Of a stretch of 64,000 nt of DNA, positions 1 to 64,000 are shown piece after piece. This DNA is from an uncultured Caldithrix sp. (lineage in GTDB: Bacteria; Electryoneota; AABM5-125-24; Hatepunaeales; Hatepunaeaceae). How positions within the stretch are numbered: position 1 is the first letter of the stretch; each line of letters opens with the position of its first letter. The notes under the pieces were generated by a model, which worked only from the letters and a program-made list of their open reading frames with translations, made no database searches and was not told where the DNA came from. Both the position numbers and the translations under genes were made by a program. The stretch is from the NCBI GenBank assembly GCA_964355675.1, contig CAYHEC010000014.1, positions 1,110 through 65,109 of the forward strand, read 5' to 3'.

Positions 1-2
1 CT

Positions 3-2660
3 ATGCTCGATCAGTATGCGGCAATCAAAAGCAAGTTTGCCGACGCCATACTGTTTTACCGTATGGGAGATTTTTACGAGATGTTTTACGATGATGCGAA
101 AGCCGCCTCGGAGATTCTCGGTCTTCGTTTGACCTCCCGCGCACACGGCAAAGGCTCGAATGTTCCCCTTGCTGGATTCCCTTATCACCAACTCGATTCC
201 TACCTGAACAAGATGGTCGAAGCAGGTCGTCGCGTCGTTATTGTCGAGCAGGTCGAAGATCCTAAGAAAGCCAAAGGTCTGGTAAAACGAGACGTCGTCA
301 AGATTGTCACAGCCGGGACAAATCCCGCCATGATCGATAGCGACAATCCCAGATCAAGCCGGATTATCGGCTTAATTAAACATGATAGCCGCTGGGGACT
401 TGCCTGGGCAGACATAGGTTCAGGAGAATTTGCCGCCGGTGAATTCGACCATGCCGGCTTAAGAGAAGTTCTCGGACGCATCGATCCGATTGAGATTGTT
501 GTCCCTGCCGGTTCCCCGGAAATAGGGCCAACTCCTGCTGGAGGAAGCCTGCCCCAGGTGATTAGCAAGCAGGAAGATTGGATATGGGAGACCGCATTTG
601 CAAATCGAACATTGCTCGATCATTTCGGAACGGTCGGCTTAAAGGGCTTCGGTATCGATGGGTTGCCTCTGGCGGTTTCTGCGGCGGGGGGCCTGCTATA
701 TTATCTCAAACAAAACCTCAAGAGCCACCCAGCTCACATTACCCGCTTGGCGCTGGAAGAAGCAGGCGGCAAATTGCAGATGGAAAAGGCGATCCGGAAA
801 AATCTTGAGCTTGTCGATTCGCTTTCCGGTAATCATCGCGCCACTCTCTTTTCCTACTGCGACCGAAATGTAACCCAATCCGGAAGACGGCTTCTTCATA
901 ATAGATTGATTGAGCCACTGGCGAACAAAAATCTGATCGATGAACGGCTCGATGCCGTAGCAGAGCTTGTACAGAAGAAAAACCTTCGTGATAAAGTTCG
1001 AGTCCAACTTCGCGAGGCGGGAGATCTGAGTCGCGGATTGGCACGATTGGCCACCGGTCGTGGATCAGCGCGAGATTTGGTTGCTCTACGGGAAACACTG
1101 GCTCTCTTGCCCAAGATTCAAGCAACGTGTGGCTCATCAGACTCACCACTCACCCAATGCTGGGTGAGCCGAATTGCTCTCCTGCCAGAATTGGCTGAAA
1201 AACTTAAAGTGGCGTTGTTGGATGATCCTCCGCTTGCCACCAATGAGGGTGGAATGATTCGAGCCGGGTACGATGCTCAAGTTGACGATTTGCGCGATAT
1301 CCGGTCGGGAGGACAATCATGGCTCGAGCAGTACGAGCGAACCCAACGAGCCGAGACCGGCATTTCCAACCTCAAGATCGCCTACAACCGGGTCTTTAAC
1401 TACTACATCGAGATCACCAAAAGCCACCTCGATAAGGCTCCAGCCACTTACATTCGCCGCCAGACGCTTGTTAATGCTGAGCGTTACACCACCCCTGAAC
1501 TTCAGGCTTACGAAGAAAAACTCATTTCTTCTGAAGAACTTGTCACAGCCCGCGAGTCTGAAATTTTCGCTGAATTGGCGAGTGAAACCCTTACTCATTC
1601 AAAATTAATTCAAGAAACCGCTCAAGCACTGGCCGAGATCGACTTCCTTTCCGGCTTGGCTCAACTTGCCGCTGAAGAGAATCTCCATCGACCAGAACTT
1701 GTGGAAGGGGACACTCTAATTCTTAAAGGCTCTCGCCACCCGGTCGTCGAAAAACTGTTGCCACCCGGGGAGTTGTTCGTTCCCAACGACCTGAACGTCG
1801 GCGGCGATTCTGCTCGCATTCTGATCATCACCGGTCCCAATATGGCAGGCAAGTCAACCTATCTCCGTCAAGTCGCCCTGACTGTAGTGATGGCGCAAGC
1901 CGGATCGTTTGTCCCAGCCGACAAGGCAGTGATCGGCGTCGTCGATAAACTATTCACTCGCATCGGCGCGATGGATAACCTTGCCGGAGGGGAGTCAACC
2001 TTCCTTGTCGAGATGCAAGAGACTGCCTCGATCCTGAACAACGCCACCCGCCGGTCACTGGTGCTATTCGATGAAGTCGGCCGAGGCACTTCGACCTTCG
2101 ACGGACTCAGCCTTGCCTGGGCGATTGTCGAATATCTGCACGAGACCGACCGGCTCAAACCCCGCACTCTTTTCGCCACCCACTTCCACGAAATGGTCGA
2201 TCTGGAGAACATCCTTGCCGGGGTGAAGAACTTCAACGTCGCGGTCCGGGAGGTGGGGGATAAGATAGTCTTCTTGAGGAAGATTGTCCCGGGAGGCTCT
2301 GACCACAGCTTTGGAATTCACGTTGCCCAGATGGCGGGCATTCCCGCTGAGGTGACCAGCCGGGCACGCGAAATTCTTGCCAACCTTGAAGCCAACGACT
2401 TAAATCCAGTTGCCGCCGATCCCGTAGGACGGGCGTCCCTGCCCGTCGATTCAGGAGGATGGGCGTCCCTGTCCGTCGAGGAGGATTCTCCTCGCTCTCG
2501 CCGTCGCTCACCGCAGAAGCACATCGCGCAGTTGTCGTTCTTCGATCCGATTGAGCGCAGGCTTCGTGACCGGCTGGAGGGCGTCGATCCCGACAAGCTG
2601 ACCCCGCTCGAGGCGCTGAAGCTGGTAGTAGAACTGAAGAAATTAGATGGGGGCGCGTAG
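3..2660 (+). CDS. mutS: DNA mismatch repair protein MutS (N-terminus cut by window edge)
   Basis: 885-aa ORF entering from the window edge. Mismatch-binding motif GDFYEMF, Walker A GPNMAGKST, MutS signature STFLVEMQE/DEVGRGTSTFDG. Two in-frame hairpin-repeat copies lie at 2424-2477 in the C-terminal linker. Confidence 0.97.
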   Translation: MLDQYAAIKSKFADAILFYRMGDFYEMFYDDAKAASEILGLRLTSRAHGKGSNVPLAGFPYHQLDSYLNKMVEAGRRVVIVEQVEDPKKAKGLVKRDVVKIVTAGTNPAMIDSDNPRSSRIIGLIKHDSRWGLAWADIGSGEFAAGEFDHAGLREVLGRIDPIEIVVPAGSPEIGPTPAGGSLPQVISKQEDWIWETAFANRTLLDHFGTVGLKGFGIDGLPLAVSAAGGLLYYLKQNLKSHPAHITRLALEEAGGKLQMEKAIRKNLELVDSLSGNHRATLFSYCDRNVTQSGRRLLHNRLIEPLANKNLIDERLDAVAELVQKKNLRDKVRVQLREAGDLSRGLARLATGRGSARDLVALRETLALLPKIQATCGSSDSPLTQCWVSRIALLPELAEKLKVALLDDPPLATNEGGMIRAGYDAQVDDLRDIRSGGQSWLEQYERTQRAETGISNLKIAYNRVFNYYIEITKSHLDKAPATYIRRQTLVNAERYTTPELQAYEEKLISSEELVTARESEIFAELASETLTHSKLIQETAQALAEIDFLSGLAQLAAEENLHRPELVEGDTLILKGSRHPVVEKLLPPGELFVPNDLNVGGDSARILIITGPNMAGKSTYLRQVALTVVMAQAGSFVPADKAVIGVVDKLFTRIGAMDNLAGGESTFLVEMQETASILNNATRRSLVLFDEVGRGTSTFDGLSLAWAIVEYLHETDRLKPRTLFATHFHEMVDLENILAGVKNFNVAVREVGDKIVFLRKIVPGGSDHSFGIHVAQMAGIPAEVTSRAREILANLEANDLNPVAADPVGRASLPVDSGGWASLSVEEDSPRSRRRSPQKHIAQLSFFDPIERRLRDRLEGVDPDKLTPLEALKLVVELKKLDGGA

Positions 2661-2754
2661 GGCGGATTTCCAAATCCGCCACTCCCCCCGCTTGCGGGGG
2701 GAATAAAAGGGGGGTGTCTTCTTCTTCTTCCGTACAACAGGCGTCCCTGCCTGT
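2657..2754. repeat. Three REP-like GC-rich hairpins directly after the mutS stop
   Basis: GTAG-GGCGGATTT-cc-AAATCCGCC (2657-2680; the mutS TAG stop is inside the GTAG head), CCCCCCGCTTGCGGGGGG (2684-2701) and GTAC-AACAGGCGTCCCTGCCTGT (2732-2754). Each type recurs elsewhere in the window. Confidence 0.8.
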
Positions 2755-2846
2755 CACTTGCCCACTTACCCACTTGTCCACTTACCCACTTGCCCACTTG
2801 TCCACTTACCCACTTGCCCACTTGCCCACTTGCCTACTTGCCCACC
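2755..2846. repeat. Tandem octamer array, 11 units of CACTTRYC
   Basis: Perfectly phased 8-bp units run from 2755 to 2842 (cacttgcc/cacttacc/cacttgtc variants) plus a partial unit. The array ends about 25 nt upstream of a sigma70-like -35 box. Confidence 0.9.
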
Positions 2847-2871
2847 TTCGTAATAATTACCCAACAAATCC

Positions 2872-2900
2872 TTGACTTCTTCAAAATAACGTCGTATATT
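2872..2900 (+). promoter_or_regulatory. Sigma70-like promoter candidate (TTGACT-N17-TATATT)
   Basis: TTGACT at 2872-2877, a 17-nt spacer, TATATT at 2895-2900. It lies 52 nt upstream of the 2952 start codon. Confidence 0.45.
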
Positions 2901-2951
2901 ATGTACATTACTTTTAATCACAAAACCAACTTCACATGAAAAAGCTCTCTT

Positions 2952-4202
2952 ATGGAACTATCTGATAATTTTAATATTGACGACGTCTCTAACCTCGAAA
3001 TCTACGCCTCGCATCTCCTCCGTGCCGGGAGACCTTATGTCGAATATGTACAATCATCGCCCGAATCCGGCTGGCTTTGCAATGACAATGGCAAGCTGAG
3101 ACTTTGCCGCACCCTTTCCATCGCCGGTCGGCAGATCCAGCCGAGACACGGACTCTCCCGCTTGATCGCTTCCGGAGTCATCTCTTCCCCCGCGACAGCC
3201 GATGACAGCCACTCCCTTGACGACCTTTTCGAAGCCGTTCGCGACTGGCTCGCCACCCTTGTCGCCTTTGAGTGCGATTATCACTACACCGCCGCCGCGG
3301 CTTATGTCGTCATTACTTGGTTCGACTTTCTTTACGATGCATTGCCCTACCTTCGCTTTTTGGGCGATTTCGGTTCCGGCAAAACCACCGCTCTCCGCGC
3401 CATGAGTCAACTCTGCTATCGTGCTTTCGCCATATCCGGAGTCGTCAACCCGGCGCCGCTTTTCCGCATAATCCAGGGTGCGAAAGGCACTCTCGCTATC
3501 GACGAAGCCGACCTGAGGACCGGTGAAGTTGCCCGCCTCCTCACAAAAATCCTCAACCACGGCTACACGCGAGGCATTTCGGTTATCCGCCTCTCGTCCC
3601 GTCGCGAAACGGAGGTTTTCGATCCGTTCGGTCCCAAGCTGATCGCCGCGCGCCGTGAGTTTTCCGACGAGGCTCTGGAGAGCCGTTTTCTAACCGTAAG
3701 AATGAAGTCTCGCAAAGACTCGCTTGTGCCATTGTCGGATTCTGACACGATGAAGCGCGCCGCTTTGATTCGCAACGGCTTACTTTTCTGGAGGATGAAT
3801 TATTCTTGTGTTAAGACCGGGCTGAGCCTTTTTCGTCATGGATCGGCGGTTGTGAGGGATGGTTATGAGCCAAGGCTTGCGCAGATTGCGAAGCCGCTTT
3901 TCGACTGTACGCCGGCGTCGCGTCAGAGGGAGTTGGATCAGTTCTTTGAGGTGTTGAATGTGCGGATGGTCGAGATGCGTGCGGGCGGTCTTGAGGCGTA
4001 TCTCAAGGGGATTATAAGACGGGCAAACGAGATTGGAACTTACACACTGCACTTCAACCAGATTTACATGAGCCTAAGTCCCAATTTGCGGCGTCTATAT
4101 TCGAAGCGTCATGTATCTCGAGTGCTGGAGATTCTCGGCTGCGAGCGCCGCCACGGCCGCGACGGCACTTACGTCACCTGGAGTAGCGATGCTCTTGCGT
4201 AG
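2952..4202 (+). CDS. P-loop NTPase, DUF3631-like (primase/integrative-element associated family)
   Basis: 416-aa ORF. Walker A GDFGSGKTT, Walker B-like GTLAIDEAD, then ILNHGYTRG. The order and spacing recall DUF3631 proteins (recognised from memory, not searched). The TAG stop lies inside the GTAG head of the first downstream repeat. Confidence 0.5.
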   Translation: MELSDNFNIDDVSNLEIYASHLLRAGRPYVEYVQSSPESGWLCNDNGKLRLCRTLSIAGRQIQPRHGLSRLIASGVISSPATADDSHSLDDLFEAVRDWLATLVAFECDYHYTAAAAYVVITWFDFLYDALPYLRFLGDFGSGKTTALRAMSQLCYRAFAISGVVNPAPLFRIIQGAKGTLAIDEADLRTGEVARLLTKILNHGYTRGISVIRLSSRRETEVFDPFGPKLIAARREFSDEALESRFLTVRMKSRKDSLVPLSDSDTMKRAALIRNGLLFWRMNYSCVKTGLSLFRHGSAVVRDGYEPRLAQIAKPLFDCTPASRQRELDQFFEVLNVRMVEMRAGGLEAYLKGIIRRANEIGTYTLHFNQIYMSLSPNLRRLYSKRHVSRVLEILGCERRHGRDGTYVTWSSDALA

Positions 4203-4765
4203 GGGCCGGTTTACCGAGCCCAACTCTCGCGCAGGGCCGGTTTACCGAGCCCAACTCTCGCGTAGGGGCCGGTTTACCGAGCCCAACAAATCCCCCTCCG
4301 TAGGTCGGGCCGCCGAGCCCGACAACCGGTACGACAGACTTTAGTCTGTCACCTTATTCTTTTTGGATTGGGCGATAGCGAGCATCATTCTGTTTGGATC
4401 GGGCGATGGCGAGCATCGCCCGTACGGGCGAACCTTGTGTTCGCCCTCTCTATTTACGCGGCAATCCCCGTACAACAGGCGTCCCCGCCTGTCTCCTCAT
4501 CATCCCGGCGCACACCGGTAAGGCCGACAGTTGTCGGCCTCCCAATTTCTAAAAGGCAGGGCGGATAGTTATCCGCCTCGGCGCTAAAGGCGCGCCATCT
4601 CCCCCCGCTTGCGGGGTGCGACTCCATTGAATGGAGTCGCGAAAAGGATGCACTTGAAATGGTTTCGTTCAAAGGGGGGTGTCATAAGCTGTCAACCCTC
4701 TGGGGTTGACATCGGCCGGAGGCTCCGCCGTCACCGCCCTGTCGGTGACGGTACTGCGGGGCTCC
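4197..4765. repeat. About 570-bp ORF-free stack of roughly 17 consecutive GC-rich hairpins of different sequence
   Basis: Three copies of GTAGGGGCCGGTTTACCGAGCCCAAC (4199-4287). GTAG-GTCGGGC..GCCCGAC (4300-4323). GTAC-GACAGAC-ttta-GTCTGTC (4329-4351). GGGCGATG..CATCGCCC-GTAC-GGGCGAAC..GTTCGCCC (4401-4447). GTAC-AACAGGCGTCCCCGCCTGT (4469-4492). GGCCGACAgtTGTCGGCC (4522-4539). GCGGATAgtTATCCGC (4561-4576). CCCCGCTTGCGGGG (4603-4616). GCGACTCCATtgaATGGAGTCGC (4618-4640). GTCAACCCtctgGGGTTGAC (4691-4710). CCGTCACCG..CGGTGACGG (4728-4751). Confidence 0.85.
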
Positions 4766-4860
4766 GTACCCGTTAGATTCATCCTGAACGCAGTGAAGGA
4801 TCTCTATTTCATAGTCATTCTGGCAAAATTGATACTACGATCCTGTGAAATCATTCTTTT

Positions 4861-5118
4861 TCAGCGAACAAATTTTGAAAAGCGACTATCGATAGACAAG
4901 GGCGTGGAATGCTCGATATCAGGGTCACCAACAGCCTCCTCAATGGCAGTTCGCATTACAATGCTCTGTGCCGCACCCAACCCTGCTTGTAGTCCCTTCT
5001 TAACAGCATGGAGTTCGTCCGCCGTAAGCGTCCTGCCAATTCTCTCCAACGCCTCAGCTTGTGCGTCCATGACTTGGACGAGATAGAGGGACGATTTCGG
5101 TGAGAATTCATTGCTCAT
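4861..5118 (-). CDS. Hypothetical 85-aa protein, third gene of the R-M operon strand
   Basis: ORF begins 20 nt downstream of the nuclease stop on the same strand, with AAGG 11 nt upstream of the ATG. Helical-looking sequence with no recognisable motif. Confidence 0.4.
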   Translation of the reverse strand: MSNEFSPKSSLYLVQVMDAQAEALERIGRTLTADELHAVKKGLQAGLGAAQSIVMRTAIEEAVGDPDIEHSTPLSIDSRFSKFVR

Positions 5119-5137
5119 AATTCATGTACCTTATAGT

Positions 5138-6193
5138 TCAGATGAATCTCAACTGGAAGTTGTTCGAATGAGCTTCTTCAATCAGTTTATTATATAGTTG
5201 TCGTTGACTCGCAGATAGATTTATCACGTTAAAACCGAGAGCAGTTGACAGTTTAAGTACCGGAATTACTGCATATTCTCTATGACCGATGAACACGCAG
5301 TGAAGATTTGTAAAAAGCACCATTTTAATAATGCCGTCCTTAATGTCATCCTCTGACGGCATGGCTCCATGCTTTGTGTGTTTTGCTTCAATAAGCCTAA
5401 CGTCAGAACCTGTGATTTCACATTCATCTAATGTCAGGCTATATTCACCTCCGAGATAGTTGATCACTGTGATCGATGCCTTTTGACCTTCCACAGATTC
5501 TTTGGGTTGAAGAGTCACTATTTCACGCTGTTGTGCGCTACGAGCAAGAAATCTGGATCTTGCAAGAAAAGTCTCACGGCTCATATAAATCTCTTCAAGT
5601 TTACGCACGGCGGATTTTCTGTTGTGCATTGAGATTCCTAAACTGGCCCCAATTCTATCGTAGAATTGAAGAGATTTTTGGCATACCGATTCCAAGCGAT
5701 TTGGATCGGTCTGCTCAATATTCCAATGCAGTGCATCAGACTGGCAATCCATTAGATTGGATAGTTGTTGACGGATATATTCCATATTGAATTGCTGATG
5801 AGATATTTTCCCTTGATATCGAGTGCTTGCGATTGCGTTGTCATAGTATGCAATGATAACGTTCACGCCGAGCAAACTCATCAAGCAAATTGTATCCCAT
5901 TGGAGGAAATCCCGATCACCTTCTCCACCTTCGTCTTTCATAACGGGGATTATTGTGACCTTCTTCCCTGTAAAACCGTAAGTGTTGTATACGCGAGCAT
6001 ACGGATAAGAGCGGGTTCTTTTCGGTGATACCCACCTACTTACCGCAATTTTCCCTTTTACTCCAAAATCGAGAAGAAACGATGCATCTCGCGATTCGAA
6101 GGCCTGCACCATTGACTCAATGAGATAGGTGTGTAGATCGTTACACATCAAAGGACGATATATAACACTCTTAATTTTGCCCGTAACTTCCAT
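5138..6193 (-). CDS. Putative type II restriction endonuclease (PD-(D/E)xK)
   Basis: The start is placed at the internal ATG 6193 (MEVTGK...), which has GGAGG 9 nt upstream and overlaps the methyltransferase 3' end by 23 nt. C-terminal motif LDECEI...VRLIEAKH fits D-Xn-E-x-K. AT-rich like its partner. Confidence 0.6.
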   Translation of the reverse strand: MEVTGKIKSVIYRPLMCNDLHTYLIESMVQAFESRDASFLLDFGVKGKIAVSRWVSPKRTRSYPYARVYNTYGFTGKKVTIIPVMKDEGGEGDRDFLQWDTICLMSLLGVNVIIAYYDNAIASTRYQGKISHQQFNMEYIRQQLSNLMDCQSDALHWNIEQTDPNRLESVCQKSLQFYDRIGASLGISMHNRKSAVRKLEEIYMSRETFLARSRFLARSAQQREIVTLQPKESVEGQKASITVINYLGGEYSLTLDECEITGSDVRLIEAKHTKHGAMPSEDDIKDGIIKMVLFTNLHCVFIGHREYAVIPVLKLSTALGFNVINLSASQRQLYNKLIEEAHSNNFQLRFI

Positions 6194-7082
6194 GTCGGAT
6201 ATCCTCCAGTAAAGATTTAAACTGTTCTTTCGACAACCTCCTATCCAAATCACGAGACAGGTCTCGCGTTCTCACGTCAACGGCGAAAAAATCGCTGTTA
6301 CTCATTAGATCAGGCAAACCGACTTTCTTTCGAATTATTTCTTGAAGTTCCGATTTTATTTCAAATCCGACACTATTACGTCCGAGCAAACGTGCTACTT
6401 TCATCGTAGTTCCGCTTCCTGCAAATGGATCTAGAACTATTTCTCCAGTATATGAGTAGAGCTTTATTAGGCGATAGGGCAACTCTTCCGGAAATGCTGC
6501 TACGTTTTTCTCTAGAACAGCTCCAGGAAGCACGTTTGTCATTTCCCAGAGAGTCATGTACCATTTTTTCTGTTGGAATTCTGCTTTATCTATCATAGAT
6601 GATATGCGGACATCCTGCGGAATAGACTTGTATTCGAATTTTCCCTTTTGAAAAATAATTATACTCTCCAGCAGATTATCTGGATAAAAGTACATCGGAT
6701 AGGGATTTTGGAGAATAACTCCACTTCTGCGACTAATCCGAAGATAACCGTCTGGCTTCTTCCATATAAGCCTATCCCTGTAACGAAAGCCTGCTCGCTG
6801 AAAAATTTTCGTTGCATCAGCAGTGATTGGGAATTTCTCTCCTTTTACTAACATATCATCGATATTAAGAGCTACGATCCGTCCGGGCTGTAACACCCGA
6901 TAGACCTCTTGCGCTACATTGTACAAGACTTCTAAATAATGGTCATACGTATCATACAGTCCCTCGTAATCGAAAGGAGCATTGAAGTACGGCGGAGATG
7001 TGACCATCAAATGCACGCTCTCGTTTTCAAGCTCTTGCATTGACTGACAATCACCGATAATCAATTTATGTGATGTTCCCAA
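6171..7082 (-). CDS. Beta-class N4/N6 DNA methyltransferase (SPPY type, possibly m4C)
   Basis: 303 aa. Motif IV TSPPY is near the N-terminus and motif I DPFAGSGTT near the C-terminus (beta-class order). TTG start with AGGAAA upstream. Confidence 0.85.
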   Translation of the reverse strand: MGTSHKLIIGDCQSMQELENESVHLMVTSPPYFNAPFDYEGLYDTYDHYLEVLYNVAQEVYRVLQPGRIVALNIDDMLVKGEKFPITADATKIFQRAGFRYRDRLIWKKPDGYLRISRRSGVILQNPYPMYFYPDNLLESIIIFQKGKFEYKSIPQDVRISSMIDKAEFQQKKWYMTLWEMTNVLPGAVLEKNVAAFPEELPYRLIKLYSYTGEIVLDPFAGSGTTMKVARLLGRNSVGFEIKSELQEIIRKKVGLPDLMSNSDFFAVDVRTRDLSRDLDRRLSKEQFKSLLEDIRHGSYGQN

Positions 7083-7787
7083 TTCTATTCTATTTCCTTA
7101 AATTTGAATTTAATGATACCTTTTCTTCCGGTGAGGCTTTCTTATTAGCCTCAAGCCACCCAGCCGCTGGTTTTCCCATTAAAGGTCAGATCGTTCCCCA
7201 ACACGACGATATTCTTCGCAGTGTCAGCGACAATCTCTATATGGCTCGTGTCAAGGTTGAACTTTCGCGCCGCCAACCGATTGGCTTCAAGCATTGATTA
7301 CTGAATTCTCCGATTGTTTAATCTCCCCGCCCCAATTTATTGTATAAATGTCGCGAGGATACGTCTATCTTATTTTTTTTCGCTTTAGCGGGAAAGTTAT
7401 GGGTTCACGTCGTTTTCAACCTGTTAGTGTGAAAATGCCTATTGCGAACGTCAGCACTTCTACCTCTACCGCCCGACCGCCTCGCCTCGCCTTCGGCGAA
7501 ACGCCCGTTCTACCGACAATACCAATCTATTCCAAAATCTGCCCCAAGTCAATAGCAAACAGAAGCGGCGTCAGACAAGGACATCTGACGCCACTTAAAT
7601 TATTCAGTAGGGCAGGTCGGGACGCCCTGCCCTACTGAGATTGCTTGCTACACTCGCAGTGATCGATCTCATAAAATTACCAGTCCGATCACGAATCGAT
7701 CACAGAGTTTCTCATTGTAGCGCAACAAAATACGCCGCTCTGTGACTCAGTGATCGATTTTTGACCCCTCACTACTCTAAGTTCACC

Positions 7788-7813
7788 GCCCGGTCTTATC
7801 CGGGCTTTTTCTT
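7788..7813 (+). terminator. Rho-independent terminator with no upstream ORF
   Basis: GCCCGG-tcttat-CCGGGC followed by TTTTTCTTT. It lies 77 nt upstream of the valS start and downstream of an ORF-free structured region. Confidence 0.6.
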
Positions 7814-7889
7814 TGCTACCAAGCCCTGATTTCAGTATATTAACAGGTTAAGTCATTCCAAAATCCAAATTCCAAAATCCAAAACTATA

Positions 7890-10658
7890 ATGTCCGAAAT
7901 TCCAAAGAGCTACGATCCGACCTCCGTCGAGCCGAAGTGGTACAAATTCTGGGAAGAGAACGACCTCTTCCGCACCGATCCGAACTCCGGCAAGGAGCCG
8001 TACTGCATCATGATGCCTCCGCCGAACGTCACCGGCGAACTTCACATGGGGCACGGCTTGCAAGACTCCCTGCAGGATATGCTGATCCGCATGAAGCGGA
8101 TGCAGGGCTTCGAGGCGCACTGGCAAGCCGGAACCGATCACGCCGGCATCGCTACCCAGAACGTCGTCGAGAAAGCGCTCGCCAAGGAAGGCGTGTCGCG
8201 CCACAGCCTCGGCCGGGAGAAGTTCATCGAGAAGGTCTGGGAGTGGAAAGCCAAGTACGGGGACAGGATACTCCAGCAGAAGCGGCTCTTAGGTGACTCG
8301 CCGGACTGGAGCCGCGAACGGTTCACCTTCGATCCGGGGCTTTCCAAAGCCGTGGCGAAGGTGTTCGTGCATCTCTATGACAAGGGGCTGGTGTATCGGG
8401 GGAATTACATCGTCAACTGGTGTCCGCGCTGTCACACGGCGATCTCTGACGAGGAAGTCGATCATAAGGACGAAGCGACGCATTTGTGGTATTTCAGGTA
8501 TCCGATTTTAAATGATTCTTCCGTCGCCGCCCCGTCGGCGATGGATACTGATACACCTGCTGCCACCCACAGGGGGGTGGCAGAAGAGGGACACTACGTG
8601 ACTGTGGCGACGACGCGCCCTGAGACGATGCTGGGCGATACGGCGGTGGCGATCAATCCCAAAGACGAACGATTGCAGCATCTTCGCGGGAGGAGCGTGC
8701 AGCTCCCATTGGTGGATAGAGTTATCCCGATCATTGAAGACGAGTTCGTCGATCCGGCTTTTGGGACGGGGCAGGTGAAAGTGACGCCTGCTCATGATCC
8801 GAACGACTTTGAGATGGGGAAGCGCCACAGCCTCGGATCCATCACAGTGATGGACGAGCATGGGGTAATGAATGATAACGCTGGTCGTTTCAAAGGATTG
8901 GATAGGTTCAAGGCGCGTGAGGCGATTGTGGAGGCGATGGGGGAGGCGGGGTTGTTGGAGAAGATAGAGGATTATACTACCTCCATTGGCCACTGCTCGC
9001 GGTGCAAGACGGTCATCGAGCCGTACCTCTCTCTGCAGTGGTTCGTGAAGATGAAGCCACTCGCCGAGCCTGCCCTTGAGGCTGTTCGTGACGGGCGGAT
9101 CAAGTTCTATCCGGGACGTTGGGAGAAGGTCTATTACTCATGGCTGGAGAACGTGCGGGACTGGTGCATCTCGCGGCAGCTTTGGTGGGGGCATCGGATA
9201 CCGGTGTGGTACTGCCAGGCTTGCGGGGAGGTGATTGTCAGGGAAGAGGAGCCTGATACTTGTCCGAAGTGCCACTCGAACAGTCTCAGGCAGGATGAGG
9301 ATGTGCTCGATACGTGGTTTAGTAGCTGGCTCTGGCCATTTTCAACCTTGGGGTGGCCCGAAGAGACGCCTGAGCTTAAAAAATGGTATCCGACGCAGTT
9401 GCTCGTTTCGGGCTATGACATCATCTTCTTCTGGATCGCGCGGATGATTATGGCGGGGCTGGAATTCATGGGCGACATCCCGTTCAGCGACATCTTCATT
9501 ACGGGCATGATTAAGGACGAGCAGGGGCGGTGGATGTCGAAGTCGCTCGGCAATGGCATCGACCCGGAGGCGATGGTCAAGCAGTACGGGGCCGACGCGG
9601 TGCGGTTCACTATGATAACGCTGGCGACGGAGGGGCAGGACATCAAGCTAACGCCGTCGCGGTTTGAGGGAGGGAGGAATTTTGCCAATAAACTGTGGAA
9701 TGCGTACCGGTTTCTGATGACTCATGTGGAGAAACTGCCTGAGGAAAATAGGAGCCAAATTGGCAAGTATCCAATCACTGAGATGCCTTCCGATGCTCCC
9801 CTCGTGGATCGGTGGATTGTCTCACGACTGGCGGCGACGGTCGAACAGGTTCATGCGTCGGCGGAGAAGTACCGGTTGTTTGAGTGTCTTAACGCCCAGT
9901 ATGATTTCCTCTGGAAGGAGTTCTGTGACTGGTATCTGGAGCTTATTAAAAACCGGTTGACGCCTGAGACTCCGGCATTTGACCGTCAGTTGACGCTTGA
10001 GGTCGCGTTGCAGGTATTCGAAGCGGCGATGCGGCTGTTGCATCCGGCGATGCCGTTTGTGACGGAAGAGATTTGGCAGGGAGTTTCAGCACAAGTAGCG
10101 TTGACAATTGTCAACGCTACTGCAACTCAGAAGTCGATTATGGTGGCGGAATATCCGAAGCCGGGGGAATATCCAAGGGACTTGAAGGCTGAGGAGCAGA
10201 TCGAGTTGTTCCAGCGTGTCGTTGCGGCAGTCAGGAACATTCGTGGCGAAATGCATGTTCCACCCGACCGGAGGGCAGTACTGGTAGTGTCGGGCGTGAA
10301 AGATGAAGGGAAGAAGATGTTATTTGAGCGGCTGTCAAGTGATATTTGTCGTCTCGCAAACTTGTCGGAAATCAGCTTTGGCAACTCTCGCCCGGCACAC
10401 TCAGCTTCGGCAATGATAGATGATTTCGAGCTGTTTGTGCCGTTGGAAGGCTTGATCGACATCACGGTAGAACAAGGGAGACTCGACAAGGAGATTGCGA
10501 GACTTGAAGGCTCGATCAAAGGCGCTGAGGCAAGGCTTGCTTCGCCAAACTTCACTGACAAGGCTCCGGCGAATGTGGTGGAGTTTGAGCGGCAGAAGTT
10601 GGTGGAGTCGAAGGCACAGCTTGAGGCGGTGAAAAGGAATAGGGAGGCGTTGGAATGA
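7890..10658 (+). CDS. valS: Valine--tRNA ligase
   Basis: 922 aa. HIGH motif (PPNVTGELHMGH), KMSKS motif (WMSKSLGN), ValRS segment ATTRPETMLGDTAV, C-terminal coiled coil. Carries an in-frame hairpin-containing insertion at about 8520-8600. Confidence 0.97.
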   Translation: MSEIPKSYDPTSVEPKWYKFWEENDLFRTDPNSGKEPYCIMMPPPNVTGELHMGHGLQDSLQDMLIRMKRMQGFEAHWQAGTDHAGIATQNVVEKALAKEGVSRHSLGREKFIEKVWEWKAKYGDRILQQKRLLGDSPDWSRERFTFDPGLSKAVAKVFVHLYDKGLVYRGNYIVNWCPRCHTAISDEEVDHKDEATHLWYFRYPILNDSSVAAPSAMDTDTPAATHRGVAEEGHYVTVATTRPETMLGDTAVAINPKDERLQHLRGRSVQLPLVDRVIPIIEDEFVDPAFGTGQVKVTPAHDPNDFEMGKRHSLGSITVMDEHGVMNDNAGRFKGLDRFKAREAIVEAMGEAGLLEKIEDYTTSIGHCSRCKTVIEPYLSLQWFVKMKPLAEPALEAVRDGRIKFYPGRWEKVYYSWLENVRDWCISRQLWWGHRIPVWYCQACGEVIVREEEPDTCPKCHSNSLRQDEDVLDTWFSSWLWPFSTLGWPEETPELKKWYPTQLLVSGYDIIFFWIARMIMAGLEFMGDIPFSDIFITGMIKDEQGRWMSKSLGNGIDPEAMVKQYGADAVRFTMITLATEGQDIKLTPSRFEGGRNFANKLWNAYRFLMTHVEKLPEENRSQIGKYPITEMPSDAPLVDRWIVSRLAATVEQVHASAEKYRLFECLNAQYDFLWKEFCDWYLELIKNRLTPETPAFDRQLTLEVALQVFEAAMRLLHPAMPFVTEEIWQGVSAQVALTIVNATATQKSIMVAEYPKPGEYPRDLKAEEQIELFQRVVAAVRNIRGEMHVPPDRRAVLVVSGVKDEGKKMLFERLSSDICRLANLSEISFGNSRPAHSASAMIDDFELFVPLEGLIDITVEQGRLDKEIARLEGSIKGAEARLASPNFTDKAPANVVEFERQKLVESKAQLEAVKRNREALE

Positions 10659-12271
10659 TTATGCCAGAACTTCAAACAAATGTCCTCTACTACGGGGATA
10701 ATCTTGAGGTCTTGAGAGATCAAATTCCTAATGAATCAATTGATCTCATATACCTTGACCCTCCGTTCAATTCTAAGCAGTCATACAGTGTCCTATTCCG
10801 CGAATCGTCGGGAGCTGCAAGTGAAGCTCAAATCGAAGCATTCGAGGATACTTGGCAATGGACTATAGACGGCCAGGCACCCAAAGCCTACGACGCTATC
10901 ATGACCGGGCCGAGGCAGGACGTTGCGAGCTTGTTAGGCGCTATGGTGCAAGGACTTGGTCGCAATCAAGTTACATCCTATCTCTGCATGATGACGGTCA
11001 GACTGGTGGAACTGCACCGTGTTCTGAAAGCGACGGGGAGCCTTTACCTTCATTGTGATCCAACCGCTGGAGCCTATCTTCGAGTTATTCTCGACGCGAT
11101 TTTTGAGCCAGTCAACTTTCGCAACGAGATCATTTGGAAGCGAACATCGGCTCACAACGACCCAAGGAAATACGGAGCGAATATTGACGTAATCTGGTAT
11201 TACGTGAAGAGTAGTAAGAACACTTGGAATGATGTTTTCACTGAGCATCGTGAAGAGTATCTCAAGCGATTCACTCATAGAGACTCAGATGGTCGAGCAT
11301 GGCAAGACGGCCCGCTGACAGCAAAGGGACTGACTGGCGGAGGATATACCTATGAGTATAAAGGTATTAAAGGATTCTGGCGCTGTCCTCTGGCAACAAT
11401 GGAAAGGTATGACAAAGAAGGGCTCTTGCACATCACAAATAGGAATGGAATACGGATAAAGCGCTATCTTGATGAAACTGAAGGTGTGATACTTCAATCA
11501 CTCTGGACAGACATCCCACCTGTAAATTCACAAGCTAAGGAGCGATTGGGTTACAATACTCAAAAGCCTCAAGCCTTGCTCGAGAGAATAGTTTCAGTTT
11601 CATCCAATCCCGGTGATATCGTCCTTGATCCATTTTGCGGTTGTGGTACCGCACTTCACGCCGCCCACAAGCTTGACCGTAAATGGATAGGAATTGACGT
11701 AACTTATCTCGCAATCAACCTTATCGAACGAAGAATGCGTGATGCTTTTCCTGGCGTCCCGATTCATGTCGATGGTGCTCCAGCTGATACAGCCAGTGCT
11801 CACGATCTTGCTCGCAGAGACAAGTATCAATTTCAATGGTGGGCACTCGCCAAGATCGACGCTCAACCAGTATCAGGCAAGAAGAAAAAGGGTGCGGACA
11901 AGGGCAAAGACGGAGTTATTCCTGTTTTTATGGATGCTGAAATCAGTTATAGGAACGCGATAGTTTCCGTTAAGGGCGGCGCAGATCGCGACGTAAGTGA
12001 TATAAGGGACTTGAACGGAACTATGTTGAGAGAAAACACACCGTTTGGTGTTCTTATTACGTTGTTTCCGCCAACCAAACCAATGATAACTGAAGCGGCA
12101 TCGGCGGGACTCTATGAAAGTGAATTCTGGGGTAGAAAATTTCCTAGGATTCAAATTCTATCAGTCGAAGAGATCTTTCAAGGGAAACGTCCGAATCTTC
12201 CCAAAGGCAAATCGCCTTATGCAAAAGCTCCGGTTGAAAAAACGGTCAATGGAAATCTCAATTTAGATTGA
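10655..12271 (+). CDS. Beta-class DNA methyltransferase fused to a C-terminal Mrr-like PD-(D/E)xK domain
   Basis: 538 aa. Motif IV LDPPF (N-terminal) and motif I DPFCGCGTA. The C-terminal ~150 aa carry GADKGKDGVI...VSVKGG, resembling the Mrr catalytic core (D-G-x-D ... x-K). The start ATG overlaps the valS TGA (ATGA). Confidence 0.7.
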   Translation: MIMPELQTNVLYYGDNLEVLRDQIPNESIDLIYLDPPFNSKQSYSVLFRESSGAASEAQIEAFEDTWQWTIDGQAPKAYDAIMTGPRQDVASLLGAMVQGLGRNQVTSYLCMMTVRLVELHRVLKATGSLYLHCDPTAGAYLRVILDAIFEPVNFRNEIIWKRTSAHNDPRKYGANIDVIWYYVKSSKNTWNDVFTEHREEYLKRFTHRDSDGRAWQDGPLTAKGLTGGGYTYEYKGIKGFWRCPLATMERYDKEGLLHITNRNGIRIKRYLDETEGVILQSLWTDIPPVNSQAKERLGYNTQKPQALLERIVSVSSNPGDIVLDPFCGCGTALHAAHKLDRKWIGIDVTYLAINLIERRMRDAFPGVPIHVDGAPADTASAHDLARRDKYQFQWWALAKIDAQPVSGKKKKGADKGKDGVIPVFMDAEISYRNAIVSVKGGADRDVSDIRDLNGTMLRENTPFGVLITLFPPTKPMITEAASAGLYESEFWGRKFPRIQILSVEEIFQGKRPNLPKGKSPYAKAPVEKTVNGNLNLD

Positions 12272-12311
12272 GAGGTAAAAGAAGCTGTCAAAACATTGTC
12301 AGCAAAAACGA

Positions 12312-12644
12312 ATGAGGCCGAAGATGGAGGAGTTAACAAAGGACAGGTTCGGGAATCCGAACGAGGTGCTGGATATTCGGGGGTCGAGGATGTACTGGCA
12401 CCCGGAGTACGCTCTCCAGCCGATAAGCCTGGCACTGGACGAGGAGGTCGAAGCGGCATACGGGAAGGAAGCGCTGGCAATCTGGATGAAACTGACAATC
12501 GACGAGAAGCTGGAGATGGAGAGACTTCTGGAGAAGGCGGAGGAGATGTCGGGGACACAGGAAGCAATCGACGACGTGATGAGCCGGGTGCAGGATTGGA
12601 TAACGAATCCACGAAGTGACGAGGACGAGGAAGCGGAAGACTAA
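12312..12644 (+). CDS. Hypothetical strongly acidic 110-aa protein
   Basis: ORF 41 nt downstream of the methyltransferase-nuclease fusion. It has 29 Asp/Glu against 13 Lys/Arg and an acidic tail SDEDEEAED. Confidence 0.4.
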   Translation: MRPKMEELTKDRFGNPNEVLDIRGSRMYWHPEYALQPISLALDEEVEAAYGKEALAIWMKLTIDEKLEMERLLEKAEEMSGTQEAIDDVMSRVQDWITNPRSDEDEEAED

Positions 12645-12692
12645 ACTACCTCCCTCCGTTTCTACAATCTTAACGGTGAACGATCGGTACCG

Positions 12693-12980
12693 ATGTTGGA
12701 AGGGGCGATCCTTTTCGGTCAGGATCTTATCAGCGCCTACCCCAACCCCTTCAACGACAGAGCGACGATCCGCATCAACCTGCCCTCCTCAGCGCCGATG
12801 CAACTGGTGCTGTTTGACCTCTCGGGAAGGCGGTTCGGGGAGTGGAATTTGTCTGCTCAGTTGCCAGAGAGTCAAAGTCGGTTTATATTAGATGGGAACA
12901 CGTTGCCGTCAGGGGCGTTTTATTTGAAAGCGTCGTCGGGGGAACGTTCGGAGTGCTTGCCGATGATGCATTTGAAGTAA
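12693..12980 (+). CDS. Stand-alone T9SS-type C-terminal sorting domain ORF (possible gene remnant)
   Basis: 95 aa consisting only of a Por/T9SS CTD-like sequence (AYPNPFNDRATIRINL...LPSGAFYLKASSG). No signal peptide and no cargo domain. Confidence 0.4.
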   Translation: MLEGAILFGQDLISAYPNPFNDRATIRINLPSSAPMQLVLFDLSGRRFGEWNLSAQLPESQSRFILDGNTLPSGAFYLKASSGERSECLPMMHLK

Positions 12981-13001
12981 GTGCGATACGTGCAAGAACG
13001 T

Positions 13002-13245
13002 GGGGGCTCGTAAACGGCCCCTACGCGACGAAGGGAGGGCATGTAAACGGGAGGGCTCGTAAACGGCCCCTACGCGACGAAGGGAGGGCATGTAAACGGG
13101 AGGGCATGTAAACGGAGGGCACGTAAACGGCCCCTACGCGACGAAGGGAGGGCATGTAAACGGGGGGCTCGTAAACGGGGGGCACGTAAACGGCCCCTAC
13201 GCGGGATGACGAATAGAGGGGGGGCTCGTAAACGGCCCCTACGCG
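13002..13245 (+). repeat. Tandem array of family-A repeats (GGGGCTCGTAAACGGCCCCTACGCG and truncated variants)
   Basis: About ten GTAAACGG cores in 244 bp. The full unit is a bulged hairpin GGGGC(T)CG-TAAA-CG-GCCCC followed by CTAC (a GTAG head on the other strand). Confidence 0.9.
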
Positions 13246-13269
13246 GGGATGAAACTCACAATAAATTGA

Positions 13270-14652
13270 ATGGTACCAATGCCAACAAAACTATCACTTG
13301 CGTCAGCGCTTCTGCTAAGCTCCATTTTCCATTTTCCATCTTCCATTAAAGCCGAAGTCGCCGTTACCATTTACAACCAGAACCTCGCCCTCGTCCGCGA
13401 GGTGCGCCAGCTTGACTTCCCCAAGGGCGTCGGCCAACTCCGCTTCACCGACGTCGCGTCGGAGATTATCCCGACGTCAGTGCACTTCACCAGCGACAAA
13501 GCCGCACTCCTCGAGCAAAACTACGAGTACGACCTCGTGAGTTCGGACAAACTGCTCGAGAAATACATCGATCAACGGGTGGAGATTGTTTCGCTTGACG
13601 GCAAGAGCTTTTTCGGGTCGTTACTATCGTCGGGAGGGGATATTGTGCTAAGGTTAGATGGTGGGACACCCCCCCCTGCCCCCCCCGCAAGCGGGGGGGG
13701 AAAGTCTGGCGAATTGGTCTCGATTACCCGTTCGCAGGTTGCCAATGTCCGGTTCCCTGAGCTACCGGAAGGACTCATCACCCGCCCGACACTAGTCTGG
13801 CTGGTCGATGGCAAGGGCGGCAAGAGCGACGCTGACATCTCCTACCTGACGAGAGGAATCTCGTGGGAATCGGAGTATGTTGCCGTCTCGGACGTAAAGG
13901 ACGAAAACCTCTCACTGACCGGGTGGGTGAACATTACGAATAATTCCGGGGCGACGTACAAGGATGCGCGGTTGAAACTGATGGCAGGGGACGTGAATAT
14001 CGAACAGCCTCGAAGAAAATTCGCACGCGACGAAGTTCAAGAATTGTCAGGCGGATTTAATGCTGAATACGGTTTTCAAGAACAAGCGTTTTACGAGTAC
14101 CACCTCTATACCCTTCAGCGTCCCTCGACCATCGCCGACAAGCAGGTGAAGCAAGTGTCGCTGTTTCCGACGGCTTCAACGCCGGTGAAGAAGGAATTCC
14201 GACTCAAGGCGAACGAGGAAAAGGTTACAGTTGTCCTTGAGTTTGAAAACCGTGAGAAGGTCGGGCTGGGCATACCGCTTCCCAAGGGGAAGGTGCGGGT
14301 CTATAAGCAGGGTCCTGATGGCGGGCAGGAATTCATCGGCGAAGACAACATCGACCATACTCCCAAGGATGAAAAAGTCCGCATCACGACCGGTAAAGCG
14401 TTTGATATTGTTGGCGAGCGGAAATCGATCAACTACGAGCGCCAAGGCAAACAGCGTGAGAATGAGATTGTCGTCCGCAATCATAAGAAGGAGACCATCG
14501 AGGTTGTCATCGAAGACTCGTTCTGGGGGGATTGGAAATTTATCGAAGCGACCGACGGCTGGGAGAAGAAGAATGCCAGCCTCGTTGAGTGGAAAGTGAA
14601 GATCAAGCCGGACGGGGAGGCGAAGGTTAGGTATAAGGTTTATGTTAATTAA
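13270..14652 (+). CDS. Secreted DUF4139/DUF4140-like protein
   Basis: 460 aa with a signal peptide. VTIYNQNLALVRE...LEQNYEYDLVS resembles the DUF4139 family (from memory). The internal low-complexity patch GGTPPPAPPASGGGKSG is encoded by a hairpin repeat at 13681-13698. Confidence 0.55.
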   Translation: MVPMPTKLSLASALLLSSIFHFPSSIKAEVAVTIYNQNLALVREVRQLDFPKGVGQLRFTDVASEIIPTSVHFTSDKAALLEQNYEYDLVSSDKLLEKYIDQRVEIVSLDGKSFFGSLLSSGGDIVLRLDGGTPPPAPPASGGGKSGELVSITRSQVANVRFPELPEGLITRPTLVWLVDGKGGKSDADISYLTRGISWESEYVAVSDVKDENLSLTGWVNITNNSGATYKDARLKLMAGDVNIEQPRRKFARDEVQELSGGFNAEYGFQEQAFYEYHLYTLQRPSTIADKQVKQVSLFPTASTPVKKEFRLKANEEKVTVVLEFENREKVGLGIPLPKGKVRVYKQGPDGGQEFIGEDNIDHTPKDEKVRITTGKAFDIVGERKSINYERQGKQRENEIVVRNHKKETIEVVIEDSFWGDWKFIEATDGWEKKNASLVEWKVKIKPDGEAKVRYKVYVN

Positions 14653-14701
14653 TAATTAATAATTAATAATTAAGAAGTTAAAGTGAGTTGGAAGCTGTGA
14701 A

Positions 14702-16390
14702 ATGAAAGCGGCCAAATACGCGCTCGTAATCGTGCTGTGCTGGTTGTCGATGAGTGCTTGGGCGGAATGGGGGAGGGCGCCTAATGAAGCCATTCGAGCT
14801 CCCGCCGTGGGGCAGACGCTTTGCTCCGATGGTCAGGGCGGCGTCTGGTCGGGAAGCTTGGGATGGTTCTGCCATATCGACCGAAATGGTAATCCGACGT
14901 GGAATGCAGAGCCCTGTTTGCGCGGCTTTCAGAATTTGGGCAGGGATACGTCCAGCTACCCAGCAGACCAACGTACAGCGGTAAATGGCAGATTGGCGCT
15001 TGTCGGTATAAATGATTACATCTGGGGGATTTCGCGGAATGGTCCGCACCCTTGGGAATATATCATTGGCTATAGAGCGTGGGTTCAGCTTGTTTCTATC
15101 GATGGCGAACAGCTCTGGCGCAGAGGGGGAATACCATTGGACAGCGCCTTCGAATGGTCATACGTTTTCGGCGTTTATCCGGGGCCAACGGAGGGGACTT
15201 TTCTCGTTCATTGGGGTAAAGGATTTGAATGGACTGAGGGCAGTTCCGAACCAATGCTCCAACTCGTGAACAGCGATGGGGAGTTTCTTTGGGGTGATTT
15301 TGGAGTAAGACTCGACTGGGACAATTCGAACTCTTATTTCACCAAGTGGGAGGATGATTGCTTTATCGTCGCACAGAATGTCTGGCCGAATCCGACAATC
15401 GCAGTAGTGAAGTATGATTTGGAAGGTGAAGTAGTATGGGAACAGCGATTGCCGACGTTTGCCGAGGGGGTAACATTGTGCTCAATTAACGACATCGAGT
15501 CCGACCGTGCGGGAGGAGCGATCCTGACTTATTCGTTTTTGCGTGAGGTTATCATCGGGGGAAATCCAATCCAGTACGTAGGAGTCAATGTGTTGCGAAT
15601 ATCCGGCGGGGGGGACTCTCTTTGGACGAGGCAGGTATTCGAGCGGAGAAGAAATGGAGCAGAAGAGTTTTGGAGGACTGAACCGATTATTAACTATGGC
15701 GGGGAGGGAACGTATCTGATCGCCTGGAATGATCACGGGCCCAATGAAATGCAGACAGTAGCCCTTGATCTCGATGGTGAATTTCTTTGGGAATCGCCTG
15801 AGGTAATTGTCCTTTCTGCCGGGTATCAAAACCATTTGGCAGGCGTAGATTCGGAAGGTGGAATCTGTTATGTCTGGGCAGACTGGGAGGAGCGCGAGCG
15901 GCCCAGTACGCAAGTCTGGGGTCAGCGAATCAGCAATGAGGGCGAAAGGCTTTGGGGGGATAGAGGCATACCGCTTATCTACGATGACGGAGAAGCATTG
16001 AAAGCTGTTACTGAATGTAATGGTGGAATGATCGTGGCAAACTTGAGGCTGTTGCAAATGGTCAACCGCGACGGTGAAATCGGGGTCGTTTTGCCGGTCG
16101 GAGTGGGTGATGATTACAGTAACGATCCGGCGCTTCCGGGGGCGTTTAGTGTCGAACTCTACCCGAATCCGGTCAATTCTCACTTCAGGATAGTGTTCGA
16201 TGCGGCAGTTCCAAATCAGACATACAGCTACAGCCTCTTTGACGGGGCGGGGAGGTCGGTAGATTCAGGGGAGATTCTGAGTGTCGGTTCATTTGAAGGG
16301 GATCTGTCACAACTGGCGAGCGGGCAGTACTTCCTGAGGCTGAAATCGAAGAAGGCGTCGGTGACGAAAGGGTTCAGTCTGGTCAGGTGA
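14702..16390 (+). CDS. Secreted protein with T9SS C-terminal sorting domain
   Basis: 562 aa. Signal peptide MKAAKYALVIVLCWLSMSAWA. C-terminal LYPNPVNSHFRIVF...GQYFLRLKS...SLVR is typical of Por/T9SS CTDs. Confidence 0.7.
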   Translation: MKAAKYALVIVLCWLSMSAWAEWGRAPNEAIRAPAVGQTLCSDGQGGVWSGSLGWFCHIDRNGNPTWNAEPCLRGFQNLGRDTSSYPADQRTAVNGRLALVGINDYIWGISRNGPHPWEYIIGYRAWVQLVSIDGEQLWRRGGIPLDSAFEWSYVFGVYPGPTEGTFLVHWGKGFEWTEGSSEPMLQLVNSDGEFLWGDFGVRLDWDNSNSYFTKWEDDCFIVAQNVWPNPTIAVVKYDLEGEVVWEQRLPTFAEGVTLCSINDIESDRAGGAILTYSFLREVIIGGNPIQYVGVNVLRISGGGDSLWTRQVFERRRNGAEEFWRTEPIINYGGEGTYLIAWNDHGPNEMQTVALDLDGEFLWESPEVIVLSAGYQNHLAGVDSEGGICYVWADWEERERPSTQVWGQRISNEGERLWGDRGIPLIYDDGEALKAVTECNGGMIVANLRLLQMVNRDGEIGVVLPVGVGDDYSNDPALPGAFSVELYPNPVNSHFRIVFDAAVPNQTYSYSLFDGAGRSVDSGEILSVGSFEGDLSQLASGQYFLRLKSKKASVTKGFSLVR

Positions 16391-16412
16391 AGAAGTGGAC
16401 GAATCGTTAGAA

Positions 16413-16681
16413 GGGGGCTCGTAAACCGGCCCCTACGCGGATGATTGGTTGGTGGTGCATGGCCGGGGCTCGTAAACGGCCCCTACGCGGGTGATTGGTT
16501 GGTGGTGCATGGCGGGGGCTCGTAAACGGACGGGGCTCGTAAACGGACGGGCTCGTAAACGGACGGGCTCGTAAACGGCCCCTACGCGGGTGGCACGTAG
16601 ACAGACGGGGCTCGTAAACGGCCCCTACGCGGATGATTGGTTGGTGGTGTATGGCCGGGGCTCGTAAACGGCCCCTACGCG
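16413..16681 (+). repeat. Second tandem array of family-A repeats
   Basis: About nine GGGGCTCGTAAACGG(CCCCTACGCG) units in the same orientation as the 13002-13245 array, interspersed with a repeated spacer GATGATTGGTTGGTGGTGCATGGCC. Confidence 0.9.
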
Positions 16682-16694
16682 ATTGAGTTGAAAT

Positions 16695-16724
16695 AAGGCG
16701 GGTTTTTGCCCGCCTTCTTTATTA
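16695..16724 (+). terminator. Rho-independent terminator
   Basis: AAGGCGGG-tttttg-CCCGCCTT followed by CTTTATTAT. Downstream of the 14702-16390 gene and its repeat array. Confidence 0.6.
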
Positions 16725-16734
16725 TCTTCAAGGA

Positions 16735-18933
16735 ATGGCAAAATCTAACAACATAGGTGTCAACGGCAGAGCGTTGACAGCTTCCGGGGTCACTGCCACC
16801 CGCAGGGGGGTGGCAGAAGTTCCTGCATCTTCCGTCACCCCCCCGCGGGTGACGGACAAACTCAAATGGAACGACCCCGTCGCTCTGGTAAAAGGGCTTG
16901 GCGAACAGCGCGCCGAATTCCTTGTCTCGCAAGGATATGCCACCATCGGCGATTTGCTGATGCGTGCACCGCTTCGCTACATCGACCGCCGACAATCGCC
17001 ACCATTTTCCACGTTGACGACGCCTTCCGCTGGTGAGATCAGCGCCGTCGGCGTCATCGAAGCAGTCGGCGAGAAAGGGTTCGGTCGAAAAAGGCGACTG
17101 ATCTGCATTATTTCGGATGGGACGGGAATCGTGCAAGGGGTCTGGTTCAAGAATTATCATTTTTACAAGCCGGAATTGACTCCGGGTCGAAAGATTGCCT
17201 TGAGTGGCAGGATTACCATATTCGACGGTCCGCAGATCACTCACCCGAAGGTGACTTACCTTGACGGTGACCGGAATCTGCCTGGTGAAGCGTCGCTGGT
17301 GCCGGTCTATCCTTCGGGTGATGAGTGGGAGAAAGCCGGACTTTCCAAGCAAGTGTGGCCCCGATTGATCGCCAAAGTCATTAAAGATTGGGATGGAGAA
17401 GGTCCGTACCTGCCGGAGAATATCCGTGGTCTCTGCAAATACCCGACACTCCGCGATGCGGTTACTGCATTACATCAACCCAACGGGCTTGAGGATTTCG
17501 ACCGGGGTCTGGAGGCGCTGAAATTCACTGAGCTTTATCATCATCAATTGCTAATGGTTGTTTTGCGCAGGCGAAGAAGGCAGGGCGATGGAATTGTCAT
17601 CGGGTCGCAAGGCGAAAGATTTCCCTTATTCTTGAGACAATTACCGTTTGAACTCTCGCCGAGTCAACAGGAAGTGTTGGGTGAGATTAGTGAAGACTTC
17701 TGCTCGGGTCACCCCATGCATCGATTGTTGCAGGGGGAAGTCGGGTCGGGGAAGACTGTGGTCGCGCTGGCGGCGGCGGTTCATTCGGCTGATTCAGGCT
17801 ATCAGACTGCCATGATGGCTCCGACGGAAATACTTGCCCGGCAACACTATAAGAACGCAATCGAGTATTGCGAACCGGTCGGGATGAAAGCCGTCATGAT
17901 CAGCGGGGGGCGAGACGCCGACGAAAACCGACGAGCGCTTTTCGAGGCGTCGGTCGGTAAGGCTGATATTATTATCGGCACGCATGCCCTGTTTCAAGCT
18001 CGCGTCGAAATGCCTCGCCTCGGTTTGGCGGTGATCGACGAGCAACATCGGTTTGGAGTTCGGCAACGAGCGTTGCTGGTTGGCAAGGGAGTGCGGCCGC
18101 ACGTCCTGTTAATGTCGGCGACGCCTATTCCGAGGACGTTAGCGCTGGCTCATTACGGGGATCTTGAGTTGTCATTTCTGAAGCCTCCCCCCGGCATCGA
18201 AAGGCGCGTAAAAACACGTATCGTCAATGATTCGCGTCGTGATAAAGTATTCGGTTGGTTAAAGGAAGAATTGAAGAAGGGGCGTCAGGGATTTCTCGTT
18301 TTTCCAGTGATCGACGAAAGCGCAACCGGTCTTGAAGCCGCTGAAGCTCGTTATATTCCGTACAGTACGATCGACTTCAAAGGAATTCCGACGGCGCTTA
18401 TTCATGGGCGGATGCCGATCGATGAGCGGGTTAGGGTGATGGATTCGTTCCGTAGGGGGGATGTGAAGCTACTGATGACGACTTCGGTGATCGAAGTCGG
18501 AGTTGACGTGGCGGAAGCAACGATTATGGTTATCGAAAACGGCGAGCGGTTCGGGTTGTCCCAGCTTCATCAACTTCGTGGAAGAGTAGGAAGATCGGGC
18601 AGAACGGGAACGTGTGTAATTATCTCTTCGGAACGAGAGGGGCAGACAGGATTCGAACGAATCCGTAAACTCGAGACGACTTCTGACGGGTTAGAGCTTG
18701 CTGAGGAGGATCTGAGGCAAAGAGGGGCGGGTGACCCGCTTGGAGCGCGACAGAGTGGCTGGGTAAAATTCAAGCTTGCCGATCTGACAATGGATTACAA
18801 ATTATTAGAAAAGGCGCACCTTTCAGCGCTGGAAACGCTGGATACATGGCCAGACCTCGAACCCTTCCCAGAGATAAGAGCCAAATTGAAGCAGGAATAT
18901 CGCAATAGACCGAAGACGATGTTGGCGGGGTGA
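16735..18933 (+). CDS. recG: ATP-dependent DNA helicase RecG
   Basis: Walker A GEVGSGKT, DEQH box VIDEQHRFG, motif VI HQLRGRVGRSG. The first 38 codons are built from three hairpin repeats, so an alternative GTG start at 16849 is plausible. Confidence 0.93.
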   Translation: MAKSNNIGVNGRALTASGVTATRRGVAEVPASSVTPPRVTDKLKWNDPVALVKGLGEQRAEFLVSQGYATIGDLLMRAPLRYIDRRQSPPFSTLTTPSAGEISAVGVIEAVGEKGFGRKRRLICIISDGTGIVQGVWFKNYHFYKPELTPGRKIALSGRITIFDGPQITHPKVTYLDGDRNLPGEASLVPVYPSGDEWEKAGLSKQVWPRLIAKVIKDWDGEGPYLPENIRGLCKYPTLRDAVTALHQPNGLEDFDRGLEALKFTELYHHQLLMVVLRRRRRQGDGIVIGSQGERFPLFLRQLPFELSPSQQEVLGEISEDFCSGHPMHRLLQGEVGSGKTVVALAAAVHSADSGYQTAMMAPTEILARQHYKNAIEYCEPVGMKAVMISGGRDADENRRALFEASVGKADIIIGTHALFQARVEMPRLGLAVIDEQHRFGVRQRALLVGKGVRPHVLLMSATPIPRTLALAHYGDLELSFLKPPPGIERRVKTRIVNDSRRDKVFGWLKEELKKGRQGFLVFPVIDESATGLEAAEARYIPYSTIDFKGIPTALIHGRMPIDERVRVMDSFRRGDVKLLMTTSVIEVGVDVAEATIMVIENGERFGLSQLHQLRGRVGRSGRTGTCVIISSEREGQTGFERIRKLETTSDGLELAEEDLRQRGAGDPLGARQSGWVKFKLADLTMDYKLLEKAHLSALETLDTWPDLEPFPEIRAKLKQEYRNRPKTMLAG

Positions 18934-19061
18934 AACTGAATATGCCGCAGGGTGCGGACACCCTGCGGCAGGTAAACAGACCGAAGACGATGTTGGCGGG
19001 GTGAAAAGGAATATGCCGCAAGGTGCGGACACCCTGCGGCAGGTAAGACGATGCTGGCGGG
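18907..19061 (+). repeat. 71-bp tandem duplication (about 2.2 copies) that includes the last 27 nt of recG
   Basis: The unit AGACCGAAGACGATGTTGGCGGGGTGAAA..ATATGCCGCAGGGTGCGGACACCCTGCGGCAGGTAA starts at 18907 and again at 18978, with a partial third copy to 19061. It contains a 10-bp-stem hairpin CCGCAGGGTG-cgga-CACCCTGCGG. Confidence 0.9.
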
Positions 19062-19220
19062 ATAGAATATTCCACTCCCTCGTAGAATTAAGCAGGAGGA
19101 CATCCTCGTCCGCCTGCTTAAAAGCGAGACTCTTTCGCAGACGAGGATGTCCGTTTAAATATATCCAGTGTCGGATGCGGCGACTGAAGTCGCCGCTACC
19201 CAAACCAGATAGAATTTGGC

Positions 19221-19946
19221 TTATTTGCTTCCGCTCGGAATGCCTACTCCGATGAGCAAACGGATTTTGACTTCGCTTTGCCCCGGATCTGCTTTTCCGA
19301 TCAGAAATGCCGATCCGAGTGAGACCCACAGATGCTCAGTTCCATGAGAGATAGTGGGACCGAAATATGTTTCATCTTCACCGCCGGAGATTTCCGCTCC
19401 AACAGCCATAACTTTGCTTAATTTATAAGCCATTGCCCCGGAATACCCCCAGCCAATTTCCGCTTCGCCTTCCTTCTCCCAGGCGAGTTTTGGATTGAGC
19501 GCCATCAGGTATTTTTCGCCCTGCTTGCCAATTATGGGTTTGAATTCGATCTCTTGTGCCGTGAAGTCCTGATTCGCTTTGTACTCGAAATAGAGGATTG
19601 GTTTTAGCCAGTCGCCGGTTTCATTACCGAGTCGGTAACGGCTACGTAATTTGAAGGCTTTATAGCGATAGTTTCCGGCGGCAGATTGTCCGAATACCTG
19701 ATAGACTGAGAAGTCGAAGCGGGGCGTCATACCCACTTCAAGTTCGAACTGGTGTTCGAAAGCCGTGTTCCGTTCGAACTGATTGCCATGCGGGGTCGAT
19801 AGGGTAGTGTACTGTTCAAATTCGGCTTCACCAGGCATTAAGGTTTGGTATTGATAGGTCCAGACGAAGGCGCGACGGTCAGCCAGCGCATTGCTTGCAA
19901 GGAAAAGACTCAAGGCAAGCGTGAGGATATGTAAAGAGATTCTCAT
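19221..19946 (-). CDS. Putative outer-membrane beta-barrel protein
   Basis: 241 aa. Signal peptide MRISLHILTLALSLFLASNALA, with alternating hydrophobic/aromatic strand pattern throughout. Confidence 0.5.
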   Translation of the reverse strand: MRISLHILTLALSLFLASNALADRRAFVWTYQYQTLMPGEAEFEQYTTLSTPHGNQFERNTAFEHQFELEVGMTPRFDFSVYQVFGQSAAGNYRYKAFKLRSRYRLGNETGDWLKPILYFEYKANQDFTAQEIEFKPIIGKQGEKYLMALNPKLAWEKEGEAEIGWGYSGAMAYKLSKVMAVGAEISGGEDETYFGPTISHGTEHLWVSLGSAFLIGKADPGQSEVKIRLLIGVGIPSGSK

Positions 19947-20098
19947 GAGAGACTCCTGAATTTTGGTGATTGGTTGGAGTCAATTTAGAGAAATTAGACT
20001 AATGAAACAATATTGCATTAGACAAATATATTGCGGGTCACAAAACTTATTATTATTCATTGATCGTTGCTGTCCACTAATGTGTTGTCATGGGATTA

Positions 20099-20347
20099 AT
20101 GATCGGTAGCGCAGCGATTTATCGCGCTCATATTGAGATTGGGACGATAGGCGCGATAAATCGCTGCGCTACCAGCACACCCATAGGCGCGATAAATCGC
20201 TGTGCTACCAGCACTCATAAGCGCGATAAATCGCTGCGCTACCAGCACTCATAGGCGCGATAAATCGTTGTGCTACCAGCACACCCATAGGCGCGATAAA
20301 TCGCTGTGCTACCAGCACCCATAGGCGCGATAAATCGCTGTGCTACC
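20099..20347. repeat. Family-E repeat array (GTAGCGCAGCGATTTATCGCGCC)
   Basis: One forward copy (ATGATCGGTAGCGCAGCGATTTATCGCGC), a 19-nt spacer, then six reverse copies (ATAGGCGCGATAAATCGCTGYGCTACCAGCAC) with a 34-37 bp period. Confidence 0.9.
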
Positions 20348-20445
20348 AGTCAAAAATGTCACAGAAATGTATGGATGCCGGCTTTCGCCGGTATGAGAGC
20401 ATTTCGGGTATATTTCACTTTCTCGGACAGTCTCGAATGTCAGGT

Positions 20446-20745
20446 TTAAATATCAGGTAATCTCTTTTTTCTTTTTGTATTGATGGCGATCAGTGATTTC
20501 GTGACCATTTTGCCTTTATAAAGCGCTTTAAGCACTTGTTTGGCGATGGATTCCTGTTTTTTACTCTTTTTCCGTCCTGCAATTGTTTTTTCGTTGGCTG
20601 GGGCAGGTAACGCGGCGAGTTTTTGCACCAATATTTTAGCGGCGGCAGGGGGTAAAATCAGCACAAAATCTCCCAGTCGGATATAAAATTCGGCGTTATT
20701 ATGACCGACTGAAACGCGCTCAGTGAGGTGGGTTTTTATTGCCAC
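20446..20745 (-). CDS. Hypothetical basic protein
   Basis: The ORF-track entry is 20446-20805. A GTG at 20745 gives a 10-nt overlap with the upstream gene stop. Lys-rich C-terminus, no recognisable motif. Confidence 0.35.
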   Translation of the reverse strand: MAIKTHLTERVSVGHNNAEFYIRLGDFVLILPPAAAKILVQKLAALPAPANEKTIAGRKKSKKQESIAKQVLKALYKGKMVTKSLIAINTKRKKRLPDI

Positions 20746-21563
20746 TTTGTTGTCCTGTTGGCATAAGTTACGCAGTTGTCCAGCGCGGCTTGGATCAATT
20801 CCCACTCCGAATCGACGTCTGCGAGATCGTCTCCGAAAGTCGTTCCATCGCGGGGATTTCCCTCCTCAAATTCGGGCTGAAACCCTGAAACCCAGAAGTG
20901 CCCGTAGCCATATTCGCCGCTGATTACTGCCGCCGATCCGAGCCCATAATACTGGTAATCCACGGTAAATGCCGAGGAGTTAGCCGGAAAGAACTCAGGA
21001 CCTCCCCTATACAATGTCTGATAGCGCAATCCGCGAGCGACAATTCCCGGCGACGGAGTTCGCTCGATTTCGATCATACCATAGTGAGGGTTGGGAAAGA
21101 CTCGCTCGGAAGGATAACGCGTTGTTCCGGAAATAATTCCAATGCCGGGCCAATTACCGGAATCCGATGCGGCGAACGCTCCTCCTGCACCAAAGCCAAT
21201 ATATCCTCCACCGTCGGCGACATAACTTCGAATATATCCTCTACCGACCGGACCGACTAAATCCGAGTATAGGTGAGCGTCCCCACCTGGAAAGAGTATT
21301 ACGGCGAAGCGTTGTAACTTGGAATCGGCTATTTCCTCAAGCCTCAAGGTGTCGCAGGTAAAGCCTGCGAACCTTACCACTGCAAAGCAGGCCTTAACGC
21401 TCTGAGAGAAAGCGCCATCGCCGGTATAGATCCCTACATCGAATAGTGTTTCAGGTTTGGCCGGTTTGGCTGAGTCGTCGCAGGCGACAATTAAAGCGGT
21501 CCCGATCAATAAGACGGGAAAGAAGTTTTTGAAAAGGTAGTTTTGAATCGGCGAAATCCTCAA
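20736..21563 (-). CDS. Lipoprotein with class-I glutamine-amidotransferase-like (BPL_N-like) domain
   Basis: The ORF-track entry extends to 21890 and collides with pgeF. A TTG at 21563 gives a lipoprotein signal FFPVLLIGTALIVAC. ILFPGGDAHLY...YVADGGGYIGFGAGGAFAA resembles BPL_N/GATase-like domains (from memory). Confidence 0.45.
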   Translation of the reverse strand: MRISPIQNYLFKNFFPVLLIGTALIVACDDSAKPAKPETLFDVGIYTGDGAFSQSVKACFAVVRFAGFTCDTLRLEEIADSKLQRFAVILFPGGDAHLYSDLVGPVGRGYIRSYVADGGGYIGFGAGGAFAASDSGNWPGIGIISGTTRYPSERVFPNPHYGMIEIERTPSPGIVARGLRYQTLYRGGPEFFPANSSAFTVDYQYYGLGSAAVISGEYGYGHFWVSGFQPEFEEGNPRDGTTFGDDLADVDSEWELIQAALDNCVTYANRTTKWQ

Positions 21564-21677
21564 CGATGGTAAAGTTGTCAGGCTTGTGCTTGACACTAAT
21601 GGTAAGAAAGGTAGTATTATTACGAGGTGCATAAAATAGTTGCTCTCCAAGAGCGACGAAAAACAAACATTCAAACC

Positions 21678-22430
21678 ATGACAAAAATAACTATGATCGC
21701 CACCGAACGAACTAACTTGATGCGAATTCCTGAGTGGTTTAGAGAAATACGCGTTGCCTTTTCCTTGAAGGCGGACGGACAGATGTCTTTCAAGCGCGCA
21801 AGCGTAGCTGTTGTTGTTGCAAATCGTAGTCGGTTCCTTCAGGCCTGCGGACTGAAGGTCGAGGCGGTTGTCGCGGGGGAGTTGGTTCATGGCTCAAAAG
21901 TTCAGGTTGTCACTTCAATAGATGCCGGAAGGGGTGCAACGGATGCTAACTGGATCGAGGGAGTGGATGGGTTGGTAACCAGTGATCTCAGTCTGCTTTT
22001 ACTCACGACTCATGCTGATTGTGCGCCGGTTGTGATCTACGATTCGTCGCACCGGGTTCTTGGGCAGGCCCATGCAGGGTGGAAGGGTCTTCGCAGTGGT
22101 ATTATCGAAAATCTGATCGATAGCGTCTGTTCCATCAGCGGAACAAAACCCGGATCGTTGAAAGCGTGGATCGGGCCAACCATTCGCCGTTGCTGTTACC
22201 CGGTTGGCGTGGAAGTGGCGAGGCAATTTCCGGCGGAGTGTTCGACACTCATTGGCGATACGGTTGCGCTCGATTTGACGAGGTTCATTGGCCTGGAGTT
22301 CGCTCGGCTTAAGATGGATCCGTTATCAATAACCGATTCAGGGGTATGCACAGCTTGTGATCCAGTGTTCTCGTCTTTCCGGCGCGATGCGGATAAGACG
22401 GTTGCAATGGCTCTGGTGTCGGGGCTGTAA
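21678..22430 (+). CDS. pgeF: Peptidoglycan editing factor PgeF / YfiH-family (DUF152) protein
   Basis: HADCAPV and HAGWKG motifs. The start is set at the ATG 21678 (MTKITM) to avoid overlap with the divergent gene. Confidence 0.8.
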   Translation: MTKITMIATERTNLMRIPEWFREIRVAFSLKADGQMSFKRASVAVVVANRSRFLQACGLKVEAVVAGELVHGSKVQVVTSIDAGRGATDANWIEGVDGLVTSDLSLLLLTTHADCAPVVIYDSSHRVLGQAHAGWKGLRSGIIENLIDSVCSISGTKPGSLKAWIGPTIRRCCYPVGVEVARQFPAECSTLIGDTVALDLTRFIGLEFARLKMDPLSITDSGVCTACDPVFSSFRRDADKTVAMALVSGL

Positions 22431-22470
22431 ATTTTTCCTGATAGAATTAAAAAAAACAAGGAACAAAACA

Positions 22471-22992
22471 ATGACTCCAAATAATTCCGTAAACACACTT
22501 ATCATCGAGCGTATCTTTGACGCTCCTCGCGAAATCGTCTGGAAAGCCTTTACTGAACCGGAACAAATGATGCGCTGGTGGGGTCCGAGAGCCTTCACTT
22601 GCCCGGTATGTAAGATTGATTTTCGGGTTGGTGGTAGATACCACTCCTGCATGAGCGGCGTCATGCCGGACGGTATCAAGGCCGACATCTGGTCAACCGG
22701 CGTTTACCAGGAGATTATCCCCATCGAGAAAATCGTTTGCACCGATTCTTTCGCAGACTCGGAAGGTAATGTCGTCCCGGCGAGTTATTATGGAATGACT
22801 GGCGAATTTCCGTTAGAGATGCAGGTGATTTTCAGTTTCGAAGATCTCGGCGGTAAAACCAAGATGACTCTCCATCATGTCGGAATGCCGGAATATATGA
22901 GTAGTGACGCGAACCATGGCTGGTACGAATCGTTCGACAAGCTTGCGGAAAGCCTTGCTGCCAATTCCGAAGTGACTCAATCAGGTACTTAA
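22471..22992 (+). CDS. SRPBCC / AHSA1-like protein
   Basis: LIIERIFDAPREIVWKAFTEPEQMMRWWGP is typical of the Aha1-like SRPBCC family. The ATG at 22471 follows an A-rich leader. Confidence 0.75.
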   Translation: MTPNNSVNTLIIERIFDAPREIVWKAFTEPEQMMRWWGPRAFTCPVCKIDFRVGGRYHSCMSGVMPDGIKADIWSTGVYQEIIPIEKIVCTDSFADSEGNVVPASYYGMTGEFPLEMQVIFSFEDLGGKTKMTLHHVGMPEYMSSDANHGWYESFDKLAESLAANSEVTQSGT

Positions 22993-23075
22993 TGGTTGAC
23001 TCGATGTTACCGTCGGATGCAAACCTGAAAACGAAAGCCCGCATGTTCTCGGTACGAGAGTATGCGGGCTGTTTG

Positions 23076-23146
23076 CTGGGAGATAGGGATTCGAACCCCA
23101 ATTCCATGGTCCAGAGCCATGTGTCCTGCCGTTGGACGATCTCCCA
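23076..23146 (-). tRNA. tRNA-Gln (anticodon CTG)
   Basis: Folded by hand. Acceptor TGGGAGA/TCTCCCA, D stem GTCC/GGAC, anticodon stem CATGG/CCATG with loop CTCTGGA, T arm TGGGG-TTCGAAT-CCCTA, discriminator G. CCA is not encoded. Confidence 0.9.
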
Positions 23147-23262
23147 AAAATGATGCTTGAAATATAACAGACCAATGCACAGTGCGCAAGAAAAACGCAC
23201 GTCTTGTGACACGATAACCGGAATCCTTCAGTACTCTCTTCTCACAGAATTTCTCCTCGAAC

Positions 23263-24387
23263 TCAATCAGCCAATAATTGCCGATAGCGTTTACCTGTTT
23301 CATTAGCCATGTTTTCTGCCGAGAATCTCACCTCGCTTGAACTACGGGCATTCAGGGAGAGTGAGTGATAAAGCGTTTGGTCAGAAGATAATACATTTAT
23401 CAACCTGACGGCTTCGCCCGGTTTGTCGAGAGGAAATAAAAACCCATTGCGTCCGTCGACAATAAGATCCGTGCTACCGGTAACCTCTGTCGCGATGACT
23501 GGGATCGATCTTACCAATGCCTCAGCTACCGCGAGTCCGAATGATTCCCAGCGGGAAGTCGAAAGGTATAACCACCCGTTATTGATAATCTCAAAAGGGT
23601 TATCGAGAAAGCCGTGCATGACAACTTGTCCAGAGTCGATATATCCTGAAATTGTGTTTTCGAAGGTTTGTCGTCCTTCACCATCACCAACAATGTCGAA
23701 TACGAACGGGCTTTCCGCGCTTTCCGATAGAAGTCCATCGATGATGTCGCATAACAGTTCGGGATTTTTGGCGTAATCGAACCGGGTAACCGTCACAATA
23801 TGATGGCGATTGCCGGTATTCGATTTATTCTCGGTCACTTCGGGGATTTCAATTCCATTTTCGATGACTGTCAACTTTTCAGGCGGGACGATGCAAAGGT
23901 TCTTTAACTGACGCGCCTCACTTGTTGAAACCGCGATAATTCTGTCTGTTACAAACGCCAGAATCCGTTCCAGCCAGAGATACAGCGCTCGATTGATGAC
24001 TCCATATTCACCGATATGCACACCATGAAAGGTATGGACACATTTTCGTTTGGTTAGCAATGCTGACAGGCGTCCATAAATTCCGGCTCCCTTGCCGTGC
24101 GAATGTATGACGTCGATGTCGCGCCGGGCGATTTCTCGAACCAGCCGCCACATGGAAGTGATAGTGAACTGACGATGAGGAATTTCAACAAGGCGATCTG
24201 CGCCAAGGAGTTGCTGGAACCTGCTCCAATAAGGTTGCTCGTTGGGAATGGCGAGATGGATTTCATAATTTGACAGTAGATATTTTGTCAAGAGTTGCAT
24301 GTGAGCCGGACCACCGCCGTGGTCGGCGCGCACGGAAATCATCATGATCCTGGGTTTGATGGAGAGTGATGAATCAGAGCCGGTCAA
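23263..24387 (-). CDS. Glycosyltransferase family 4 (GT-B)
   Basis: 374 aa. C-terminal motif TSRWESFGLAVAEALVRSIPVIATEVTGSTDLI (E-x7-E). Confidence 0.85.
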   Translation of the reverse strand: MTGSDSSLSIKPRIMMISVRADHGGGPAHMQLLTKYLLSNYEIHLAIPNEQPYWSRFQQLLGADRLVEIPHRQFTITSMWRLVREIARRDIDVIHSHGKGAGIYGRLSALLTKRKCVHTFHGVHIGEYGVINRALYLWLERILAFVTDRIIAVSTSEARQLKNLCIVPPEKLTVIENGIEIPEVTENKSNTGNRHHIVTVTRFDYAKNPELLCDIIDGLLSESAESPFVFDIVGDGEGRQTFENTISGYIDSGQVVMHGFLDNPFEIINNGWLYLSTSRWESFGLAVAEALVRSIPVIATEVTGSTDLIVDGRNGFLFPLDKPGEAVRLINVLSSDQTLYHSLSLNARSSSEVRFSAENMANETGKRYRQLLAD

Positions 24388-24399
24388 TATTTGCCTTGG

Positions 24400-24873
24400 T
24401 CATTTGAGGGTTTTTTCCATATAAAGCACTCCTTCCAGCGGATTGCCGTAGTAAGGAGGGATTTCGGTGAAACCCTCCCTAACGTAAAGTGAAATTGCCG
24501 GTATCATCCTGTCACGAATGGTGTCAAGTCTCATAAGATTGTAGCCAAGGCTTTTGGCGGCGGTGATTGATTCTTTGACAAGCTGGTATCCGACTCCTTC
24601 GGTGCGAGCGACGGGCTTGACATAGAGGCGCTTCATTTCACAGGTAGTATTGTCGAATTTTTTGACGCCGACACAGCCGACGAACTCGCCCAATTCGGAT
24701 CTGGCAAGAATCAGCTCACCGGAAGGTGGATTGTAAAGAACAGGGAGTTTTTTCAGTTCTTCATCGAAGCCTTGAAAACAGAGACTGAAGCCGAGAGATT
24801 CGGCATACTCAAGGAAGAGTTGCTTTGCGGCGGAGAACTCTTCAGGAGTTCTGGCTTGGATGAGTTCGATCAT
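24400..24873 (-). CDS. GNAT family N-acetyltransferase
   Basis: 157 aa. Acetyl-CoA binding segment RLYVKPVARTEGVGYQLV. Confidence 0.85.
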   Translation of the reverse strand: MIELIQARTPEEFSAAKQLFLEYAESLGFSLCFQGFDEELKKLPVLYNPPSGELILARSELGEFVGCVGVKKFDNTTCEMKRLYVKPVARTEGVGYQLVKESITAAKSLGYNLMRLDTIRDRMIPAISLYVREGFTEIPPYYGNPLEGVLYMEKTLK

Positions 24874-24897
24874 GTGAAGTCCAAGTTACAAATTTAT

Positions 24898-25010
24898 GAC
24901 AAGCGAGACGCTTATCCTACGCGGCAAGAGCGGCTTGAGATGCCGCTTTATGACAAGCGAGACGCTTATCCTACGCGTGAAGAGCGGACTAAAAGTCCGC
25001 CCTCCAAGAG
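24898..25010 (+). repeat. Two copies of a composite F+D repeat
   Basis: GACAAGCGAGACGCTTATCCTACGCG followed by AGAGCGG(N)CCGC(CCTCCAAGAG), at 24898-24948 and 24952-25010. The same composite recurs at 30746-30805 and 30920-30978. Confidence 0.9.
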
Positions 25011-25061
25011 ACTGCCGCCACACAATAATATAGACTAATATTGCTCATCATTGCAACAGCT

Positions 25062-25101
25062 ACAAAGCCCCAAAAAGCACGGAACCCACACCGCAGTATG
25101 G
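25062..25101. terminator. Bidirectional intrinsic terminator
   Basis: AAAAA-g-CGGAACCCA-(10 nt)-TGGGTTCCG-TTTT. Downstream of the minus-strand gene 25157-25816. Confidence 0.6.
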
Positions 25102-25156
25102 GTTCCGTTTTCGTCTCATTATGGGGAGAGGAGACGATTCGTTTGGTAACCGGACA

Positions 25157-25816
25157 TTAATGACGACCACGAAGCGTGATGGTTACTTCCGTGGCTCGTT
25201 CAGCAACGATAGTAACGCGTTCACGTCCAACTCCGACCCCGCGAATACCAGCGGTGACAACCCAAACTCCTGCCGGGATAGTCTCGATCTCGAGATGCCC
25301 ATCGGCGTCCGTTTCGAGGTTGATCGGGCGAACCCTGTGGCCACGCATTTGCATGCGAGCAGGAACGAGACAAACACGGGCTACACCAGGTTCAACACCA
25401 TCCGGTGGAACGACGTCAATAGTGAGCGAGCCGGTCGGGCGCTCTTCACCACCACCGCCGCCGCCTCGACCTCCGCGGAGTACAAGGTCAACAGGGGTAT
25501 TGCCGTCGTTTTCGACGAGCGCTTCAGCGCGTGCACCGCCGAGTTCGCGGGTCATCGCCGAAACGATGTAACGACCATTAGGGACGTTGGTGACTTCATA
25601 GCTGCCGTCTTCGATTGATTCAGCACGTCCCATGAAAGGACGTTGACCACGATGCATATCGATTCCCATTACCATTATCATTGCTCCGGCGACTGCGCCG
25701 CCATCAGCACTGGATACAGTACCACTGATGGAGCCGAACGCCATTGCTGACTGAGGAGCAAACCCCAGAGTCATGAGAGCGGACGCCATCATTACGAACA
25801 TTACGATTTTCTTCAT
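25157..25816 (-). CDS. Secreted carboxypeptidase-regulatory-like domain protein
   Basis: 219 aa. Signal peptide MKKIVMFVMMASALMTLGFAPQSAMA, two SG.V....G..V.GA-type repeats and a Gly-rich linker. Confidence 0.55.
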   Translation of the reverse strand: MKKIVMFVMMASALMTLGFAPQSAMAFGSISGTVSSADGGAVAGAMIMVMGIDMHRGQRPFMGRAESIEDGSYEVTNVPNGRYIVSAMTRELGGARAEALVENDGNTPVDLVLRGGRGGGGGGEERPTGSLTIDVVPPDGVEPGVARVCLVPARMQMRGHRVRPINLETDADGHLEIETIPAGVWVVTAGIRGVGVGRERVTIVAERATEVTITLRGRH

Positions 25817-26348
25817 TGTTTTGCCTGTTAAGTTGTTAGCGGGATGCTTTACCTACGGTTATCTCATAAGCAATCAATGTGCCAGAAACATCGACATCGT
25901 GAGTATTAGAAATACTGAAAATGTAAATCGATTGTTTGTATTTATATTTCAATAAATTAACTTGTAATTATTGCAGAATTTGATTTACAAGACAATTTAT
26001 CAACAGAATGTCATTAAAGTCGTCAGAGAAAGTGCGAATGATATTCGCAGGTCATTTCCTGATAGACGCAGTTCGAGTAAAAAGTGTTTCTGGATTCAGG
26101 TGAAAGCAATTTGATAGTTGTTCGGACGAAGATCCTACCTTAGTTTTTCCAATTTGCTCATTAACTTGTGATGTTTTGAAAAAAATTCATTTTACATTCG
26201 TATAATGTTTCGATTGGATCGCAAATTGCGATTATAGAATAATCATTACGAATTGATCGTCTTGAATACAAGATGTGGCAGAATCAATGCCATAATGGCA
26301 GTGAGTAGTGTCAATCATCAATCATCAATCACAATTTCAGGGAATTTA

Positions 26349-26675
26349 ATGTCACGCGAAATTACATTAACGGACGAAAGTTTCGAACAAACAATAGCTT
26401 CATCAACTCTTCCTATCCTCGTTGACTTCTGGGCTCCATGGTGCGGACCTTGTCGTTTCATTGCACCGATTCTTTCCGAAATCGCCGAGGAGAAGGCTGA
26501 TTCGATTATCATTGGCAAAATGAACGTCGATGACAATCCGGTGATACCACAAAGATTTGGTATTTCGGGTATCCCAACCATGATTCTCTTCAAGAATGGC
26601 AAAGCGGTAGAAAAAATGGTGGGAGCACTTCCTAAGGCAATGCTTGAAAAAGCACTCGAGCCTCATTTGAAATGA
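26349..26675 (+). CDS. trxA: Thioredoxin
   Basis: WCGPC active site with 108-aa thioredoxin-fold length when started at the ATG 26349. The ORF-track start at 26253 adds a non-homologous extension. Confidence 0.93.
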   Translation: MSREITLTDESFEQTIASSTLPILVDFWAPWCGPCRFIAPILSEIAEEKADSIIIGKMNVDDNPVIPQRFGISGIPTMILFKNGKAVEKMVGALPKAMLEKALEPHLK

Positions 26676-26796
26676 CCATTGCCGGGAGGATAGGAATTTT
26701 TGCTTGTCAATTTCTTTAAGCGACAGACTGGAATGACTATCCTCCCAGCTTTGCTAATCATGTCGTAGAAGAAAGTAGTTATTTTGTATAAATCAC

Positions 26797-26825
26797 TTGA
26801 CCTTGGTGCAATTGAAGCTTATATT
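26797..26825 (+). promoter_or_regulatory. Sigma70-like promoter candidate (TTGACC-N17-TATATT)
   Basis: TTGACC at 26797-26802 and TATATT at 26820-25, 80 nt upstream of rpsU. Confidence 0.4.
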
Positions 26826-26904
26826 TTGGGTTCATTGATCGACGCAATATACTCTGCCGTCTATAAAATGATTCCACTACTAAAAATTTATCTCGAAAGA
26901 TCGT

Positions 26905-27111
26905 ATGCCGAACGTAAAAGTCCGTGATGGCGAGCCGTTTGAGCGAGCGTTCAAGCGTTTCACCAAGTCCTGTGAAAAATGTGGCCTGATGGCAGAAATC
27001 AGGAAGCACCAACGTTTCATCAAGCCCTCAGAGGCGAGCAAAAGAAAGTCCGCCGCCGCACGACGCAAGATGAGGAAAGTTGCGCGTTTGCAGGCGCTTC
27101 TTGGCAGGTAG
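26905..27111 (+). CDS. rpsU: 30S ribosomal protein S21
   Basis: MPNVKVRDGEPFERAFKRFTKSCEKCGLMAEIRKHQRF matches the S21 family pattern. Confidence 0.95.
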   Translation: MPNVKVRDGEPFERAFKRFTKSCEKCGLMAEIRKHQRFIKPSEASKRKSAAARRKMRKVARLQALLGR

Positions 27112-27143
27112 AATCTGCAAGGGAAGATTAACAATTAGGTTTC

Positions 27144-27257
27144 TTCAGCCACGCTGAAGCTGTGAACTCAAACTGGTCGCATTCAGCCACGCTGAAGCTG
27201 TGAACTCAAACTGGTCGCATTCAGACACGCTGAAGCTGTGAACTCAAACTGGTCGCA
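27144..27257 (+). repeat. Three exact-period 38-bp tandem repeats
   Basis: The unit TTCAGCCACGCTGAAGCTGTGAACTCAAACTGGTCGCA occurs at 27144, 27182 and 27220. It contains the hairpin TTCAGC-cac-GCTGAA. Confidence 0.92.
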
Positions 27258-27356
27258 TACTGTCTGTTCTCTGAGAGTTTACGGCGACAAATGTCGTCGC
27301 AAAAGAGTTCGAGTCTATTTAGGTCACGGTAGTAATTCATTTTCTGAGGGGTTATT

Positions 27357-28055
27357 ATGACAAAATATGACTTTGGTATTCTTGCCATACTGCTCATCTT
27401 TTCCCTTCTCGGGTTTCTTCGTGGATTTGTGACCGAGCTGTTTGAGGCGATTGGGATAATAGTAGCCGTTCTTTACGGCAAACTCATCGCGATCAAAATC
27501 GCTCACATCCTTCCTGATTCAGTCCCCGAATATATGAGAGTCCCGCTTACCACGTTTGTACTCTCAGTCCTGTTGATATTTACCATCAAAGCAATTGGCG
27601 GTGCGATTCGAAAGGCTTTCGTAAAGAAGAACCTGAAAGGAGTCGATCACTTTCTTGGTGGCTTCATGGGAGCCGGTAAGGGCGCGGTAGTTGTTGTTTG
27701 CCTTATGGCTGTTCTTACTTTGACGCCGTTTTCCAGATTGTTTGAGATGGAAAAGAAACCTGCTCCGGTAATGCGTTGGGCGATGAAAAATAGCAAGCCT
27801 GTACTGGCGAAATATTCTTCGAAAATTACGGATGTCGCACAGCAGCAGATTCAGGGGGCAGTCTCGAGCGCTATGGCTCCGCAAGGCGGCTCCGTACCAG
27901 CGACTATCTCCAACCTTTCGTCATCACTTTCCAAAACCGACCGTGCCGACATTATAAAACTCCTCAAAGAGCCCGCCATCGCCAGCCTCAACCTCACCGA
28001 AGAAGCCCTTTTGAAGATGGTGCGTACTATGCGTGAAACCCAGGGGAAAAGATAG
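27357..28055 (+). CDS. cvpA: CvpA-family membrane protein
   Basis: 232 aa with four N-terminal hydrophobic helices in the CvpA arrangement and a soluble C-terminal tail. Confidence 0.7.
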   Translation: MTKYDFGILAILLIFSLLGFLRGFVTELFEAIGIIVAVLYGKLIAIKIAHILPDSVPEYMRVPLTTFVLSVLLIFTIKAIGGAIRKAFVKKNLKGVDHFLGGFMGAGKGAVVVVCLMAVLTLTPFSRLFEMEKKPAPVMRWAMKNSKPVLAKYSSKITDVAQQQIQGAVSSAMAPQGGSVPATISNLSSSLSKTDRADIIKLLKEPAIASLNLTEEALLKMVRTMRETQGKR

Positions 28056-28075
28056 GGCTGACCACCCCCTGCCGA

Positions 28076-30457
28076 ATGAATCCACTAACTTACTCTGCCC
28101 TTGAGTTTGACCGCCTGATTTCTCATCTTTCCGGTTATTGCCAGACCGATCAGGGCCGCGAAATTCTTAGCGACCTGAAGCCATCCTTTAACCTCACTCA
28201 GATACAAGCAGAAATTGCCCGCGTGGAAGAAGTGCGCGGACTTTATCGGCGTTCGGGCAGTTTTCCCGCAAGCGGTATATCTGACATCAGATTACACTTG
28301 AAACGGGCAGGCGTTCAGGGCAGTGTTCTGGATGAATCTCAACTTCTTGCCATACTTCACCACCTTCGAGTTCATGCCCAGACTGAAAAGTTGATGCTTA
28401 GGGAGGCTTCGCGTATGCCTCTTACCGCAGTAATCACGGTGGATTTGAAATCGTTGCCTGTGCTTGAGAGCAGGCTCGATAAGGCAATCACTCCCGATGG
28501 AACTGTGCGCGATTCAGCCTCGCCGGAACTGTCTCGAATCCGAAAGTCGATGGGGGTTCAGCTGGAAAGGCTCCGAACTAAGCTGATGGGTATGATTCCC
28601 AAACTCTCTCGTGCCGGGATTCTGAGGGAAGATTCGTTCTCGCTTCGAGATGGAAGGTATGTTCTTCCTGTACGATCAGACTCGATCGGTTCGGTAAAAG
28701 GAATAATACATGATCGGTCGGCGACCGGGGGAACGATATTCATCGAGCCGACGGCGTTGATCGATCTGGGTAACGAACTGCGAACTCTGGAACTTGCTGA
28801 GCGAGATGAAGTCCGACGGATACTGCGCGAGTTGACATCCTATGTTCGAAGCGATATAGTTGTAATCGAAGCTAATTACCGGGTTATTATCCAGCTTGAC
28901 TGCCTTTGGGCAAAGGCAATTCTGGCGGAACGGCTTGAAGCCAATCCTCCCATTATCAACGAATCAGGCGCGCTCCATCTGTATGGCGCGAGACATCCGT
29001 TGTTGGTTCTTTCTGGCGACCGGAAGGTTGTTCCGCTCAATCTTGATCTGGGAGACGACTACGGGATGTTGGTTATTTCGGGGCCTAATGCGGGAGGGAA
29101 AAGCGTGGCTATGAAGACAGTAGGGCTGGTGTCGCTGATGGCGGCTTGCGGGTTGCATGTACCAGCGTTGCCGGGGACGGAAATACCGCTTTATCTTTCT
29201 ATAGAAGCGGATATTGGCGACCAGCAATCGATTGCAGATGACCTCTCGACATTTACTGCCCATGCGACGCGATTAAAAGAGATTCTGGCGACGGCATCTT
29301 CCAGAACCCTTGTGTTGATCGATGAGATCGGAGCTGGAACCGACCCACAGGAAGGGGCGTCTCTGTCGATTGCCACACTTGAAAGACTGATTGCCAACAG
29401 AATCCCGACGATTGTAACGACACATCATGGCGCGCTAAAGGCTTTTGCTCACTCGGCGGACTGGTGCGCCAATGGCTCGATGGAGTTCGACCTCGCTTCA
29501 TTCCGACCGACCTATCGTTTTCGTCCCCATATACCGGGTTCAAGTTATGCCCTCGATATCGCCCGACGTGCCGGGTTACCAGAAGATTTAATCGCGAGAG
29601 CGAGGGAGCTTGTCGGCAGTGAACGGTCGCAGTTAGAAGAGCTTATTGTTAATCTGTCTGAAAAGCTTACCTCTTACAGTACTTTGGTTGCCGATCAGGA
29701 GCAGAAAACCGGATTGATTGCGGCTCAAGAGGCAGATTATCGCCAGAAGTTGGAACGGCTACAGCAAAGAGAGAAACAGCTTAAACAACAAGCGATGCAG
29801 GAAGTCGAAGAGGTTCTTAAGGTTGCCCGCAAGACGGTTGAAACTGTTGTCAAGGATTTACGCGAGCAGGGTGGACGTTCGGACTCAATTAAGATCGCTC
29901 ACCAGACTCTTGCTGATTTGAAGAAAAGCGTGTCGGTAAGGCTTAACGTTCCCACAGTCGATGTGCCTCAACCTACCCGGCATGACATTATTCCTGAATT
30001 CGACACAAAACGCGCCATCGGTATCGATGACTGGGTATCGATAGATGGCGGTTCAAGTGGGCAGGTGACGGCTATTTCGGCGAAAAAGGATCGTGTCTGC
30101 GTCGTAGTAGGAGCGGTTCAACTTTGGGTCACGAAAGACCGAGTTTCGCTAATACAGAGGCCGGATGAGCCTTCGGAATCGGTTCGTACTTATGCGAAAT
30201 TGCCTGAAGTGCCGTTTGAGCTTGATGTGAGAGGACTCGACGCTCCGGAAGCGCTGTTTCGGGTGGAGAGATATGTTTATGATGGCATGTCTAATGGCAG
30301 GACAAAGCTTGGAATTATTCACGGCAAAGGGGCGGGGATACTTGCCAAGTATATCCGTGAGGCTCTGAAGAAAAATAAGCTGGTTGCGTCGTTTCGGTAC
30401 GGGGAGTATGGGGAAGGGGACTATGGCGTGACGATTGTCGATTTGAAGGAAGATTGA
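28076..30457 (+). CDS. mutS2: Endonuclease MutS2
   Basis: 793 aa. Walker A GPNAGGKS, DEIGAGTDP, long coiled coil, C-terminal Smr domain (LDVRGL...IIHGKGAGIL). Confidence 0.95.
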   Translation: MNPLTYSALEFDRLISHLSGYCQTDQGREILSDLKPSFNLTQIQAEIARVEEVRGLYRRSGSFPASGISDIRLHLKRAGVQGSVLDESQLLAILHHLRVHAQTEKLMLREASRMPLTAVITVDLKSLPVLESRLDKAITPDGTVRDSASPELSRIRKSMGVQLERLRTKLMGMIPKLSRAGILREDSFSLRDGRYVLPVRSDSIGSVKGIIHDRSATGGTIFIEPTALIDLGNELRTLELAERDEVRRILRELTSYVRSDIVVIEANYRVIIQLDCLWAKAILAERLEANPPIINESGALHLYGARHPLLVLSGDRKVVPLNLDLGDDYGMLVISGPNAGGKSVAMKTVGLVSLMAACGLHVPALPGTEIPLYLSIEADIGDQQSIADDLSTFTAHATRLKEILATASSRTLVLIDEIGAGTDPQEGASLSIATLERLIANRIPTIVTTHHGALKAFAHSADWCANGSMEFDLASFRPTYRFRPHIPGSSYALDIARRAGLPEDLIARARELVGSERSQLEELIVNLSEKLTSYSTLVADQEQKTGLIAAQEADYRQKLERLQQREKQLKQQAMQEVEEVLKVARKTVETVVKDLREQGGRSDSIKIAHQTLADLKKSVSVRLNVPTVDVPQPTRHDIIPEFDTKRAIGIDDWVSIDGGSSGQVTAISAKKDRVCVVVGAVQLWVTKDRVSLIQRPDEPSESVRTYAKLPEVPFELDVRGLDAPEALFRVERYVYDGMSNGRTKLGIIHGKGAGILAKYIREALKKNKLVASFRYGEYGEGDYGVTIVDLKED

Positions 30458-30522
30458 TTTTCAAGAGATAGCTCATTTGCGACTTGACACTCTGAGGCGA
30501 TTGTCGTAAATTACATAAAATT

Positions 30523-30554
30523 CTTGGAGGGCGGGTTTAAACCCGCCCTCCAAG
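30523..30554. repeat. Perfect 32-nt palindrome of family D (CTTGGAGGGCGGG-tttaaa-CCCGCCCTCCAAG)
   Basis: Read directly from the sequence. It lies 16 nt upstream of tRNA-Gly. Confidence 0.9.
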
Positions 30555-30569
30555 GGTGAAGATCACCGT

Positions 30570-30641
30570 GCGGCTGTGACGCAATGGTAGCGTACCAGCT
30601 TCCCAAGCTGGATGTTGCCGGTTCGAGCCCGGTCAGCCGCT
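30570..30641 (+). tRNA. tRNA-Gly (anticodon CCC)
   Basis: Folded by hand. Acceptor GCGGCTG/CAGCCGC, D stem ACGC/GCGT, anticodon stem CCAGC/GCTGG with loop TTCCCAA, T arm GCCGG-TTCGAGC-CCGGT. Confidence 0.9.
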
Positions 30642-30717
30642 CAACGCACAAACGAGGATGAAGCATCCGGCAAGGATTGGGGTTTCATCCTCGCTTGCGT
30701 TAATACACTTAGACATC

Positions 30718-30978
30718 ATGGAGGGCGGACTTTCAGTCCGCTCTTGACAAGCGGGACGCTTATCCTACGCGAGAAAGGGCGGCTTGAAAAGCCGCCCTCC
30801 AAGAGCTTAGTTTTTGGTGTGTGCGTAGGTGCGGAGCATCCATGGAGTTAAAGTGGGGCGGATTGCAATCCGCCCCACTTACAGGCGCGACGGCGACAGG
30901 TCGAGACGCTTATCCTACTGACAAGCGGGACGCTTATCCTACGCGAGCGAGGGTGGCTTGAAAAGCCGCCCTCCAAGA
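30718..30978. repeat. Dense repeat block between tRNA-Gly and der
   Basis: D hairpin GGAGGGCGGACTTTCAGTCCGC (30720-30741). Composite F+D copies at 30746-30805 and 30920-30978. GGGGCGGATTgcAATCCGCCCC (30855-30876). Partial F copy at 30903-30918. Confidence 0.85.
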
Positions 30979-31002
30979 ACGATTCTCAATAAAGAAAAAA
31001 TT

Positions 31003-32325
31003 ATGTCCTTACCAATCGTCGCTATTGTCGGCAGGCCTAACGTTGGCAAATCGACACTATTCAACCGGATCATCAAACGGCAACAAGCCGTCGTCGATCC
31101 GTCGCCCGGCGTCACTCGCGACCGGCATTATACGACCGCCGAGTGGATCGGAGTGCAATTTACTCTGGTCGATACCGGCGGCTTCATGCACGACGGCGAA
31201 GGCGATAAGCTGAATGCGGCAGTTCGCGAGCAGACACTCATTGCGGCCGAGGAAGCGGATGTTGTACTGCTTTTGACTGATGCGATGGCGGGGGAATCTG
31301 AAGAAGAGTCTGAACTCGCTCGCCTGATTCAGAAACGTCCCGTCAAAGTTCTTTTAGTAGCGAACAAAGTGGATGATCCATCGAAACTGGCGCTCGCCTA
31401 TGAGGGACGAAAGTTTGGATTTGGGGATCCTTTTCCAATCTCGGCTCAGACCGGATTCAATGTGGCAGAAATGCTTGATGAGATCATCAGAATACTGGTC
31501 GAGATGAAGCCAATCATGCCGACGGCAGATCCACACGAGGAACTTTCTCTCGCAGTGATCGGCGCTCCAAACAGTGGGAAGTCATCGTTGATCAATCGTT
31601 TGGTAGGCAAGGAGAGAATGGTTGTCTCTGATATACCGGGCACGACCCGCGATGCTATCGACACGCTGATCAGCTACCATGGCCGCTCAATCAGACTTGT
31701 CGATACGGCGGGGTTGAAACGGAAGCGGTACGGTCAGGAGGGGCTCGAGTTCTTCACCAGTCTTCGCACGCTCAAGGCGCTGGATCGATGCGACGTAGCC
31801 GCGGTGATGATCGACGCCACTTTGGGGATAACCCAGGGCGATGTAAAGCTTGTGCAGACAGCAGTCGATGCAGGGGCAGGGGTTATTTTGGTAATGAACA
31901 AGTGGGACATTATGGAAAAAGGTGAAAAGAAGTCGGAAAAACTGCTTGAAGATTGGAAACGCCGAGCGCCTCAAATGTCTTGGATTCCGATGCTTTATGT
32001 ATCAGCAACGACTGGTCGCAATGCGATCTCGGTGGTTGAAGAGGCGCTTGCCATCAGGGAACTACGCGAACACCGGATTTCAACCTCCGAGATCAATAAT
32101 GAGATCATACCGTTATTGCAAAGGACAGCGCCTCCCGCAATAAAGGGAAGGTTCGTAAAGGTAAAATACGGCGTGCAGGTATCGATAAAGCCACCGAAAT
32201 TTGCCTTCTTTGCCAGCTACGCCAACCTGATTCCGGAACAGTACCGGCGATTTGCCGAGAGGATTCTTCGGGAACGCTACGGTTTTCGAGGCGTTCCGAT
32301 CACGATACAATTCCGAGGAAAGTAA
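31003..32325 (+). CDS. der: Ribosome-associated GTPase Der/EngA
   Basis: Two tandem GTPase domains (GRPNVGKST..DTGG..NKVD and GAPNSGKSS..DTAG..NKWD) plus a KH-like C-terminus. The start is set at the ATG 31003, because the ORF-track TTG at 30958 lies inside a repeat. Confidence 0.95.
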   Translation: MSLPIVAIVGRPNVGKSTLFNRIIKRQQAVVDPSPGVTRDRHYTTAEWIGVQFTLVDTGGFMHDGEGDKLNAAVREQTLIAAEEADVVLLLTDAMAGESEEESELARLIQKRPVKVLLVANKVDDPSKLALAYEGRKFGFGDPFPISAQTGFNVAEMLDEIIRILVEMKPIMPTADPHEELSLAVIGAPNSGKSSLINRLVGKERMVVSDIPGTTRDAIDTLISYHGRSIRLVDTAGLKRKRYGQEGLEFFTSLRTLKALDRCDVAAVMIDATLGITQGDVKLVQTAVDAGAGVILVMNKWDIMEKGEKKSEKLLEDWKRRAPQMSWIPMLYVSATTGRNAISVVEEALAIRELREHRISTSEINNEIIPLLQRTAPPAIKGRFVKVKYGVQVSIKPPKFAFFASYANLIPEQYRRFAERILRERYGFRGVPITIQFRGK

Positions 32326-32332
32326 AGGTCCG

Positions 32333-32497
32333 GTAGAACGGGCGGGACGCCCGTTGTTAGAGCCTGCTACCGACCCGCCGTGGTCGGCGGCATAATTCAG
32401 TGGTATTAACTATTTGGTGTCGGGTGCGGCGACCCGACACCGGCTTGAATCTTCTTACGTACGAGTCATAAGAAAACGGGCGGGACGCCCGTTCTAC
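32333..32497. repeat. Inverted pair of GTAG-AACGGGCGGGACGCCCGTT hairpins bracketing two other hairpins
   Basis: GTAGAACGGGCGGGACGCCCGTT at 32333-32355 with its reverse complement at 32475-32497. Between them lie GCTACCGACCCGCCGTGGTCGGCGGC (32366-32391) and GGTGTCGGGTGCGGCGACCCGACACC (32416-32441). Confidence 0.85.
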
Positions 32498-32614
32498 TGA
32501 TTGCACACAGTTAGAAAAATTTGGCAGAATCCCTCCATAATTATGCCGATTGCAAAATATTTTGCAAAAAACGCGTAACTCCCCAAATTCCATCAAAAAT
32601 ATTTTCCAAATCTC

Positions 32615-32643
32615 TTGACAACAGGAAATCGACTCTATATCTT
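32615..32643 (+). promoter_or_regulatory. Candidate dcw (Pmra-like) promoter
   Basis: TTGACA at 32615-32620, then TATATC (15-nt spacer) or TATCTT (17-nt spacer). About 60 nt upstream of mraZ. Confidence 0.35.
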
Positions 32644-32704
32644 ACGTGGTGAAAAGAGGTACTTTTTCCCATTACAGGACATTTTCATTGCGAAATAGAG
32701 CGTC

Positions 32705-33172
32705 ATGCAGTTCATAGCCGCGGCGACATACACCTTAGACGAAAAGTCAAGGATAGCTCTACCTGCCATCTTCCGAAATGATTGCTATGATGGCGGGCAG
32801 GGTAAATTTGTCGTGACTGTCGGCGATGAATGTCTGCTTGTCTTTTCGGTTAAAGAGTGGGAACGAATTCTTGAAAAGGAAATTTCGCCAGAACTTCTTG
32901 GAATGGATGAAATTACGTTTGCTCGCTACGAGCGCTTCCTCGATAAATATACCGAAGCCGTTAACACCGACCCTCAGGGTCGCATTCGTATCCCGAACGT
33001 ATTGCTTGAGTTTGCCAAGCTTGGCAGAGAAGTACTAATCACTTCCAAAAGAAATGGGTTAGAGCTTTGGAATCAAGCTGAGCACGACAAGTTTATCGGC
33101 CCGATCGAAGATTTCAAGGCGGCTTACAGGCGAAGGCTGTTCAATAAGAGGTCTCACTCGAATGATGAATAG
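32705..33172 (+). CDS. mraZ: Transcriptional regulator MraZ
   Basis: 155 aa. Two SpoVT/AbrB-like halves with DxxxR motifs (DEKSRIALP, DPQGRIRIP). First gene of the dcw cluster. Confidence 0.93.
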   Translation: MQFIAAATYTLDEKSRIALPAIFRNDCYDGGQGKFVVTVGDECLLVFSVKEWERILEKEISPELLGMDEITFARYERFLDKYTEAVNTDPQGRIRIPNVLLEFAKLGREVLITSKRNGLELWNQAEHDKFIGPIEDFKAAYRRRLFNKRSHSNDE

Positions 33173-33212
33173 TCAAGTGTCATTTAATTGGGACTGTTTC
33201 CCAAACTCAAAA

Positions 33213-33299
33213 GCGTGTAGCCTGCACAGCTTTGCTGGGCTGGACGCGGAAATTGTGCTTGAATCCTGCCCGCCCAGCAAAGCTGTGCGGGCTACACGC
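33213..33299. repeat. BIME-like inverted pair of family-G repeats
   Basis: GCGTGTAGCCTGCACAGCTTTGCTGGGC (33213-33240) and GCCCAGCAAAGCTGTGCGGGCTACACGC (33272-33299). These 28-nt arms have one mismatch and a 31-nt spacer. Confidence 0.88.
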
Positions 33300-33377
33300 C
33301 ACGATTTTCATCATTTAGGATGTGGGCAATAACCCTTGATTATTCTTGAACAGTAGGACCAGCGTTGTCGATGAGGA

Positions 33378-34295
33378 TTGACATTGAGTATTCATGTACC
33401 GGTCATGGTCGAGGAGGTTGCGCACTATCTTTTTGATAATAATGGGGTAAAATATCTCGATTGTACTTTTGGGGCTGGTGGACACACTGCTCACTTATTG
33501 GAAAAGGCGTCACGGCCGATCGAAGTATTTGGAATTGATCTCGACATAGACGCCGTTGCATCTGGGAAAGAGCGTTTCAAAGGATTCAAGAATGTGCAGA
33601 TCGAGCATGGTGATTACGGATGTTTAGTAAAATACGCAAAGCAATATGGTCTTCATGATCTTGATGGAATACTTGCCGATTTTGGGCAATCGTCGGATCA
33701 GTTAGCATCAAAGACGGTAGGTATGTCCTATTCAAGCGATTCGAATCTCGATATGAGATATAATCGAACCAGTGGAATAACTGCCGAAGAGTTTCTGAAT
33801 AATATAAACTACGACGACTTAAAGAGGTTACTGAAAGATGTTGGACAAGAGAGTAACGCGGCTCGGTTAAGCAAAGCAATAATTCAGGCGAAGCCGTTGA
33901 AGACGACCAGCGATCTTGAGCGAGCAGTTAGATCGGTAACCTTTTCTCATCAGCAAAATAAAGTTCTTTCCAAAGTTTTTATGGTAGTTAGAGTAGCTGT
34001 CAACGACGAGCTCGGTGCAATCGATAGATTTCTTCTGCAAGCGCCGGCCCTGTTAAAATCAGGCGGAAGGATATTGTGCATTTCTTTTGACTCGAATCAG
34101 GACAGGCGCGTAAAAAACTCATTTCGTTCTCTGGAAAATCCCTGTATTTGTCCGCCCCATCTCCCGGTTTGTGTCTGTAATCGTATTCCAACGATGAAGG
34201 TGCTGACTTCCCATGCCTTGAAACCGACCGACAGTGAAATTGAATTGAACAAGCGTTGTCGAAGCGCCAAGTTGCGAATAGCAGAAAAAATATAA
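33378..34295 (+). CDS. rsmH: 16S rRNA (cytosine1402-N4)-methyltransferase RsmH
   Basis: HVPVM start motif, SAM-binding DCTFGAGGHT, conserved position after mraZ. TTG start. Confidence 0.93.
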   Translation: MTLSIHVPVMVEEVAHYLFDNNGVKYLDCTFGAGGHTAHLLEKASRPIEVFGIDLDIDAVASGKERFKGFKNVQIEHGDYGCLVKYAKQYGLHDLDGILADFGQSSDQLASKTVGMSYSSDSNLDMRYNRTSGITAEEFLNNINYDDLKRLLKDVGQESNAARLSKAIIQAKPLKTTSDLERAVRSVTFSHQQNKVLSKVFMVVRVAVNDELGAIDRFLLQAPALLKSGGRILCISFDSNQDRRVKNSFRSLENPCICPPHLPVCVCNRIPTMKVLTSHALKPTDSEIELNKRCRSAKLRIAEKI

Positions 34296-34455
34296 GACAG
34301 CAGACGATTACTCATTTATGAATCGTCTTTACACGTAACACGGCCGTTCCGGCGGTTCTGAAGCATTGCCGGCGAGAGTCAGCGTTACCGACCTTCTTAT
34401 GGGCGATAAAAAGATCGCCCCTCCCCGGCACTAAACAATTGCATGGAAGAAAGTT

Positions 34456-34863
34456 ATGACCTCTGCATCACTTGCTAACCCTCACCGAAAGATTAATCGC
34501 ATGGCGGCTCCGCCGATATCGCGAACGCTTAAGAGTTTGCTTTGGGCAGTCCTCGTGACGACAGTTGCCATAGTCTGGGTCGCGAAAGGAGCTTGGGCAG
34601 AAAGAGTTTCACACCGTCAACTGACCCTTGAGAGAGAGCTCAAGGAGTTGGTTATCGAAGCGAATAATATAAAACAGCAACTTCTTCAATTATCTGAATT
34701 TGCGCGAGTTGAGACCGAAGCTCGCAGTAGGCTTGGAATGGAATTTCCCGCCAATCCCCCGGACAAAATATGGACTGAAACACCTGTCGAGCAGCCTCTG
34801 TTAGGGACGATGGCATTTTTCTCTCTTATCCAGCGAGAAGCACCATCATTCCGCCAACACTAA
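34456..34863 (+). CDS. ftsL: Cell division protein FtsL-like
   Basis: 135 aa. Single TM helix (LLWAVLVTTVAIVWVA) followed by a coiled coil. Sits between rsmH and ftsI. Confidence 0.65.
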   Translation: MTSASLANPHRKINRMAAPPISRTLKSLLWAVLVTTVAIVWVAKGAWAERVSHRQLTLERELKELVIEANNIKQQLLQLSEFARVETEARSRLGMEFPANPPDKIWTETPVEQPLLGTMAFFSLIQREAPSFRQH

Positions 34864-35078
34864 ACGGAACAGGCGAGGCTGGCCGACGCAGATTATCGCT
34901 CCTTACCGGACTCGTTCTGGTAGGAGCTTTTGCCGTCTTTATCAGGCTTGTCTGGCTACAGGTTGTAATAAGCAGTGATCTTACGCGAATAGCGGATGAT
35001 CAGCACCACGCAAAGATACCAATCGAACCTCGCCGGGGTACAATATTTGATCGTAGTGGCAGACCACTAACCACAGAT

Positions 35079-36950
35079 TTGGGCGATTACGTCACACTGG
35101 GCGTCAATCCTTCCCGCGTATTGAAACGAAAAGAACTTGCTACTGATCTCGCTCACGTAACACATCGCAAGGCAAGTTACTACTTGTCTCGGTTAAATCG
35201 AAACGCTCAGTTTGTTGTGCTGGAACGGAAAGTATCCCTCCAATCAGCGGATAAACTGGACAATAAAGGCTGGAGTCTTGTTCGACAGCCCGACACGAAG
35301 CGTTATTATCCCCATCATCAAATAGCAAGTCAACTTATTGGATTTACCGATATTGATCAGAATGGATTGTCGGGTATCGAACTTTCTTGTGATCCGCTTC
35401 TGAGAGGTGAAGCAGGTTGGCGAGTAGTGCAACTCGATGTGCGAGGGCGATCCCACCTTGATGGAAGCCTTCCTTCTAAGCCTCCTATCGACGGTATCGA
35501 CGTAGCCCTTACAATCGATCTGGCTATGCAAACGATTGCAGGGGAAGAACTGGCGGCAACCTTCAAAGAGTCGAAAGCCGAGTCTGCCTCGGCGTTGATC
35601 CTTGACGTGAGGACGGGAGAGATACTTGCAATGGCAACCATCCCCGGCTACGATCCCAATGAACCGGATGAATCACCCCAGGAACGTCAGAAAGTACGCA
35701 TGGTCAACGATATGTATGAACCTGGAAGTACTTTCAAATTGGTAGGATCAGCGCTCTTGTTAGAGAAGGGGTGGGTAAAACCCACCAGTAGAGTCGATGT
35801 GAGCGCTGGAAGAATAACGGTCGCTAACCATGTTATCAATGATGCGCACAACCATGGTGTGATCGATTTCCGTGAGGTCGTATCTCTATCGTCAAACGTC
35901 GGTATGATAAAATTGACTCAAGACATCGCTCCTCAAGATCTTTATGATATGGTAGCTCGTTTTGGGTTTCTCAGTAAAACTGACATCGAAATCGAGGGTG
36001 AGGCTTCGGGGATACTCTCCAAACCGAAGAATTGGAATGGTCTTACGAAGGCAAATTTGGTAATCGGTCAGGGAATTGCGGTCACAGGCTTGCAGATGGC
36101 GATGGCTTATGGAGCTGTTGCCAATGATGGAGTACTGATGCAACCGACCCTGTTAAAGGGTCGGTATGCGGTTGATCGCACGCTTGTCGAAGAACCGCCT
36201 CTGGAGGTTAGACGGGTAATTTCGAGCGCAACAGCTCATACTTTGACCAGCTTTTTCGTCGATGTGGTGGAAAAGGGAACGGCGCAGCGAGCTAAAATTG
36301 AGGGCGTAAAAGTAGCGGGGAAAACCGGAACAGCGCAGAAAATCAAACCGGATGGAGGTTACTATAAAGATAGATTTGTCAGTAGCTTCATTGGGTATTT
36401 TCCAGCAGAAAATCCGAAATACCTGATCGAAGTAGTTCTGGATGATCCACGCGGCGATAATCATCAAGGCGGCCAGATTGCCGCCCCGGCATTTAAAAAA
36501 ATCGCCGAGAGAATTATTGGTCTTAATCCTCAATTGAGAAAGGGTGGGCGGAAACTGGGAAACGCCTCGAATAGCGCTGATTACGTAGTAGTTCCCGAAG
36601 TGAGAAATGGATCATTAGAGTCTGCTCTAAAGATTCTTGATAAAAAGGGACTTAGCTTTGGAAAGCATGGAACTGGAGAATTGGTCATCGATCAATCTCC
36701 TGTCAGTGGGGTGAAAGCGAAGAAGGGCGATATTGTTGAGCTTATCCTGGGACCATCCAAACGCAACCGTGGCAGTCAGGTAGTCGTCCCTTATTTAACC
36801 GGTTTATCGCTTAGGGAAGCGTTGCGAAAAGGTAGCGAAGCAGGCTTGATCGTTCAGATCAAAGGTTCCGGGCGGGTAGTAAGGCAGGCTCCAGCCTCCG
36901 GATCGCGCGCGGTGGTGGGTGACGTCTTGACATTGATAGCTGAGGGGTGA
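35079..36950 (+). CDS. ftsI: Peptidoglycan D,D-transpeptidase FtsI (class B PBP) with two PASTA repeats; true start lies upstream
   Basis: SxxK (GSTFK), SxN (SSN) and KTG (KTGTA) motifs, with two C-terminal PASTA-like repeats. The same frame is open back to 34779 and encodes the expected membrane anchor RRRLSLLTGLVLVGAFAVFIRLVWLQV and the RGTIFDRSG motif. That stretch contains no ATG, GTG or TTG. Confidence 0.9.
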   Translation: MGDYVTLGVNPSRVLKRKELATDLAHVTHRKASYYLSRLNRNAQFVVLERKVSLQSADKLDNKGWSLVRQPDTKRYYPHHQIASQLIGFTDIDQNGLSGIELSCDPLLRGEAGWRVVQLDVRGRSHLDGSLPSKPPIDGIDVALTIDLAMQTIAGEELAATFKESKAESASALILDVRTGEILAMATIPGYDPNEPDESPQERQKVRMVNDMYEPGSTFKLVGSALLLEKGWVKPTSRVDVSAGRITVANHVINDAHNHGVIDFREVVSLSSNVGMIKLTQDIAPQDLYDMVARFGFLSKTDIEIEGEASGILSKPKNWNGLTKANLVIGQGIAVTGLQMAMAYGAVANDGVLMQPTLLKGRYAVDRTLVEEPPLEVRRVISSATAHTLTSFFVDVVEKGTAQRAKIEGVKVAGKTGTAQKIKPDGGYYKDRFVSSFIGYFPAENPKYLIEVVLDDPRGDNHQGGQIAAPAFKKIAERIIGLNPQLRKGGRKLGNASNSADYVVVPEVRNGSLESALKILDKKGLSFGKHGTGELVIDQSPVSGVKAKKGDIVELILGPSKRNRGSQVVVPYLTGLSLREALRKGSEAGLIVQIKGSGRVVRQAPASGSRAVVGDVLTLIAEG

Positions 36951-36956
36951 CCTAAA

Positions 36957-38453
36957 GTGTCTGGAATTCCAACCATTGAGTTGATCGACAAACTCAGACC
37001 GCTATCAATTTCCGGGGACTTGCCTGCCGCAGTGACAGGAATTACTCAAGACTCCAGACGTGTAAGGAAAGGTTTTATCTTTGCCGCTCGGTTGGGAGGA
37101 AAAGCCGCTGGAATCGATTACCTGAATCAGGCGCGCAATAACGGTGCGGCGATGCTGATGATCGAAGGTGAAGCGCCAATCGACGCCAACATCCCATGGA
37201 TAAAAGTCGATCGATTCCGTTCGGCGCTTGTAACGGCATCAAAAGAAATCTACAGAGATCCATCGAAAAGGCTTGGACTGTACGGGGTCACTGGAACCAA
37301 CGGAAAAACTTCAACGGTTCATCTACTTAGATCGATTTATGAATCTGCGGGCGCAAAGTGTGCGATGCTCTCGACGGTTGGTTACTGGACCGGGGAAGAA
37401 ACTCAAGAAGCGCCCCTGACAACCCCTGATATCGATCAGTCAAGCTCACTTCTTTATGAAGCGGCGAGTACTGGAGCTTTATACGCGACTATGGAAGTAT
37501 CTTCGCATGCTCTTGATCAAGGAAGAGTTAGGGGACTGACATTTGCTGGAGCCGGGTTCACAAATCTCAGCGTCGATCATCTCGACTATCATGGAAATCT
37601 GATCGAATACTCAATTGCCAAGGAACGCCTATTTCGGTCTCTACCGCTCACCTCATCGGCCGCTGTCAATATCGACAGCAGTTGGGGTTGCAGGATGGTA
37701 AGGGCATGTTGGAGTCCAGTGATAACGGTTGGCGGCGGAGATTCGGGCGCGGAATTGCGAGTAAGTTTGATCAATCATTCTGTTACCGGTGGAACCTACC
37801 AAATCGAATGGAACGAAAAGAAATTCGAAATAGAAACGCCGCTTGTCGGCGTTTATCAGGGAGAGAATATAGCGCTCGCCGCGGCAATGGCTTTTACCCA
37901 AGGTATCGACATCGCAACGGTTGTTAGGGGAATTTCGCGGCTTAAAGCTGTTCCGGGTAGAATGGAAGCGGTGACTTGCGGGCAACCATTTTCAGTTTTC
38001 GTCGATTATGCTCATACTCCTGATGCACTCAGGAAGGCAATCACATCCTTGAGACACTTAACCAGTGGTAAAATATTGGTGTTGTTTGGTTGCGGAGGAG
38101 ATCGCGACAGGTCAAAACGACCACAAATGGGGAAGATAGCCGCTGAGGGTGCTGATCGAGTTTTTATTACCAGCGACAACCCCAGAACCGAAGAACCGAC
38201 TGCGATAACATCAGAAATTTTCAATGGAGTAGAAGCGGTTCATGCTCCCAAAGTAACAATTATTGTCGATCGAGGTGAAGCAACTCTCGCCATTATTAAG
38301 GCGGCAAAAGCAGGGGATATCGTCCTGCTGGCTGGGAAGGGTTCTGAATGGTATCAAGAGGTTAATGGCGTGCGTCAAGCTTATGATGATCGTTTGATTG
38401 CCTCGGAAGTCCTGTGGCAACTTGGCTATAAAGAAGGGGACAAGCGATCATGA
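36957..38453 (+). CDS. murE: UDP-N-acetylmuramoyl-L-alanyl-D-glutamate--2,6-diaminopimelate ligase
   Basis: GVTGTNGKTS P-loop and a DNPR motif (meso-DAP-type specificity). GTG start. Confidence 0.95.
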   Translation: MSGIPTIELIDKLRPLSISGDLPAAVTGITQDSRRVRKGFIFAARLGGKAAGIDYLNQARNNGAAMLMIEGEAPIDANIPWIKVDRFRSALVTASKEIYRDPSKRLGLYGVTGTNGKTSTVHLLRSIYESAGAKCAMLSTVGYWTGEETQEAPLTTPDIDQSSSLLYEAASTGALYATMEVSSHALDQGRVRGLTFAGAGFTNLSVDHLDYHGNLIEYSIAKERLFRSLPLTSSAAVNIDSSWGCRMVRACWSPVITVGGGDSGAELRVSLINHSVTGGTYQIEWNEKKFEIETPLVGVYQGENIALAAAMAFTQGIDIATVVRGISRLKAVPGRMEAVTCGQPFSVFVDYAHTPDALRKAITSLRHLTSGKILVLFGCGGDRDRSKRPQMGKIAAEGADRVFITSDNPRTEEPTAITSEIFNGVEAVHAPKVTIIVDRGEATLAIIKAAKAGDIVLLAGKGSEWYQEVNGVRQAYDDRLIASEVLWQLGYKEGDKRS

Positions 38454-39580
38454 TGTACCATCTTCTGGTCCCGTTAAGCGATTTGATTTCAGGATTTAAT
38501 TTATTCAGATACATTACTTTTCGAGCCGGATTGGCGGCGGTTACAGCTTTGTTGGTTTCGTTCTTTGTTGGGCCATTTATCGTCAGGAAGTTGAATCGAA
38601 TGGGTGCGGTCGAGGAGATTCGCACAGATGGCCCCCAGACCCATCTAATCAAAGCCGGAACGCCGACGATGGGTGGTATCATCATCCTGACGTCTCTGTT
38701 GACAGGAACACTTTTATTCGCACGTTTGGATCTTCCGCATATCTGGGTGGTAGTTGGGGCGACCATCTGGATGGGGGTTGTCGGATTTATTGATGACTGG
38801 CTTAAGGCTCGCACCAATAAGAAGGGACTGGTTCCGCGATATAAACTTGCCGGACAACTGAGCTTGGGTCTGATTATAGGAAGTCTGATCCTCTATTACC
38901 CAGAGATGTTTTCGCAACAGATGGCCAATCATAGTACGGAATCGACTCTTCCATTTTTGAAGAACAGCCAGCTTGAATGGGCATTCTTCGGCATCGGATT
39001 ATTCTTTGTTTTGCTGGTAATGCTTATGGTAACGGGTTTTAGTAACGCGGTTAACCTGACCGACGGTCTGGATGGGCTGGCGATTGGTATCGTAGGCATT
39101 ATCGCAGTTGGATTAGGAATCATCGCCTATATCACCGGTCATGCTATCTACAGCAGTTATCTCAACATAATTTATCTTCCAGGCTCGGGGGAGATTGCCG
39201 TGTACTGCGCGGCGTTGGTGGGTGCGGCGCTGGGATTTTTATGGGTAAATGCTCATCCGGCGCAGGTAATTATGGGTGATACCGGCGCATTGGCTCTTGG
39301 TGCGGGGCTGGCAACGGTGGCTATTCTAATAAAGAAAGAGTTGTTTCTACTGATGCTGGGCGGGATTCCCGTGGCCGAAGTTGCATCGGTAATGATCCAA
39401 CGTTATTACTTCAAATATACTCGAATGCGGTTTGGTGAAGGCAGGCGAGTGTTCCGCATGGCTCCGCTTCATCATCATTTCGAACTTAAGGGATGGCCAG
39501 AATCACAGGTAGTTGTCAGATTTTGGATCATTGGTATTCTATTGCTGTTTCTAACTATGACAACATTTAAGGTGCGCTGA
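38450..39580 (+). CDS. mraY: Phospho-N-acetylmuramoyl-pentapeptide-transferase
   Basis: Polytopic membrane protein with NAVNLTDGLDGLA and MGDTGALALG motifs. Overlaps the murE stop by 4 nt. Confidence 0.96.
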   Translation: MMYHLLVPLSDLISGFNLFRYITFRAGLAAVTALLVSFFVGPFIVRKLNRMGAVEEIRTDGPQTHLIKAGTPTMGGIIILTSLLTGTLLFARLDLPHIWVVVGATIWMGVVGFIDDWLKARTNKKGLVPRYKLAGQLSLGLIIGSLILYYPEMFSQQMANHSTESTLPFLKNSQLEWAFFGIGLFFVLLVMLMVTGFSNAVNLTDGLDGLAIGIVGIIAVGLGIIAYITGHAIYSSYLNIIYLPGSGEIAVYCAALVGAALGFLWVNAHPAQVIMGDTGALALGAGLATVAILIKKELFLLMLGGIPVAEVASVMIQRYYFKYTRMRFGEGRRVFRMAPLHHHFELKGWPESQVVVRFWIIGILLLFLTMTTFKVR

Positions 39581-40923
39581 TGAATTCCCGGCGTGCTCAT
39601 GTATTTGGTTTAGGAGTAACCGGACATGCGGTAGTCGATTGGCTTCTGAGGAATGGCTGGATGGTTATCGTCTCAGACGATATGGTTTCTGAAAGGTTAG
39701 AAATCTTAGCCGGCGAATTGAAAGGATTTGGCGCAGAAGTTTTATTGGGAGGCCATCGGGGAGCGCTTCATAGACCGGTCGATTTAGTTGTTCTCAGTCC
39801 TGGCATTTCACCAGCTACTCCGGCGGTACAAGAGCGCATCAGACAGGGTGCTGAAGTGATCGGTGAGATCGAGTTGGGCTGGAGAAATTCACGAGGAACA
39901 TTTGCCGCAATAACGGGGGCTAATGGAAAATCAACGACAACGGCTCTTCTGGGAGAGATATTTCAACAGAGTGGCCGACAGTCATTTACGGTTGGGAATA
40001 TTGGCAAGCCATTGATCGAGATTGCAGAAAGCACAAATGACAACAGTTTGATTTCCTTGGAAGTATCGAGTTATCAACTTGAGACGATTATCAATTTCCG
40101 GCCACAGGTTGCGGCACTTCTAAACATCACTCCCGATCATCTTGAGCGACATGGCAGTTTCGAAGGATACAGCCGTGCGAAATCGAAGATCTGGCAGAAT
40201 CAAACCGAATCAGACTGGCTGGTTTTCAACGCTGACGACCCAACTGTAGTTAAGCTGACGCAGACTGCAAGGTCGGGGAAGGCGCCATTTTCATTAGAAG
40301 GACCCTTAACGTTTGGTGGGTGGATCGAACGGGATGAGTTTGTCTTCAAGCTTTCAGGGCAAGAAATATTCAGGCTGTCGCATGATCTTTCCTCATTGCC
40401 GGGACGCCATAATGAAGCCAATATTCTCGCGGCAGTTTTGATGGCGAAGTTATGTGGAGTGTCAAACGACGCGGTCGCCGAAGGAATAAAGTCGTTTAAA
40501 GGATTAGCACACCGTCTTGAGTTTATCAGGGAGTTGGACGGAGTGACTTATATAAATGACAGCAAAGCGACCAACATCGATGCCGGAAGATGGGCGCTTG
40601 AAGCCACGAAAGCTCCGGTGATACTTCTTGCTGGCGGTCGCCCTAAAAAGGGTGGTTTCAAAGAGATACGCAAATCAATTTCTGGTAAAGTTAAAATAAT
40701 AGTGACGTTTGGGGAGGGAGCCTCTGAAATTGAGCATGATCTGAGTGATCTGGTTGAAACAAAGCAGGCAGAGGATATTGCTTCTGCATTGGCAGTTGCC
40801 CGGCAGAACTCTAACAGGGGCGATACGATATTGTTGTCGCCGCTTTGCGCATCCTTCGATCAGTTCAAGAGTTTCGAACATCGTGGTGATGTCTTTCGAC
40901 AGCTTGTCTGGGACTTGAAATGA
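39580..40923 (+). CDS. murD: UDP-N-acetylmuramoylalanine--D-glutamate ligase
   Basis: N-terminal Rossmann motif GLGVTG and Mur ligase P-loop GANGKSTT. 1-nt overlap with mraY. Confidence 0.95.
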   Translation: MNSRRAHVFGLGVTGHAVVDWLLRNGWMVIVSDDMVSERLEILAGELKGFGAEVLLGGHRGALHRPVDLVVLSPGISPATPAVQERIRQGAEVIGEIELGWRNSRGTFAAITGANGKSTTTALLGEIFQQSGRQSFTVGNIGKPLIEIAESTNDNSLISLEVSSYQLETIINFRPQVAALLNITPDHLERHGSFEGYSRAKSKIWQNQTESDWLVFNADDPTVVKLTQTARSGKAPFSLEGPLTFGGWIERDEFVFKLSGQEIFRLSHDLSSLPGRHNEANILAAVLMAKLCGVSNDAVAEGIKSFKGLAHRLEFIRELDGVTYINDSKATNIDAGRWALEATKAPVILLAGGRPKKGGFKEIRKSISGKVKIIVTFGEGASEIEHDLSDLVETKQAEDIASALAVARQNSNRGDTILLSPLCASFDQFKSFEHRGDVFRQLVWDLK

Positions 40924-42095
40924 GAATGTTCTTAAAACGAAACAATGAAATTACGCCTCTTTATGGATGGAAGGGAAATCCGCGTGAGACAACGGTTCCG
41001 GGCGATCGGGCTCTGTGGTTACTTCCAACTTTTCTAACGTTCTTTGGTTTGGTAATGGTCTATTCGGCAACATTTTATGTTTCTGAAGAAAGACATGCTT
41101 CTGACTGGTACTATTTGGTCAGGCAGACCGGGTTGGTCATTTTGGGCTTCACGGCATTATTCGGTGGAATGATGATCGATGTGCATACGTATCGAAAGTA
41201 TGCTAAAATTGCTATACTTGGCGTAATTATGCTGATGATTTTGCAGTCTGCATTTGCGCCTCTGGTCAAAGCGACTCGGCGTTGGATACCGTTTTTAGGA
41301 TTGACCCTGCAAACTTCGGAATTGGCAAGAATTATTGTCATCATTTTTATAGCCAGATTGCTCTCTGATGACGTCACGTTAGGGCATAGAATAAATGTTC
41401 GATTGATGAAGACACTCATACCGGTTGGGATGGTGGTGGGGCTGACATTTCTGCAGAGAGATCTATCCGGTGCGGCGATGATTGCCGCTTTGGTAGCGCT
41501 GGTGCTCTTTCTTGCAGGGCTCGAAAAGAAACAGTTCTGGGCTATTACGGGTGGTGTAATAGCAGTGACTTTGACAGCGGCGATGATACTCGATTACACT
41601 CGAAAGCGTATCATTGGATTTGTTAATTTTTTCCTCAATTTCGACGCTTCCTCAATCTCAGACGAAAATTACCAAAGTTTTCAGTCGATGATCGGATTTG
41701 GGCGGGGCGGAATATTTGGGGCAGGGCTGGGGCAGGGAAAACAAAAAATGGCATTTCTGCCGGAGCTTCACACCGATTTCATATTTTCGAATGTCGGAGA
41801 AGAGTTAGGTCTTTGGGGCGCGGTTGCTGTACTTATTGCATTTGTAATACTATACCTAAAATCATTGAATATACTTAAACTGCAAACGGATCGATTTTGT
41901 TTCTTATTCGGAAGTGGTTTGATTGCGTCACTGCTCATGTTCGCGCTCGTACACATGGCGGTGACCGTAGGAATTATTCCTGTTACGGGGCTGCCGCTGC
42001 CCTTCATCAGTAACGGGGGATCATCGCTGATTATTTCGCTGTGGAGTATGGGAGTGCTGTGGCAGCTTTCGCGGCGTGTAGCCTCCTTTGAGTAA
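40920..42095 (+). CDS. ftsW: Peptidoglycan glycosyltransferase FtsW (SEDS family)
   Basis: 391 aa with about 10 TM helices. FtsW/RodA pattern (FLPELHTDFIFS, PLPFISNGGSS). Confidence 0.93.
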   Translation: MRMFLKRNNEITPLYGWKGNPRETTVPGDRALWLLPTFLTFFGLVMVYSATFYVSEERHASDWYYLVRQTGLVILGFTALFGGMMIDVHTYRKYAKIAILGVIMLMILQSAFAPLVKATRRWIPFLGLTLQTSELARIIVIIFIARLLSDDVTLGHRINVRLMKTLIPVGMVVGLTFLQRDLSGAAMIAALVALVLFLAGLEKKQFWAITGGVIAVTLTAAMILDYTRKRIIGFVNFFLNFDASSISDENYQSFQSMIGFGRGGIFGAGLGQGKQKMAFLPELHTDFIFSNVGEELGLWGAVAVLIAFVILYLKSLNILKLQTDRFCFLFGSGLIASLLMFALVHMAVTVGIIPVTGLPLPFISNGGSSLIISLWSMGVLWQLSRRVASFE

Positions 42096-43194
42096 GGATT
42101 TTACTGTTGCGCTGTGTGGAGGGGGTACTGGCGGACATGTCATGCCGGCGCTGGCAGTCGGACGAGAAATTCTAAAACAGGCGCCGAATGCAAGGCTTAT
42201 CTACATCGGTAACCGCGAAAGTCTTGAGGAGAGACAAGCAAAATTGGCAGGAATTGATTTTTATCCTGTCTCGATCAAGCCTCTCCGTCGTGGGGTAGTG
42301 TTTCCAAATATAAAAGTGCCTGTGCTGGCGGTGTTATCGATAATTGAAGCGCGTAAAATTCTGAAAAAAAATAATGTAAAAATTGTCTTTGGAAGCGGTG
42401 GATTTTCCTCCTGGCCAGCATGTGCCGCGGCGAGATTTGGAGGGGTGCCCTATTTTCTGACAGATGGTAATGCTTATCCGGGGCTGGTGACAAGGCTTTT
42501 GGGCAGGAATGCTACTCGTATCTATGTCACCTTCGAAGAGACAAAATCTTACTTCAGAAATAATTCGGGGAATTTTCTATTGACGGGATTTCCAGTATCA
42601 GACGCTTTGGGCAAGCTTTCCAAAGAAGATGCACGGATTAGCCTCGGTCTCGACCCAGATAGAATTACCATCCTGACAACCGGTGGAAGTGGAGGGGCTC
42701 GCACGATCAACCAAGCGCTTGCACAGACAAAAGATCGACTTCTCGAAAAGGGTTATAACCTGATTTGGCAGACAGGCAAATTGTGGGACGTCGAAAAGGA
42801 AGTATCAACGGGAATGACGGGAAGGTTAATGATCGAAAAATTTCTCGATCCGGCTCGAATGGCAGTGGCAATCTCAGCCGCCGATCTGGCGATCACTCGT
42901 TGTGGGATCATGACTCTCTCGGAATTAGCTGTTGCGGGTCTTCCGGCAATACTTGTTCCCTTTCCTTACTCGGCAGAGGGACATCAGGAAGCAAATGCTC
43001 TTGCGGTTGAGGGTGGCGGAGGCGGAACTATGATCAGAGACAACGAATTAACATCCGAAAAGTTATTGCAAATAATAGCAGATTCATTAGTGACGTGTCG
43101 ATTGAAATCAATGGCAGAGGGTATAAGGAAGTTTGCCAAGCCAGATGCGACAAGACGAATTGTGACAGATATGCTCGAGACGATAAATGCTTGA
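42088..43194 (+). CDS. murG: Undecaprenyldiphospho-muramoylpentapeptide beta-N-acetylglucosaminyltransferase
   Basis: G-loop GGGTGGHV, C-terminal GT-B region ITRCGIMTLSELAVAGLPAILVPFPYSAEGHQEANA. Confidence 0.95.
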   Translation: MSKDFTVALCGGGTGGHVMPALAVGREILKQAPNARLIYIGNRESLEERQAKLAGIDFYPVSIKPLRRGVVFPNIKVPVLAVLSIIEARKILKKNNVKIVFGSGGFSSWPACAAARFGGVPYFLTDGNAYPGLVTRLLGRNATRIYVTFEETKSYFRNNSGNFLLTGFPVSDALGKLSKEDARISLGLDPDRITILTTGGSGGARTINQALAQTKDRLLEKGYNLIWQTGKLWDVEKEVSTGMTGRLMIEKFLDPARMAVAISAADLAITRCGIMTLSELAVAGLPAILVPFPYSAEGHQEANALAVEGGGGGTMIRDNELTSEKLLQIIADSLVTCRLKSMAEGIRKFAKPDATRRIVTDMLETINA

Positions 43195-44572
43195 TGTACT
43201 CCTCAAACGATTTCGGCGCATCCACATGGTAGGAATCGGCGGTTCAGGGATGTCAGGAATTGCTGAAGTGTTGATCGGAACCGGTTTCCGAGTGACAGGG
43301 AGTGATCAGAGCGAATCGGATTTGACCCGTCGATTGCAGAATTTGGGGGCCGAAGTATATATCGGCCACAGCGCTAATTACGTTGGGGACGCCGAAGCGG
43401 TTGTTTATTCCAGCGCCATCAAACAGGATCATGTGGAGCTTGTAGCGGCGCGAATAAATAAGATACCGTTGATCCCCAGAGCCGAAATGCTGGCGGAATT
43501 GATGCGGATGAAAGCCGGAGTGGCAATCTCTGGGACTCACGGTAAAACGACGACAACATCACTGACTGGAGCCGTGTTGACGGCGGGGAACCTTGATCCG
43601 ACAGTGATTGTGGGTGGGAGGTTGAGACGGTTAGATGATGGCGTCAGGCGTGGCGCAGGCGAGATTTTGGTGGCAGAAGCAGATGAGTTTGATCAATCAT
43701 TTCTAAGGTTAGCTCCTACGTTGGTAGTGATTACCAATATCGATGAAGACCATATCGAGTGTTACGGCAGTTTTGAGGCGCTGGAAGAAGCCTTTATCAG
43801 TTTTGGAAATTCGGTACCGTTTTATGGAAGGGCTATCGTCTGTCTCGATGAGCCTTCCATTCAGAAAGTTTTACCTCGCTTCAATCGTTCAGTACTGACT
43901 TATGGGCTGTCGCCGCAGGCTGATGTGCGCGGCAGTGAAGTCTCCTTCAAGCGGATGGAGACAGTGTTCACAGTATCAGCTAACGGCGGAAAATTAGGTG
44001 AGATTGTCTTGCCCTTGCCGGGTCGTCACAACGTGTTGAATGCTCTCGCATCGATAGCAGTAGCGCTGGAATTAGGCGTTGCTTTTGAGAATATAAAATC
44101 GGCTCTCGAGCAATTCGAAGGAGTCCACCGTAGATTCGAGATTATGGGTGAAATCAACGGCGTCATGGTTGTAGATGATTTTGCCCATCATCCGGCGGAA
44201 ATCGCCGCTACTCTCGCCGCGGCTAAAGCGGGGTGGAATAGGCCTCTGGTAGCGATTTTTCAACCCCATCTGTTCAGCCGTACGCAGAGCCTTGCCAAGG
44301 AATTCGGGAGAGCTTTATTGGCGGCCGAAACGGCGATAATTCTTCCGATTTATCCAGCCCGGGAATCACCGATCGAAGGTGTTACCAATGAGTTGATTGT
44401 TGATGCGGCGCGGGAATTGGGGCACAAGCATGTTATCGGACTTGATGATCGAAGTAAAGTGATTGAGGTCGTTCGCGCGATCATCCAGCCCGGGGATATA
44501 TTACTCACGATCGGAGCTGGAGATGTTTATAAGCTCGCTCCGATGATAATCGAAGGGCTGTCTGGTAGGTAG
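43187..44572 (+). CDS. murC: UDP-N-acetylmuramate--L-alanine ligase
   Basis: GIGGSGMSGIAEVL and GTHGKTTTTS motifs. The TAG stop lies inside a GTAG repeat head. Confidence 0.96.
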   Translation: MLDVLLKRFRRIHMVGIGGSGMSGIAEVLIGTGFRVTGSDQSESDLTRRLQNLGAEVYIGHSANYVGDAEAVVYSSAIKQDHVELVAARINKIPLIPRAEMLAELMRMKAGVAISGTHGKTTTTSLTGAVLTAGNLDPTVIVGGRLRRLDDGVRRGAGEILVAEADEFDQSFLRLAPTLVVITNIDEDHIECYGSFEALEEAFISFGNSVPFYGRAIVCLDEPSIQKVLPRFNRSVLTYGLSPQADVRGSEVSFKRMETVFTVSANGGKLGEIVLPLPGRHNVLNALASIAVALELGVAFENIKSALEQFEGVHRRFEIMGEINGVMVVDDFAHHPAEIAATLAAAKAGWNRPLVAIFQPHLFSRTQSLAKEFGRALLAAETAIILPIYPARESPIEGVTNELIVDAARELGHKHVIGLDDRSKVIEVVRAIIQPGDILLTIGAGDVYKLAPMIIEGLSGR

Positions 44573-44573
44573 A

Positions 44574-44692
44574 GCCGATTCAAATCGGCGGTATTAACGA
44601 AGAAGAATTCAGCACTGCCGATTCAAATCGGTGGTACTAACGAAGAAGAATTCAGTACTGCCGATTTAAATCGGCAGTACTAACGAAGAAAA
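44574..44692 (+). repeat. 43-bp tandem repeat (2.8 copies) filling the murC-murB gap
   Basis: The unit GCCGATTCAAATCGGCGGTATTAACGAAGAAGAATTCAGCACT occurs at 44574, 44617 and 44660. The last copy forms a 28-nt perfect palindrome AGTACTGCCGATTTAAATCGGCAGTACT. Confidence 0.92.
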
Positions 44693-44694
44693 CA

Positions 44695-45705
44695 ATGTCA
44701 AATCTGCTCACGGCAAAGGATCTTGCCGACTATAAACTGATTGGCGAACTGAAACTTAGGATTGAGAAAGAGACCGATAGTCGTTGCCTGATCGATGAAT
44801 CGCTTGCCAAGCATACATCGTGGAGAGTCGGCGGTCCGGCAAGATTGTATGCCTACCCGTCATCGGGTATGGCGCTTGCAAATTTGATTCAATTTTGTAA
44901 CTTCGAAAGACTGGCATTTTTTACAATCGGATATGGAACGAACTTGCTGGTTTCAGACGATGGATTTGCGGGGTGCGTGATCGACCTTGCGGAAGGCGCC
45001 CGAAATATCTCAGTGGGGCGGACAACTGTCCGCCCTACCGCCCCGGACGAAGAACTGAGTGCTGGCGGGGGAGCCTGGCTGGGGGAGGTGGTGCGGATAG
45101 CGGCTGAACACGGGCTTAGCGGAATGGAAAGACTTGCCGGGATACCCGGCGGTGTTGGCGGGGGGATGTCGATGAACGCGGGGGCGTTTGGAATGTCGAT
45201 ATCAGATTGTCTGGTGGAGGCAACGGTAGTCGATAAGAACGGTGTGACAACGGTTATAAAGAAAGATGACGTTGGTTTTGGGTATCGTAGCGCACCAGGA
45301 ATTGCTGGAAAAACGGTTACAGAAACAATTTTCCACCTGAAAAAAGAGCACAAGAGCAGGATTATTCGCACAGTAGAATCGACAATTACTGATCGATTTC
45401 GCCGTAACGTGATGACTTTACCATCGGCGGGGAGCGTCTTCAAGAACCCAATCGGAGGCTTTTCCGCGAAAATGGTCGAAGCTGTAGGCGGAAAAGGGTT
45501 AAGGGAAGGGGGCGTCGAAGTATCGCAGTTGCACGGCAATTTTATCGTCAACACAGGCGCTGGGAATGCATCGGACATCGTGAAGCTCATTAATCGAATT
45601 AGGTCGATGGTTCGCGAACGCTTTGATGTATCGCTCGAGTTGGAAGTGAGAACGCTCGGCTTTGTCGGCGACATTCTCGAAGATTATAAAACCAAGGTTA
45701 TCTAA
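44695..45705 (+). CDS. murB: UDP-N-acetylenolpyruvoylglucosamine reductase
   Basis: FAD-binding PCMH-type N-terminus (GGPARLY, GYGTNLLV), GIPGGVGGGMSMNAGAFG, SAGSVFKNP. Carries an in-frame hairpin repeat at 45021-45048. Confidence 0.94.
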   Translation: MSNLLTAKDLADYKLIGELKLRIEKETDSRCLIDESLAKHTSWRVGGPARLYAYPSSGMALANLIQFCNFERLAFFTIGYGTNLLVSDDGFAGCVIDLAEGARNISVGRTTVRPTAPDEELSAGGGAWLGEVVRIAAEHGLSGMERLAGIPGGVGGGMSMNAGAFGMSISDCLVEATVVDKNGVTTVIKKDDVGFGYRSAPGIAGKTVTETIFHLKKEHKSRIIRTVESTITDRFRRNVMTLPSAGSVFKNPIGGFSAKMVEAVGGKGLREGGVEVSQLHGNFIVNTGAGNASDIVKLINRIRSMVRERFDVSLELEVRTLGFVGDILEDYKTKVI

Positions 45706-45758
45706 TTAACAAACAAGCACATAATCAGCAATTTAAGGCAAAACTGGCGCGTTGGATC

Positions 45759-46469
45759 GTGCTGGGTATGGTTGGCTGCGCTTTGTTGGGGGGCGTTGGG
45801 TTTGGGCTGTGGCAGGCTGGGTGGACGCTTTTAGAAAAGTCGAGCTGGAGTAACTTAGAGACCGTTCAGGTATTTGGTTTGAACCGACTTACTGAGAAGG
45901 AAATAATCACCGGATCACGGCTTAAAAGGAATATGAATATTATGCGGTTGTCGCTCGACCGCATAGCCGACGAGGTTGAGAAAAATCCGGGTGTAGCCAA
46001 AGCTCGCGTTATACGGCGGCTTCCTGGCAGATTGGTGATCAAAATTGAAGAACGAAAACCAGTCGCGGCAATTTATCGAAACAAGCTTTGGCTGGTTGAT
46101 GAAACTGGTGTGATTTTTTCAGCCACCGGCCCGAAGGAAGTGATCGATGTTCCTGTTCTGACTGGAGATTTTGATCTTGGGAAAAATGGATCGGCATCCA
46201 TACGACGTGCCGCAAAACTTGCTGGGACCATCCATGATGGTTTCCCAGTCGTATTCGATCATTTGGCAGAGATATCACTGGTATCAGGCCAATTTCAATT
46301 TCGTTTGCAGGATGGTGGTGCAAGAATTTTGTCTCCTGATCCAGCGAGTCCTGCGGCGTTGTCAAAACTCGAGCACTTTCTCCAGCAAAAAGGAAACGAA
46401 ATCCCTGCTGGTTGTGAATACGTTGACCTTCGCTATCCGGCGATGGTAATTACTGGAACAGAAGGTTAA
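45759..46469 (+). CDS. ftsQ: Cell division protein FtsQ (POTRA)
   Basis: TM helix, then POTRA domain VQVFGLNRLTEKEI...RRLPGRLVIKIEERKPVA. GTG start; the basic N-terminal tail may begin further upstream. Confidence 0.85.
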   Translation: MLGMVGCALLGGVGFGLWQAGWTLLEKSSWSNLETVQVFGLNRLTEKEIITGSRLKRNMNIMRLSLDRIADEVEKNPGVAKARVIRRLPGRLVIKIEERKPVAAIYRNKLWLVDETGVIFSATGPKEVIDVPVLTGDFDLGKNGSASIRRAAKLAGTIHDGFPVVFDHLAEISLVSGQFQFRLQDGGARILSPDPASPAALSKLEHFLQQKGNEIPAGCEYVDLRYPAMVITGTEG

Positions 46470-46524
46470 GGCTAAGGCTAAGGTCAAGGTTAAGGTCAAG
46501 GTTAAGGTTAAGGTTAAGGTTAAG
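46462..46524 (+). repeat. Hexanucleotide microsatellite, 10.5 units of AAGGYY
   Basis: aaggtt aaggct aaggct aaggtc aaggtt aaggtc aaggtt x4 aag. It spans the ftsQ stop and ends 22 nt before the ftsA ATG. Confidence 0.95.
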
Positions 46525-46546
46525 AACAGGAATTCCGGGAGGAATT

Positions 46547-47803
46547 ATGCCAGTGGCAGAAACAGTTGTAGGGCTTGATCTTGGGACGACAAAAATCACC
46601 GCGATAATTGTCGAGGTGAGTGAATCGTCAGAAATGCGTGTCGTGGGCGTCGGAACGACTAAGTCACCCGGTGTGCGAAGAGGAGTAGTGGTTGATATCG
46701 AACAAACTACTGACGCCATTCGAGAGGCGGTTGATCTTGCCGAGCAGATGGCGGGGACCAAGGTGAGAGAAGTTTACGTTGGCGTGGCTGGCGATCATAT
46801 TCGGTCGATTAATAGTCGCGGAGTCATCGCTGTATCACGGACGCAACAAGTCGGCTACGGCAATATCATCTCCCAATTCGATAAGGAACGGGTAATCGAA
46901 CGAGCTCGTGAGGTGGCTCTACCAAGTGACCGCGAGGTTCTTCATGTTCTACCCCAGCATTTTACAGTGGATAATGAGACCAATATTCGCGAACCTGTCG
47001 GTATGACTGGGATGAGACTCGAAGCTGATGTTCACATTATCACAGGTGCAAGAGCATCTTCGCAGAATATTTACCACTGTGTCAAAGGGGCAGGAATGCA
47101 CCTGAAGGAGCTGGTGCTTGAGCCTCTTGCGTCGAGTTATGCTGTTCTCGATGAAGATGAAAAAGACCTCGGAGTAGCCTTAATCGACATCGGCGGAGGG
47201 ACCACCGATATTGTTGTTTTTCTTGAAGGTTCTATCCGTCATACAGCCGTGATTGGGCTGGGTGGAGAAAATGTTACTCGCGACGTAGCTTCGGTTATAG
47301 GCATTGCCAGCGAAACGGCAGAAAAACTGAAGATCGAAAAAGGAGGCGTTTTCCCACCGCTTCCTGAAACCCAAGCTATCAACGTACCGCAACATGGTGA
47401 GTGGAAGGCAAAACAGGTTGATCCAGCAGATCTGAACGCTGTTATCAATGCCCGGATGGATGAGATATTCAGACTGGTGATGCGGGAATTGAAGCGCGTT
47501 GACCTCCTTGACAGGCTTTCGGCAGGTATCGTCCTGACAGGCGGGGCTTCGTTGCTACGCGGAACGACGAAACTTGCGGAAGATATTTTCCATAAGCCAG
47601 TTAGGATCGGTATCCCATGTGGTCTAAACGGGCTCGCTGAGACTATTCAGAGCCCAGCTCACGCGACGGGGGTTGGGTTGGTCCTTTATGCGCTGAGAGA
47701 AGGCGCCGTAACTGCATCGGCTTCTGGTGCGAGAAGTCAGCGTGGCGCTATATCTGGATTATTCAACTCTCTGCGTGGGATATTCGAAGGTCTGGTGACT
47801 TAG
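46547..47803 (+). CDS. ftsA: Cell division protein FtsA
   Basis: Actin-like ATPase motifs DLGTTKI and DIGGGTTD. GGGAGG lies 7 nt upstream of the ATG. Confidence 0.96.
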   Translation: MPVAETVVGLDLGTTKITAIIVEVSESSEMRVVGVGTTKSPGVRRGVVVDIEQTTDAIREAVDLAEQMAGTKVREVYVGVAGDHIRSINSRGVIAVSRTQQVGYGNIISQFDKERVIERAREVALPSDREVLHVLPQHFTVDNETNIREPVGMTGMRLEADVHIITGARASSQNIYHCVKGAGMHLKELVLEPLASSYAVLDEDEKDLGVALIDIGGGTTDIVVFLEGSIRHTAVIGLGGENVTRDVASVIGIASETAEKLKIEKGGVFPPLPETQAINVPQHGEWKAKQVDPADLNAVINARMDEIFRLVMRELKRVDLLDRLSAGIVLTGGASLLRGTTKLAEDIFHKPVRIGIPCGLNGLAETIQSPAHATGVGLVLYALREGAVTASASGARSQRGAISGLFNSLRGIFEGLVT

Positions 47804-47820
47804 GGTGTCGTCATCTGGAT

Positions 47821-48101
47821 ATGATCGGTAGCGCGGCGATTTATCGCGCCATTCGTCCCAAACGGCATTACAGGCGCGATAAATCGCTGCGCTACCGCAA
47901 CCATCAGTTATAGGCGCGATAAATCGCTGCGCTACCGCAACCATCAGTTTTAGGCGCGATAATTCGCTGCGCTACCGCAACCATCAGTTATAGGCGCGAT
48001 AAATCGCTGCGCTACCGCAACCATCAGTTTTAGGCGCGATAATTCGCTGCGCTACCGCAACCATCAGTTACAGGCGCGATAAATCGCTGCGCTACCGCAA
48101 C
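47821..48101. repeat. Family-E repeat array between ftsA and ftsZ
   Basis: One forward copy ATGATCGGTAGCGCGGCGATTTATCGCGCC, a 20-nt spacer, then six reverse copies at an exact 40-bp period (47871 to 48071). They alternate two variants, giving an 80-bp higher-order repeat. Same architecture as 20099-20347. Confidence 0.93.
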
Positions 48102-48257
48102 TGTCAGTGTTGGTGTGACACAACACGAAGGTATTAGGGCAACAAGCCCGAAGTTTGACACCATGAGCGGCTCACATAGAGATTCGAGGCACAACTATCG
48201 ACAAGATAGCGTTATGAAAAATTGTCAAAATCATAAAATTTCTGGAGAAAGAAGGAA

Positions 48258-49574
48258 ATGAGCACTCCCCTCAACTTCGAATTCGCAGACGACAAACAGC
48301 TTACAGCTGTTATGAAAGTCGTTGGGGTCGGCGGAGCCGGCGGTAATGCAGTAGATCGGATGATTCAGTCAGGTTTGACTGGTGTTGAATTTATTTCGAT
48401 CAACACCGACGCGCAGTCGTTGGATCGGACATTAGCGCCCAGAAAACTGCAGATAGGCAGAACATTAACCAAAGGTCTTGGCGCGGGCGCTAACCCAACT
48501 ATTGGTCGCGAAGCGGCTGATCAGGACGTAGAACTGATCACAGAAGCGCTCCGAGGAGCTGACCTTGTTTTCATCTCAGCTGGAATGGGTGGAGGGACCG
48601 GGACTGGAGCGGCTCCGAAAGTGGCTGAAATTGCCCGTTCTCTCGGTGCCTTGACCATCGCAATTATCACCAAGCCATTCCATTTTGAAGGTAACAAGCG
48701 AATGGCAGTTGCCGACCAAGGCGTCAAATTATTGCGTGAACAGGTGGACACTTTGGTTGTTATTCCAAATCAGCGGCTCTTGAGTATCGTCGATGCCGGA
48801 ACCAGTTTCATGGAAGCGTTCAAACGTGCGGATTCTGTTTTGACAGACGCCACGCGCGGCATTTCCGATATTATTTCGATACCCGGCCTCATCAACGTTG
48901 ATTTTGCTGATGTGAGAACAATCATGCAAGGTTCAGGCGATGCGATGATGGGAATCGGCGTCGCCAGCGGAGAGGATCGCGGTAAGAAAGCGGCTTTGAT
49001 GGCTATTCACTCGCCCTTACTGGAAGATGTGAAGATCAACGGCGCGCTGAGTGTATTGGTTAATATAACCGGTTCGCCTGATATGACCCTCTTTGAGATA
49101 GATCAAGCGGCTTGGGAGGTCACCAATGCGGCTGGGGCTAATGCGAATGTAATTTTTGGCGCAGTAGTCGATAGTGCGGCGGGTGATGATATTCGCGTGA
49201 CTGTTATTGCTACCGGATTCAAGAGTCCATCCGTAGATCTGCCTCTGCTTCCAGATCCGAGTTATGATTTTAAAAAACAGCCTCGTCCCGACATCTCAAT
49301 CCCGACAATTACTCGTCGGGAGCAGGAAACAGCGCGATCAGCCGACCCATTCGCCGTTAAAACGAATGGATCGATCAACGGCAACGGCAACGGTAACGGA
49401 AACGGGCATATAAATGGCAATGGCCACTCTGATATCCTTGGAGACAGCGGCGGCCATTCAATTCCCATTAATCCGAATCGCATCCACCTTGAAGTCAATC
49501 TCGACGATGATCCTCCAGTAGATTTCGCAGTTCCGACATTCATGCGGCGAAACGGAAATCACGTCAAACAGTAG
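48258..49574 (+). CDS. ftsZ: Cell division protein FtsZ
   Basis: Tubulin signature [10 protein letters not shown], plus NTDAQ. The C-terminal linker contains an (Asn-Gly)n tract. Confidence 0.97.
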
Positions 49575-49615
49575 ATTAGCAGGGCGGATAGCCATCCACC
49601 CTACGATTCGCCTCG

Positions 49616-50464
49616 GTGTATGAAGGAATGATCATATCTTCAAAAGAGACGGACGAGTCAGCGTCTGAGGGATTATTCGCTGAACAACTTCCGGTAACCA
49701 ACGTCGAACCTTACGATGCGCTGGCGTTATTTTACGACCGGATGATGGCTCATGTCGATTACGGGCATTGGTCGCGATTTACCATCGACCTGTTGTTACG
49801 GCACGGCTTGACTGAAGATATACCCAGCAAGCGGCGTCTTCTCGAAGCGGCTTGTGGAACCGGAACTCTGGCGTTGGCTCTTGCCCGGTTTGATCTTGAG
49901 ATAGATGCTTTTGATCGCTCTGTGGGAATGATCGAGATGGCGCTGAAAAAGTCAGAGAAAATTCCCAATGCTCCAAATTTTTTCGTTGGATCATTCGAGA
50001 ATTTCGAAGCGAAATCATCTTATGATGCAACTATCTGTCTCTACGATTCTATAAATTATCTACTTGAGCCAAAGGATGTCACCCGGTTTCTCCGCAGAAT
50101 CGGAGAAGTGCTCAAACCGGGCGGGATATTCCTGTTCGACATTTGTACCGAGTTGAACTCAATTCTGCATTTCAATGGACGTCGAGAACGAGAGGCAGGT
50201 CCGGGATATCGATACCAACGAGTCATGCGGTACAAACATGCCAATAGAATACAGGAGAATAGCTTCGAAATAGCGTTGGATGGACCACCACCGCAAATAA
50301 TAAAAGAGCATCATAGGCAAAAAATCTACTCACTTGAGGAGATTCGAGGTTTTATAGCTGATGCTGGTTTGTCGTTGGTCGAAGAGTTGGATGGGTATGA
50401 GCGAAAACGTCCCACCAGCCGTTCGTTAAGAGTTCATTTTCTTGTCAGAAAGCCGCTGAGGTAG
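49616..50464 (+). CDS. Class I SAM-dependent methyltransferase
   Basis: Motif I LLEAACGTGTL, motif post-I DAFDRS, and LKPGGIFLFD. Confidence 0.8.
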   Translation: MYEGMIISSKETDESASEGLFAEQLPVTNVEPYDALALFYDRMMAHVDYGHWSRFTIDLLLRHGLTEDIPSKRRLLEAACGTGTLALALARFDLEIDAFDRSVGMIEMALKKSEKIPNAPNFFVGSFENFEAKSSYDATICLYDSINYLLEPKDVTRFLRRIGEVLKPGGIFLFDICTELNSILHFNGRREREAGPGYRYQRVMRYKHANRIQENSFEIALDGPPPQIIKEHHRQKIYSLEEIRGFIADAGLSLVEELDGYERKRPTSRSLRVHFLVRKPLR

Positions 50465-50485
50465 GCCATTCCCAGCAGCAGACGA

Positions 50486-50520
50486 CCCGGCTTTTTACCG
50501 AGAGCCGGGTTTTGTCTTTG
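50486..50520 (+). terminator. Rho-independent terminator
   Basis: CCCGGCT-(10 nt)-AGCCGGG followed by TTTTGTCTTT. Confidence 0.6.
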
Positions 50521-50576
50521 AGAGTGCAATATCCTCACTTATACTAAGTTGCATTCATTGGGACACCATTGTAATT

Positions 50577-50712
50577 GTTTTCAGTACGACAGACATTCTT
50601 GTCTGTCACAAAATACAATACTTTAGACAATCTCTGTTTTCGGAGACAGACAGGAATGTCTGTCGTACTGAAAACAACTTAGTATTAGGACGGACAGGAG
50701 TGTCCGCCCTCC
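50577..50712. repeat. Inverted pair of family-H repeats plus one family-D hairpin
   Basis: GTTTTCAGTACGACAGACATTCTTGTCTGTC (50577-50607) with its reverse complement at 50645-50675 (one mismatch). GGACGGACAGGAGTGTCCGCCCTCC at 50688-50712. Confidence 0.88.
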
Positions 50713-50735
50713 ATGAAGGAAATTCCAAGGTCGAT

Positions 50736-51389
50736 ATGGTAAAACTAATGAATGTCACATACCAACATCAGGGCGGAGGAGGCGTCGATGGCGTGACTCT
50801 CGAAGTCAAAGGCGGGGAATTGATCCTGTTGGTTGGTCGAACCGGGGCTGGCAAAACGACAATTCTCCGGTTGATTTCTCTTGAGTTGAAACCCGACAGT
50901 GGTGAGATTGTCCTCGAACGATTTCGTGCCACTGAGATGAAGCCACATCTGTTACCCCATTGGCGCAGACGACTGGGGATTGTTTACCAAGACCTTAGGC
51001 TACTCTCTGATCGAACGGCACTCGACAATGTGCTTCTCGCCGCGTTATGTGAAAGAAATTTACCGGGTAAGGCCCGTGATCGAGCAATAAGGGCTATTTC
51101 GAACGTCGGACTTGCATCAAAAATTCACAGTTTTCCTCATGAACTTTCTGCTGGCGAGCAACAGCGGGCGGCGCTTGCCAGAGCGATAGTAAACGAACCT
51201 TTCGTACTTCTTGCCGATGAGCCTCTAAGTCATCTTGATGCGGCAACGTCGGAAGATATAGTCGCCCAATTGAAGCGCGTCAATCAGGCGGGTACGGCAG
51301 TACTCGTTGCCACCCATCAACCGGAGCGCTTTGAATCGCTTCGACCACGGATTATTCGTCTCGAAAATGGAAAGGCGAACAGCTTATGA
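50736..51389 (+). CDS. ftsE: Cell division ATP-binding protein FtsE
   Basis: Walker A GRTGAGKTT, signature LSAGEQQRAALARA, Walker B LLADEP. The start is set at the ATG 50736 (AAGG 5 nt upstream), because the ORF-track GTG at 50700 lies inside a repeat. Confidence 0.92.
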   Translation: MVKLMNVTYQHQGGGGVDGVTLEVKGGELILLVGRTGAGKTTILRLISLELKPDSGEIVLERFRATEMKPHLLPHWRRRLGIVYQDLRLLSDRTALDNVLLAALCERNLPGKARDRAIRAISNVGLASKIHSFPHELSAGEQQRAALARAIVNEPFVLLADEPLSHLDAATSEDIVAQLKRVNQAGTAVLVATHQPERFESLRPRIIRLENGKANSL

Positions 51390-52240
51390 TCGGGTTTGCT
51401 TTTTATGAAGGATGGCGAAGTTTTCGTACTCTCGGCATCGGCGGATTATTGACGCTTGCGGCGTTGACGGTTACATTAGCGCTCGGAGCTTTGACTGCCG
51501 AGGGTTTTTTGATGCTACATAACTGGCAGAAAACAGCGCTGGAAAAATTCGAGATCGAGGCATTTTTAGTTGCGGATATAAGCGATAATGGTGCGAAGAG
51601 AGTTATCGACGAAACTGGGAAGATCGATAAAGTTATTGGAGTCAGATATATTTCCAGAGATGAAGCGGCAAAGCGCTTTAGGGAACAAGTTGGAGGGGAC
51701 TTGCTTGACGTCCTCGGCTACAATCCGTTGCCACCTTCTATCATTGTAGCGCTTTCGGGCGCGATATCTCATAAAGAGGCGTGGAAGACTGTCACCAAAG
51801 CATTAGAGGAAATCGATGGGGTGGATGAGGTTGTTTATCAGGGAGATCTTCTTCAAGAGTTGGATGAATTTTACAGTCGTGCCTCAAGAACATTGGCAAT
51901 GTTGATCGGCGGGGCGCTGGTTTTATCGCTGGTCTTCACCGGTCTGACAGTTGCCGCGGCGATACGATCTCGCCATGAGTTCATTCAAATTGTGCTTATG
52001 TGCGGAGGATCGAGGATTATGGCGCGAGGACCTTTTATTGCTTTGGGTGGCTACTACGGAGCTGTTGCGGGAGTAACGGGTGGAGTTCTTACGGCGGTGA
52101 TACTATGGCTCGCCACGTTGGGGTGGGAACTGGACGCCAGATTGCCACTCGAGTGGGCGCCTTTGATGGTAGGCGCTGGAGTGATAATTGGTGGCGTGAC
52201 CGCTGGCTGGGTTGCTGGACAAAAAATTAGAACGGTCTGA
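51386..52240 (+). CDS. ftsX: Cell division permease-like protein FtsX
   Basis: 284 aa. TM1, a periplasmic domain, then three C-terminal TM helices. ATGA overlap with ftsE. Confidence 0.88.
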   Translation: MIGFAFYEGWRSFRTLGIGGLLTLAALTVTLALGALTAEGFLMLHNWQKTALEKFEIEAFLVADISDNGAKRVIDETGKIDKVIGVRYISRDEAAKRFREQVGGDLLDVLGYNPLPPSIIVALSGAISHKEAWKTVTKALEEIDGVDEVVYQGDLLQELDEFYSRASRTLAMLIGGALVLSLVFTGLTVAAAIRSRHEFIQIVLMCGGSRIMARGPFIALGGYYGAVAGVTGGVLTAVILWLATLGWELDARLPLEWAPLMVGAGVIIGGVTAGWVAGQKIRTV

Positions 52241-52243
52241 TCG

Positions 52244-52600
52244 ATGCTCCAATATCGCCTGATTTATGATGATCGATGCGGGCTTTGCCGAGCATGGGTG
52301 GCGTGGGTAAAGGCACGAGATCGAAATAATCTTATTATTCCCGAGCCATGCTCCGAGACCTTCGAAAAGGACGATACAAGGGATAGATGTTGTGATGAAG
52401 TTAAGCTTGTCACCCCGAATGATTTTCAGTACGGGGGAGGACGGGCTATTCCGGAAATATTGAAATGTCTGCCCTGGTACCGTGTGATTGGAAGCGTCCT
52501 GAGTTGGGGGATCATGCGAATTCCATTGGATTGGGGGTATAGGGTACTGGCGCAAAAGAGACTCTTTGTCAGTGCAATGCTTGGAAAAAGAAGGGATTAG
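52244..52600 (+). CDS. DCC1-like thiol-disulfide oxidoreductase (DUF393)
   Basis: N-terminal IYDDRCGLCRAWVAWV motif, with the CxxC in the typical DUF393 position. Confidence 0.7.
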   Translation: MLQYRLIYDDRCGLCRAWVAWVKARDRNNLIIPEPCSETFEKDDTRDRCCDEVKLVTPNDFQYGGGRAIPEILKCLPWYRVIGSVLSWGIMRIPLDWGYRVLAQKRLFVSAMLGKRRD

Positions 52601-52639
52601 GAATTTCTAAGTGGCGTAGAATTATGGTGAATTCACTTA

Positions 52640-52750
52640 GAGGGCGGCTTTTCTTATCAAGCAGACAACAGGGCGGACAAGAGTGTCCGCCCTCCAAGAG
52701 CAAAAGTACTAACAGCGCTAAGGGCGGACTGAAAGTCCGCCCTCCAAGGG
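52640..52750. repeat. Family-D hairpins (GGGCGGAC-N-GTCCGCCCTCCAAG)
   Basis: Full copies at 52671-52700 and 52721-52750, with a partial copy at 52640-52654. Confidence 0.88.
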
Positions 52751-52874
52751 CGTATGTTTTCAGTGCCCAATAAATCAACTTGTCCCCTTAGTATTTACGT
52801 CTTTCCGTCATACCTGCTTGCTAAATCCTTCCGCGCTCGCTAATTTAACTTATTCGATTATCTTGGAGGCCATT

Positions 52875-54554
52875 ATGGAACTGAACAAGGGCGCATCAAG
52901 CGCCATTACCAGCGATTCCCGTCCGCTTGGTGAAATATTGCTTGAAGCCGGGCTGATTTCTGCCGAACAGCTTTCACTTTCACTTGATGAACAGCAAAGT
53001 CATCCAGCATACCTCGGCCAAATACTGATGCGTCACCATTGGATAAATGAGCGGGACTTGCTCCGTCATCTTTCCGTTCAGCGCGGCGTCGAATTCATCG
53101 AAGTTCGAGATCGGGATATTCCATCGGATGTCGTCGATCGATTTCCACAGGATGTAGCGCTCCAACTCTCGGTTCTTCCCATCTCGTATCAGGACGGCGT
53201 ACTACGCGTCGCTATGGAGGACCCGTTCAATGAACGACTTCTCAACATGGTAATGCAAAGCGTCCCGGAACCGTTGAAGCCAGCTTTTTCCACCCGCAAC
53301 GACCTGCATTATGCGATCAATCGCGCCTATAACAACCTTGTTCGTTCTAATCCATTGGTGAGAGACTATTTCGACGGTTTCGCCTACCTGCTCGAACAAG
53401 GCGAATTCGATACGAATAGACTGATCGACCTTAGTCTTGCACTTGCCCATTTGCTCGGATCATCCGACGTGCATTTCTTTTTCGGTGTTAGTGATTTGAG
53501 GATACTGCTTCGAATCGATGGAACGCTCCATAGTATTCCTTTGCCCACGAGGCGTATTCGTGCCGAACAAATTATCCAGCTTCGCAATACACTCAAACTG
53601 AGATGTGGTATCGACGCGTCGCGGAGAGGTACTTTTCAGGAGGGCAGACTTGAGCTTGAAATGGAACAGGGCAGAATCATTGCCTCGGTCTCGATAGTTC
53701 CATTGATCGATGGCGAAAAGGCAGTTCTCCACTTGAGCGGAAGACTCGAATTTCGCGACTTCGATCACCTTGGGCTTGCCAACTCTGAGCGAGCTAAAAT
53801 TCTTCCGTTTTTAATGAGATCGAGCGGACTGATAATAGTTTCTGGGGCCGCTGGGTCTGGCAAAACCACGTCGCTTTATGCTCTTCTCGAGAAAATCCCT
53901 TCAGTTTCCCGGAACATTATCACGATTGAAAACCCCGTTGAGGCGAAATTACCTTTCGCTTCTCAAATACAACTCGACAACGAGAAGGGTTTTACTGCTG
54001 AAGTGGCCGTCTCATCACTATTGCGCCAAGACCCTGATGTGGTTATGATTGGTGAGTTGATCGACAAAGAAGCGGCCTCAATGGCAGTCGAGAGCGCCAT
54101 GACCGGACATTTGGTGCTAACCTCGCTTAACATGGAGAGCGCGGCGTGGGTGATATTACATCTGTTGAATATTGGAGTCAATGCACTTTCGTTGGCGAGC
54201 GCACTCAAGTTGATTATTGCCCAAAGACTTGTTCCTCGAATATGCCGGGATTGCCGATTGCCTCATCCTAACGAGGCGGAGATGATCAACCTATTAAATT
54301 TACAAGCCAATTCCAAACTATTCAGTAGTGTTGGTTGTGCGAAATGTTATTTCTCGGGAAAGAGCGGTAGGGTAGCGATTTTTGAGACGATCTTTATAAC
54401 GGATGCTCTCCGCGATTTGATCACTTCAAAGCCATTAATCTCAGAGCTCGCCGTCCATTCGAAGGGAGCCGGAGCGAAATCTTTCCGTGAAGACGCCCTG
54501 GAGAAGTGCCTCGCCGGGCTGATCGCGCCAGAGGATGTGCTGGCGGTGATGTGA
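52875..54554 (+). CDS. Divergent GspE/PilB-family secretion ATPase with N-terminal MshEN-like domain
   Basis: Walker A GAAGSGKTT, Walker B DPDVVMIGE, tetracysteine CRDC...CAKC. The Asp box reads ENPVE, the post-Walker-B segment reads GELID, and the His box reads TGHLVLTSLNME. The start is set at the ATG 52875 with GGAGG upstream. Confidence 0.75.
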   Translation: MELNKGASSAITSDSRPLGEILLEAGLISAEQLSLSLDEQQSHPAYLGQILMRHHWINERDLLRHLSVQRGVEFIEVRDRDIPSDVVDRFPQDVALQLSVLPISYQDGVLRVAMEDPFNERLLNMVMQSVPEPLKPAFSTRNDLHYAINRAYNNLVRSNPLVRDYFDGFAYLLEQGEFDTNRLIDLSLALAHLLGSSDVHFFFGVSDLRILLRIDGTLHSIPLPTRRIRAEQIIQLRNTLKLRCGIDASRRGTFQEGRLELEMEQGRIIASVSIVPLIDGEKAVLHLSGRLEFRDFDHLGLANSERAKILPFLMRSSGLIIVSGAAGSGKTTSLYALLEKIPSVSRNIITIENPVEAKLPFASQIQLDNEKGFTAEVAVSSLLRQDPDVVMIGELIDKEAASMAVESAMTGHLVLTSLNMESAAWVILHLLNIGVNALSLASALKLIIAQRLVPRICRDCRLPHPNEAEMINLLNLQANSKLFSSVGCAKCYFSGKSGRVAIFETIFITDALRDLITSKPLISELAVHSKGAGAKSFREDALEKCLAGLIAPEDVLAVM

Positions 54555-54557
54555 GAG

Positions 54558-54592
54558 TGGTCGATGGTCAATGGTCGATGGTCGATGCTGAT
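54558..54592 (+). repeat. Heptanucleotide tandem repeat (TGGTCRA x4-5)
   Basis: tggtcga tggtcaa tggtcga tggtcga tgctgat, immediately after the stop codon. Confidence 0.85.
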
Positions 54593-54623
54593 CTGTACAG
54601 GCAAATTTATTCGCCCGATAAAG

Positions 54624-54823
54624 ACGGCGATTGAAATCGCCGGTACTGGTGCGGTTTAGAGGACAAACTGAAGTTTGAACTCTGAACTCAGGTCCGCCCA
54701 GCAAAGCTGTGCGGCTACACGCGGCTGGGGTTTGCTGTCAACCCCAGAGGGTTGACAGCTTGCTGGGAAGCTGTGCGGCTACAAGCAATATTAATTTGCT
54801 ACCGACCACGGCGGGTCGGTAGC
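54624..54823. repeat. Mixed hairpin block (families L, G, M, K)
   Basis: ACGGCGATTGAAATCGCCGGTAC (54624-54646). CCCAGCAAAGCTGTGCGGCTACACGC (54696-54721). GCTGTCAACCCCAGAGGGTTGACAGC (54735-54760), which is the reverse orientation of 4688-4710. GCTACCGACCACGGCGGGTCGGTAGC (54798-54823). Confidence 0.85.
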
Positions 54824-54841
54824 GGAAAACCGGTCTTATAA

Positions 54842-55735
54842 ATGCAATCTTCTCAACACCAAAAATACTTTCGCATCTTCGCCCTGATGAGTCTTGCGCT
54901 CATGGGTGGCTGTGGAGAAAAAAGCCGTCCGAATCCGTCCGGAACGCTCGAAGCAATCGAGATCGAAATCGCTTCCACAATCGGAGGGCGAGTGATTAAA
55001 GCCTCAGCTCAGCTCGGAAGTAAGGTCATGAGTGGCGACACGCTTGTTGTCCTTGACACCGACCTAATCCGGCTTCAACGTGCCCAAGTCGAGAGTGGGC
55101 TGGGTTCAATTGCCGCTCAGCGCACTGTCCTCGCCGACGGTATCTCACAAGCTGAGCGCAACCTCGAGTACCTCGATCTGCAACTTGGCCGCATCGCTGA
55201 ACTGCTTAAATCAGGCTCAATTCAGCAACAACAGCTCGACGAATTCACCACCCGTCGCGACGTCGCCAAAGATCAAGTTTCCGCAGTCAAGCACCAGCTC
55301 GCGGCGCTCGACTCTGAAGAGACAAAGCTAAGCGCTACGCTCGCTGTTTTTGACCGACAGCTTCAAGAAGGCATCATCCTGTCGCCTTTGGATGGGGAAG
55401 TGATTCTGCGCTCCATCGAGCCGGGTGAAGTAGCTACTCCCGGCAAAGTATTATTCCGTCTGGCAAACCTTGAGCGGATGGAGCTTCGCATCTTTATCGG
55501 AGCGCCCGATCTGGACAGAGTGAAAGTTGGATCGACGTCACCGGTTTTGATCGACGCCCTGCCTGGACAGAAGTTCACAGGGATTATTACCTGGGTCAGT
55601 TCCGAAGCCGAATTCACACCAAAGAACGCCCAGACTAAAGACGCGCGCTTGCAACTGGTCTATGCCGTCAAGATCGCCATCGACAACCGGGAGGGATTGT
55701 TGCGCATCGGTATGCCAGCAGAGGCGGGGCTGTGA
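54842..55735 (+). CDS. HlyD-family membrane fusion protein
   Basis: 297 aa. Lipoprotein-like signal (LMGGC), a lipoyl-like hairpin, a coiled coil and beta-barrel segments typical of YbhG/HlyD. Confidence 0.85.
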   Translation: MQSSQHQKYFRIFALMSLALMGGCGEKSRPNPSGTLEAIEIEIASTIGGRVIKASAQLGSKVMSGDTLVVLDTDLIRLQRAQVESGLGSIAAQRTVLADGISQAERNLEYLDLQLGRIAELLKSGSIQQQQLDEFTTRRDVAKDQVSAVKHQLAALDSEETKLSATLAVFDRQLQEGIILSPLDGEVILRSIEPGEVATPGKVLFRLANLERMELRIFIGAPDLDRVKVGSTSPVLIDALPGQKFTGIITWVSSEAEFTPKNAQTKDARLQLVYAVKIAIDNREGLLRIGMPAEAGL

Positions 55736-55825
55736 ATATATTTGAAGCAATTGATTTTGTACGCTAATGCAGAAAACAAATAATCGCATTGCTGACCGCG
55801 GCGGGTCGGCAGTGGATTCTTCAAG

Positions 55826-56806
55826 GTGACCTTCGCCGTTCAAATAGAGAACTTCACTCGCTCCTACGGAGACGTTCAGGCAGCCAAAGAGTTGACTTTT
55901 TCGGTCAGGGAGGGCGAATTATTCGGCTTAATCGGCCCTGATGGTGCGGGTAAAACCACAACGATGCGAGCATTATGCGGGCTCATCACGCGGGACAGCG
56001 GCACAATGTCGATCTTCGGGATCGATCCGGAAGGATACCCTCGCAAAGTTCGTGAGTTAATCGGCTACATGCCTCAACGGTTCAGCCTCTATCCCGACCT
56101 GACCGTCGCTGAAAATTTGCGTTTCTTCGCCGATCTTTATCTTGTGCCGACGGATGAACGCCAACGCCGCGAGGAACGGCTCATGCGATTCTCCCGACTT
56201 GGTCCCTTTCGCGACCGACGAGCCTTGCAATTATCCGGCGGAATGAAGCAAAAGCTCGCCCTCTCCTGTACCCTGATTCATACTCCCAGACTGCTGATAC
56301 TTGACGAACCGACCACAGGCGTCGATCCGGTCAGCCGGCGGGAATTCTGGTCAATACTGAAAGAACTGTCTGCGGAGGGCATCTCAATTGTCGTTTCAAC
56401 GCCCTACATGGACGAGGCTCTTCTTTGCGACCGGACAGCGCTGATGCACAAAGGAAAAACGTTAGTGGTCGGGACTCCATCACAGATCACTGAGCTTTAT
56501 CCCCACATCCTCATCGAGGCAACGGCTGAGAATCTTCAGGATATCCGACAGAAGTTGATCGCCTCAGGAATTGACTCAAATCATTTACATCGATTTGGCG
56601 GCAGACTCCATATCGCCTGCAACAATCCCGGGGAGGCTGAACGAGTATCCACGTTAGTACGAGAGGCTGGCGGACAAGCGTCAAGGGCGTCGCCATCCAT
56701 CGAAGACACTTTTGTGGCAATAGTCGGTAAGCTTGATGATGAAAACCGCGCAGTGGGGCGGACAACTGTCCGCCCCACTGATGACCAAATGGCTTCCTTG
56801 CCGTAA
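55826..56806 (+). CDS. ABC transporter ATP-binding protein (YbhF-like half 1)
   Basis: GPDGAGKTT, LSGGMKQKL, LILDEPT. The C-terminal tail (..AVGRTTVRPTDDQMASLP) is encoded by repeat hairpins. Confidence 0.9.
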   Translation: MTFAVQIENFTRSYGDVQAAKELTFSVREGELFGLIGPDGAGKTTTMRALCGLITRDSGTMSIFGIDPEGYPRKVRELIGYMPQRFSLYPDLTVAENLRFFADLYLVPTDERQRREERLMRFSRLGPFRDRRALQLSGGMKQKLALSCTLIHTPRLLILDEPTTGVDPVSRREFWSILKELSAEGISIVVSTPYMDEALLCDRTALMHKGKTLVVGTPSQITELYPHILIEATAENLQDIRQKLIASGIDSNHLHRFGGRLHIACNNPGEAERVSTLVREAGGQASRASPSIEDTFVAIVGKLDDENRAVGRTTVRPTDDQMASLP

Positions 56807-56872
56807 GGTGTCCTCACCTTGCGGCGATATTGACTTTCACAATTACTTGTCGCAGGGTGAGGACACCCTGCG
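56801..56872. repeat. Inverted pair of family-J hairpins
   Basis: CCGTAAGGTGtcctCACCTTGCGG (56801-56824, contains the TAA stop) and CGCAGGGTGaggaCACCCTGCG (56851-56872). Related to the recG-downstream hairpin. Confidence 0.8.
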
Positions 56873-56893
56873 ACACCGAACAGCCTCCCATCA

Positions 56894-57667
56894 ATGACTC
56901 TAACTCAAAATGAGCTTTCTGGTAAATCTGACTCAGCAGTCGTCGCACGAAATCTGACGAGACGATTCGGGAAATTCATAGCCGTCGATAACCTCGACCT
57001 GAATGTCGAACGCAAGGAGATATTTGGGTTTCTCGGGGCGAACGGAGCCGGCAAAACGACTGCTATCCGAATGTTCTGTGGTTTGTTAAAACCGAGTTCA
57101 GGCGAAGCATGGATCGATGGCTTGCCTATCAGCAGTGATTCGGAAAAAATCAAAGGTCGAATTGGCTACATGAGCCAGCGTTTCAGTCTTTACGATGATT
57201 TGCTGATCGAAGAAAATGTTAATTTTTTTGGAGGAGTTTACGGCTTAAGCCGAAAAGAGATCGAATATCAGAAGGCTGAGCAATTCGAACGACTTGGTCT
57301 TGCTGATCAGAAGAGAACCTTAACGCGAGATTTGCCTTTGGGCTTTAAGCAACGTCTTGCCCTTGCTTGTGCGATGTTGCACCGGCCGAAGCTTCTTTTC
57401 CTTGACGAACCGACTGGCGGAGTCGATCCCATTGCACGGCGTGAATTCTGGAATGTGATTTATGAGACCGCCGAGGCAGGGGCAACAGTTTTCGTAACAA
57501 CTCATTATATGGATGAAGCTGAATACTGTGGCCGGATTTCGATTATGAAGGATGGGAAGATTATCGCCATCGGAGCCCCTGCAGAACTCAAGCGACTACA
57601 CGGCGTTCCGACAATGGAGGGGCTGTTCTTGAAACTGGTTGGACAAAGCGGAGTCACCAACGAGTGA
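56894..57667 (+). CDS. ABC transporter ATP-binding protein (YbhF-like half 2)
   Basis: GANGAGKTT, LPLGFKQRL, LFLDEPT. Confidence 0.92.
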   Translation: MTLTQNELSGKSDSAVVARNLTRRFGKFIAVDNLDLNVERKEIFGFLGANGAGKTTAIRMFCGLLKPSSGEAWIDGLPISSDSEKIKGRIGYMSQRFSLYDDLLIEENVNFFGGVYGLSRKEIEYQKAEQFERLGLADQKRTLTRDLPLGFKQRLALACAMLHRPKLLFLDEPTGGVDPIARREFWNVIYETAEAGATVFVTTHYMDEAEYCGRISIMKDGKIIAIGAPAELKRLHGVPTMEGLFLKLVGQSGVTNE

Positions 57668-58770
57668 AACGCATCCTCGCAGTCGCTCGCAAAGAGACGC
57701 TCCATATCATGCGAGACCCTCGCAGTCTTGCGGTGGCCATCGCCATGCCGCTGATGATGGTGGTGCTTTATGGCTATGCCCTCGATATGGAACTGAGAAG
57801 GCTTACGGTTGCAGTCCTCGATCAGGATCACTCCACGGCTTCGTTCGATCTACAACGCGAAATGACATCGAGTAACTTCATCGTTCCGGTTGAGGCATTA
57901 ATCAACCGAAACGAGATTGAAACCGGCTTCCGGCAAGGACGGTTCCGGGCCGTAGTGATTATTCCGAAAGGGTACAGCGTCAAGCTTGCAAATCGTTTGG
58001 AATCACCAGTCCAGATTCTCGTCGATGGAGCGGATGGCTCGACTGCGGCGGTGGTCGATAACTATATCCAAGCTGTAATTGCGCGTTTCAACCGAAGACT
58101 GGCGAACGAAGCATTCGGGATAAAATCGCTTCCAATTGAGCCTCAAACGCGAGTACTATTCAACCCGCAGTTGGTCAGCGCTCATTTTGTAGTTCCGGGG
58201 CTTGTTGCGTTGGTTCTTGTGATGATCTGCGCGCTGTTAACCTCACTCGCCATTGCCCGCGAACGTGAGACCGGCACGCTCGAACAGATCCTCACTACTC
58301 CGGTTGCTCCATCGCAGGTAATCCTTGGGAAGGTAATTCCCTATATCGCTCTGGGAGCCATCGATGCTACGCTGATACTCGCCACTGGCAGGTTCATCTT
58401 CGGAGTTCCGATGAACGGCTCCTGGTGGGTGCTGTCGGCCTACACGCTTTTGTACATCATAATCTCGTTAGCGCTTGGATTGCTGATTTCAACCTTCGCC
58501 AGGACTCAGCAAGTTGCAATGATCGCGGCGTTGATGGGAACGATGTTGCCCACGCTACTTTTGTCAGGATTCATGTTCTCGATCTCCAGCATGCCGTGGG
58601 TGCTTCAACAAGTGAGTCGTTTTATCCCGGCAACTTACTATCTGCGGATCATTCGGGGAGTCATGTTGAAAGGACAACTTTGGTTCCCCCATGAGGCAGG
58701 GATTCTCGCTTTTCTTTCTGTATTAATATTGACAGTTGCCATCGTACGTTTCAAGGAGCGGTTGGAATAG
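57664..58770 (+). CDS. ABC-2 type transporter permease (YbhS/YbhR-like)
   Basis: 368 aa. N-terminal TM, large periplasmic loop, five C-terminal TM helices. GTGA overlap with the ATPase gene. Confidence 0.88.
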   Translation: MKRILAVARKETLHIMRDPRSLAVAIAMPLMMVVLYGYALDMELRRLTVAVLDQDHSTASFDLQREMTSSNFIVPVEALINRNEIETGFRQGRFRAVVIIPKGYSVKLANRLESPVQILVDGADGSTAAVVDNYIQAVIARFNRRLANEAFGIKSLPIEPQTRVLFNPQLVSAHFVVPGLVALVLVMICALLTSLAIARERETGTLEQILTTPVAPSQVILGKVIPYIALGAIDATLILATGRFIFGVPMNGSWWVLSAYTLLYIIISLALGLLISTFARTQQVAMIAALMGTMLPTLLLSGFMFSISSMPWVLQQVSRFIPATYYLRIIRGVMLKGQLWFPHEAGILAFLSVLILTVAIVRFKERLE

Positions 58771-58840
58771 ATGTCAAAGGACATAAATTTGTAGCGTTAA
58801 GACAGGCGAGCTGTGCTCGGCGAGTGCAATTCAGGTAACT

Positions 58841-59020
58841 CCCGCCCAGCAAAGCTGTGCGGGCTACACACGCTTAGGAGTTTCGAATGCTGTGCGGGCT
58901 ACACGCCCTTAGGGATTTCGAAGCTGTGCGGGCTACACGCCCTTAGGGATTTCGAAGCTGTGCGGGTTACACACGCTTAGGCGTTTCGAATGCTGTGCGG
59001 GCTACACGCGCTTAGGCGTT
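58841..59020 (+). repeat. Five tandem family-G repeats between the two permease genes
   Basis: GCTGTGCGGGCTACACGC(C/G)CTTAGG(N)TTTCGAA units start at 58853, 58889, 58923, 58957 and 58992, with a 34-36 bp period. Confidence 0.9.
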
Positions 59021-59056
59021 TAGTCAGTAGCCTCGAGAAATAGTACGAAAAATTTT

Positions 59057-60184
59057 ATGCGACCAATACTCTATCTCGTTCAAAAAGAATTTCATCAGAT
59101 TCTCCGTGACAAAGCCATGCTACGGATGATAATTGTTGTGCCTATCATTCAACTTTTCATCTTTGCCTATGCAGTGACAACCGACTTGAAAAACGTCCGT
59201 TTGGCGTTTATTGATTCCGACCGTACATTTGAGAGTCGTCGGCTGATCGACGCCTTTTTCACATCAGGATATTTTACGTCTGTCGGAATGGTCGAAAATC
59301 CTTCCGAATTAATGAGTATGTTCATGAAAGGCGAAGTTGATATAACGCTGAACATCCCTAAAGACTATGCAGAATGTATCGCAAGAGGGGAAAGCGCCGA
59401 GGTAGGATTGATGGTTGACGGCCAGAATTCCAGCCTGTCTGGAATGGCCAGGGGTTATGCTGAAGCGATCATAAGGACAGAAGCGGCAAAAATCCTCGAC
59501 GAGATGCGACTCGAGCACCCCGAGCTTGAAATGAGAATGCACCGCATCGTTCCGGTTTCACGGTACTATTACAATCCCGAACTCGAAAGTAGGAGGTACA
59601 TGGTTCCGGGAATTGTGGTGCTGTTGATTACAATAATATCAGGAATGTTGACCGGTATGGCGGTAGTCAAGGAGAAGGAACTTGGAACACTTGAACAACT
59701 TATGGTGACTCCCATCTCGCCGATTCAGTTTATTGCGGGGAAGACCATTCCCTTCATCATCCTTGCCTTCTTCGAACTGACCTTCGCCGCGTCCATCGCC
59801 ATATTCTACTTCAAGATACCATTCGAGGGATCGGTATGGCTGTTAGTCTCGGCGTCGTTACTTTATTTGATGGTGACACTCGGAATGGGCTTGCTCGCCT
59901 CTACCATTTCACACACACAACAGCAGGCGATGTTTGCCGTTTGGTTCGTTCTTATCTTTGGAATACTGATGAGTGGTTTTTTCTATCCAGTTGAGAACAT
60001 GCCGCGAGCGATTTATTTATTGACTTATCTAAACCCATTAAGACACTTCATGGAAATAATCAGAGGGATTTTCTTAAAAGGAGTGACTTTACGCGATATA
60101 CTGCCTCAAATGGGTATGCTTCTGGGATTGGGGACGATTATATTCGGAGTGGCAGTATTGAAGTTCAGTAAGGTGAATAAGTAG
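59057..60184 (+). CDS. ABC-2 type transporter permease (second paralogue)
   Basis: 375 aa with the same topology as the preceding permease. Confidence 0.88.
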   Translation: MRPILYLVQKEFHQILRDKAMLRMIIVVPIIQLFIFAYAVTTDLKNVRLAFIDSDRTFESRRLIDAFFTSGYFTSVGMVENPSELMSMFMKGEVDITLNIPKDYAECIARGESAEVGLMVDGQNSSLSGMARGYAEAIIRTEAAKILDEMRLEHPELEMRMHRIVPVSRYYYNPELESRRYMVPGIVVLLITIISGMLTGMAVVKEKELGTLEQLMVTPISPIQFIAGKTIPFIILAFFELTFAASIAIFYFKIPFEGSVWLLVSASLLYLMVTLGMGLLASTISHTQQQAMFAVWFVLIFGILMSGFFYPVENMPRAIYLLTYLNPLRHFMEIIRGIFLKGVTLRDILPQMGMLLGLGTIIFGVAVLKFSKVNK

Positions 60185-60242
60185 TGTGTTCAGGCGGCAG
60201 ATTTGTTACACCGCACGCAAAGCAAAGAAGTGGATTAAAGGA

Positions 60243-60278
60243 GAAGCACTCCCTCATTGCTGAGCGAGTGCTTCTTTT
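60243..60278 (+). terminator. Rho-independent terminator
   Basis: GAAGCACTC-(14 nt)-GAGTGCTTC followed by TTTTAT. Confidence 0.55.
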
Positions 60279-60314
60279 ATGTTAAGCCCCTTGCGGGGAC
60301 GAGATGGTATGCGG

Positions 60315-62084
60315 TTACTTCAATAAAACGGCTCGGATCATCTTCCTGACTCCACCACTTTCAACACCTACCAGATAAAGTCCGACGGGCAGTCCATCGC
60401 CATTGATCGACAGACGATTCTCGCCTTTTCCTAAAGATGATACGCCTAAATCACGTAATAATTTCCCCGAAACATCGAAAAGTCCGACTTTGACCAATCC
60501 CGCCTCGCTCAATGAGAATGAGACCTCGGCAACTGGGTTGAACGGATTGGGATACAAGCCGAGCAATTGAAATTCTGAAGGTTTAGTCAGGTTGTCAGGC
60601 TTGACTGCATCGGGAGGAGTAGTAGTGAGGGATATCTCCATGAAGGAGTTTGTCATATATACGACTTGCTCGTTTTGGATGGTCATAGCTTCGGTGATCT
60701 CCTCGCTGTCGCCAACAGCATACCAGTAAGTAAAAATCAAAGTGTCACTGTCTCTTGCCCCATCGACGGCCTCGGTCATATCGTCGTCACCCCAGACTGT
60801 CAGCAACAATGTATCGCCCGAAATCACTCCCGCCCCCAAAGGTAATCCTTCCACGGAACTGACGCCTAACTCATCGCCATTGGAAATCTCACCCAGAAGA
60901 CTCCAACTGCTGACCGCGATGGACATCGAACTTCCAGTGTTGGTTCCATTCGAGAATTGGGTCGGCAACGACGGCGCAGTGGGCGGCTCAAGATTACGAT
61001 CAGGTTCAGGCCAGATGAATTCAAATGGCTCATTCGTCACGCTCAATATCTGCAATCCATTACCCGGTAAAATCATCGGTAAATCAGATAAAGCGAGACC
61101 AGGGATGGCAAAGTTGCCCCGCCCGTCACGAACTATGCTCGCTCTATCTCCGATCAGATCCATAACTTGGCTCGGATGGATCGTATCTAAGCGCGGATAG
61201 GAAATCCAGTTCCAGCCGCTCTCTACGGGATAAGAATGTGAGGGATCGACGAACTCGCCGGAGAATTTGATCTCTGCATCTTCAGTAACTTTGATCTGAT
61301 AACTGCTAAACACCATCCAGTTGCCGATCTCGTTCACTCGTTCAGCCGGATTGAAAATTCTTCCGGCGGCGTCACGGAGGACGATAAGCGATCCTGCGTC
61401 GATCAACGGGGCAAAAAGGTTTGCTACCATTATCGAATCGGGAGCTACAGGTGCGGAGATCAAATTCCAGCCGCTTGCAACTGTCACGATTATCGAATCA
61501 GGTGGTGGAGGTGGCGGCGGTGGTTCCGCTTCGGCGAGGGTGCGTTCGGAGCCGTAAATCCGGTCACCGCTACTGTTGTCATTGTTGTTTGCGGCATTCC
61601 CGCAAAAGTAAAATGTAATTTCACCGGTTCCTTCGCGCGGAGCCGTCCAGTCGAAGATCCAGGAGGCGCTGTTGGCTTGCCTTGGGAATGTGCCCGCGCT
61701 ACGGTGTTTCAAGTACTGAGGCTGGTTGTTATTGTTGCTTAGTTGAGTGGCTTGCTGATTGACAACGGCGAGATTGCCGCCGCGGGAATTATTGGAAGTA
61801 AGCGCTGTTAATTCGAATCCCCAGCGTCGAGCGTTTGGGTCGGCTAAAGCCAGAGTGAGACGATAGGTCTCGCCCGGCTGATAACTTTCGGGCAATCCCT
61901 GAAGATTAAGAGTACCTTGTCCGCTATTGAACGCAAAGGACGAGTGGCACTCGGTGCAGTTCTGTTGGTTCGGAGGGCTGTTGGTCAAGCCATCATCGGG
62001 TCCGCCGGAACGAGCCAACAGGAACGAGGGCATGAGTAGCAAGGTAAAAAGCGAAACAAACCGGGTCATTTTATTTTTGGGCAT
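60315..62084 (-). CDS. T9SS-sorted surface protein with one N-terminal CxxCH haem-binding motif
   Basis: 589 aa. Signal peptide, CTECH 20 residues after the predicted cleavage site, an Ig-like region, a PPPPPPPP linker, GWN(L/W)IS repeats, and a C-terminal LYPNPFNPVAEVSF...YLVGVESGG...VLLK sorting domain. Confidence 0.65.
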   Translation of the reverse strand: MPKNKMTRFVSLFTLLLMPSFLLARSGGPDDGLTNSPPNQQNCTECHSSFAFNSGQGTLNLQGLPESYQPGETYRLTLALADPNARRWGFELTALTSNNSRGGNLAVVNQQATQLSNNNNQPQYLKHRSAGTFPRQANSASWIFDWTAPREGTGEITFYFCGNAANNNDNSSGDRIYGSERTLAEAEPPPPPPPPDSIIVTVASGWNLISAPVAPDSIMVANLFAPLIDAGSLIVLRDAAGRIFNPAERVNEIGNWMVFSSYQIKVTEDAEIKFSGEFVDPSHSYPVESGWNWISYPRLDTIHPSQVMDLIGDRASIVRDGRGNFAIPGLALSDLPMILPGNGLQILSVTNEPFEFIWPEPDRNLEPPTAPSLPTQFSNGTNTGSSMSIAVSSWSLLGEISNGDELGVSSVEGLPLGAGVISGDTLLLTVWGDDDMTEAVDGARDSDTLIFTYWYAVGDSEEITEAMTIQNEQVVYMTNSFMEISLTTTPPDAVKPDNLTKPSEFQLLGLYPNPFNPVAEVSFSLSEAGLVKVGLFDVSGKLLRDLGVSSLGKGENRLSINGDGLPVGLYLVGVESGGVRKMIRAVLLK

Positions 62085-62282
62085 TTATAGCTCTTTGAGA
62101 CGGTAATTCGGATCATTAATCTCGATGAGACTAAATTGACTCTATATCTTACGCTCTTATCAATTTTTTGTGGGGATAATTTTCAAATTATAAAGCCTCA
62201 AGCGACGTAAGTCTATTTGTATGACAGTATGCTCTGTCTAACCCGCTAATCGAGCACTAAATTCTTTCCATAGGATCAATTG

Positions 62283-63365
62283 ATGAAATCAATCTCCCAA
62301 TCCCTGCTATTGATAGCAACCATCGTTTTGATAGCGAACGAAGCGGTAGCTATGCCGGAATTTGGCGTTCGATACAATCAGAGTTGCCAACTGTGTCATG
62401 TCGTTCCAACCGGTGGCGGGATGAGAGCCCTCTACGGAGCACAGTTCTTCAGCTACATGGACTTGCCTATGAAAGAGCTTGATGATTTCGCCCTTCTCGA
62501 CTCGATCAATCCGAAAATAGGAAGGCATTTTCAGGTCGGCGTCGATTTTCGTTCGCTTTACTATAGTTCCAATGATACTCTTTCAGGTAACAGTTTTGTG
62601 ACCATGGAAGGGACGCTTTACACCACAATTGCCCCGACAGACCGAACCATGGTTTACCTTTCGCGATCACTGTATGGTTCCAGTGAGGCTTTTGCTCTAA
62701 TACAGGGATTGCCTTACTCCTCGGTATTTAGAGGGGGCCGGTTTATGCCTGCCTATGGTTGGAAGTTTGTCGATCATAACAGCTATGTCAGAAGCCGCCT
62801 TGGCTATGGTCAAGGCAAAGGCGCCGAGGATGGTTTGGAGTACGGATTCTACCCGTTGGAATGGGAGGCGTCCGTTGCCTTGACTAACGGATCGTTGGGG
62901 ATTGTCGATGGCAATCGCGGGAAAGTGTTAACCACAAGGGCTTTGAAGAGATTAGTTGCAGGATATTTCAATATAACCGGGGGTATGAGCTGGCGCTACG
63001 CGGAATTCGATATGGGTAAGGGGTTGGCGACGCCGGGCTTGCAACGATATGGCGGACCGTTTTGGGGAATAAATTGGGGACCAATCACCTATCTCGGAGA
63101 AATAGACTGGATTGTAACCAGCAAGAGAGAACTCGCTTTAACTCATTCGTTAGGATATATGCTGAAGCGAGGAATGTATGTCACGGCGCAGTACGACTTC
63201 TACGACCCAAATCTGGACGTGAAAAATGGTTATGAGTGGCGCGGGAGAGTCGGCGCGGACCTGTTTCCGACGGGTTATCTTGAACTTCTGCCCGGATTTG
63301 TCTGGGAGCGGCGTTCTGGCAAAGAACATGGAACCGGGGAACTTCAACTCCATGTCTGGTTTTAG
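62283..63365 (+). CDS. Candidate fused monohaem cytochrome-porin (Cyc2-like architecture)
   Basis: Signal peptide (..IANEAVA), CQLCH 12 residues into the mature protein, then about 320 aa of amphipathic beta-strand pattern ending in ...LQLHVWF (C-terminal Phe, as in OM barrels). Confidence 0.45.
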   Translation: MKSISQSLLLIATIVLIANEAVAMPEFGVRYNQSCQLCHVVPTGGGMRALYGAQFFSYMDLPMKELDDFALLDSINPKIGRHFQVGVDFRSLYYSSNDTLSGNSFVTMEGTLYTTIAPTDRTMVYLSRSLYGSSEAFALIQGLPYSSVFRGGRFMPAYGWKFVDHNSYVRSRLGYGQGKGAEDGLEYGFYPLEWEASVALTNGSLGIVDGNRGKVLTTRALKRLVAGYFNITGGMSWRYAEFDMGKGLATPGLQRYGGPFWGINWGPITYLGEIDWIVTSKRELALTHSLGYMLKRGMYVTAQYDFYDPNLDVKNGYEWRGRVGADLFPTGYLELLPGFVWERRSGKEHGTGELQLHVWF

Positions 63366-63405
63366 TACAAAAACTGAACCCGGCAAACTTTAATATTGTG
63401 GTACT

Positions 63406-63606
63406 CTTGGAGGGCGGACTTTCAGAGTTCGTTGATTTATTCGCTTGGGACGCCAATTCGGACAAGATTCTCTTGGAGGGGGGGCTTCAGCCCGCCCTTG
63501 TTTGTGCTTGATTGTCCTTTAGGGGGGGCTGAAGCCCCCCCTCCAAGAGGATCAAATCTCTACTCGAACGAATAAATCAACGAACTCTGAAAGTCCGCCC
63601 TCCAAG
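63406..63606. repeat. 201-bp nested palindrome (MITE-like)
   Basis: Perfect 38-nt inverted arms: CTTGGAGGGCGGACTTTCAGAGTTCGTTGATTTATTCG at 63406-63443 with its reverse complement at 63569-63606. They enclose two inner family-D-like hairpins (63471-63500 and 63521-63548). Confidence 0.9.
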
Positions 63607-63650
63607 AAGATTAGATCACACAGGCTAAAACTCTCAAAGGAATAAATAAA

Positions 63651-64000
63651 GTGATAAATTCAATTCGTTCAATTCGGTGGGGCGTGTTAATTGCAGGCTT
63701 CGCACTGATTGCTGGTTGTAGCGACAGCGGAGACAAGACTCCGACAGGTGGGAATAACGCGCCGGTATTACGAGCGGTATGGAGGGGTAATGAAGGGATA
63801 GGTCAGCTCTTGATGCAGAGTTGCACCCCCTGCCACACAGCTCAGAGCCAGAACGGCTTTAATGTTTCCACTCACAACAACATCATGTCAAATGGCGACA
63901 TTATTGCGGGAGATTCGACCGATGCCAGCTACTTTACGAAGAAGTTGACTGGCGATCCCGACGCCGGGGCACGGATGCCTCAAGGCGGGCCATACTTATC
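63651..64000 (+). CDS. Lipoprotein monohaem cytochrome c (PSCyt1-like), 3' end beyond window
   Basis: GTG start. Lipobox LIAGC. CTPCH followed by ...IIAGDSTDASYFTKKL...MPQGGPYL, resembling the planctomycete-type cytochrome c domain. The ORF runs off the window, so it is absent from the ORF track. Confidence 0.6.
   Translation, partial: MINSIRSIRWGVLIAGFALIAGCSDSGDKTPTGGNNAPVLRAVWRGNEGIGQLLMQSCTPCHTAQSQNGFNVSTHNNIMSNGDIIAGDSTDASYFTKKLTGDPDAGARMPQGGPYL

Follow-up and report, generated by a model that had tools for sequence, protein, structure and literature searches.

The whole stretch of DNA that we analysed (the window, 64,000 nucleotides) carries at least 14 families of REP/REPIN-type hairpin repeats, and these match a superfamily of GTAG-tagged REPs already described (Di Nocera 2013, PMC3733652). 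Their density in the gaps between genes is real and was confirmed by scanning for stem-loops (at least 7 bp of stem, a loop of 3–8 nt, no more than one mismatch): the 8,375 non-coding bases held 62 hairpins (7.4 per kb), and the 55,625 coding bases held 91 (1.6 per kb). When the non-coding segments were shuffled with their dinucleotides preserved, 10.6 ± 3.6 hairpins were obtained (maximum 18) where the actual segments had 58, and the density of GC-rich hairpins in non-coding DNA was five times the shuffle expectation. Similarly, 13-mers occurring at least twice made up 31.8% of the non-coding bases of the window but 4.6% of its coding bases, and GTAG or GTAC adjoined 20 of the 53 GC-rich non-coding hairpins compared to 5 of 61 coding hairpins. 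All 12 families described in the first-pass annotation were recovered, either exactly where it had placed them or a few bases away (Table 1). Beyond these we found family A2, families P and Q, whose stem is of the GGCGGA type, and singletons at positions 4300, 4400-4446, 4618 and 32416. Transcription terminators were ruled out, as a T-run accompanied only 2 of 53 hairpins, and so was known RNA, the only Rfam matches in the window being two tRNAs.

Table 1 Hairpin repeats of the window, by position
Position	Strand	Elements
2424..2480	+	Family B x2, in frame in mutS C-terminal linker; first is GTAG-headed
2657..2760	+	Post-mutS cluster: hairpin Q GTAG-GGCGGATT (TAG = mutS stop), C (CCCCCCGCTTGCGGGGGG + AAGGGGGGTGTC), GTAC-headed B
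4197..4713	+	Dense cluster 3' of P-loop gene, heads on + strand: A2 x3 (first TAG = gene's stop), GTAG-GTCGGGC hairpin, H, hairpin pair with one common GTAC (4400-4446), B, 4521 hairpin, Q, C, 4618 hairpin, M
7498..7638		Partial B copy, head on - strand (7498-7515); 35-nt B palindrome, GTAG at each end (7604-7638)
10094..10121		Perfect 28-nt palindrome AGTAGCGTTGACAATTGTCAACGCTACT within valS
13002..13247	-	Family A array, 5 full copies of GTAGGGGCCGTTTACGWGCCC + partial units
13665..13702		Family C copy within DUF4139 gene
16413..16682	-	Family A array, 5 copies + partial units
16691-16720		Separate terminator-like hairpin after second family A array
18907..19046		Family J hairpin (TGCCGCAGGGTG..CACCCTGCGGCA), 71-nt tandem duplication including 3' end of recG
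20099..20349	-	Family E, one + and one - copy as REPIN-like pair; - copy amplified, 6 units of ~34 nt
24893..25010	-	F x2 (CGCGTAG-GATAAGCGTCTCGCTTGTC) interleaved with D-type hairpins ending CCAAG
30521..30979	-	REP copies flanking tRNA-Gly(CCC) on both sides: D palindrome 30521-30556; D-F-D 30716-30806; P/Q 30851-30880; F-D 30902-30979
32331..32497		Inverted B pair enclosing K + 32416 hairpin
33208..33300		Family G REPIN-like inverted pair, outward heads, spacer ~27 nt
44569..44692		Family L, 43-nt unit x2.7 (GTACTGCCGATTTAAATCGGCAGTAC); first GTAG = murC stop
45010..45037	-	Hairpin P, GTAG-GGCGGACA, 27-nt in-frame insertion in murB, encodes GRTTVRPTA
47821..48108	-	Family E in ftsA/ftsZ gap, one + copy, six - copies of 40-nt unit
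49579..49604	-	Q-type hairpin 3' of ftsZ, GTAGGGTGGATggctATCCGCCCT read on - strand
50575..50716		Family H REPIN-like pair, extended arms 24 nt, then D
52636..52750	-	D x3, inner stems differing by compensating changes
54620..54823	-	Cluster: GTAC-tailed hairpin, G, M, G, K
55787..55812		K-like hairpin TGCTGACCgcggcgGGTCGGCA
56751..56875		P palindrome at ABC ATPase gene 3' end, then J x2
58841..59023	-	Family G array, 5 copies, unit ~34 nt
63404..63608		Nested inverted D-type arms, outer 40 nt, inner 24 nt

Anatomy of the elements and known REP systems

Head conservation was scored on copies anchored by the hairpin body alone. In this alignment the tetranucleotide was invariant whereas positions further upstream varied. 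Families A, B, E, F, G and Q share an invariant GTAG, often CGCGTAG, that abuts the stem; the upstream consensus is CGCGTAG in families A (9 copies) and F (4 copies), GCGYGTAG in family G (5 copies) and ..g...cGGTAG in family E (27 copies). The original description of the repeats as GTAG- or GTAC-headed throughout therefore holds for these families and for H and L, which have GTAC, but not for C, J, K and M, which have no head, or for D, which has CTT-GGAG where its GGCGGA-stem relatives have GTAG. Likewise, four stop codons had been attributed to the TAG of a head, and this stands for mutS, the P-loop gene and murC. At ftsZ, however, 6 nt separate the GTAG from a hairpin that carries its head on the opposite strand, and the overlap of this GTAG with the stop is probably a coincidence.

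The stems show bulges and compensating changes. Singletons, inverted pairs and tandem arrays are all present, in agreement with the first-pass annotation; head-to-head pairs occur in families B, E, G and H, tandem clusters are found too, and family E forms a stereotyped REPIN-like doublet of ~140 nt (10 doublets, all with a spacer of ~23 nt). The P copy at the 3' end of the ABC ATPase gene encodes the same peptide as the murB insertion, GRTTVRPT. Our observations thus support the anatomy of a GTAG-tagged REP, with a 5' tetranucleotide, an imperfect GC-rich palindrome, an arrangement as singletons, pairs and clusters, and TAG stops supplied by the head.

The GTAG superfamily includes E. coli REP/BIME, Pseudomonas REPs and Stenotrophomonas SMAGs (BMC Genomics 14:522; PMC3733652). 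It has in common with the elements of the window palindromes of 20–40 nt, stems of 6–13 bp, some of them bulged, one end bearing an unpaired GTAG, sub-families set apart by compensating stem changes, sites 3' of genes with the head's TAG serving as stop codon, in-frame copies in replication/repair genes (here mutS and murB) and several families in one genome. The features that had been flagged (TAG stop overlap, intragenic repair-gene copies, co-existing families and clusters) are individually all in Di Nocera et al. 2013. What does remain unusual against published surveys is the number of co-existing families, as strains of Pseudomonas and Stenotrophomonas have "several REP classes" and no more than four RAYTs each (PMC3686654), compared to at least 14 families within 64 kb here. 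The GTAC and GGAG tag variants and the extended common head CGCGTAG are absent from the tags of the Di Nocera survey, and head-to-tail tandem arrays, rare in that survey, are prominent here. The host is Calditrichota-like; the survey covered 8 phyla, possibly including the host's. As in REPIN-RAYT systems (Bertels & Rainey 2011, PLoS Genet 7:e1002132; RAREFAN), an inverted doublet with a conserved spacer behaves as the repeated unit in family E, doublets are also formed by D, G and H, and families persist across diverged genomes; in contrast to those systems, many families here are mainly singletons or head-to-tail arrays rather than doublets.

Mobility and strand polarity

Comparison with related genomes supports the elements being multi-copy and mobile. 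A search with a family E 22-mer matched 12 metagenome loci and one MAG locus, which also contain C, D, F and M copies beside unrelated genes. Comparing intergenic regions between related genomes, a check suggested by the first-pass annotation, showed the same families in related metagenome contigs at sites that are not orthologous. In the dcw cluster of two relatives, L039 and L041, they occupy different gaps from those of the window: the ftsA-ftsZ gap measures 454, 228 and 41 nt in the window, L039 and L041, respectively, and ftsE and ftsX, which overlap in the window, are separated in L039 by 303 nt of REPs. The 27-nt murB insertion is missing from two orthologues. REP sequences are near-identical across genomes whose genes share about 70% nucleotide identity; when the window is compared with L004, REP copies are 96–100% identical and coding DNA 70–72%. 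A close relative (L041/L046) has far fewer copies, and another (L045) has none of these families.

Unpaired copies carried the head on the C-rich strand in all 28 cases scored in two genomes. In the window, 5 heads lie on the + strand and 0 on the - strand at 1-7.1 kb, and 0 and 10, respectively, at 7.5-64 kb; the corresponding counts are 7 and 0 in the C-rich part of L039, 0 and 1 at its G-rich end, and 0 and 5 in L044 (G-rich; same sample as L039). The + strand encodes the dcw genes in the window and in L039 alike whereas the REP heads are on opposite strands, thus head orientation follows the replication strand and not transcription. Orientations were mixed on short metagenome contigs of weak or uncertain skew, and L029 has 3 copies contrary to the rule. 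This strict orientation to the replication strand is a new aspect compared to known REPs, and it points to a replication-coupled process on single-stranded DNA.

Strand specificity tied to replication is a signature of IS200/IS605-type single-strand transposition (PMC3333891; PMC6006769). The IS200/IS605 elements (IS608, ISDra2; Ton-Hoang et al.) share with the repeats a hairpin, a tetranucleotide 5' of the foot, an orientation tied to replication direction and the absence of an obvious target duplication, but the repeats carry no transposase and their tagged strand is the C-rich strand, the reverse of the active strand expected on the lagging-strand template. Since the GTAG-hairpin strand lies on the presumed leading-strand template, its polarity is opposite to a simple IS608 analogy. 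The GTAG-hairpin strand is the strand that E. coli TnpA-REP binds. An intergenic REP-like 18-nt palindrome in Caldithrix abyssi, aAACCGTTgaAACGGTTt, from the same phylum (Kublanov et al. 2017, Front Microbiol 8:195), likewise avoids gene upstream regions and switches orientation at the predicted replication origin. It differs in being one AT-richer motif of about 40 copies without a GTAG tag, and is absent from the window and the relatives examined.

Candidate routes of spread

We consider it probable that these REP/REPIN elements are non-autonomous GC-rich hairpins with a conserved tetranucleotide at the 5' foot (GTAG, GTAC or GGAG, often extended to CGCGTAG) that are moved by RAYT-type enzymes encoded elsewhere; mobilisation by RAYTs is suggested by the anatomy and the replication-strand orientation bias. 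At the replication fork, REPs would be recognised while folded in single-stranded DNA, the tetranucleotide acting as recognition tag and the hairpin as binding site; one or more HUH/Y1 tyrosine transposases of the RAYT (TnpA-REP) type, with genes at other sites of the genome, would then cut and rejoin them. Arrays could grow and shrink through slippage or unequal recombination, and operon-internal copies would be transcribed and may influence mRNA stability as in E. coli. The statement that the window holds no RAYT gene was upheld by a phmmer search with E. coli RayT, by Pfam and by scanning for motifs; neither the window nor ~170 kb of related, non-redundant contigs yielded a Y1/HUH transposase by these methods, and there we also saw no REPtron (a RAYT gene flanked by its own REPs) and no cognate single-copy RAYT of the REPIN-RAYT kind. 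RAYTs occur about once per several hundred kb, so this absence is uninformative.

Several observations argue against RAYTs, among them the polarity opposite to that of IS608 and the mixed orientations on short contigs described above. At least 14 families demand many cognate RAYTs or one enzyme with several hairpin targets, published strains have at most four (PMC3686654), and families C, J, K and M are untagged. In addition, the TA...TA ends and imperfect outer inverted repeats of the family E doublets (~140 nt) also fit a TA-duplicating DDE-type MITE. It is conceivable, though unlikely, that the palindromes spread without a RAYT, through a DDE transposase acting on MITE-like doublets (TA-duplicating IS630-type) or with no dedicated transposase. 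Imperfect outer inverted repeats are also present on the L041 D doublets, no RAYT was found in the sequence searched, and CGTC-tagged REPs without an associated transposase have been described (PMC3733652). However, the A, F, G and Q singletons have no inverted repeat outside the hairpin and carry the invariant (CGC)GTAG exactly where RAYTs use it, the TA borders belong to the palindrome and require no duplication, with no other direct duplication visible, and no DDE transposase was seen beside any copy. Nor would double-strand DDE transposition be expected to tie orientation to the replication strand.

Less likely still is that the hairpins are mainly functional host signals kept alike by selection, either strand-polar chromosome-organising or protein-binding sites or mRNA 3'-end/stabiliser structures, although such a role is compatible with mobility as a secondary one. 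REP conservation is above that of genes, the orientation is replication-polar like that of KOPS- and Chi-type motifs, copies lie mainly 3' of genes and within operons, and Caldithrix abyssi has its strand-specific 18-mer (PMC5317091). Selection alone, however, does not yield identical sequences at non-orthologous sites, in-frame copies within murB, mutS and valS, or tandem arrays that vary in length between samples. The scarcity of copies in L041/L046 and their lack in L045 also speak against host signals, at least 14 unrelated sequences are unlikely to serve one function, and the hairpin mismatches show no G.T versus A.C asymmetry of the kind expected for a preferred folded (RNA) strand. Artefacts of metagenome assembly, such as chimeric joins or collapsed repeats, are very improbable. 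Short-read contigs from other samples do stop within repeats (L003 at window positions 48072 and 50570, NODE_3124 near 63457) and array lengths vary among assemblies, but independent assemblies from ENA and Logan reproduce the window with 100% identity except that the family E array differs in copy number (+100 nt and -80 nt), with three independent assemblies matching over 13–23 kb, and the same families recur in unrelated samples and in one GTDB MAG.

Repeat families and their conserved head

All twelve families of hairpin repeats lettered in the first-pass annotation (A–M) are present at the places it listed, with 2–14 copies each at 2–8 loci, and at least 14 sequence families are found within the 64 kb when A2, P/Q and several singletons are added. 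Repeated 13-mers, which we used instead of 10-mers because the latter drowned in chance matches, cover 31.8% of non-coding bases compared to 4.6% of coding bases. The 8.4 kb of non-coding DNA contain 58–62 hairpins whose stem is 7 bp or longer; 58 were observed in the comparison with dinucleotide-preserving shuffles, which gave 10.6 ± 3.6, and their density is 7.4 per kb in non-coding compared to 1.6 per kb in coding DNA. The repeats are thus short (20–40 nt) imperfect palindromes concentrated in intergenic DNA, as in the GTAG REP superfamily. Intrinsic (Rho-independent) terminators were rejected for these hairpins because a T-run (at least 4 T within 9 nt) accompanies just 2 of the 53 GC-rich non-coding ones. 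We also rejected a known RNA family, the gathering-score Rfam matches being tRNA-Gln and tRNA-Gly only, and a CRISPR-like reading of the arrays, whose units are identical and whose 12–17-nt linkers are identical between units. No region displayed an asymmetry between G·T and A·C mismatches, a marker of the folded strand or of RNA-level selection.

GTAG or GTAC adjoins 20 of the 53 GC-rich non-coding hairpins but only 5 of 61 coding ones. An initial association test between tetranucleotides and hairpins, which tolerated several offsets and discriminated poorly, was replaced by alignments anchored on the hairpin body only. In these, the four bases touching the stem (the head, or tag) are invariant and the bases further out are variable, which disposes of the concern that the head might be no better conserved than its flanks. 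GTAG is invariant in A, E (27 copies at 13 loci), F, G and part of B and Q, with the upstream consensus ..g...cGGTAG in E, CGCGTAG in A and F, and GCGYGTAG in G. H and L carry GTAC. Family D carries GGAG, as CTT-GGAG, at the exact position where hairpins with the same GGCGGA stem carry GTAG. The description of all families as GTAG/GTAC-headed therefore holds for A, E, F, G, H, L and part of B and Q, but not for D, nor for C, J, K and M, which have no head and so lack the conserved unpaired tag of the superfamily that the tagged families share. Because the extended head CGCGTAG is common to hairpins of otherwise unrelated sequence, there is a hint that one enzyme may serve several families. The TAG of the head doubles as a gene stop codon at 2657, 4199 and 44569, as first reported. 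At the ftsZ stop, where the same had been proposed, the hairpin close by carries a head of its own on the opposite strand, and the GTAG there is therefore probably a coincidence.

The repeat regions are not assembly artefacts, since other assemblies made independently from this population (ENA ERZ4201063 and ERZ4201064, Logan ERR3856787) reproduce the window with 100% identity except for one tandem array, which varies in length. The 40-nt family E array in the ftsA–ftsZ gap (window 47868–48108) differs by +100 nt and −80 nt between same-population assemblies (contigs L001 and L002), reflecting either real copy-number variation or short-read collapse. Short-read contigs from other samples end within REP arrays or clusters (L003 at window 48072 and 50570; NODE_3124 at ~63457), which points indirectly to multiple copies of the repeats in the genome. 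They are also a practical cause of fragmentation, with short-read assemblies of these organisms breaking at intergenic regions.

Copy organization and turnover among relatives

The repeats occur as singletons, inverted pairs and tandem arrays, in agreement with the original description. In metagenome contigs, family E forms a stereotyped doublet of ~140 nt, in which a conserved 23-nt spacer lies between two inverted GTAG hairpins and imperfect inverted repeats form the outer borders; across 10 aligned doublets the arms, the spacer and the outer repeats are all conserved. This doublet is a REPIN-like unit (an inverted REP doublet). Each of the two family E sites in the window contains one, followed by tandem amplification of one arm. 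L041, a contig of a relative, has two copies of a family D doublet with conserved flanks. The inverted doublet with conserved spacer, the replicating unit of REPINs, is thus present among these repeats. The window also shows further traits of the GTAG REP superfamily: dimers and clusters, placement after genes, stops derived from the tag, and in-frame intragenic copies. The latter lie in four genes (murB, mutS, valS and an ABC ATPase gene), and in-frame REP insertions are thereby shown in the essential genes murB and mutS.

The window has a GC content of ~50% and encodes mutS, valS, a dcw cluster (murE/F to ftsZ), ftsEX, ABC transporters and several proteins with T9SS sorting tails. The nearest homologues of its FtsZ and ValS are 69–82% identical, the named ones belonging to Calditrichaeota/Calditrichota MAGs. 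Look-ups with exact proteins lengthened the window by just 1.1 kb on its left side and not at all on its right. The families are repeated beyond this stretch: a 22-nt family E pattern matched 12 metagenome contigs, which also hold copies of C, D, F and M beside housekeeping genes unrelated to those of the window, and window families likewise lie beside unrelated genes in L039, L044 and L041. Among GTDB representative genomes the sole match to the E pattern was one locus, in a MAG filed under Caldithrix. Scans of viral contigs with 16-mers of G, E and A gave single chance matches only, with no other family nearby.

Orthologous dcw clusters of two relatives (L039 and L041) carry the same families in different gaps. 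In L039, family G lies between murF and mraY, and a 303-nt REP block separates ftsE and ftsX, which overlap in the window; the ftsA–ftsZ gap measures 454 nt in the window, 228 nt in L039 and 41 nt in L041. The window and L004 share 96–100% identity in their REP copies compared to 70–72% in coding DNA. Something keeps the repeats uniform, either continued copying or a conserved protein that recognizes them. By comparisons such as these the repeats are both multi-copy and mobile. The REP load varies by lineage, the L041/L046 genome having few copies. On the contig of the closest ValS relative (L045, 82% identity) the families of the window are all lacking, and other, CACTAC-ending hairpins occur, indicating that REP repertoires turn over between close lineages.

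Strand polarity and candidate mechanisms of spread

From 7.9 kb onward the + strand of the window is G-rich by GC3 skew (third codon positions), with genes of both orientations agreeing. To the left the + strand is C-rich (mutS −0.16, P-loop gene −0.20, methylase gene −0.18); the sign changes at 7083–7889, valS being at +0.27 and values beyond it positive too. This switch resembles a replication origin. However, a DnaA-box search there found no cluster, so an origin at 7.1–7.9 kb is unconfirmed. The relative L044 keeps mutS and valS in synteny, both of them G-rich, and the changed replication direction is therefore specific to the window genome.

We scored the unpaired copies of A, A2, B, D, E, F, G and H in the window for orientation. 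Left of the switch five heads lie on the + strand and none on the −; right of it none lie on the + strand and ten on the −. The dcw genes of L039 lie on the + strand, like those of the window, but have a GC3 skew of −0.29, and 7/7 unpaired heads are on the + strand; at the end of this contig the skew turns positive and the single copy there is reversed. In L044, from the same sample as L039, the + strand is G-rich and 5/5 heads are on the − strand. Overall, heads lie on the C-rich strand in all 28 unpaired copies (five regions, two genomes), whatever the direction of transcription, the strand-specific orientation to replication that is typical of IS200/IS605-type elements. Short metagenome contigs, whose skew is uncertain, showed mixed orientations, L029 accounting for three exceptions. 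The REP literature that we searched contained no description of such a strand preference. Caldithrix abyssi has a similar strand preference of a different, 18-nt REP-like palindrome (PMC5317091); this 18-mer was absent from the window and from the relatives examined.

The E. coli RAYT (TnpA-REP, a Y1/HUH tyrosine transposase, PF01797) binds a folded single strand and requires a 5' GTAG (PMC3333891), and the related IS200/IS605 transposases act strand-specifically at the replication fork (PMC3333891, PMC6006769); the polarity observed here therefore fits a RAYT-like mobilization of single-stranded hairpins. We consider this the likeliest mechanism, with moderate confidence: the hairpins would be mobilized as folded single-stranded DNA by RAYT-like Y1 transposases, the putative enzyme cleaving the folded strand and transferring it. 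No RAYT gene was found in the window, as had been noted, or in ~170 kb of non-redundant related loci, a sample too small to show absence from the genome. These searches comprised a motif scan (regular expression for HUH, W[QE] and Y..NP), phmmer with E. coli RayT (from NC_000913.3; E ≤ 1) against six-frame ORFs of the window and related loci, and Pfam searches of unannotated ORFs, ORFs beside repeats and the Pfam lists of related contigs. Furthermore, IS608-type elements have the opposite polarity: here the tagged strand is the C-rich one, the presumed leading-strand template. Because no Y1/HUH gene was found and the tagged strand is the reverse of the IS608 analogy, RAYT mobilization is something we infer. 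The reversal could be due to a different source of single-stranded DNA, or to preferential loss of copies in the excisable orientation.

Less probably, the polarity might instead be that of a purely functional strand-polar signal. For the doublets, a DDE-type MITE mechanism, also less probable, could account for the imperfect inverted repeats at the outer ends of E and D and for the TA at both borders of the E doublets, which may be a duplication or part of the palindrome. However, no other target duplication was seen, and in the singleton families inverted repeats do not extend past the hairpin.

The repeat anatomy is that of the GTAG REP superfamily, for which the tag, co-existing families, dimers and clusters, TAG stops and copies in repair genes have already been shown (PMC3733652). 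Since every feature flagged in the first-pass annotation has been described for that superfamily, the repeats belong to an already known kind. The first-pass annotation had called so many co-existing families unusual. The number does exceed published strains, which have "several" REP classes and four RAYTs at most, but co-existence as such is not new. What stands out is the number of families, their intergenic share, the GTAC and GGAG tags, the many head-to-tail arrays and the strictness with which unpaired copies are oriented to the replication strand.

Few bacterial repeats are as abundant as REPs, whose mode of spread is still debated, mostly on evidence from Proteobacteria. The present repeats extend the GTAG type to a poorly studied phylum, and their many families, many unpaired copies and clear polarity make them a natural test of fork-coupled spread and of the template strand, one that E. 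coli and Pseudomonas, in which REPs are mostly paired, cannot offer. Tentatively, and thinking it rather unlikely in full, we propose a Calditrichota lineage in which at least 14 REP families fill about a third of intergenic DNA, with a common (CGC)GTAG head on hairpins of unrelated sequence and the tagged strand of unpaired copies always C-rich, and in which one or a few RAYT-like or novel enzymes would read mainly the tag plus a generic hairpin on one template strand. If so, the fork polarity would be the reverse of that seen with IS608-type elements and the repeats would double as replichore-polar marks on the chromosome.

Other features of the window

Repeat copies, RNA genes, tandem repeats and islands in the window and on related contigs (window positions unless a contig is named)
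Feature	Position	Remark
Inverted pairs of repeats	33208–33300, 50575–50677, 32331–32497, 20099–20173
GTAG-GGCGGACA hairpin, 27 nt	45010–45037	in frame in murB; adds GRTTVRPTA, without counterpart in two orthologues
REP-encoded GRTTVRPT	56751–56781	C-terminus of ABC ATPase; same as MurB insertion peptide
Family B copies		inside mutS linker
28-nt palindrome GTAG...CTAC		inside valS
Extra family CAGACGCCCTCGTCTG (GGCGGACGCCCTCGTCCGCC)	L039 1327–1441, 8407–8515, 9773–10000, 11381–11469, 13266–13568; L029 2066–2085	relatives only, not in window
CACTAC-ending hairpins	L045 6568–6715, 8476–8655
Unique terminator-like hairpins (examples)	16691–16720, 50488–50515, 60242–60275	apart from the repeats
tRNA-Gly(CCC)	30570–30642	in REP-rich gap; D palindrome directly upstream, D/F copies downstream
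tRNA-Gln(CTG)	23075–23146	no REP copies nearby
Simple tandem repeat CACTTGCC x11	2755–2845	upstream of P-loop gene; unrelated to hairpin families
Tandem repeat, 38-nt unit x3	27144–27258	unrelated to hairpin families
Tandem repeat AAGGTT x10	46462–46524	ftsQ–ftsA junction; unrelated to hairpin families
Tandem repeat TGGTCGA x4	54558–54587	unrelated to hairpin families
Variable island	2952–7082; L044 6397–9811	between mutS and valS
Second N6_N4 methylase gene	10655–12271	overlaps valS end

The island of the window (GC 42–44%) encodes a 416-aa P-loop NTPase with a weak nSTAND match only, a 371-aa protein of unknown kind and an N6_N4 DNA methylase, and is probably a restriction-modification locus. 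L044 has instead a HepT/MNT toxin-antitoxin pair, a T9SS protein and Arr-ms at this site.

Follow-up and report, generated by a model that had tools for sequence, protein, structure and literature searches.

The stack of hairpins at positions 4199-4770 of the window, as which the whole analysed stretch of 64 kb is referred to here, is most probably (at a probability of roughly 0.78) a cluster of repetitive extragenic palindromes (REPs) of the GTAG-tagged superfamily, in which GTAG and GTAC tags are mixed, a few untagged palindromes are included, and which was spread by a REP-associated tyrosine transposase (RAYT) and accumulated passively. The locus is best read as a place that tolerates insertions and at which REPs and REP modules have accumulated passively: the stack is a large, unusually mixed example of a known repeat class and, as a single locus, an ordinary consequence of that class. 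It lies in the gap 4203-4860 between the stop codon of a P-loop ORF and, on the minus strand, an 85-aa ORF and the methylase operon, whereby the gene-free and convergent position assumed for the hairpins was confirmed. The stop codon of the P-loop ORF is itself the TAG of the first tag (4200-4202), and the mutS stop codon is likewise the TAG of a tag.

The original prediction described a pile-up of about 17 hairpins, separated by 2-25 nt and nearly each of a family of its own. The pile-up is real: with bulged and shorter stems included, 18 units were identified in 4199-4770 (Table 1), 15 of which are robust, the others being the weak units I and L (5-bp stems) and the truncated copy D1; the spacers measured fall into the same range, and the gene-free extent held except for its right end, as the stack does not stop at 4765 but reaches 4770. 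Eleven of the hairpins, located in 4304-4751, are perfect (stem of at least 7 bp, loop of 2-10), with stems of 7-10 bp, as compared to 0.32 +/- 0.57 (maximum 4) in 1000 dinucleotide shuffles of the stack region and to a whole-window mean of 0.82 per 570 bp. Altogether the units span 400 of the 572 nt, and folding relative to shuffles gave z = -9.8 for single-stranded DNA and z = -8.3 (plus strand) and -7.2 (minus strand) for RNA, whereby the fold is a string of independent local hairpins and not a single overall fold. The hairpin density of the stack (16.7/kb) is equalled in two shorter gaps (54555-54841 and 44573-44694), and within the window intergenic DNA carries 4.8 hairpins per kb versus 0.78 per kb in coding DNA (about sixfold). 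The stack is the largest case of a window-wide habit and not a unique object.

Table 1. Hairpin units of the stack, from left to right, and flanking ORFs (window coordinates).
Feature	Position	Strand	Description
Left flank	2952..4202	+	P-loop/STAND-like ORF, 416 aa; ends in A1 tag
A1	4199..4221	+	GTAG tag, bulged palindrome GGGCCGG/CCGaGCCC
A2	4231..4252	+	tandem A copy, degenerate tag GCAG
A3	4262..4284	+	third tandem A copy, GTAG tag
B	4300..4323	+	GTAG + GTCGGGC cgccga GCCCGAC
C	4329..4350	+	GTAC + GACAGACT tt AGTCTGTC
D1	4356..4386	-	31-nt direct-repeat copy of the D2 region, truncated, hairpin incomplete
D2	4400..4425	-	(minus strand) GTAC + GGGCGATG ctcgc CATCGCCC
E	4422..4446	+	GTAC + GGGCGAAC cttgt GTTCGCCC
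F	4470..4492	+	GTAC a ACAGGCG tccc CGCCTGT
G	4518..4540	+	GTAA + GGCCGACA gt TGTCGGCC
H	4556..4577	+	GCAG + GGCGGATA gt TATCCGCC; GGCGGA family
I	4580..4596	.	untagged weak 5-bp hairpin GGCGC/GCGCC
J	4603..4616	.	untagged CCCCGC tt GCGGGG; poly-C/G palindrome family
K	4618..4640	.	untagged GCGACTCCAT tga ATGGAGTCGC
L	4654..4672	.	AT-rich weak 5-bp hairpin, untagged
M	4688..4711	.	untagged family, GCTGTCAACCC tctg GGGTTGACA
N	4728..4754	-	(minus strand) GTAC + CGTCACCG acaggg CGGTGACG
O	4750..4770	.	GGTACtG cggggct CCGTACC; 7-bp stem, 1 mismatch, GTAC in both arms
Right flank	4861..7082	-	85-aa ORF, 371-aa ORF of unassigned family, N6/N4 DNA methylase; converges on stack

About 13 sequence families are represented in the stack, most of them from one tagged superfamily. 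A separate family for nearly every hairpin, as claimed earlier, was an overstatement, as A occurs three times, D occurs twice and D2 and E form a related inverted pair. That two opposed hairpins have one GTAC in common was found to be correct, though at 4422-4425 and not at 4420-4423: this palindromic tetranucleotide serves both D2 and E, which make up an inverted (tail-to-tail) doublet, the sole inverted pair in a unit order that reads +,+,+,+,+,-,-,+,+,+,+ ... - by orientation. Reading the three A units as a CRISPR-like array was ruled out, spacers being absent and the unit being a tagged REP that is present elsewhere, and the direct repeat GGCTCCG around N (4721-4727 and 4760-4766), considered as a target-site duplication, rebuilds no clean empty site and was left without an explanation.

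Directly 5' of the stem, 11 of the 15 robust units possess a tetranucleotide tag, which is GTAG for A1, A3 and B, GTAC for C, D2, E, F and N, GTAA for G and GCAG for A2 and H, with I, J, K, L and M being untagged. Throughout the window, GTAC and GTAG are the two 4-mers with the strongest enrichment just 5' of maximal perfect hairpins, each found five times versus 0.34 (GTAC, p = 3e-5) and 0.43 (GTAG, p = 9e-5) expected; in the contigs of the lineage the tag lengthens to C-R-GTAC, the C at -2 being found in 34 of 39. A 5' tag followed by a stem of 7-10 bp is the architecture of GTAG-tagged REPs, whereby the robust units are stem-loops of 14-27 nt as compared to the 20-40 bp by which a palindromic REP unit is defined. 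The stem pairing is under constraint, as the eighth pair of the GTAS-GACAGAC units, which was left free by the search, is Watson-Crick in 119 of 136 (25% expected by chance), with all four pair types occurring. Related stems differ by double changes (GGGCGATG/GGGCGAAC and GGCGGATA/GGCGGACA/GGCGGATT), and the stem is kept by compensatory changes. An excess of G-T wobbles among mismatched stems, which would be expected of a role at the RNA level, was not seen.

The designation of the hairpins as unrelated elements did not survive, as most units share the C-R-GTA[C/G] tag and a perfect stem, and as their families also occupy further gaps between genes, both in the window and in related Calditrichota-like contigs from metagenomes. 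Units A, B, C, F, H, J, M, N and O possess additional copies, either in the window or in relatives, and all of these except B and O have them within the 64 kb. Family A forms arrays in reverse orientation at 12981-13269 and 16391-16690; C recurs at 50584 and 50645 of the window, where the copies form an inverted doublet with the tags outside, in contigs L084 and L085 and at 120 metagenome loci; F has a second copy at 2732-2754 and relatives in L126, L144, L202 and L203. GTAG-tagged relatives of H are located at 2657-2680 and in L086 and L178, copies of J at 2683-2702, 13679-13700 and L098 7-27, copies of M at 54734-54759, in L098 (twice) and in L171, and a unit related to N at 16831-16856, and O matches a perfect hairpin at L165 990-1013 with 96%. 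Copies of B were found in L171 and L098, and the head-to-tail succession B->C recurs in L171, L098 and L163; this adjacent pair exists elsewhere as a ready-made module, which likewise counters the idea of unrelated elements. In a control of 1.4 Mb of unrelated loci most families gave no matches and J and N two each. For D, E, G and K, neither the window nor the related contigs compared yielded a second copy, G having a related copy at L085 5932-5955. Because I to M are untagged and D, E, G and K lack a second copy, part of the stack may have a different origin. Transposition or insertion polymorphism of the units was not observed.

The suggestion of a landing zone, or safe haven, turned out to be a fair description of the locus. 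In the three closest relatives, identified by a protein search with MutS (80-84% identity; the contig scan gave, among the matches listed, 40-49% identity, which is useless for this interval), mutS is followed by quite different genes, and every one of the three has REP stacks of its own; hence the mutS-valS locus is regarded as an accessory hot spot. An orthologous stack is conserved in none of these three relatives; as no homologue of the P-loop protein exceeds 46% identity, the orthologous 3' flank is not comparable.

An alternative idea is that the stack was selected, and is kept, as a barrier or insulator between converging transcription units, acting on read-through, collisions or 3' decay. 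This is considered unlikely. In its favour, the gap is convergent and the first hairpin starts within the P-loop stop codon, the RNA fold is very stable on both strands, and REPs are reported to stabilise mRNA and to take part in termination (PMC3733652; PMC5317091). Hairpin density is furthermore highest in the convergent gaps of the window (9.7/kb versus 4.4/kb in tandem and 3.2/kb in divergent gaps), but 11 of the 13 hairpins of convergent gaps come from the stack gap, and of the four gaps of this type two are devoid of hairpins. Identical units are moreover found in co-directional (tandem) and divergent gaps and inside valS, which carries in-frame palindromes, and the stacks of the relatives differ in kind and place without any orthologous structure. 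Terminator-like sites with T tails are not enriched either (10 versus 6.0 +/- 2.9 in shuffles of 2500-8000), weak T-rich tails being confined to C, E, H and the D2-E junction palindrome (4416-4431), and one or two hairpins would do for such a task, making 17 from 13 families superfluous. Nothing specific speaks for a barrier or RNA-decay function.

RAYTs, also termed TnpA-REP, are HUH-Y1 enzymes acting on folded single-stranded DNA. Two such genes were identified on other contigs, namely L206 9-479 (80.3 bits on the NCBIfam model NF047646 REP_Tyr_transpos, cut-off 80, with a Pfam Y1_Tnp match in addition) and L209 40-480 (146 aa; 81.6 bits on the same model), together with a C-terminal RAYT fragment on L160. 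GTAC REPs flank the L209 gene on either side; on L206 they are located roughly 80 nt upstream of the gene, and on L160 roughly 20 nt past the stop. These REPs belong to families present in the window. The GC content of L209 (0.52) is as in the window, and the REPs next to its RAYT gene share 93% identity with window 50580-50672 over 29-31 nt. The first tblastn probe, an E. coli RayT sequence, served as a lead only, and the L206 and L160 matches were confirmed by Pfam and NCBIfam, while tblastn matches in L085 and L094 were spurious. A 176-aa ORF of L085 was likewise rejected as a RAYT, having no Pfam match although two copies of a composite of three REPs flank it. Within the 64-kb window no RAYT gene was found by Pfam on 20 mid-size ORFs, a motif regex and tblastn, and the transposase link is drawn through other contigs, whose kinship to the host is presumed.

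Less probable than a barrier is the view that the units are remnants or miniature derivatives of IS200/IS605 elements (left- and right-end hairpins), or several unrelated small repeat families, and not RAYT-dependent REPs. It would account for units that stand mostly head-to-tail on one strand and resemble left and right ends, for the recurrence of the B->C pair as a module and for the lack of a tag on five units, and IS200 transposases and RAYTs are related and have the guide-tetranucleotide logic in common (PMC8266576). Against this, neither in the window nor beside the repeats examined was an ORF for an IS200/IS605 transposase or for TnpB detected, the transposases adjoining the REPs reach 80-82 bits on the RAYT model but only 26-27 bits on the IS200 model (L206 and L209; cut-off 55), and the units are REP-like singletons of 22-27 nt with a conserved 5' tag.

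A gene for a small protein or a structured non-coding RNA is very improbable: several ORFs of 44-77 aa overlap the region, a 57-aa product was called there by the gene caller of one assembly and the RNA folding energy is strong, but three short ORFs scanned within the gap gave no Pfam match, Rfam gave no match at E<=1 over 3500-5500 (in the whole window two tRNAs alone exceed the gathering threshold), the ORFs are made of repeat units present elsewhere in both orientations, the structure consists of independent local hairpins instead of one fold, and neither a homologue conserved at the protein level nor a covariance-supported multi-helix RNA was found in relatives. Equally improbable are collapsed or chimerically joined repeats, for which the short-read metagenome source and the breaks of other assemblies at nearby repeats would speak (Logan contig L211 stops in an 8-nt tandem repeat at about 2798; L082 and L083 begin at 7483 and 7741), given that the separate ENA contig L081 (23 kb) aligns gap-free with window 1-20658 at 99.99% identity and carries the identical stack, which is therefore not an assembly collapse, that the units differ among themselves, which makes k-mer collapse unlikely, and that similar stacks exist in unrelated samples.

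For a REP cluster spread by a RAYT, the following course of events is proposed. A RAYT encoded elsewhere in the host genome would copy single REPs and small multi-REP modules, and new copies would enter or adjoin existing REP sites. Copies would persist where they are harmless, namely just past stop codons and above all in the convergent gap of the variable mutS-valS locus, and because insertions would be harmless there, many families could pile up in this gap. Local tandem duplication (A three times, D twice) may have added further growth. It is likely that the transcripts of both converging units contain hairpins at their 3' ends. In E. coli, REPs block 3' exonucleases or read-through; by analogy, the transcribed hairpins may do so as well, and mRNA 3' ends may be affected secondarily, which would be a by-product and not the reason for the stack.

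Among known systems, GTAG-tagged REPs come closest, including the SMAG or 'group 3' perfect palindromes of S. maltophilia, which like the units of the stack consist of an unpaired 5' tetranucleotide, a GC-rich stem of 6-13 bp and a loop of 2-6 nt (PMC3733652). For GTAG REPs as such, stems of 6-13 bp and loops of 2-3 nt are described, and, as observed here, many families can share one genome, occurring as singletons, dimers and larger groups (PMC3733652). Clustering, a preference for convergent and unidirectional gaps, TAG stops supplied by the tag and occasional intragenic positions, with in-frame copies for instance in tRNA synthetase genes, are described as well (PMC3733652); these features are found here likewise, as in the tags that end mutS and the P-loop ORF and in the in-frame palindromes of valS. 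In contrast, about half of the tagged units of the stack carry the self-complementary GTAC, which is outside the published degeneracy (GYAG, GYRG, GTRG, GTMG, GTGG); Calditrichota are absent from the phyla listed; and published clusters are tandems of a single unit or dimer, whereas about 13 families are assembled here in 570 bp (PMC3733652). No naturally occurring GTAC tag turned up in the REP literature that was searched. With the REPtrons (PMC2817692; PMC8266576) the RAYT genes of L209, L160 and L206, flanked by GTAC REPs of window families, are comparable, but none lies in the window and the tag is GTAC. REPINs (PMC3116915) share the inverted doublets (D2/E with its one GTAC, and 50584/50645) and a RAYT as presumed mobiliser, but the greater part of the stack lies outside such doublets, and the 64 kb hold no single dominant REPIN population. 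The 18-nt palindrome aAACCGTTgaAACGGTTt of Caldithrix abyssi (PMC5317091) is from the same phylum, REP-like, intergenic and favours convergent gaps, but differs in sequence, is tagless, forms a single family of low copy number and has no transposase reported for it. The mosaic of REP types with short linkers, located extragenically after genes, and recurrent type-to-type junctions (here B->C) are shared with the bacterial interspersed mosaic elements (BIMEs) of E. coli; BIMEs, however, alternate in orientation at regular spacing and comprise two or three REP types with bulged stems, whereas the stack is mostly head-to-tail with mostly perfect stems and many more types. From intrinsic (Rho-independent) terminators the stack differs in that the T run after its GC hairpins is lacking or, at the few places named above, weak.

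To our knowledge, published binding and cleavage assays concern the RAYTs of E. coli, S. maltophilia and Marinomonas only. When the tag was mutated to GTAC in vitro, the S. maltophilia enzyme no longer cleaved, and the cleavage site of the Marinomonas enzyme was redirected (PMC8266576); GTAC blocking the former, GTAC-tagged units would therefore need a differently tuned enzyme. It is tentatively suggested, as a possibility to which we give lower odds than even, that a RAYT subgroup exists which uses the self-complementary GTAC as natural guide tag beside GTAG and moves head-to-tail modules that insert next to REPs. If so, this lineage, and many others considering the matches in contigs of 25-66% GC, may host GTAC-guided RAYTs, a self-complementary GTAC could serve two opposed hairpins simultaneously, and the modules would be cargo-less left-end/right-end pairs of the IS200/IS605 kind; preferential insertion beside existing REPs would explain a dozen families stacked in one gap.

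REPs are abundant, and their spread is poorly understood. What is new here is modest and concerns the host lineage, the natural GTAC tags and the modules in which different families stand head-to-tail; REP work known to us dealt nearly always with GTAG-tagged elements of Proteobacteria. The present lineage, deep-branching and uncultured, mixes GTAC and GTAG REPs with a dozen stem types; in it REPs seem to travel as modules, tags end genes and copies reside in valS. It provides a natural test case for the 'guide tetranucleotide' model of how cleavage sites are chosen, a model that hitherto derives from in-vitro mutants. On the practical side, such stacks break short-read assemblies and create spurious small ORFs, and both errors are avoided when a REP cluster is recognised as such.

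The hairpin stack at 4199-4770 is a cluster of repetitive extragenic palindromes (REPs), i.e. an arrangement of a known kind. A simple scan (stem of at least 7 bp, loop of 2-10 nt) identified 11 perfect hairpins at 4304-4751, as compared to a window mean of 0.82 per 570 bp and to 0.32 +/- 0.57 (maximum 4) in 1000 dinucleotide-preserving shuffles of the region. With bulged and shorter stems counted too, 18 units were recognized, 15 of them robust, which occupy 400 of the 572 nt, and folding z-scores amounted to -9.8 for single-stranded DNA, -8.3 for plus-strand RNA and -7.2 for minus-strand RNA, whereby the predicted structures form a series of local hairpins and no single global fold. The stack described in the original prediction is hence real, with its end lying at approximately 4770 instead of 4765 and the GTAC shared by two opposed hairpins at 4422-4425 instead of 4420-4423; the premise that its elements are unrelated was wrong, as most units share tag and stem form, A being present in three tandem copies and D in two. 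Read 5' to 3' on the tag strand, most units consist of a tetranucleotide tag, a perfect GC-rich stem of 7-10 bp and a loop of 2-6 nt. The tag is GTAG in units A1, A3 and B, GTAC in C, D2, E, F and N, GTAA in G and GCAG in A2 and H; I, J, K, L and M are untagged, J and M still being recurrent repeat families. Over the whole 64 kb, GTAC (5 vs 0.34 expected, p = 3e-5) and GTAG (5 vs 0.43 expected, p = 9e-5) are the two most enriched tetranucleotides directly 5' of maximal perfect hairpins, and in contigs of the lineage the tag is longer, reading C-R-GTAC; 34 of 39 have C at -2. This tag-stem-loop architecture is the one published for GTAG-tagged REPs, for which the reported features are 6-13 bp stems, mostly 2-3 nt loops and several families per genome, occurring as singletons, dimers and groups (PMC3733652). 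The stem of family A carries a one-base bulge as in the E. coli type of REP, whereas the remaining families resemble the S. maltophilia 'group 3' type in being perfect palindromes (PMC8266576). In D2/E one palindromic GTAC tag serves both opposed hairpins. The stop codons of mutS (2657-2660) and of the P-loop ORF (4199-4202) are the TAG of a GTAG tag, with GCGTAG in both; here REPs abut the original gene ends or may have replaced them, and GTAG tags are known to provide TAG stop codons elsewhere too (PMC3733652). A direct repeat, GGCTCCG (4721-4727 and 4760-4766), flanks unit N plus a portion of O and may be the trace of a nested insertion or a partial duplication; a clean empty site could not be rebuilt from it.

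Coordinates of genes, repeats and transposase genes in the window and in compared contigs
Feature	Sequence	Position	Strand	Remark
mutS	window	3-2660		upstream of gap
P-loop ORF, 416 aa	window	2952-4202	+	left of gap
Gene-free gap	window	4203-4860		between P-loop ORF and minus-strand block
85-aa ORF	window	4861-5118	-	right of gap
371-aa ORF	window	5138-6253	-	minus-strand block; family unassigned
N6/N4 DNA methylase	window	6171-7082	-	minus-strand block
valS	window	7890-10658		downstream of gap
Families H and J	window	2657-2702		directly after mutS stop
Family F	window	2732		further copy
Family A arrays	window	12981-13269; 16391-16690		bulged, GTAG-tagged
Other long tandem arrays of bulged GTAG-tagged REPs	window	20128-20349; 47804-48100; 58850-59030
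N-like unit	window	16831
Family C	window	50584; 50645		inverted pair, tags outside
Family M	window	54734		further copy
Mixed-REP stack	L171	5684-5847		head-to-tail
Mixed-REP stack	L163	1705-1750		head-to-tail
Mixed-REP stacks	L085	5601-5720; 6525-6640		head-to-tail
RAYT	L206	9-479		NCBIfam REP_Tyr_transpos 80.3 bits (cut-off 80); Pfam Y1_Tnp 30.7 bits
RAYT	L209	40-480		NCBIfam REP_Tyr_transpos 81.6 bits (cut-off 80)
RAYT C-terminal fragment	L160

The repeats show a clear extragenic preference, as perfect hairpins occur in the window at 4.8 per kb of intergenic but 0.78 per kb of coding DNA, a sixfold difference. The stack holds 16.7 hairpins per kb, which exceeds the mean of the other gaps (Poisson p = 1e-4) and is matched by the shorter gaps 54555-54841 and 44573-44694; the stack is thus the largest example of a habit general to this genome. 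Long tandem arrays of bulged REPs occupy a large share of several intergenic gaps: family A in reverse orientation makes up one type, GTAGCGCAGCGATTTATCGCGCC is another, and GTAGCCCGCACAGCTTTGCTGGG, also found at 33235, 33270 and 54700, a third. Other gaps carry short tandem repeats (GGYTAA hexamers, GGTCGAT(G) and CCAAAAT-like units at 46470-46530, 54555-54590 and 7860-7889), and upstream of the P-loop ORF an 8-nt unit (CCCACTTG / CCACTTAC) is repeated about 12 times in tandem (2755-2845); a Logan assembly contig (L211) ends within this array.

MutS is 60-63% identical to that of Calditrichota MAGs, near which it places the organism, and 84, 82 and 80% to that of closer uncultured relatives. 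What follows mutS varies among the contigs of these relatives: in L084 a nucleotidyltransferase/HepT pair, a secreted protein and Arr-ms, with valS next; in L085 Arr-ms; in L086 an ABC transporter. Each relative has stacks of these REP families that are particular to it (e.g., the convergent gap L085 5601-5958, and L084 14837-15426). The window's stack has no orthologous counterpart in these contigs and hence does not represent a conserved structured element. The mutS-valS comparison therefore bears out the accessory nature of the locus but not a conserved structure, and the idea of a landing zone, given the convergent gap in a variable locus, was broadly right. As for the alternative idea, a selected insulator or RNA-decay barrier may act in addition; it is unnecessary to account for the data, the stack is not conserved in relatives, and the hairpin excess in convergent gaps depends on this single gap. 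In analogy to what is described of E. coli REPs, it is plausible that the hairpins secondarily protect or end the transcripts of the two converging units. T-tailed terminator-like sites are not enriched around the stack. Head-to-tail stacks of several families recur in further contigs with the same repertoire, such as six different units at L098 5129-5311. The adjacent pair B->C was found with the same linker in L171, L098 and L163, which argues that at least part of a stack consists of ready-made modules. L085 has two copies of a three-REP composite, which enclose a 176-aa ORF without Pfam match.

Scanning metagenomes for GTAC-GACAGAC...GTCTGTC, with the eighth base pair left free, returned at least 120 loci (L087-L206). 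Among the matches listed, contigs range from 25 to 66% GC and come from soil, freshwater and other samples, loops and flanks fall into lineage-specific subfamilies, and the eighth pair is Watson-Crick in 119 of 136 copies, with all four pair types, so that the stems are constrained and the matches are real elements rather than chance. This is a very wide distribution for a tag and 7-bp stem that hardly vary. Genes for REP-associated tyrosine transposases (RAYTs) adjoin such REPs in three contigs, with GTAC-tagged copies about 80 nt upstream of the gene (L206), on either side of it (L209) and about 20 nt past the stop of a fragment (L160). L209 has the GC content of the window (0.52), and the REPs flanking its RAYT share 93% identity with window 50580-50672 over 29-31 nt, and 96% with a module of L084. 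The AT-rich contig L207 carries at 2700-3320 an apparently broken RAYT-like gene, of which only a 95-aa C-terminal part (Y1_Tnp) was called, with GTAG-tagged GACAGA-type hairpins in and around its upstream part. The closest mechanistic rival derives the units from IS200/IS605 miniatures, since they stand head-to-tail, but the transposases beside them reach the RAYT model cut-off (80-82 bits) and obtain no more than 26-27 bits with the IS200 model (cut-off 55). A coding gene, an RNA gene and an assembly artefact are each effectively excluded, as the three short ORFs scanned gave no Pfam match, Rfam gave none at E<=1, and a separate ENA contig (L081/L210) matches window 1-20658, stack included, gap-free at 99.99%. 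Neither of the two findings that would have refuted the original prediction was thus obtained.

RAYTs bind the folded single-stranded hairpin, 'group 3' systems require a perfect stem, and the 5' tetranucleotide serves as a guide pairing with the cleavage dinucleotide (PMC8266576). No RAYT gene lies within the 64-kb window, and we thus infer the enzyme of its organism: one or more RAYTs of this genome would copy REPs and REP modules, insertions would persist at harmless sites, and copies of many families would build up in the convergent gap of an accessory hot spot, where there are no promoters to disturb, with local tandem duplication (A, D) amplifying them further. The REP cluster itself is of a known kind; GTAC as natural tag, the dense head-to-tail mix of families and the host lineage set it apart from the descriptions consulted. 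GTAC is absent from PMC3733652, and its combination with RAYT and REP was not found in the literature searched; when GTAG was replaced by GTAC, the Marinomonas enzyme cleaved at another site and the S. maltophilia enzyme no longer cleaved (PMC8266576). Bacterial interspersed mosaic elements alternate in orientation and single-unit tandem clusters repeat one unit, whereas the stack combines about 13 families, mostly head-to-tail, in 570 bp. The host lineage is Calditrichota-related, and for it only an untagged 18-nt palindrome has so far been described (PMC5317091).

Downstream, valS lies between two methylase genes, the second of which (N6/N4 DNA methylase, 538 aa, 10655-12271) overlaps the valS stop by 4 nt and is without obvious partner endonuclease. 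Within valS itself, two in-frame perfect palindromes, CTGCCACCCacagggGGGTGGCAG at 8560-8583, with a nearly identical copy at 16793, and AGTAGCGTTGACAatTGTCAACGCTACT at 10094-10121, with GTAG/CTAC within the stem, look like intragenic REP insertions; aligned to ValS of the 84% relative, both reside in indel-rich variable loops.

Follow-up and report, generated by a model that had tools for sequence, protein, structure and literature searches.

How does DNA that folds into hairpins come to be translated within a valyl-tRNA synthetase (ValRS), and does the resulting peptide belong to the working enzyme or is it merely carried along? The question is raised by the valS gene in a 64-kb window, i.e., the whole stretch of 64,000 nucleotides that was analysed, from an uncultured lineage whose ValRS groups with those of Calditrichota and Ca. 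Hatepunaea MAGs. The product is a class Ia enzyme with similarity over its full length to the ValRS of T. thermophilus (1GAX, HMMER E = 2.8e-239), and its translation keeps the HIGH-type (PNVTGELHMGH) and KMSKS-type (WMSKSLGN) motifs and the editing block (ATTRPETMLGD). The CP1 editing domain, the anticodon-binding domain and the C-terminal coiled coil are all recognisable, and Pfam assigns the domains tRNA-synt_1, Anticodon_1 and Val_tRNA-synt_C.

The original prediction placed about 20 extra residues ahead of the editing block. An extra segment is indeed present, and measured against the majority of 60 homologues it comprises 24 residues (aa 208–231), with limits that were drawn where 70% or more of these homologues have a gap and that are good to one or two codons. 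Alignment with orthologues, which had been proposed as a check, delimits the insertion (site 1, Table 1): the segment from WCP to TTRPET spans 70 aa in this ValRS, where 45–47 aa (46 aa for the canonical interval between WCP and RPET) are found in 64 of the 74 relatives, which come from many phyla, and the HMMER local alignment with 1GAX splits here (query 3–206, then 226–921). In the gene, the insertion is preceded by ..CCGATT(TTA) and followed by ..GGACACTACGTG, and the loop peptide includes SAMDTDTPAATHR.

Both predicted hairpins, at 8524–8541 and 8560–8583, are present in the DNA. The stem of the first (hairpin B) extends further than predicted, to 8520–8545, and comprises 10 bp with one G:T pair and a 6-nt loop, while the second (hairpin A) has a perfect 9-bp stem and also a 6-nt loop. 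Both have the general shape of REPs, i.e., imperfect palindromes of 20–40 bp with a G+C-rich stem of 6–13 bp and a short loop. Hairpin B is preceded by a TCT head (8517), together with which it resembles the hairpins at 16828–16856 and 4728–4751. The spacer between B and A may be what is left of an older element, “NTEDTE”, which the 82% identical orthologue has, as a comparison by eye tentatively suggests. Folding of the 83-nt insert region is significantly strong (z = −3.8, none of 200 shuffles being as good), with z = −0.2 to −0.5 for four other segments of valS in the same test. No target-site duplication was found beside either site-1 hairpin; a possible TGAT repeat ahead of each unit is not long enough to be scored. 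An intein, an intron and translational bypass were dropped as candidates, the insert being 75 nt long, in frame, and free of stop codons and splicing motifs.

Table 1 Location and reading of valS, its insertions and related or comparable hairpins in the 64-kb window
Feature	Position	Strand	Description
valS	7890..10658	+	intact ORF, 922 aa, class Ia valyl-tRNA synthetase
Site-1 in-frame insertion in valS	about 8511..8585	+	~75 nt, ~24–25 aa (NDSSVAAPSAMDTDTPAATHRGVA(E)); alignment gaps, coil with low pLDDT
Hairpin B	8520..8545	+	TCCGTCGCCG-ccccgt-CGGCGATGGA; core TCGCCG-ccccgt-CGGCGA, 8524–8541
Spacer between hairpins B and A	8546..8559	+	14 nt, TACTGATACACCTG, reads ..TDTP..
Hairpin A unit	8560..8586	+	27 nt, CTGCCACCC-acaggg-GGGTGGCAG-AAG, reads AATHRGVAE
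Site-2 in-frame hairpin in valS	10094..10121	+	AGTAGCGTTGAC-aatt-GTCAACGCTACT, 12-bp stem, reads VALTIVNAT
recG N-terminal extension hairpins	16755..16856	+	three: 16755–16782 (TGTCAACG type), 16793–16819 (copy of A), 16828–16856 (copy of B)
Looser B-like hairpin	4728..4751	+	intergenic; CCGTCACCG-ccctgt-CGGTGACGG
murB hairpin, another family	45013..45038	+	translated as VGRTTVRPT
ABC ATPase gene hairpin	56751..56780	+	near C-terminus; murB-hairpin family, same frame (VGRTTVRPT)
DUF4139 gene hairpin	13677..13702	+	C-run/G-run, translated as PPPAPPASGGG

In an AlphaFold model of the enzyme (mean pLDDT 90.2), residues 208–230 form a coil between strands 190–207 and 231–241, and within CP1, the editing domain, the insert is thereby predicted to form an unstructured surface loop at the tip of the first beta-hairpin, the kind of placement that had been expected. 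Confidence falls below a pLDDT of 50 in two segments only, aa 216–227 and aa 739–745, which are the two hairpin sites; at site 1 this is partly to be expected, because few of the aligned sequences carry an insert. The second site lies within the variable linker that precedes the C-terminal coiled coil, where the T. thermophilus enzyme is gapped opposite aa 739–748 in the HMMER alignment, and its hairpin also folds strongly (z = −5.9).

Copies of both site-1 hairpins occur at recG, and the motif is thus not confined to one locus, as a case against the original prediction would need. The recurrence foreseen for the second hairpin at 16793–16816 is real and in the same frame; it has a single A-to-G change in the loop and reads TATRRGVAE in place of AATHRGVAE; over the 27-nt unit including the trailing AAG, 26 of 27 bases are identical, and two matches arose in none of 100 shuffles. 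The recG ORF (16735..18933) reads both A and B in the frames used by valS, a correspondence that depends on the annotated recG start, for which the backing is an ATG conserved in three relatives. The copy of B is diverged (BLAST E = 4.1, not significant by itself) and was assigned on the basis of the shared architecture. A 14-nt spacer separates the hairpins of both pairs, and the idea that the recG doublet is an inverted copy of the valS pair was considered and rejected: at both loci the loops are oriented alike, the pairs differ just in the order of their units, and the two spacers show no relationship. Altogether, unit A is found twice and B-like hairpins three times within 64 kb.

Units A and B probably belong to hairpin families scattered through a very hairpin-rich genome. 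The window holds 48 strong hairpins (7.6 ± 2.5 in shuffles), 16 of them within genes (5.8 ± 2.2 in shuffles) and 32 intergenic, an enrichment of about 18-fold for the intergenic DNA. Among the other translated hairpins, the murB hairpin coincides exactly with a 9-aa gap against the solved MurB structure 4PYT, and the hairpin of the DUF4139 gene is present in a shorter version in a relative at 79% identity, its site being empty in a relative at 73%. A transposase, of the Y1 or any other type, was found neither among the genes called in the window nor by Pfam on its unannotated ORFs. Rfam returned two tRNAs as its only matches in the window and no family for any hairpin. The exact hairpin with its loop had 0 matches among 185,579 species genomes, while its stem with any loop matched 72 single unrelated hairpins in JGI metagenomes, which we take to be chance or terminator-like matches because none has an ACAGGG or GCAGGG loop; the genome of the window is accordingly absent from that set.

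At site 1, a similar segment of the same length in close relatives would have argued against the original prediction, and what the closest orthologues (68–82% identical) carry instead are inserts of unrelated sequence that occupy one and the same codon position, most of them palindromic. Significant folds were obtained in four of the six clade members, namely the window itself, L003 (z = −6.4), L079 (−9.1) and L083 (−3.4); the inserts of L001 (−1.7) and L002 (+0.9) do not fold significantly, and therefore not every site-1 insert is demonstrably palindromic. The L003 insert is one long imperfect palindrome of ~73 nt, with copies of the element at 94–96% elsewhere in the same locus. Genomes of Planctomycetota, Omnitrophota and Bacteroidota also carry site-1 inserts, some visibly built of their own short repeats, including runs of short direct repeats that are not palindromes. 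The peptides found there in relatives include PSPPL..SRGG, TEDTE..SVNSV, IPNPKSQ and SPSHQVTK, the DNA of several again being visibly composed of short repeats, and across many lineages the loop accepts 8 to 34 extra residues. An empty-site allele was not found; the nearest database protein (82% identical) bears an insert too. Site 1 is an old and recurrent hot spot, and the present insert may therefore be nested in, or have replaced, an older one.

Several known repeat systems resemble these elements in part. Intragenic REP singles and dimers that encode 20–30 aa are documented in ileS, in glyS and in a large number of genes for DNA repair, among others (Di Nocera, De Gregorio and Rocco 2013, PMC3733652), and N-terminal intragenic copies of uncertain translation were noted for GTAG- and CGTC-tagged REPs (PMC3733652). 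The dimers are the closest precedent for the valS insert. Like REPs (PMC3733652), the hairpins of the window are short, G+C-rich stem-loops of several families per genome, mostly intergenic, often clustered and in a minority of cases located in genes. Hairpin B starts with CGTC (TCCGTC...), as CGTC REPs do, and its stem of 8–10 bp is of similar length, and other hairpins of the window have TGTC or GTAG/CTAC ends. However, CGTC families 1–4 combine a CGTC (or TGTC/CCTC) head, an 8–9 bp stem with A-T pairs at positions 1 and 2, a 4–5 nt loop and a CCA tail (PMC3733652), whereas the loop of B has 6 nt, its stem starts with GC (AC in the recG copy), its CGTC is paired within the stem and a CCA tail is lacking, and hairpin A starts with CTGCC. 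The units resemble the CGTC-REP superfamily without being members of the described families 1–4, in a host lineage outside the phyla surveyed in that study. In REP/REPIN-RAYT systems the REPs flank a cognate RAYT gene, which codes for an IS200/IS605-type tyrosine transposase. RAYT genes, as one account has it, typically occur in one copy per genome (PMC5581495); none was seen within the 64-kb window.

The palindromic elements of Rickettsia (RPEs), with which the insert had initially been compared, likewise sit in frame in genes, and a guanylate kinase with an RPE is active (Ogata et al. 2000, reviewed in PMC2229807 and PMC10969869). Shared with RPEs are the in-frame location in conserved housekeeping genes, at places that the fold can accommodate, and the tendency of family members to use one reading frame. 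Size and family differ: RPEs measure 105–150 bp, are Rickettsia-specific and code for one conserved peptide per element (PMC2229807), whereas the 75 nt of the insert are made up of two units that differ from each other and have no sequence relationship to RPEs. The original reading of a mobile palindrome tolerated within valS is supported, but for REP-like units of 27–30 nt rather than elements of RPE size, and with a mobility that is suggested by two to three copies in 64 kb. ERIC, the 107-bp Correia/NEMIS and YPAL are non-autonomous MITE repeats with open frames, some of which are fused in frame to host ORFs (PMC2229807). The single palindrome of L003 is MITE-like. MITEs are 100–200 bp long, end in inverted repeats and in most cases have duplicated a TA target, and no such features are present at 8511–8585.

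We consider it likely that the site-1 insert consists of two REP-like selfish palindromes (B of ~29–30 nt and A of 27 nt) that entered a permissive loop in frame with neutral or near-neutral effect, and that it is not a functional module. According to the structural model, it would be translated as a disordered surface loop of ~24 residues. The units would spread as single-stranded hairpin DNA, through a REP/RAYT-like or other trans-acting activity or through copy-and-paste repair, and we infer a mobilising enzyme. Most insertions into genes would be lost, leaving those that are divisible by three in length, lack stop codons and lie in a permissive loop or terminus, a filter that would explain the locations at ValRS sites 1 and 2, in a MurB loop, at the RecG N-terminus and at the C-terminus of the ABC ATPase. 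Once expanded, a loop may take up further insertions and replacements, which would explain the unrelated inserts at one codon position in close orthologues.

Alternatively, the hairpins could arise and be homogenised in place without transposition, by template switching in an already variable loop followed by gene conversion, in which case the families would reflect conversion and not movement. Such an origin would fit the B-related stems, which differ by paired and perfectly compensating changes (ACCC/GGGT, GCCG/CGGC, ACCG/CGGT), the lack of a transposase and a target-site duplication in the window, and the expansion of site 1 in all close relatives. We regard it as unlikely: a nearly identical 27-nt unit occurs in two genes that lie 8 kb from each other and are unrelated, as are the flanks of the unit, which requires a copy event, the filled and empty sites in MurB and DUF4139 differ cleanly by exactly 9 aa (27 nt), and the intergenic enrichment is what spreading REPs predict. 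Less probable still is selection for an mRNA hairpin of any sequence where the catalytic body meets CP1; such a hairpin would slow the ribosome and aid co-translational folding, or would modulate the stability of the mRNA. Site 1 is such a domain boundary and unrelated inserts fold there at the same codon position in most of the clade; yet most ValRS genes have no insert, the inserts of two clade members lack a significant fold, those of other phyla include runs of short direct repeats instead of palindromes, and members of the same hairpin families sit in loops or at termini encoded by unrelated genes and are far commoner in intergenic DNA.

Lineage-specific insertions of aminoacyl-tRNA synthetases can be functional, and the loop, which every member of the closest clade has kept, might by the same token be an adaptive ValRS extension, e.g., a new contact with tRNA or a partner, whose palindromic DNA is incidental. 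We hold this to be very improbable, as the loop is predicted to be disordered, its sequence is not conserved between 82% identical orthologues, it has its DNA in common with the 5' region of recG and its composition is dictated by the hairpins (AATHRGVAE, SSVAAPSAMD). Repeats often break or confuse metagenome assemblies, and contigs of other assemblies end near repeat clusters, but an assembly or annotation artefact, such as a chimera, a mis-assembled contig or a pseudogene, has a negligible probability, given an intact ORF with all catalytic motifs, flanks colinear with relatives, and the same 2769-nt gene in three more assemblies, each from a different sample, where the one base that differs (9179) lies beyond the insert.

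Repeats translated within genes are already known from RPEs and intragenic REPs; in the present case, however, several phyla have received inserts at one and the same spot of ValRS. The REP-like reading of the insert extends this phenomenon to an uncultured lineage that resembles Calditrichota and Ca. Hatepunaea MAGs in its ValRS, with translated hairpins within 64 kb in valS (two sites), murB, recG, the DUF4139 gene and the ABC ATPase gene. A ValRS loop that tolerates so wide a range of lengths is useful for engineering tags or insertions, and caution is advised over odd peptides at site 1 in the annotation and alignment of metagenome proteins. Orthologues that are 82% identical have no insert sequence in common, and this complete turnover also offers a means to time repeat activity. 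More speculatively, and in our estimate with little likelihood, site 1 and the linker before the coiled coil may be preferred landing pads in at least four phyla, where genome-specific repeats insert and replace each other faster than the protein diverges; the cause could be hairpin elements homing to existing hairpins, or a favoured stable mRNA structure at the domain boundary. If this were true, site 1 of ValRS would keep a natural record of how active repeats have been in uncultured lineages, and one that can be dated.

The valyl-tRNA synthetase (ValRS) of the window matches the Thermus thermophilus enzyme (PDB 1GAX) with E = 2.8e-239. In a protein alignment of the 60 best homologues among 8000 matches, the majority state before the conserved ATTRPETMLGD block (site 1) is ..YP(L/I)K-DSDEF-VTVATTRPET.., whereas the window enzyme carries 24 further residues (NDSSVAAPSAMDTDTPAATHRGVA). 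The orthologue alignment thus delimits to aa 208-231 the in-frame insertion that the original prediction had put at about 20 residues. The HMMER local alignment to 1GAX is interrupted here (query 3-206 and 226-921), and the WCP zinc-knuckle motif and TTRPET are 70 aa apart in the window versus 45-47 aa in 64 of the 74 GTDB species-genome valS loci with both anchors identifiable. Direct reading of the DNA places both proposed palindromes, hairpins B and A, within the insertion. The 83-nt insert region folds as RNA into two hairpins (-39.6 kcal/mol, z = -3.8; 0 of 200 shuffles as good), compared with z = -0.2 to -0.5 for four other 83-nt valS segments.

Positions and properties of valS, the hairpins of the window and the site-1 inserts of related valS loci
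Feature	Positions	Sequence or reading	Fold z
valS, intact, 922-aa valyl-tRNA synthetase (ORF and translation)	7890..10658 (+)		
Hairpin B, core (read from sequence)	8524-8541	TCGCCG-ccccgt-CGGCGA	
Hairpin B, extended	8520-8545	TCCGTCGCCG-ccccgt-CGGCGATGGA; 10-bp stem incl. one G:T	
Hairpin A	8560-8583	CTGCCACCC-acaggg-GGGTGGCAG; perfect 9-bp stem	
valS site-2 palindrome	10094-10121	AGTAGCGTTGAC-aatt-GTCAACGCTACT; perfect 12-bp stem, reads VALTIVNAT	-5.9
CTAC/GTAG-ended REP clusters	12984-13245; 16413-16681	GGGGCTCGTAAACGGCCCC-TACGCG	
DUF4139 gene, C-run/G-run hairpin	13677-13702	reads PPPAPPASGGG	
murB hairpin	45013-45038	GTGGGGCGGAC-aact-GTCCGCCCTAC; reads VGRTTVRPT	
ABC ATPase gene hairpin, near C-terminus	56751-56780	near-identical to murB hairpin, same frame	
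L001 insert		degenerate "TEDTE...SVNSV" palindrome	-1.7
L002 insert		no significant fold	+0.9
L003 insert		one long imperfect palindrome, TCCGGA-bounded	-6.4
L079 insert		CACAGAG/CTCTGTG palindrome	-9.1
L083 insert		C7/G7 hairpin	-3.4

The noted recurrence of hairpin A outside valS was borne out, as a search of the window allowing up to three mismatches returned exactly one further copy (16793-16816, one loop change), while no shuffle contained two matches. BLAST extends the unit to 27 nt (8560-8586 and 16793-16819, 26/27 identical); hairpin B with its TCT head resembles 16828-16845 (16/18), a match that is not significant alone (E = 4.1). Both coding copies of hairpin A are read in the same frame, as had been noted, and so are those of the other two families with two coding copies (B and murB/ABC ATPase), which by frame alone has a chance of 1 in 27 in this small sample of three; stop codons do not explain it, because only one unused frame has a stop. 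Together with their relatives, hairpins A and B make up a loose group sharing the pattern C(Y)G(Y)CACC(S)-N6-(S)GGTG(R)C(R)G, in which a change in one stem arm is matched by a change in the other (ACCC/GGGT, GCCG/CGGC, ACCG/CGGT). The two hairpins lie exactly 14 nt apart in both valS (8520-8583, order B-A) and recG (16793-16856, order A-B), with unrelated spacers and each hairpin in the same orientation at both loci; the recG copies additionally allow the 3' arm of A to base-pair with the 5' arm of B.

Other genes and sites behave likewise. The murB hairpin corresponds to a 9-residue gap relative to the solved MurB 4PYT, and the DUF4139 site holds a shorter version (APPASGG) in the 79% identical relative and is empty in the 73% relative. 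In recG, three hairpins separate the annotated ATG (16735) from the first conserved residues. Because this ATG is preceded by a conserved hairpin and CTTTATTATCTT in the window and two relatives, and the differing, hairpin-rich extensions of all three relatives are in frame, the N-terminal extension of RecG seems to be translated; Di Nocera et al. cautioned that N-terminal copies of repetitive extragenic palindromes (REPs) are possibly untranslated (PMC3733652).

The window contains 44 perfect hairpins whose stems reach 8 bp or more, versus 2-9 in dinucleotide shuffles, and 48 under a looser definition (9 or more pairs, no more than one mismatch), versus 7.6 ± 2.5. Of the latter, 32 are intergenic, while intergenic DNA makes up ~16% of the window, and the remaining 16 lie within genes (5.8 ± 2.2 expected). 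They belong to many families, several with CTAC or GTAG ends and others starting with CGTC or TGTC, and none of the window's hairpins has a match in Rfam. The CTAC/GTAG clusters comprise 13 copies of a 20-nt core and flank a DUF4139 and Por_Secre_tail gene pair; the 89-aa gene call at 12842-13111, which overlaps the first of these clusters, is probably spurious. Further repeats include a 40-nt tandem array between ftsA and ftsZ (47868-48108, 6 copies, 94% matches) and a related 34-nt array (20147-20349, 5.9 copies), both built on GGTAGCGCAGCGATTTATCGCGCC and mutually inverted; a 43-nt tandem repeat (44574-44702, 2.7 copies, internal palindrome GCCGATTCAAATCGGC) between ORFs provisionally labelled murC and murB; and a perfect 39-nt inverted repeat (63405-63443/63569-63607) that encloses two further REP hairpins and near which a contig from another assembly of the same organism stops.

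Gene content is that of an ordinary chromosome (mutS, valS, recG, mutS2, der, the mraZ-to-ftsZ division cluster, and ABC transporters), with no annotated transposase among the window's genes. DNA-methyltransferase genes bracket valS: upstream (5138-7082, minus strand) an N6_N4_Mtase gene overlaps a 351-aa ORF, possibly a restriction enzyme, that has no Pfam match, and downstream (10655-12271, plus strand) the start of a 538-aa N6_N4_Mtase overlaps the valS stop. Since two related loci (L002 and L003) have neither region, it appears that restriction-modification genes were inserted to either side of valS.

Each of the four closest orthologues (82, 79, 73, and 68% identical) likewise has an insert at the codon position of site 1; these inserts are 19-34 aa long and unrelated in sequence rather than a shared segment of equal length. 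The element of L003, the 73% relative, has 94-96% copies elsewhere in its locus, one of which lies within the same valS at another position. Its repeat ACCACGAAGACACAAAGGCACGAAG.. (read as TTKTQRHEE) occurs at site 1 (10626-10657), near aa 613 (11838-11869), and in a Proton_antipo-family gene at the locus start (1403-1428). In all, 10 of the 74 loci have site-1 inserts, including genomes of Planctomycetales, Omnitrophota, and Bacteroidetes outside the clade. By inspection, the insert DNA of L120, L134, L140, and L146 consists of short direct repeats (IPNPKSQIPN, SPGHQVT, SPSHQVTKSP, and TKDEGRRTKD), and the inserts of L120, L140, and L144 occur a second time in the same locus. Such translated direct-repeat runs may be compared with the 8-nt tandem repeat just downstream of the window's mutS (2755-2845, CACTTGCC and variants, 11.4 copies). 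Given inserts in relatives and other phyla, site 1 is, on these sequence comparisons, a recurrent hot spot for insertion. As the window spacer ..GATACTGATACACC.. (DTDT) faintly resembles, over a short match, the start of the L001 element ..ACTGAGGACAC.. (TEDTE), our guess is that an older element may have received the two REP-like units and been largely replaced by them.

An AlphaFold2 model built from the 60-sequence alignment (mean pLDDT 90.2, pTM 0.83) shows the insert as a coil (208-230) between long antiparallel strands (190-207 and 231-241). Aligning the enzyme with full-length 1GAX and with the editing-domain constructs 1WKA and 1WK9 leads us to infer that these strands are the first β-hairpin of the CP1 editing domain, ~13 residues into the isolated construct, in line with the expected surface loop. 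Only aa 216-227, within the insert, and 739-745 have pLDDT below 50, which is in part to be expected, since these columns are occupied in few of the aligned sequences; nothing in the model suggests ordered structure in the insert, which thus occupies a predicted disordered surface loop. The second segment coincides with the site-2 hairpin, in a linker that joins the anticodon-binding domain to the C-terminal coiled coil and whose length varies in all relatives, and HMMER gaps the T. thermophilus enzyme across aa 739-748.

The site-1 segment is therefore an in-frame insertion built from repeat units also present at other loci; the original observation is confirmed, and its interpretation as a mobile palindromic element tolerated in valS is supported. 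The units would spread as REP-type hairpin DNA, and genic insertions would be purged by selection unless they are stop-free, a multiple of three, and located in permissive loops or termini; survival in multiples of three is suggested by the 27-nt units and the 9-aa differences between filled and empty MurB and DUF4139 sites. Formation of the palindromes in place, combined with gene conversion, is an unlikely alternative to such spread. An mRNA pause site under selection is more doubtful still, as some site-1 inserts are not palindromes and others have decayed, and we consider an adaptive role of the loop slightly less probable again. The gene with its insert is no assembly artefact, a negligible prospect because three further assemblies (ERZ4201063, ERZ4201064, and SRR24858484) carry it with a single base difference (9179) outside the insert and an identical protein.

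Rickettsia palindromic elements (RPEs; 105-150 bp) were the first in-frame palindromic repeats described in conserved genes, and a guanylate kinase carrying one is translated and active (PMC2229807; PMC10969869). The proposed analogy holds for an in-frame palindromic repeat in a conserved gene, but the valS insert is set apart from RPEs by both its size and its sequence. It is the same in kind as the short GTAG- and CGTC-tagged REPs that Di Nocera et al. (2013) also found within genes, more than half as dimers or groups encoding 20-30 aa, with hosts including isoleucyl-tRNA synthetase ELI_13550 (aa 467-488) and glycyl-tRNA synthetase beta subunits (PMC3733652). It differs from the four defined CGTC families in its 6-nt loop, its stem start, and the lack of a CCA tail. 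Searches of an open-access library turned up no earlier description of repeats recurring at this ValRS site, and none of comparable elements in the Calditrichota/Ca. Hatepunaea neighbourhood. While in-frame palindromic repeats in genes are already known, the recurrent, fast-turnover use of one ValRS loop across phyla would be modestly novel.
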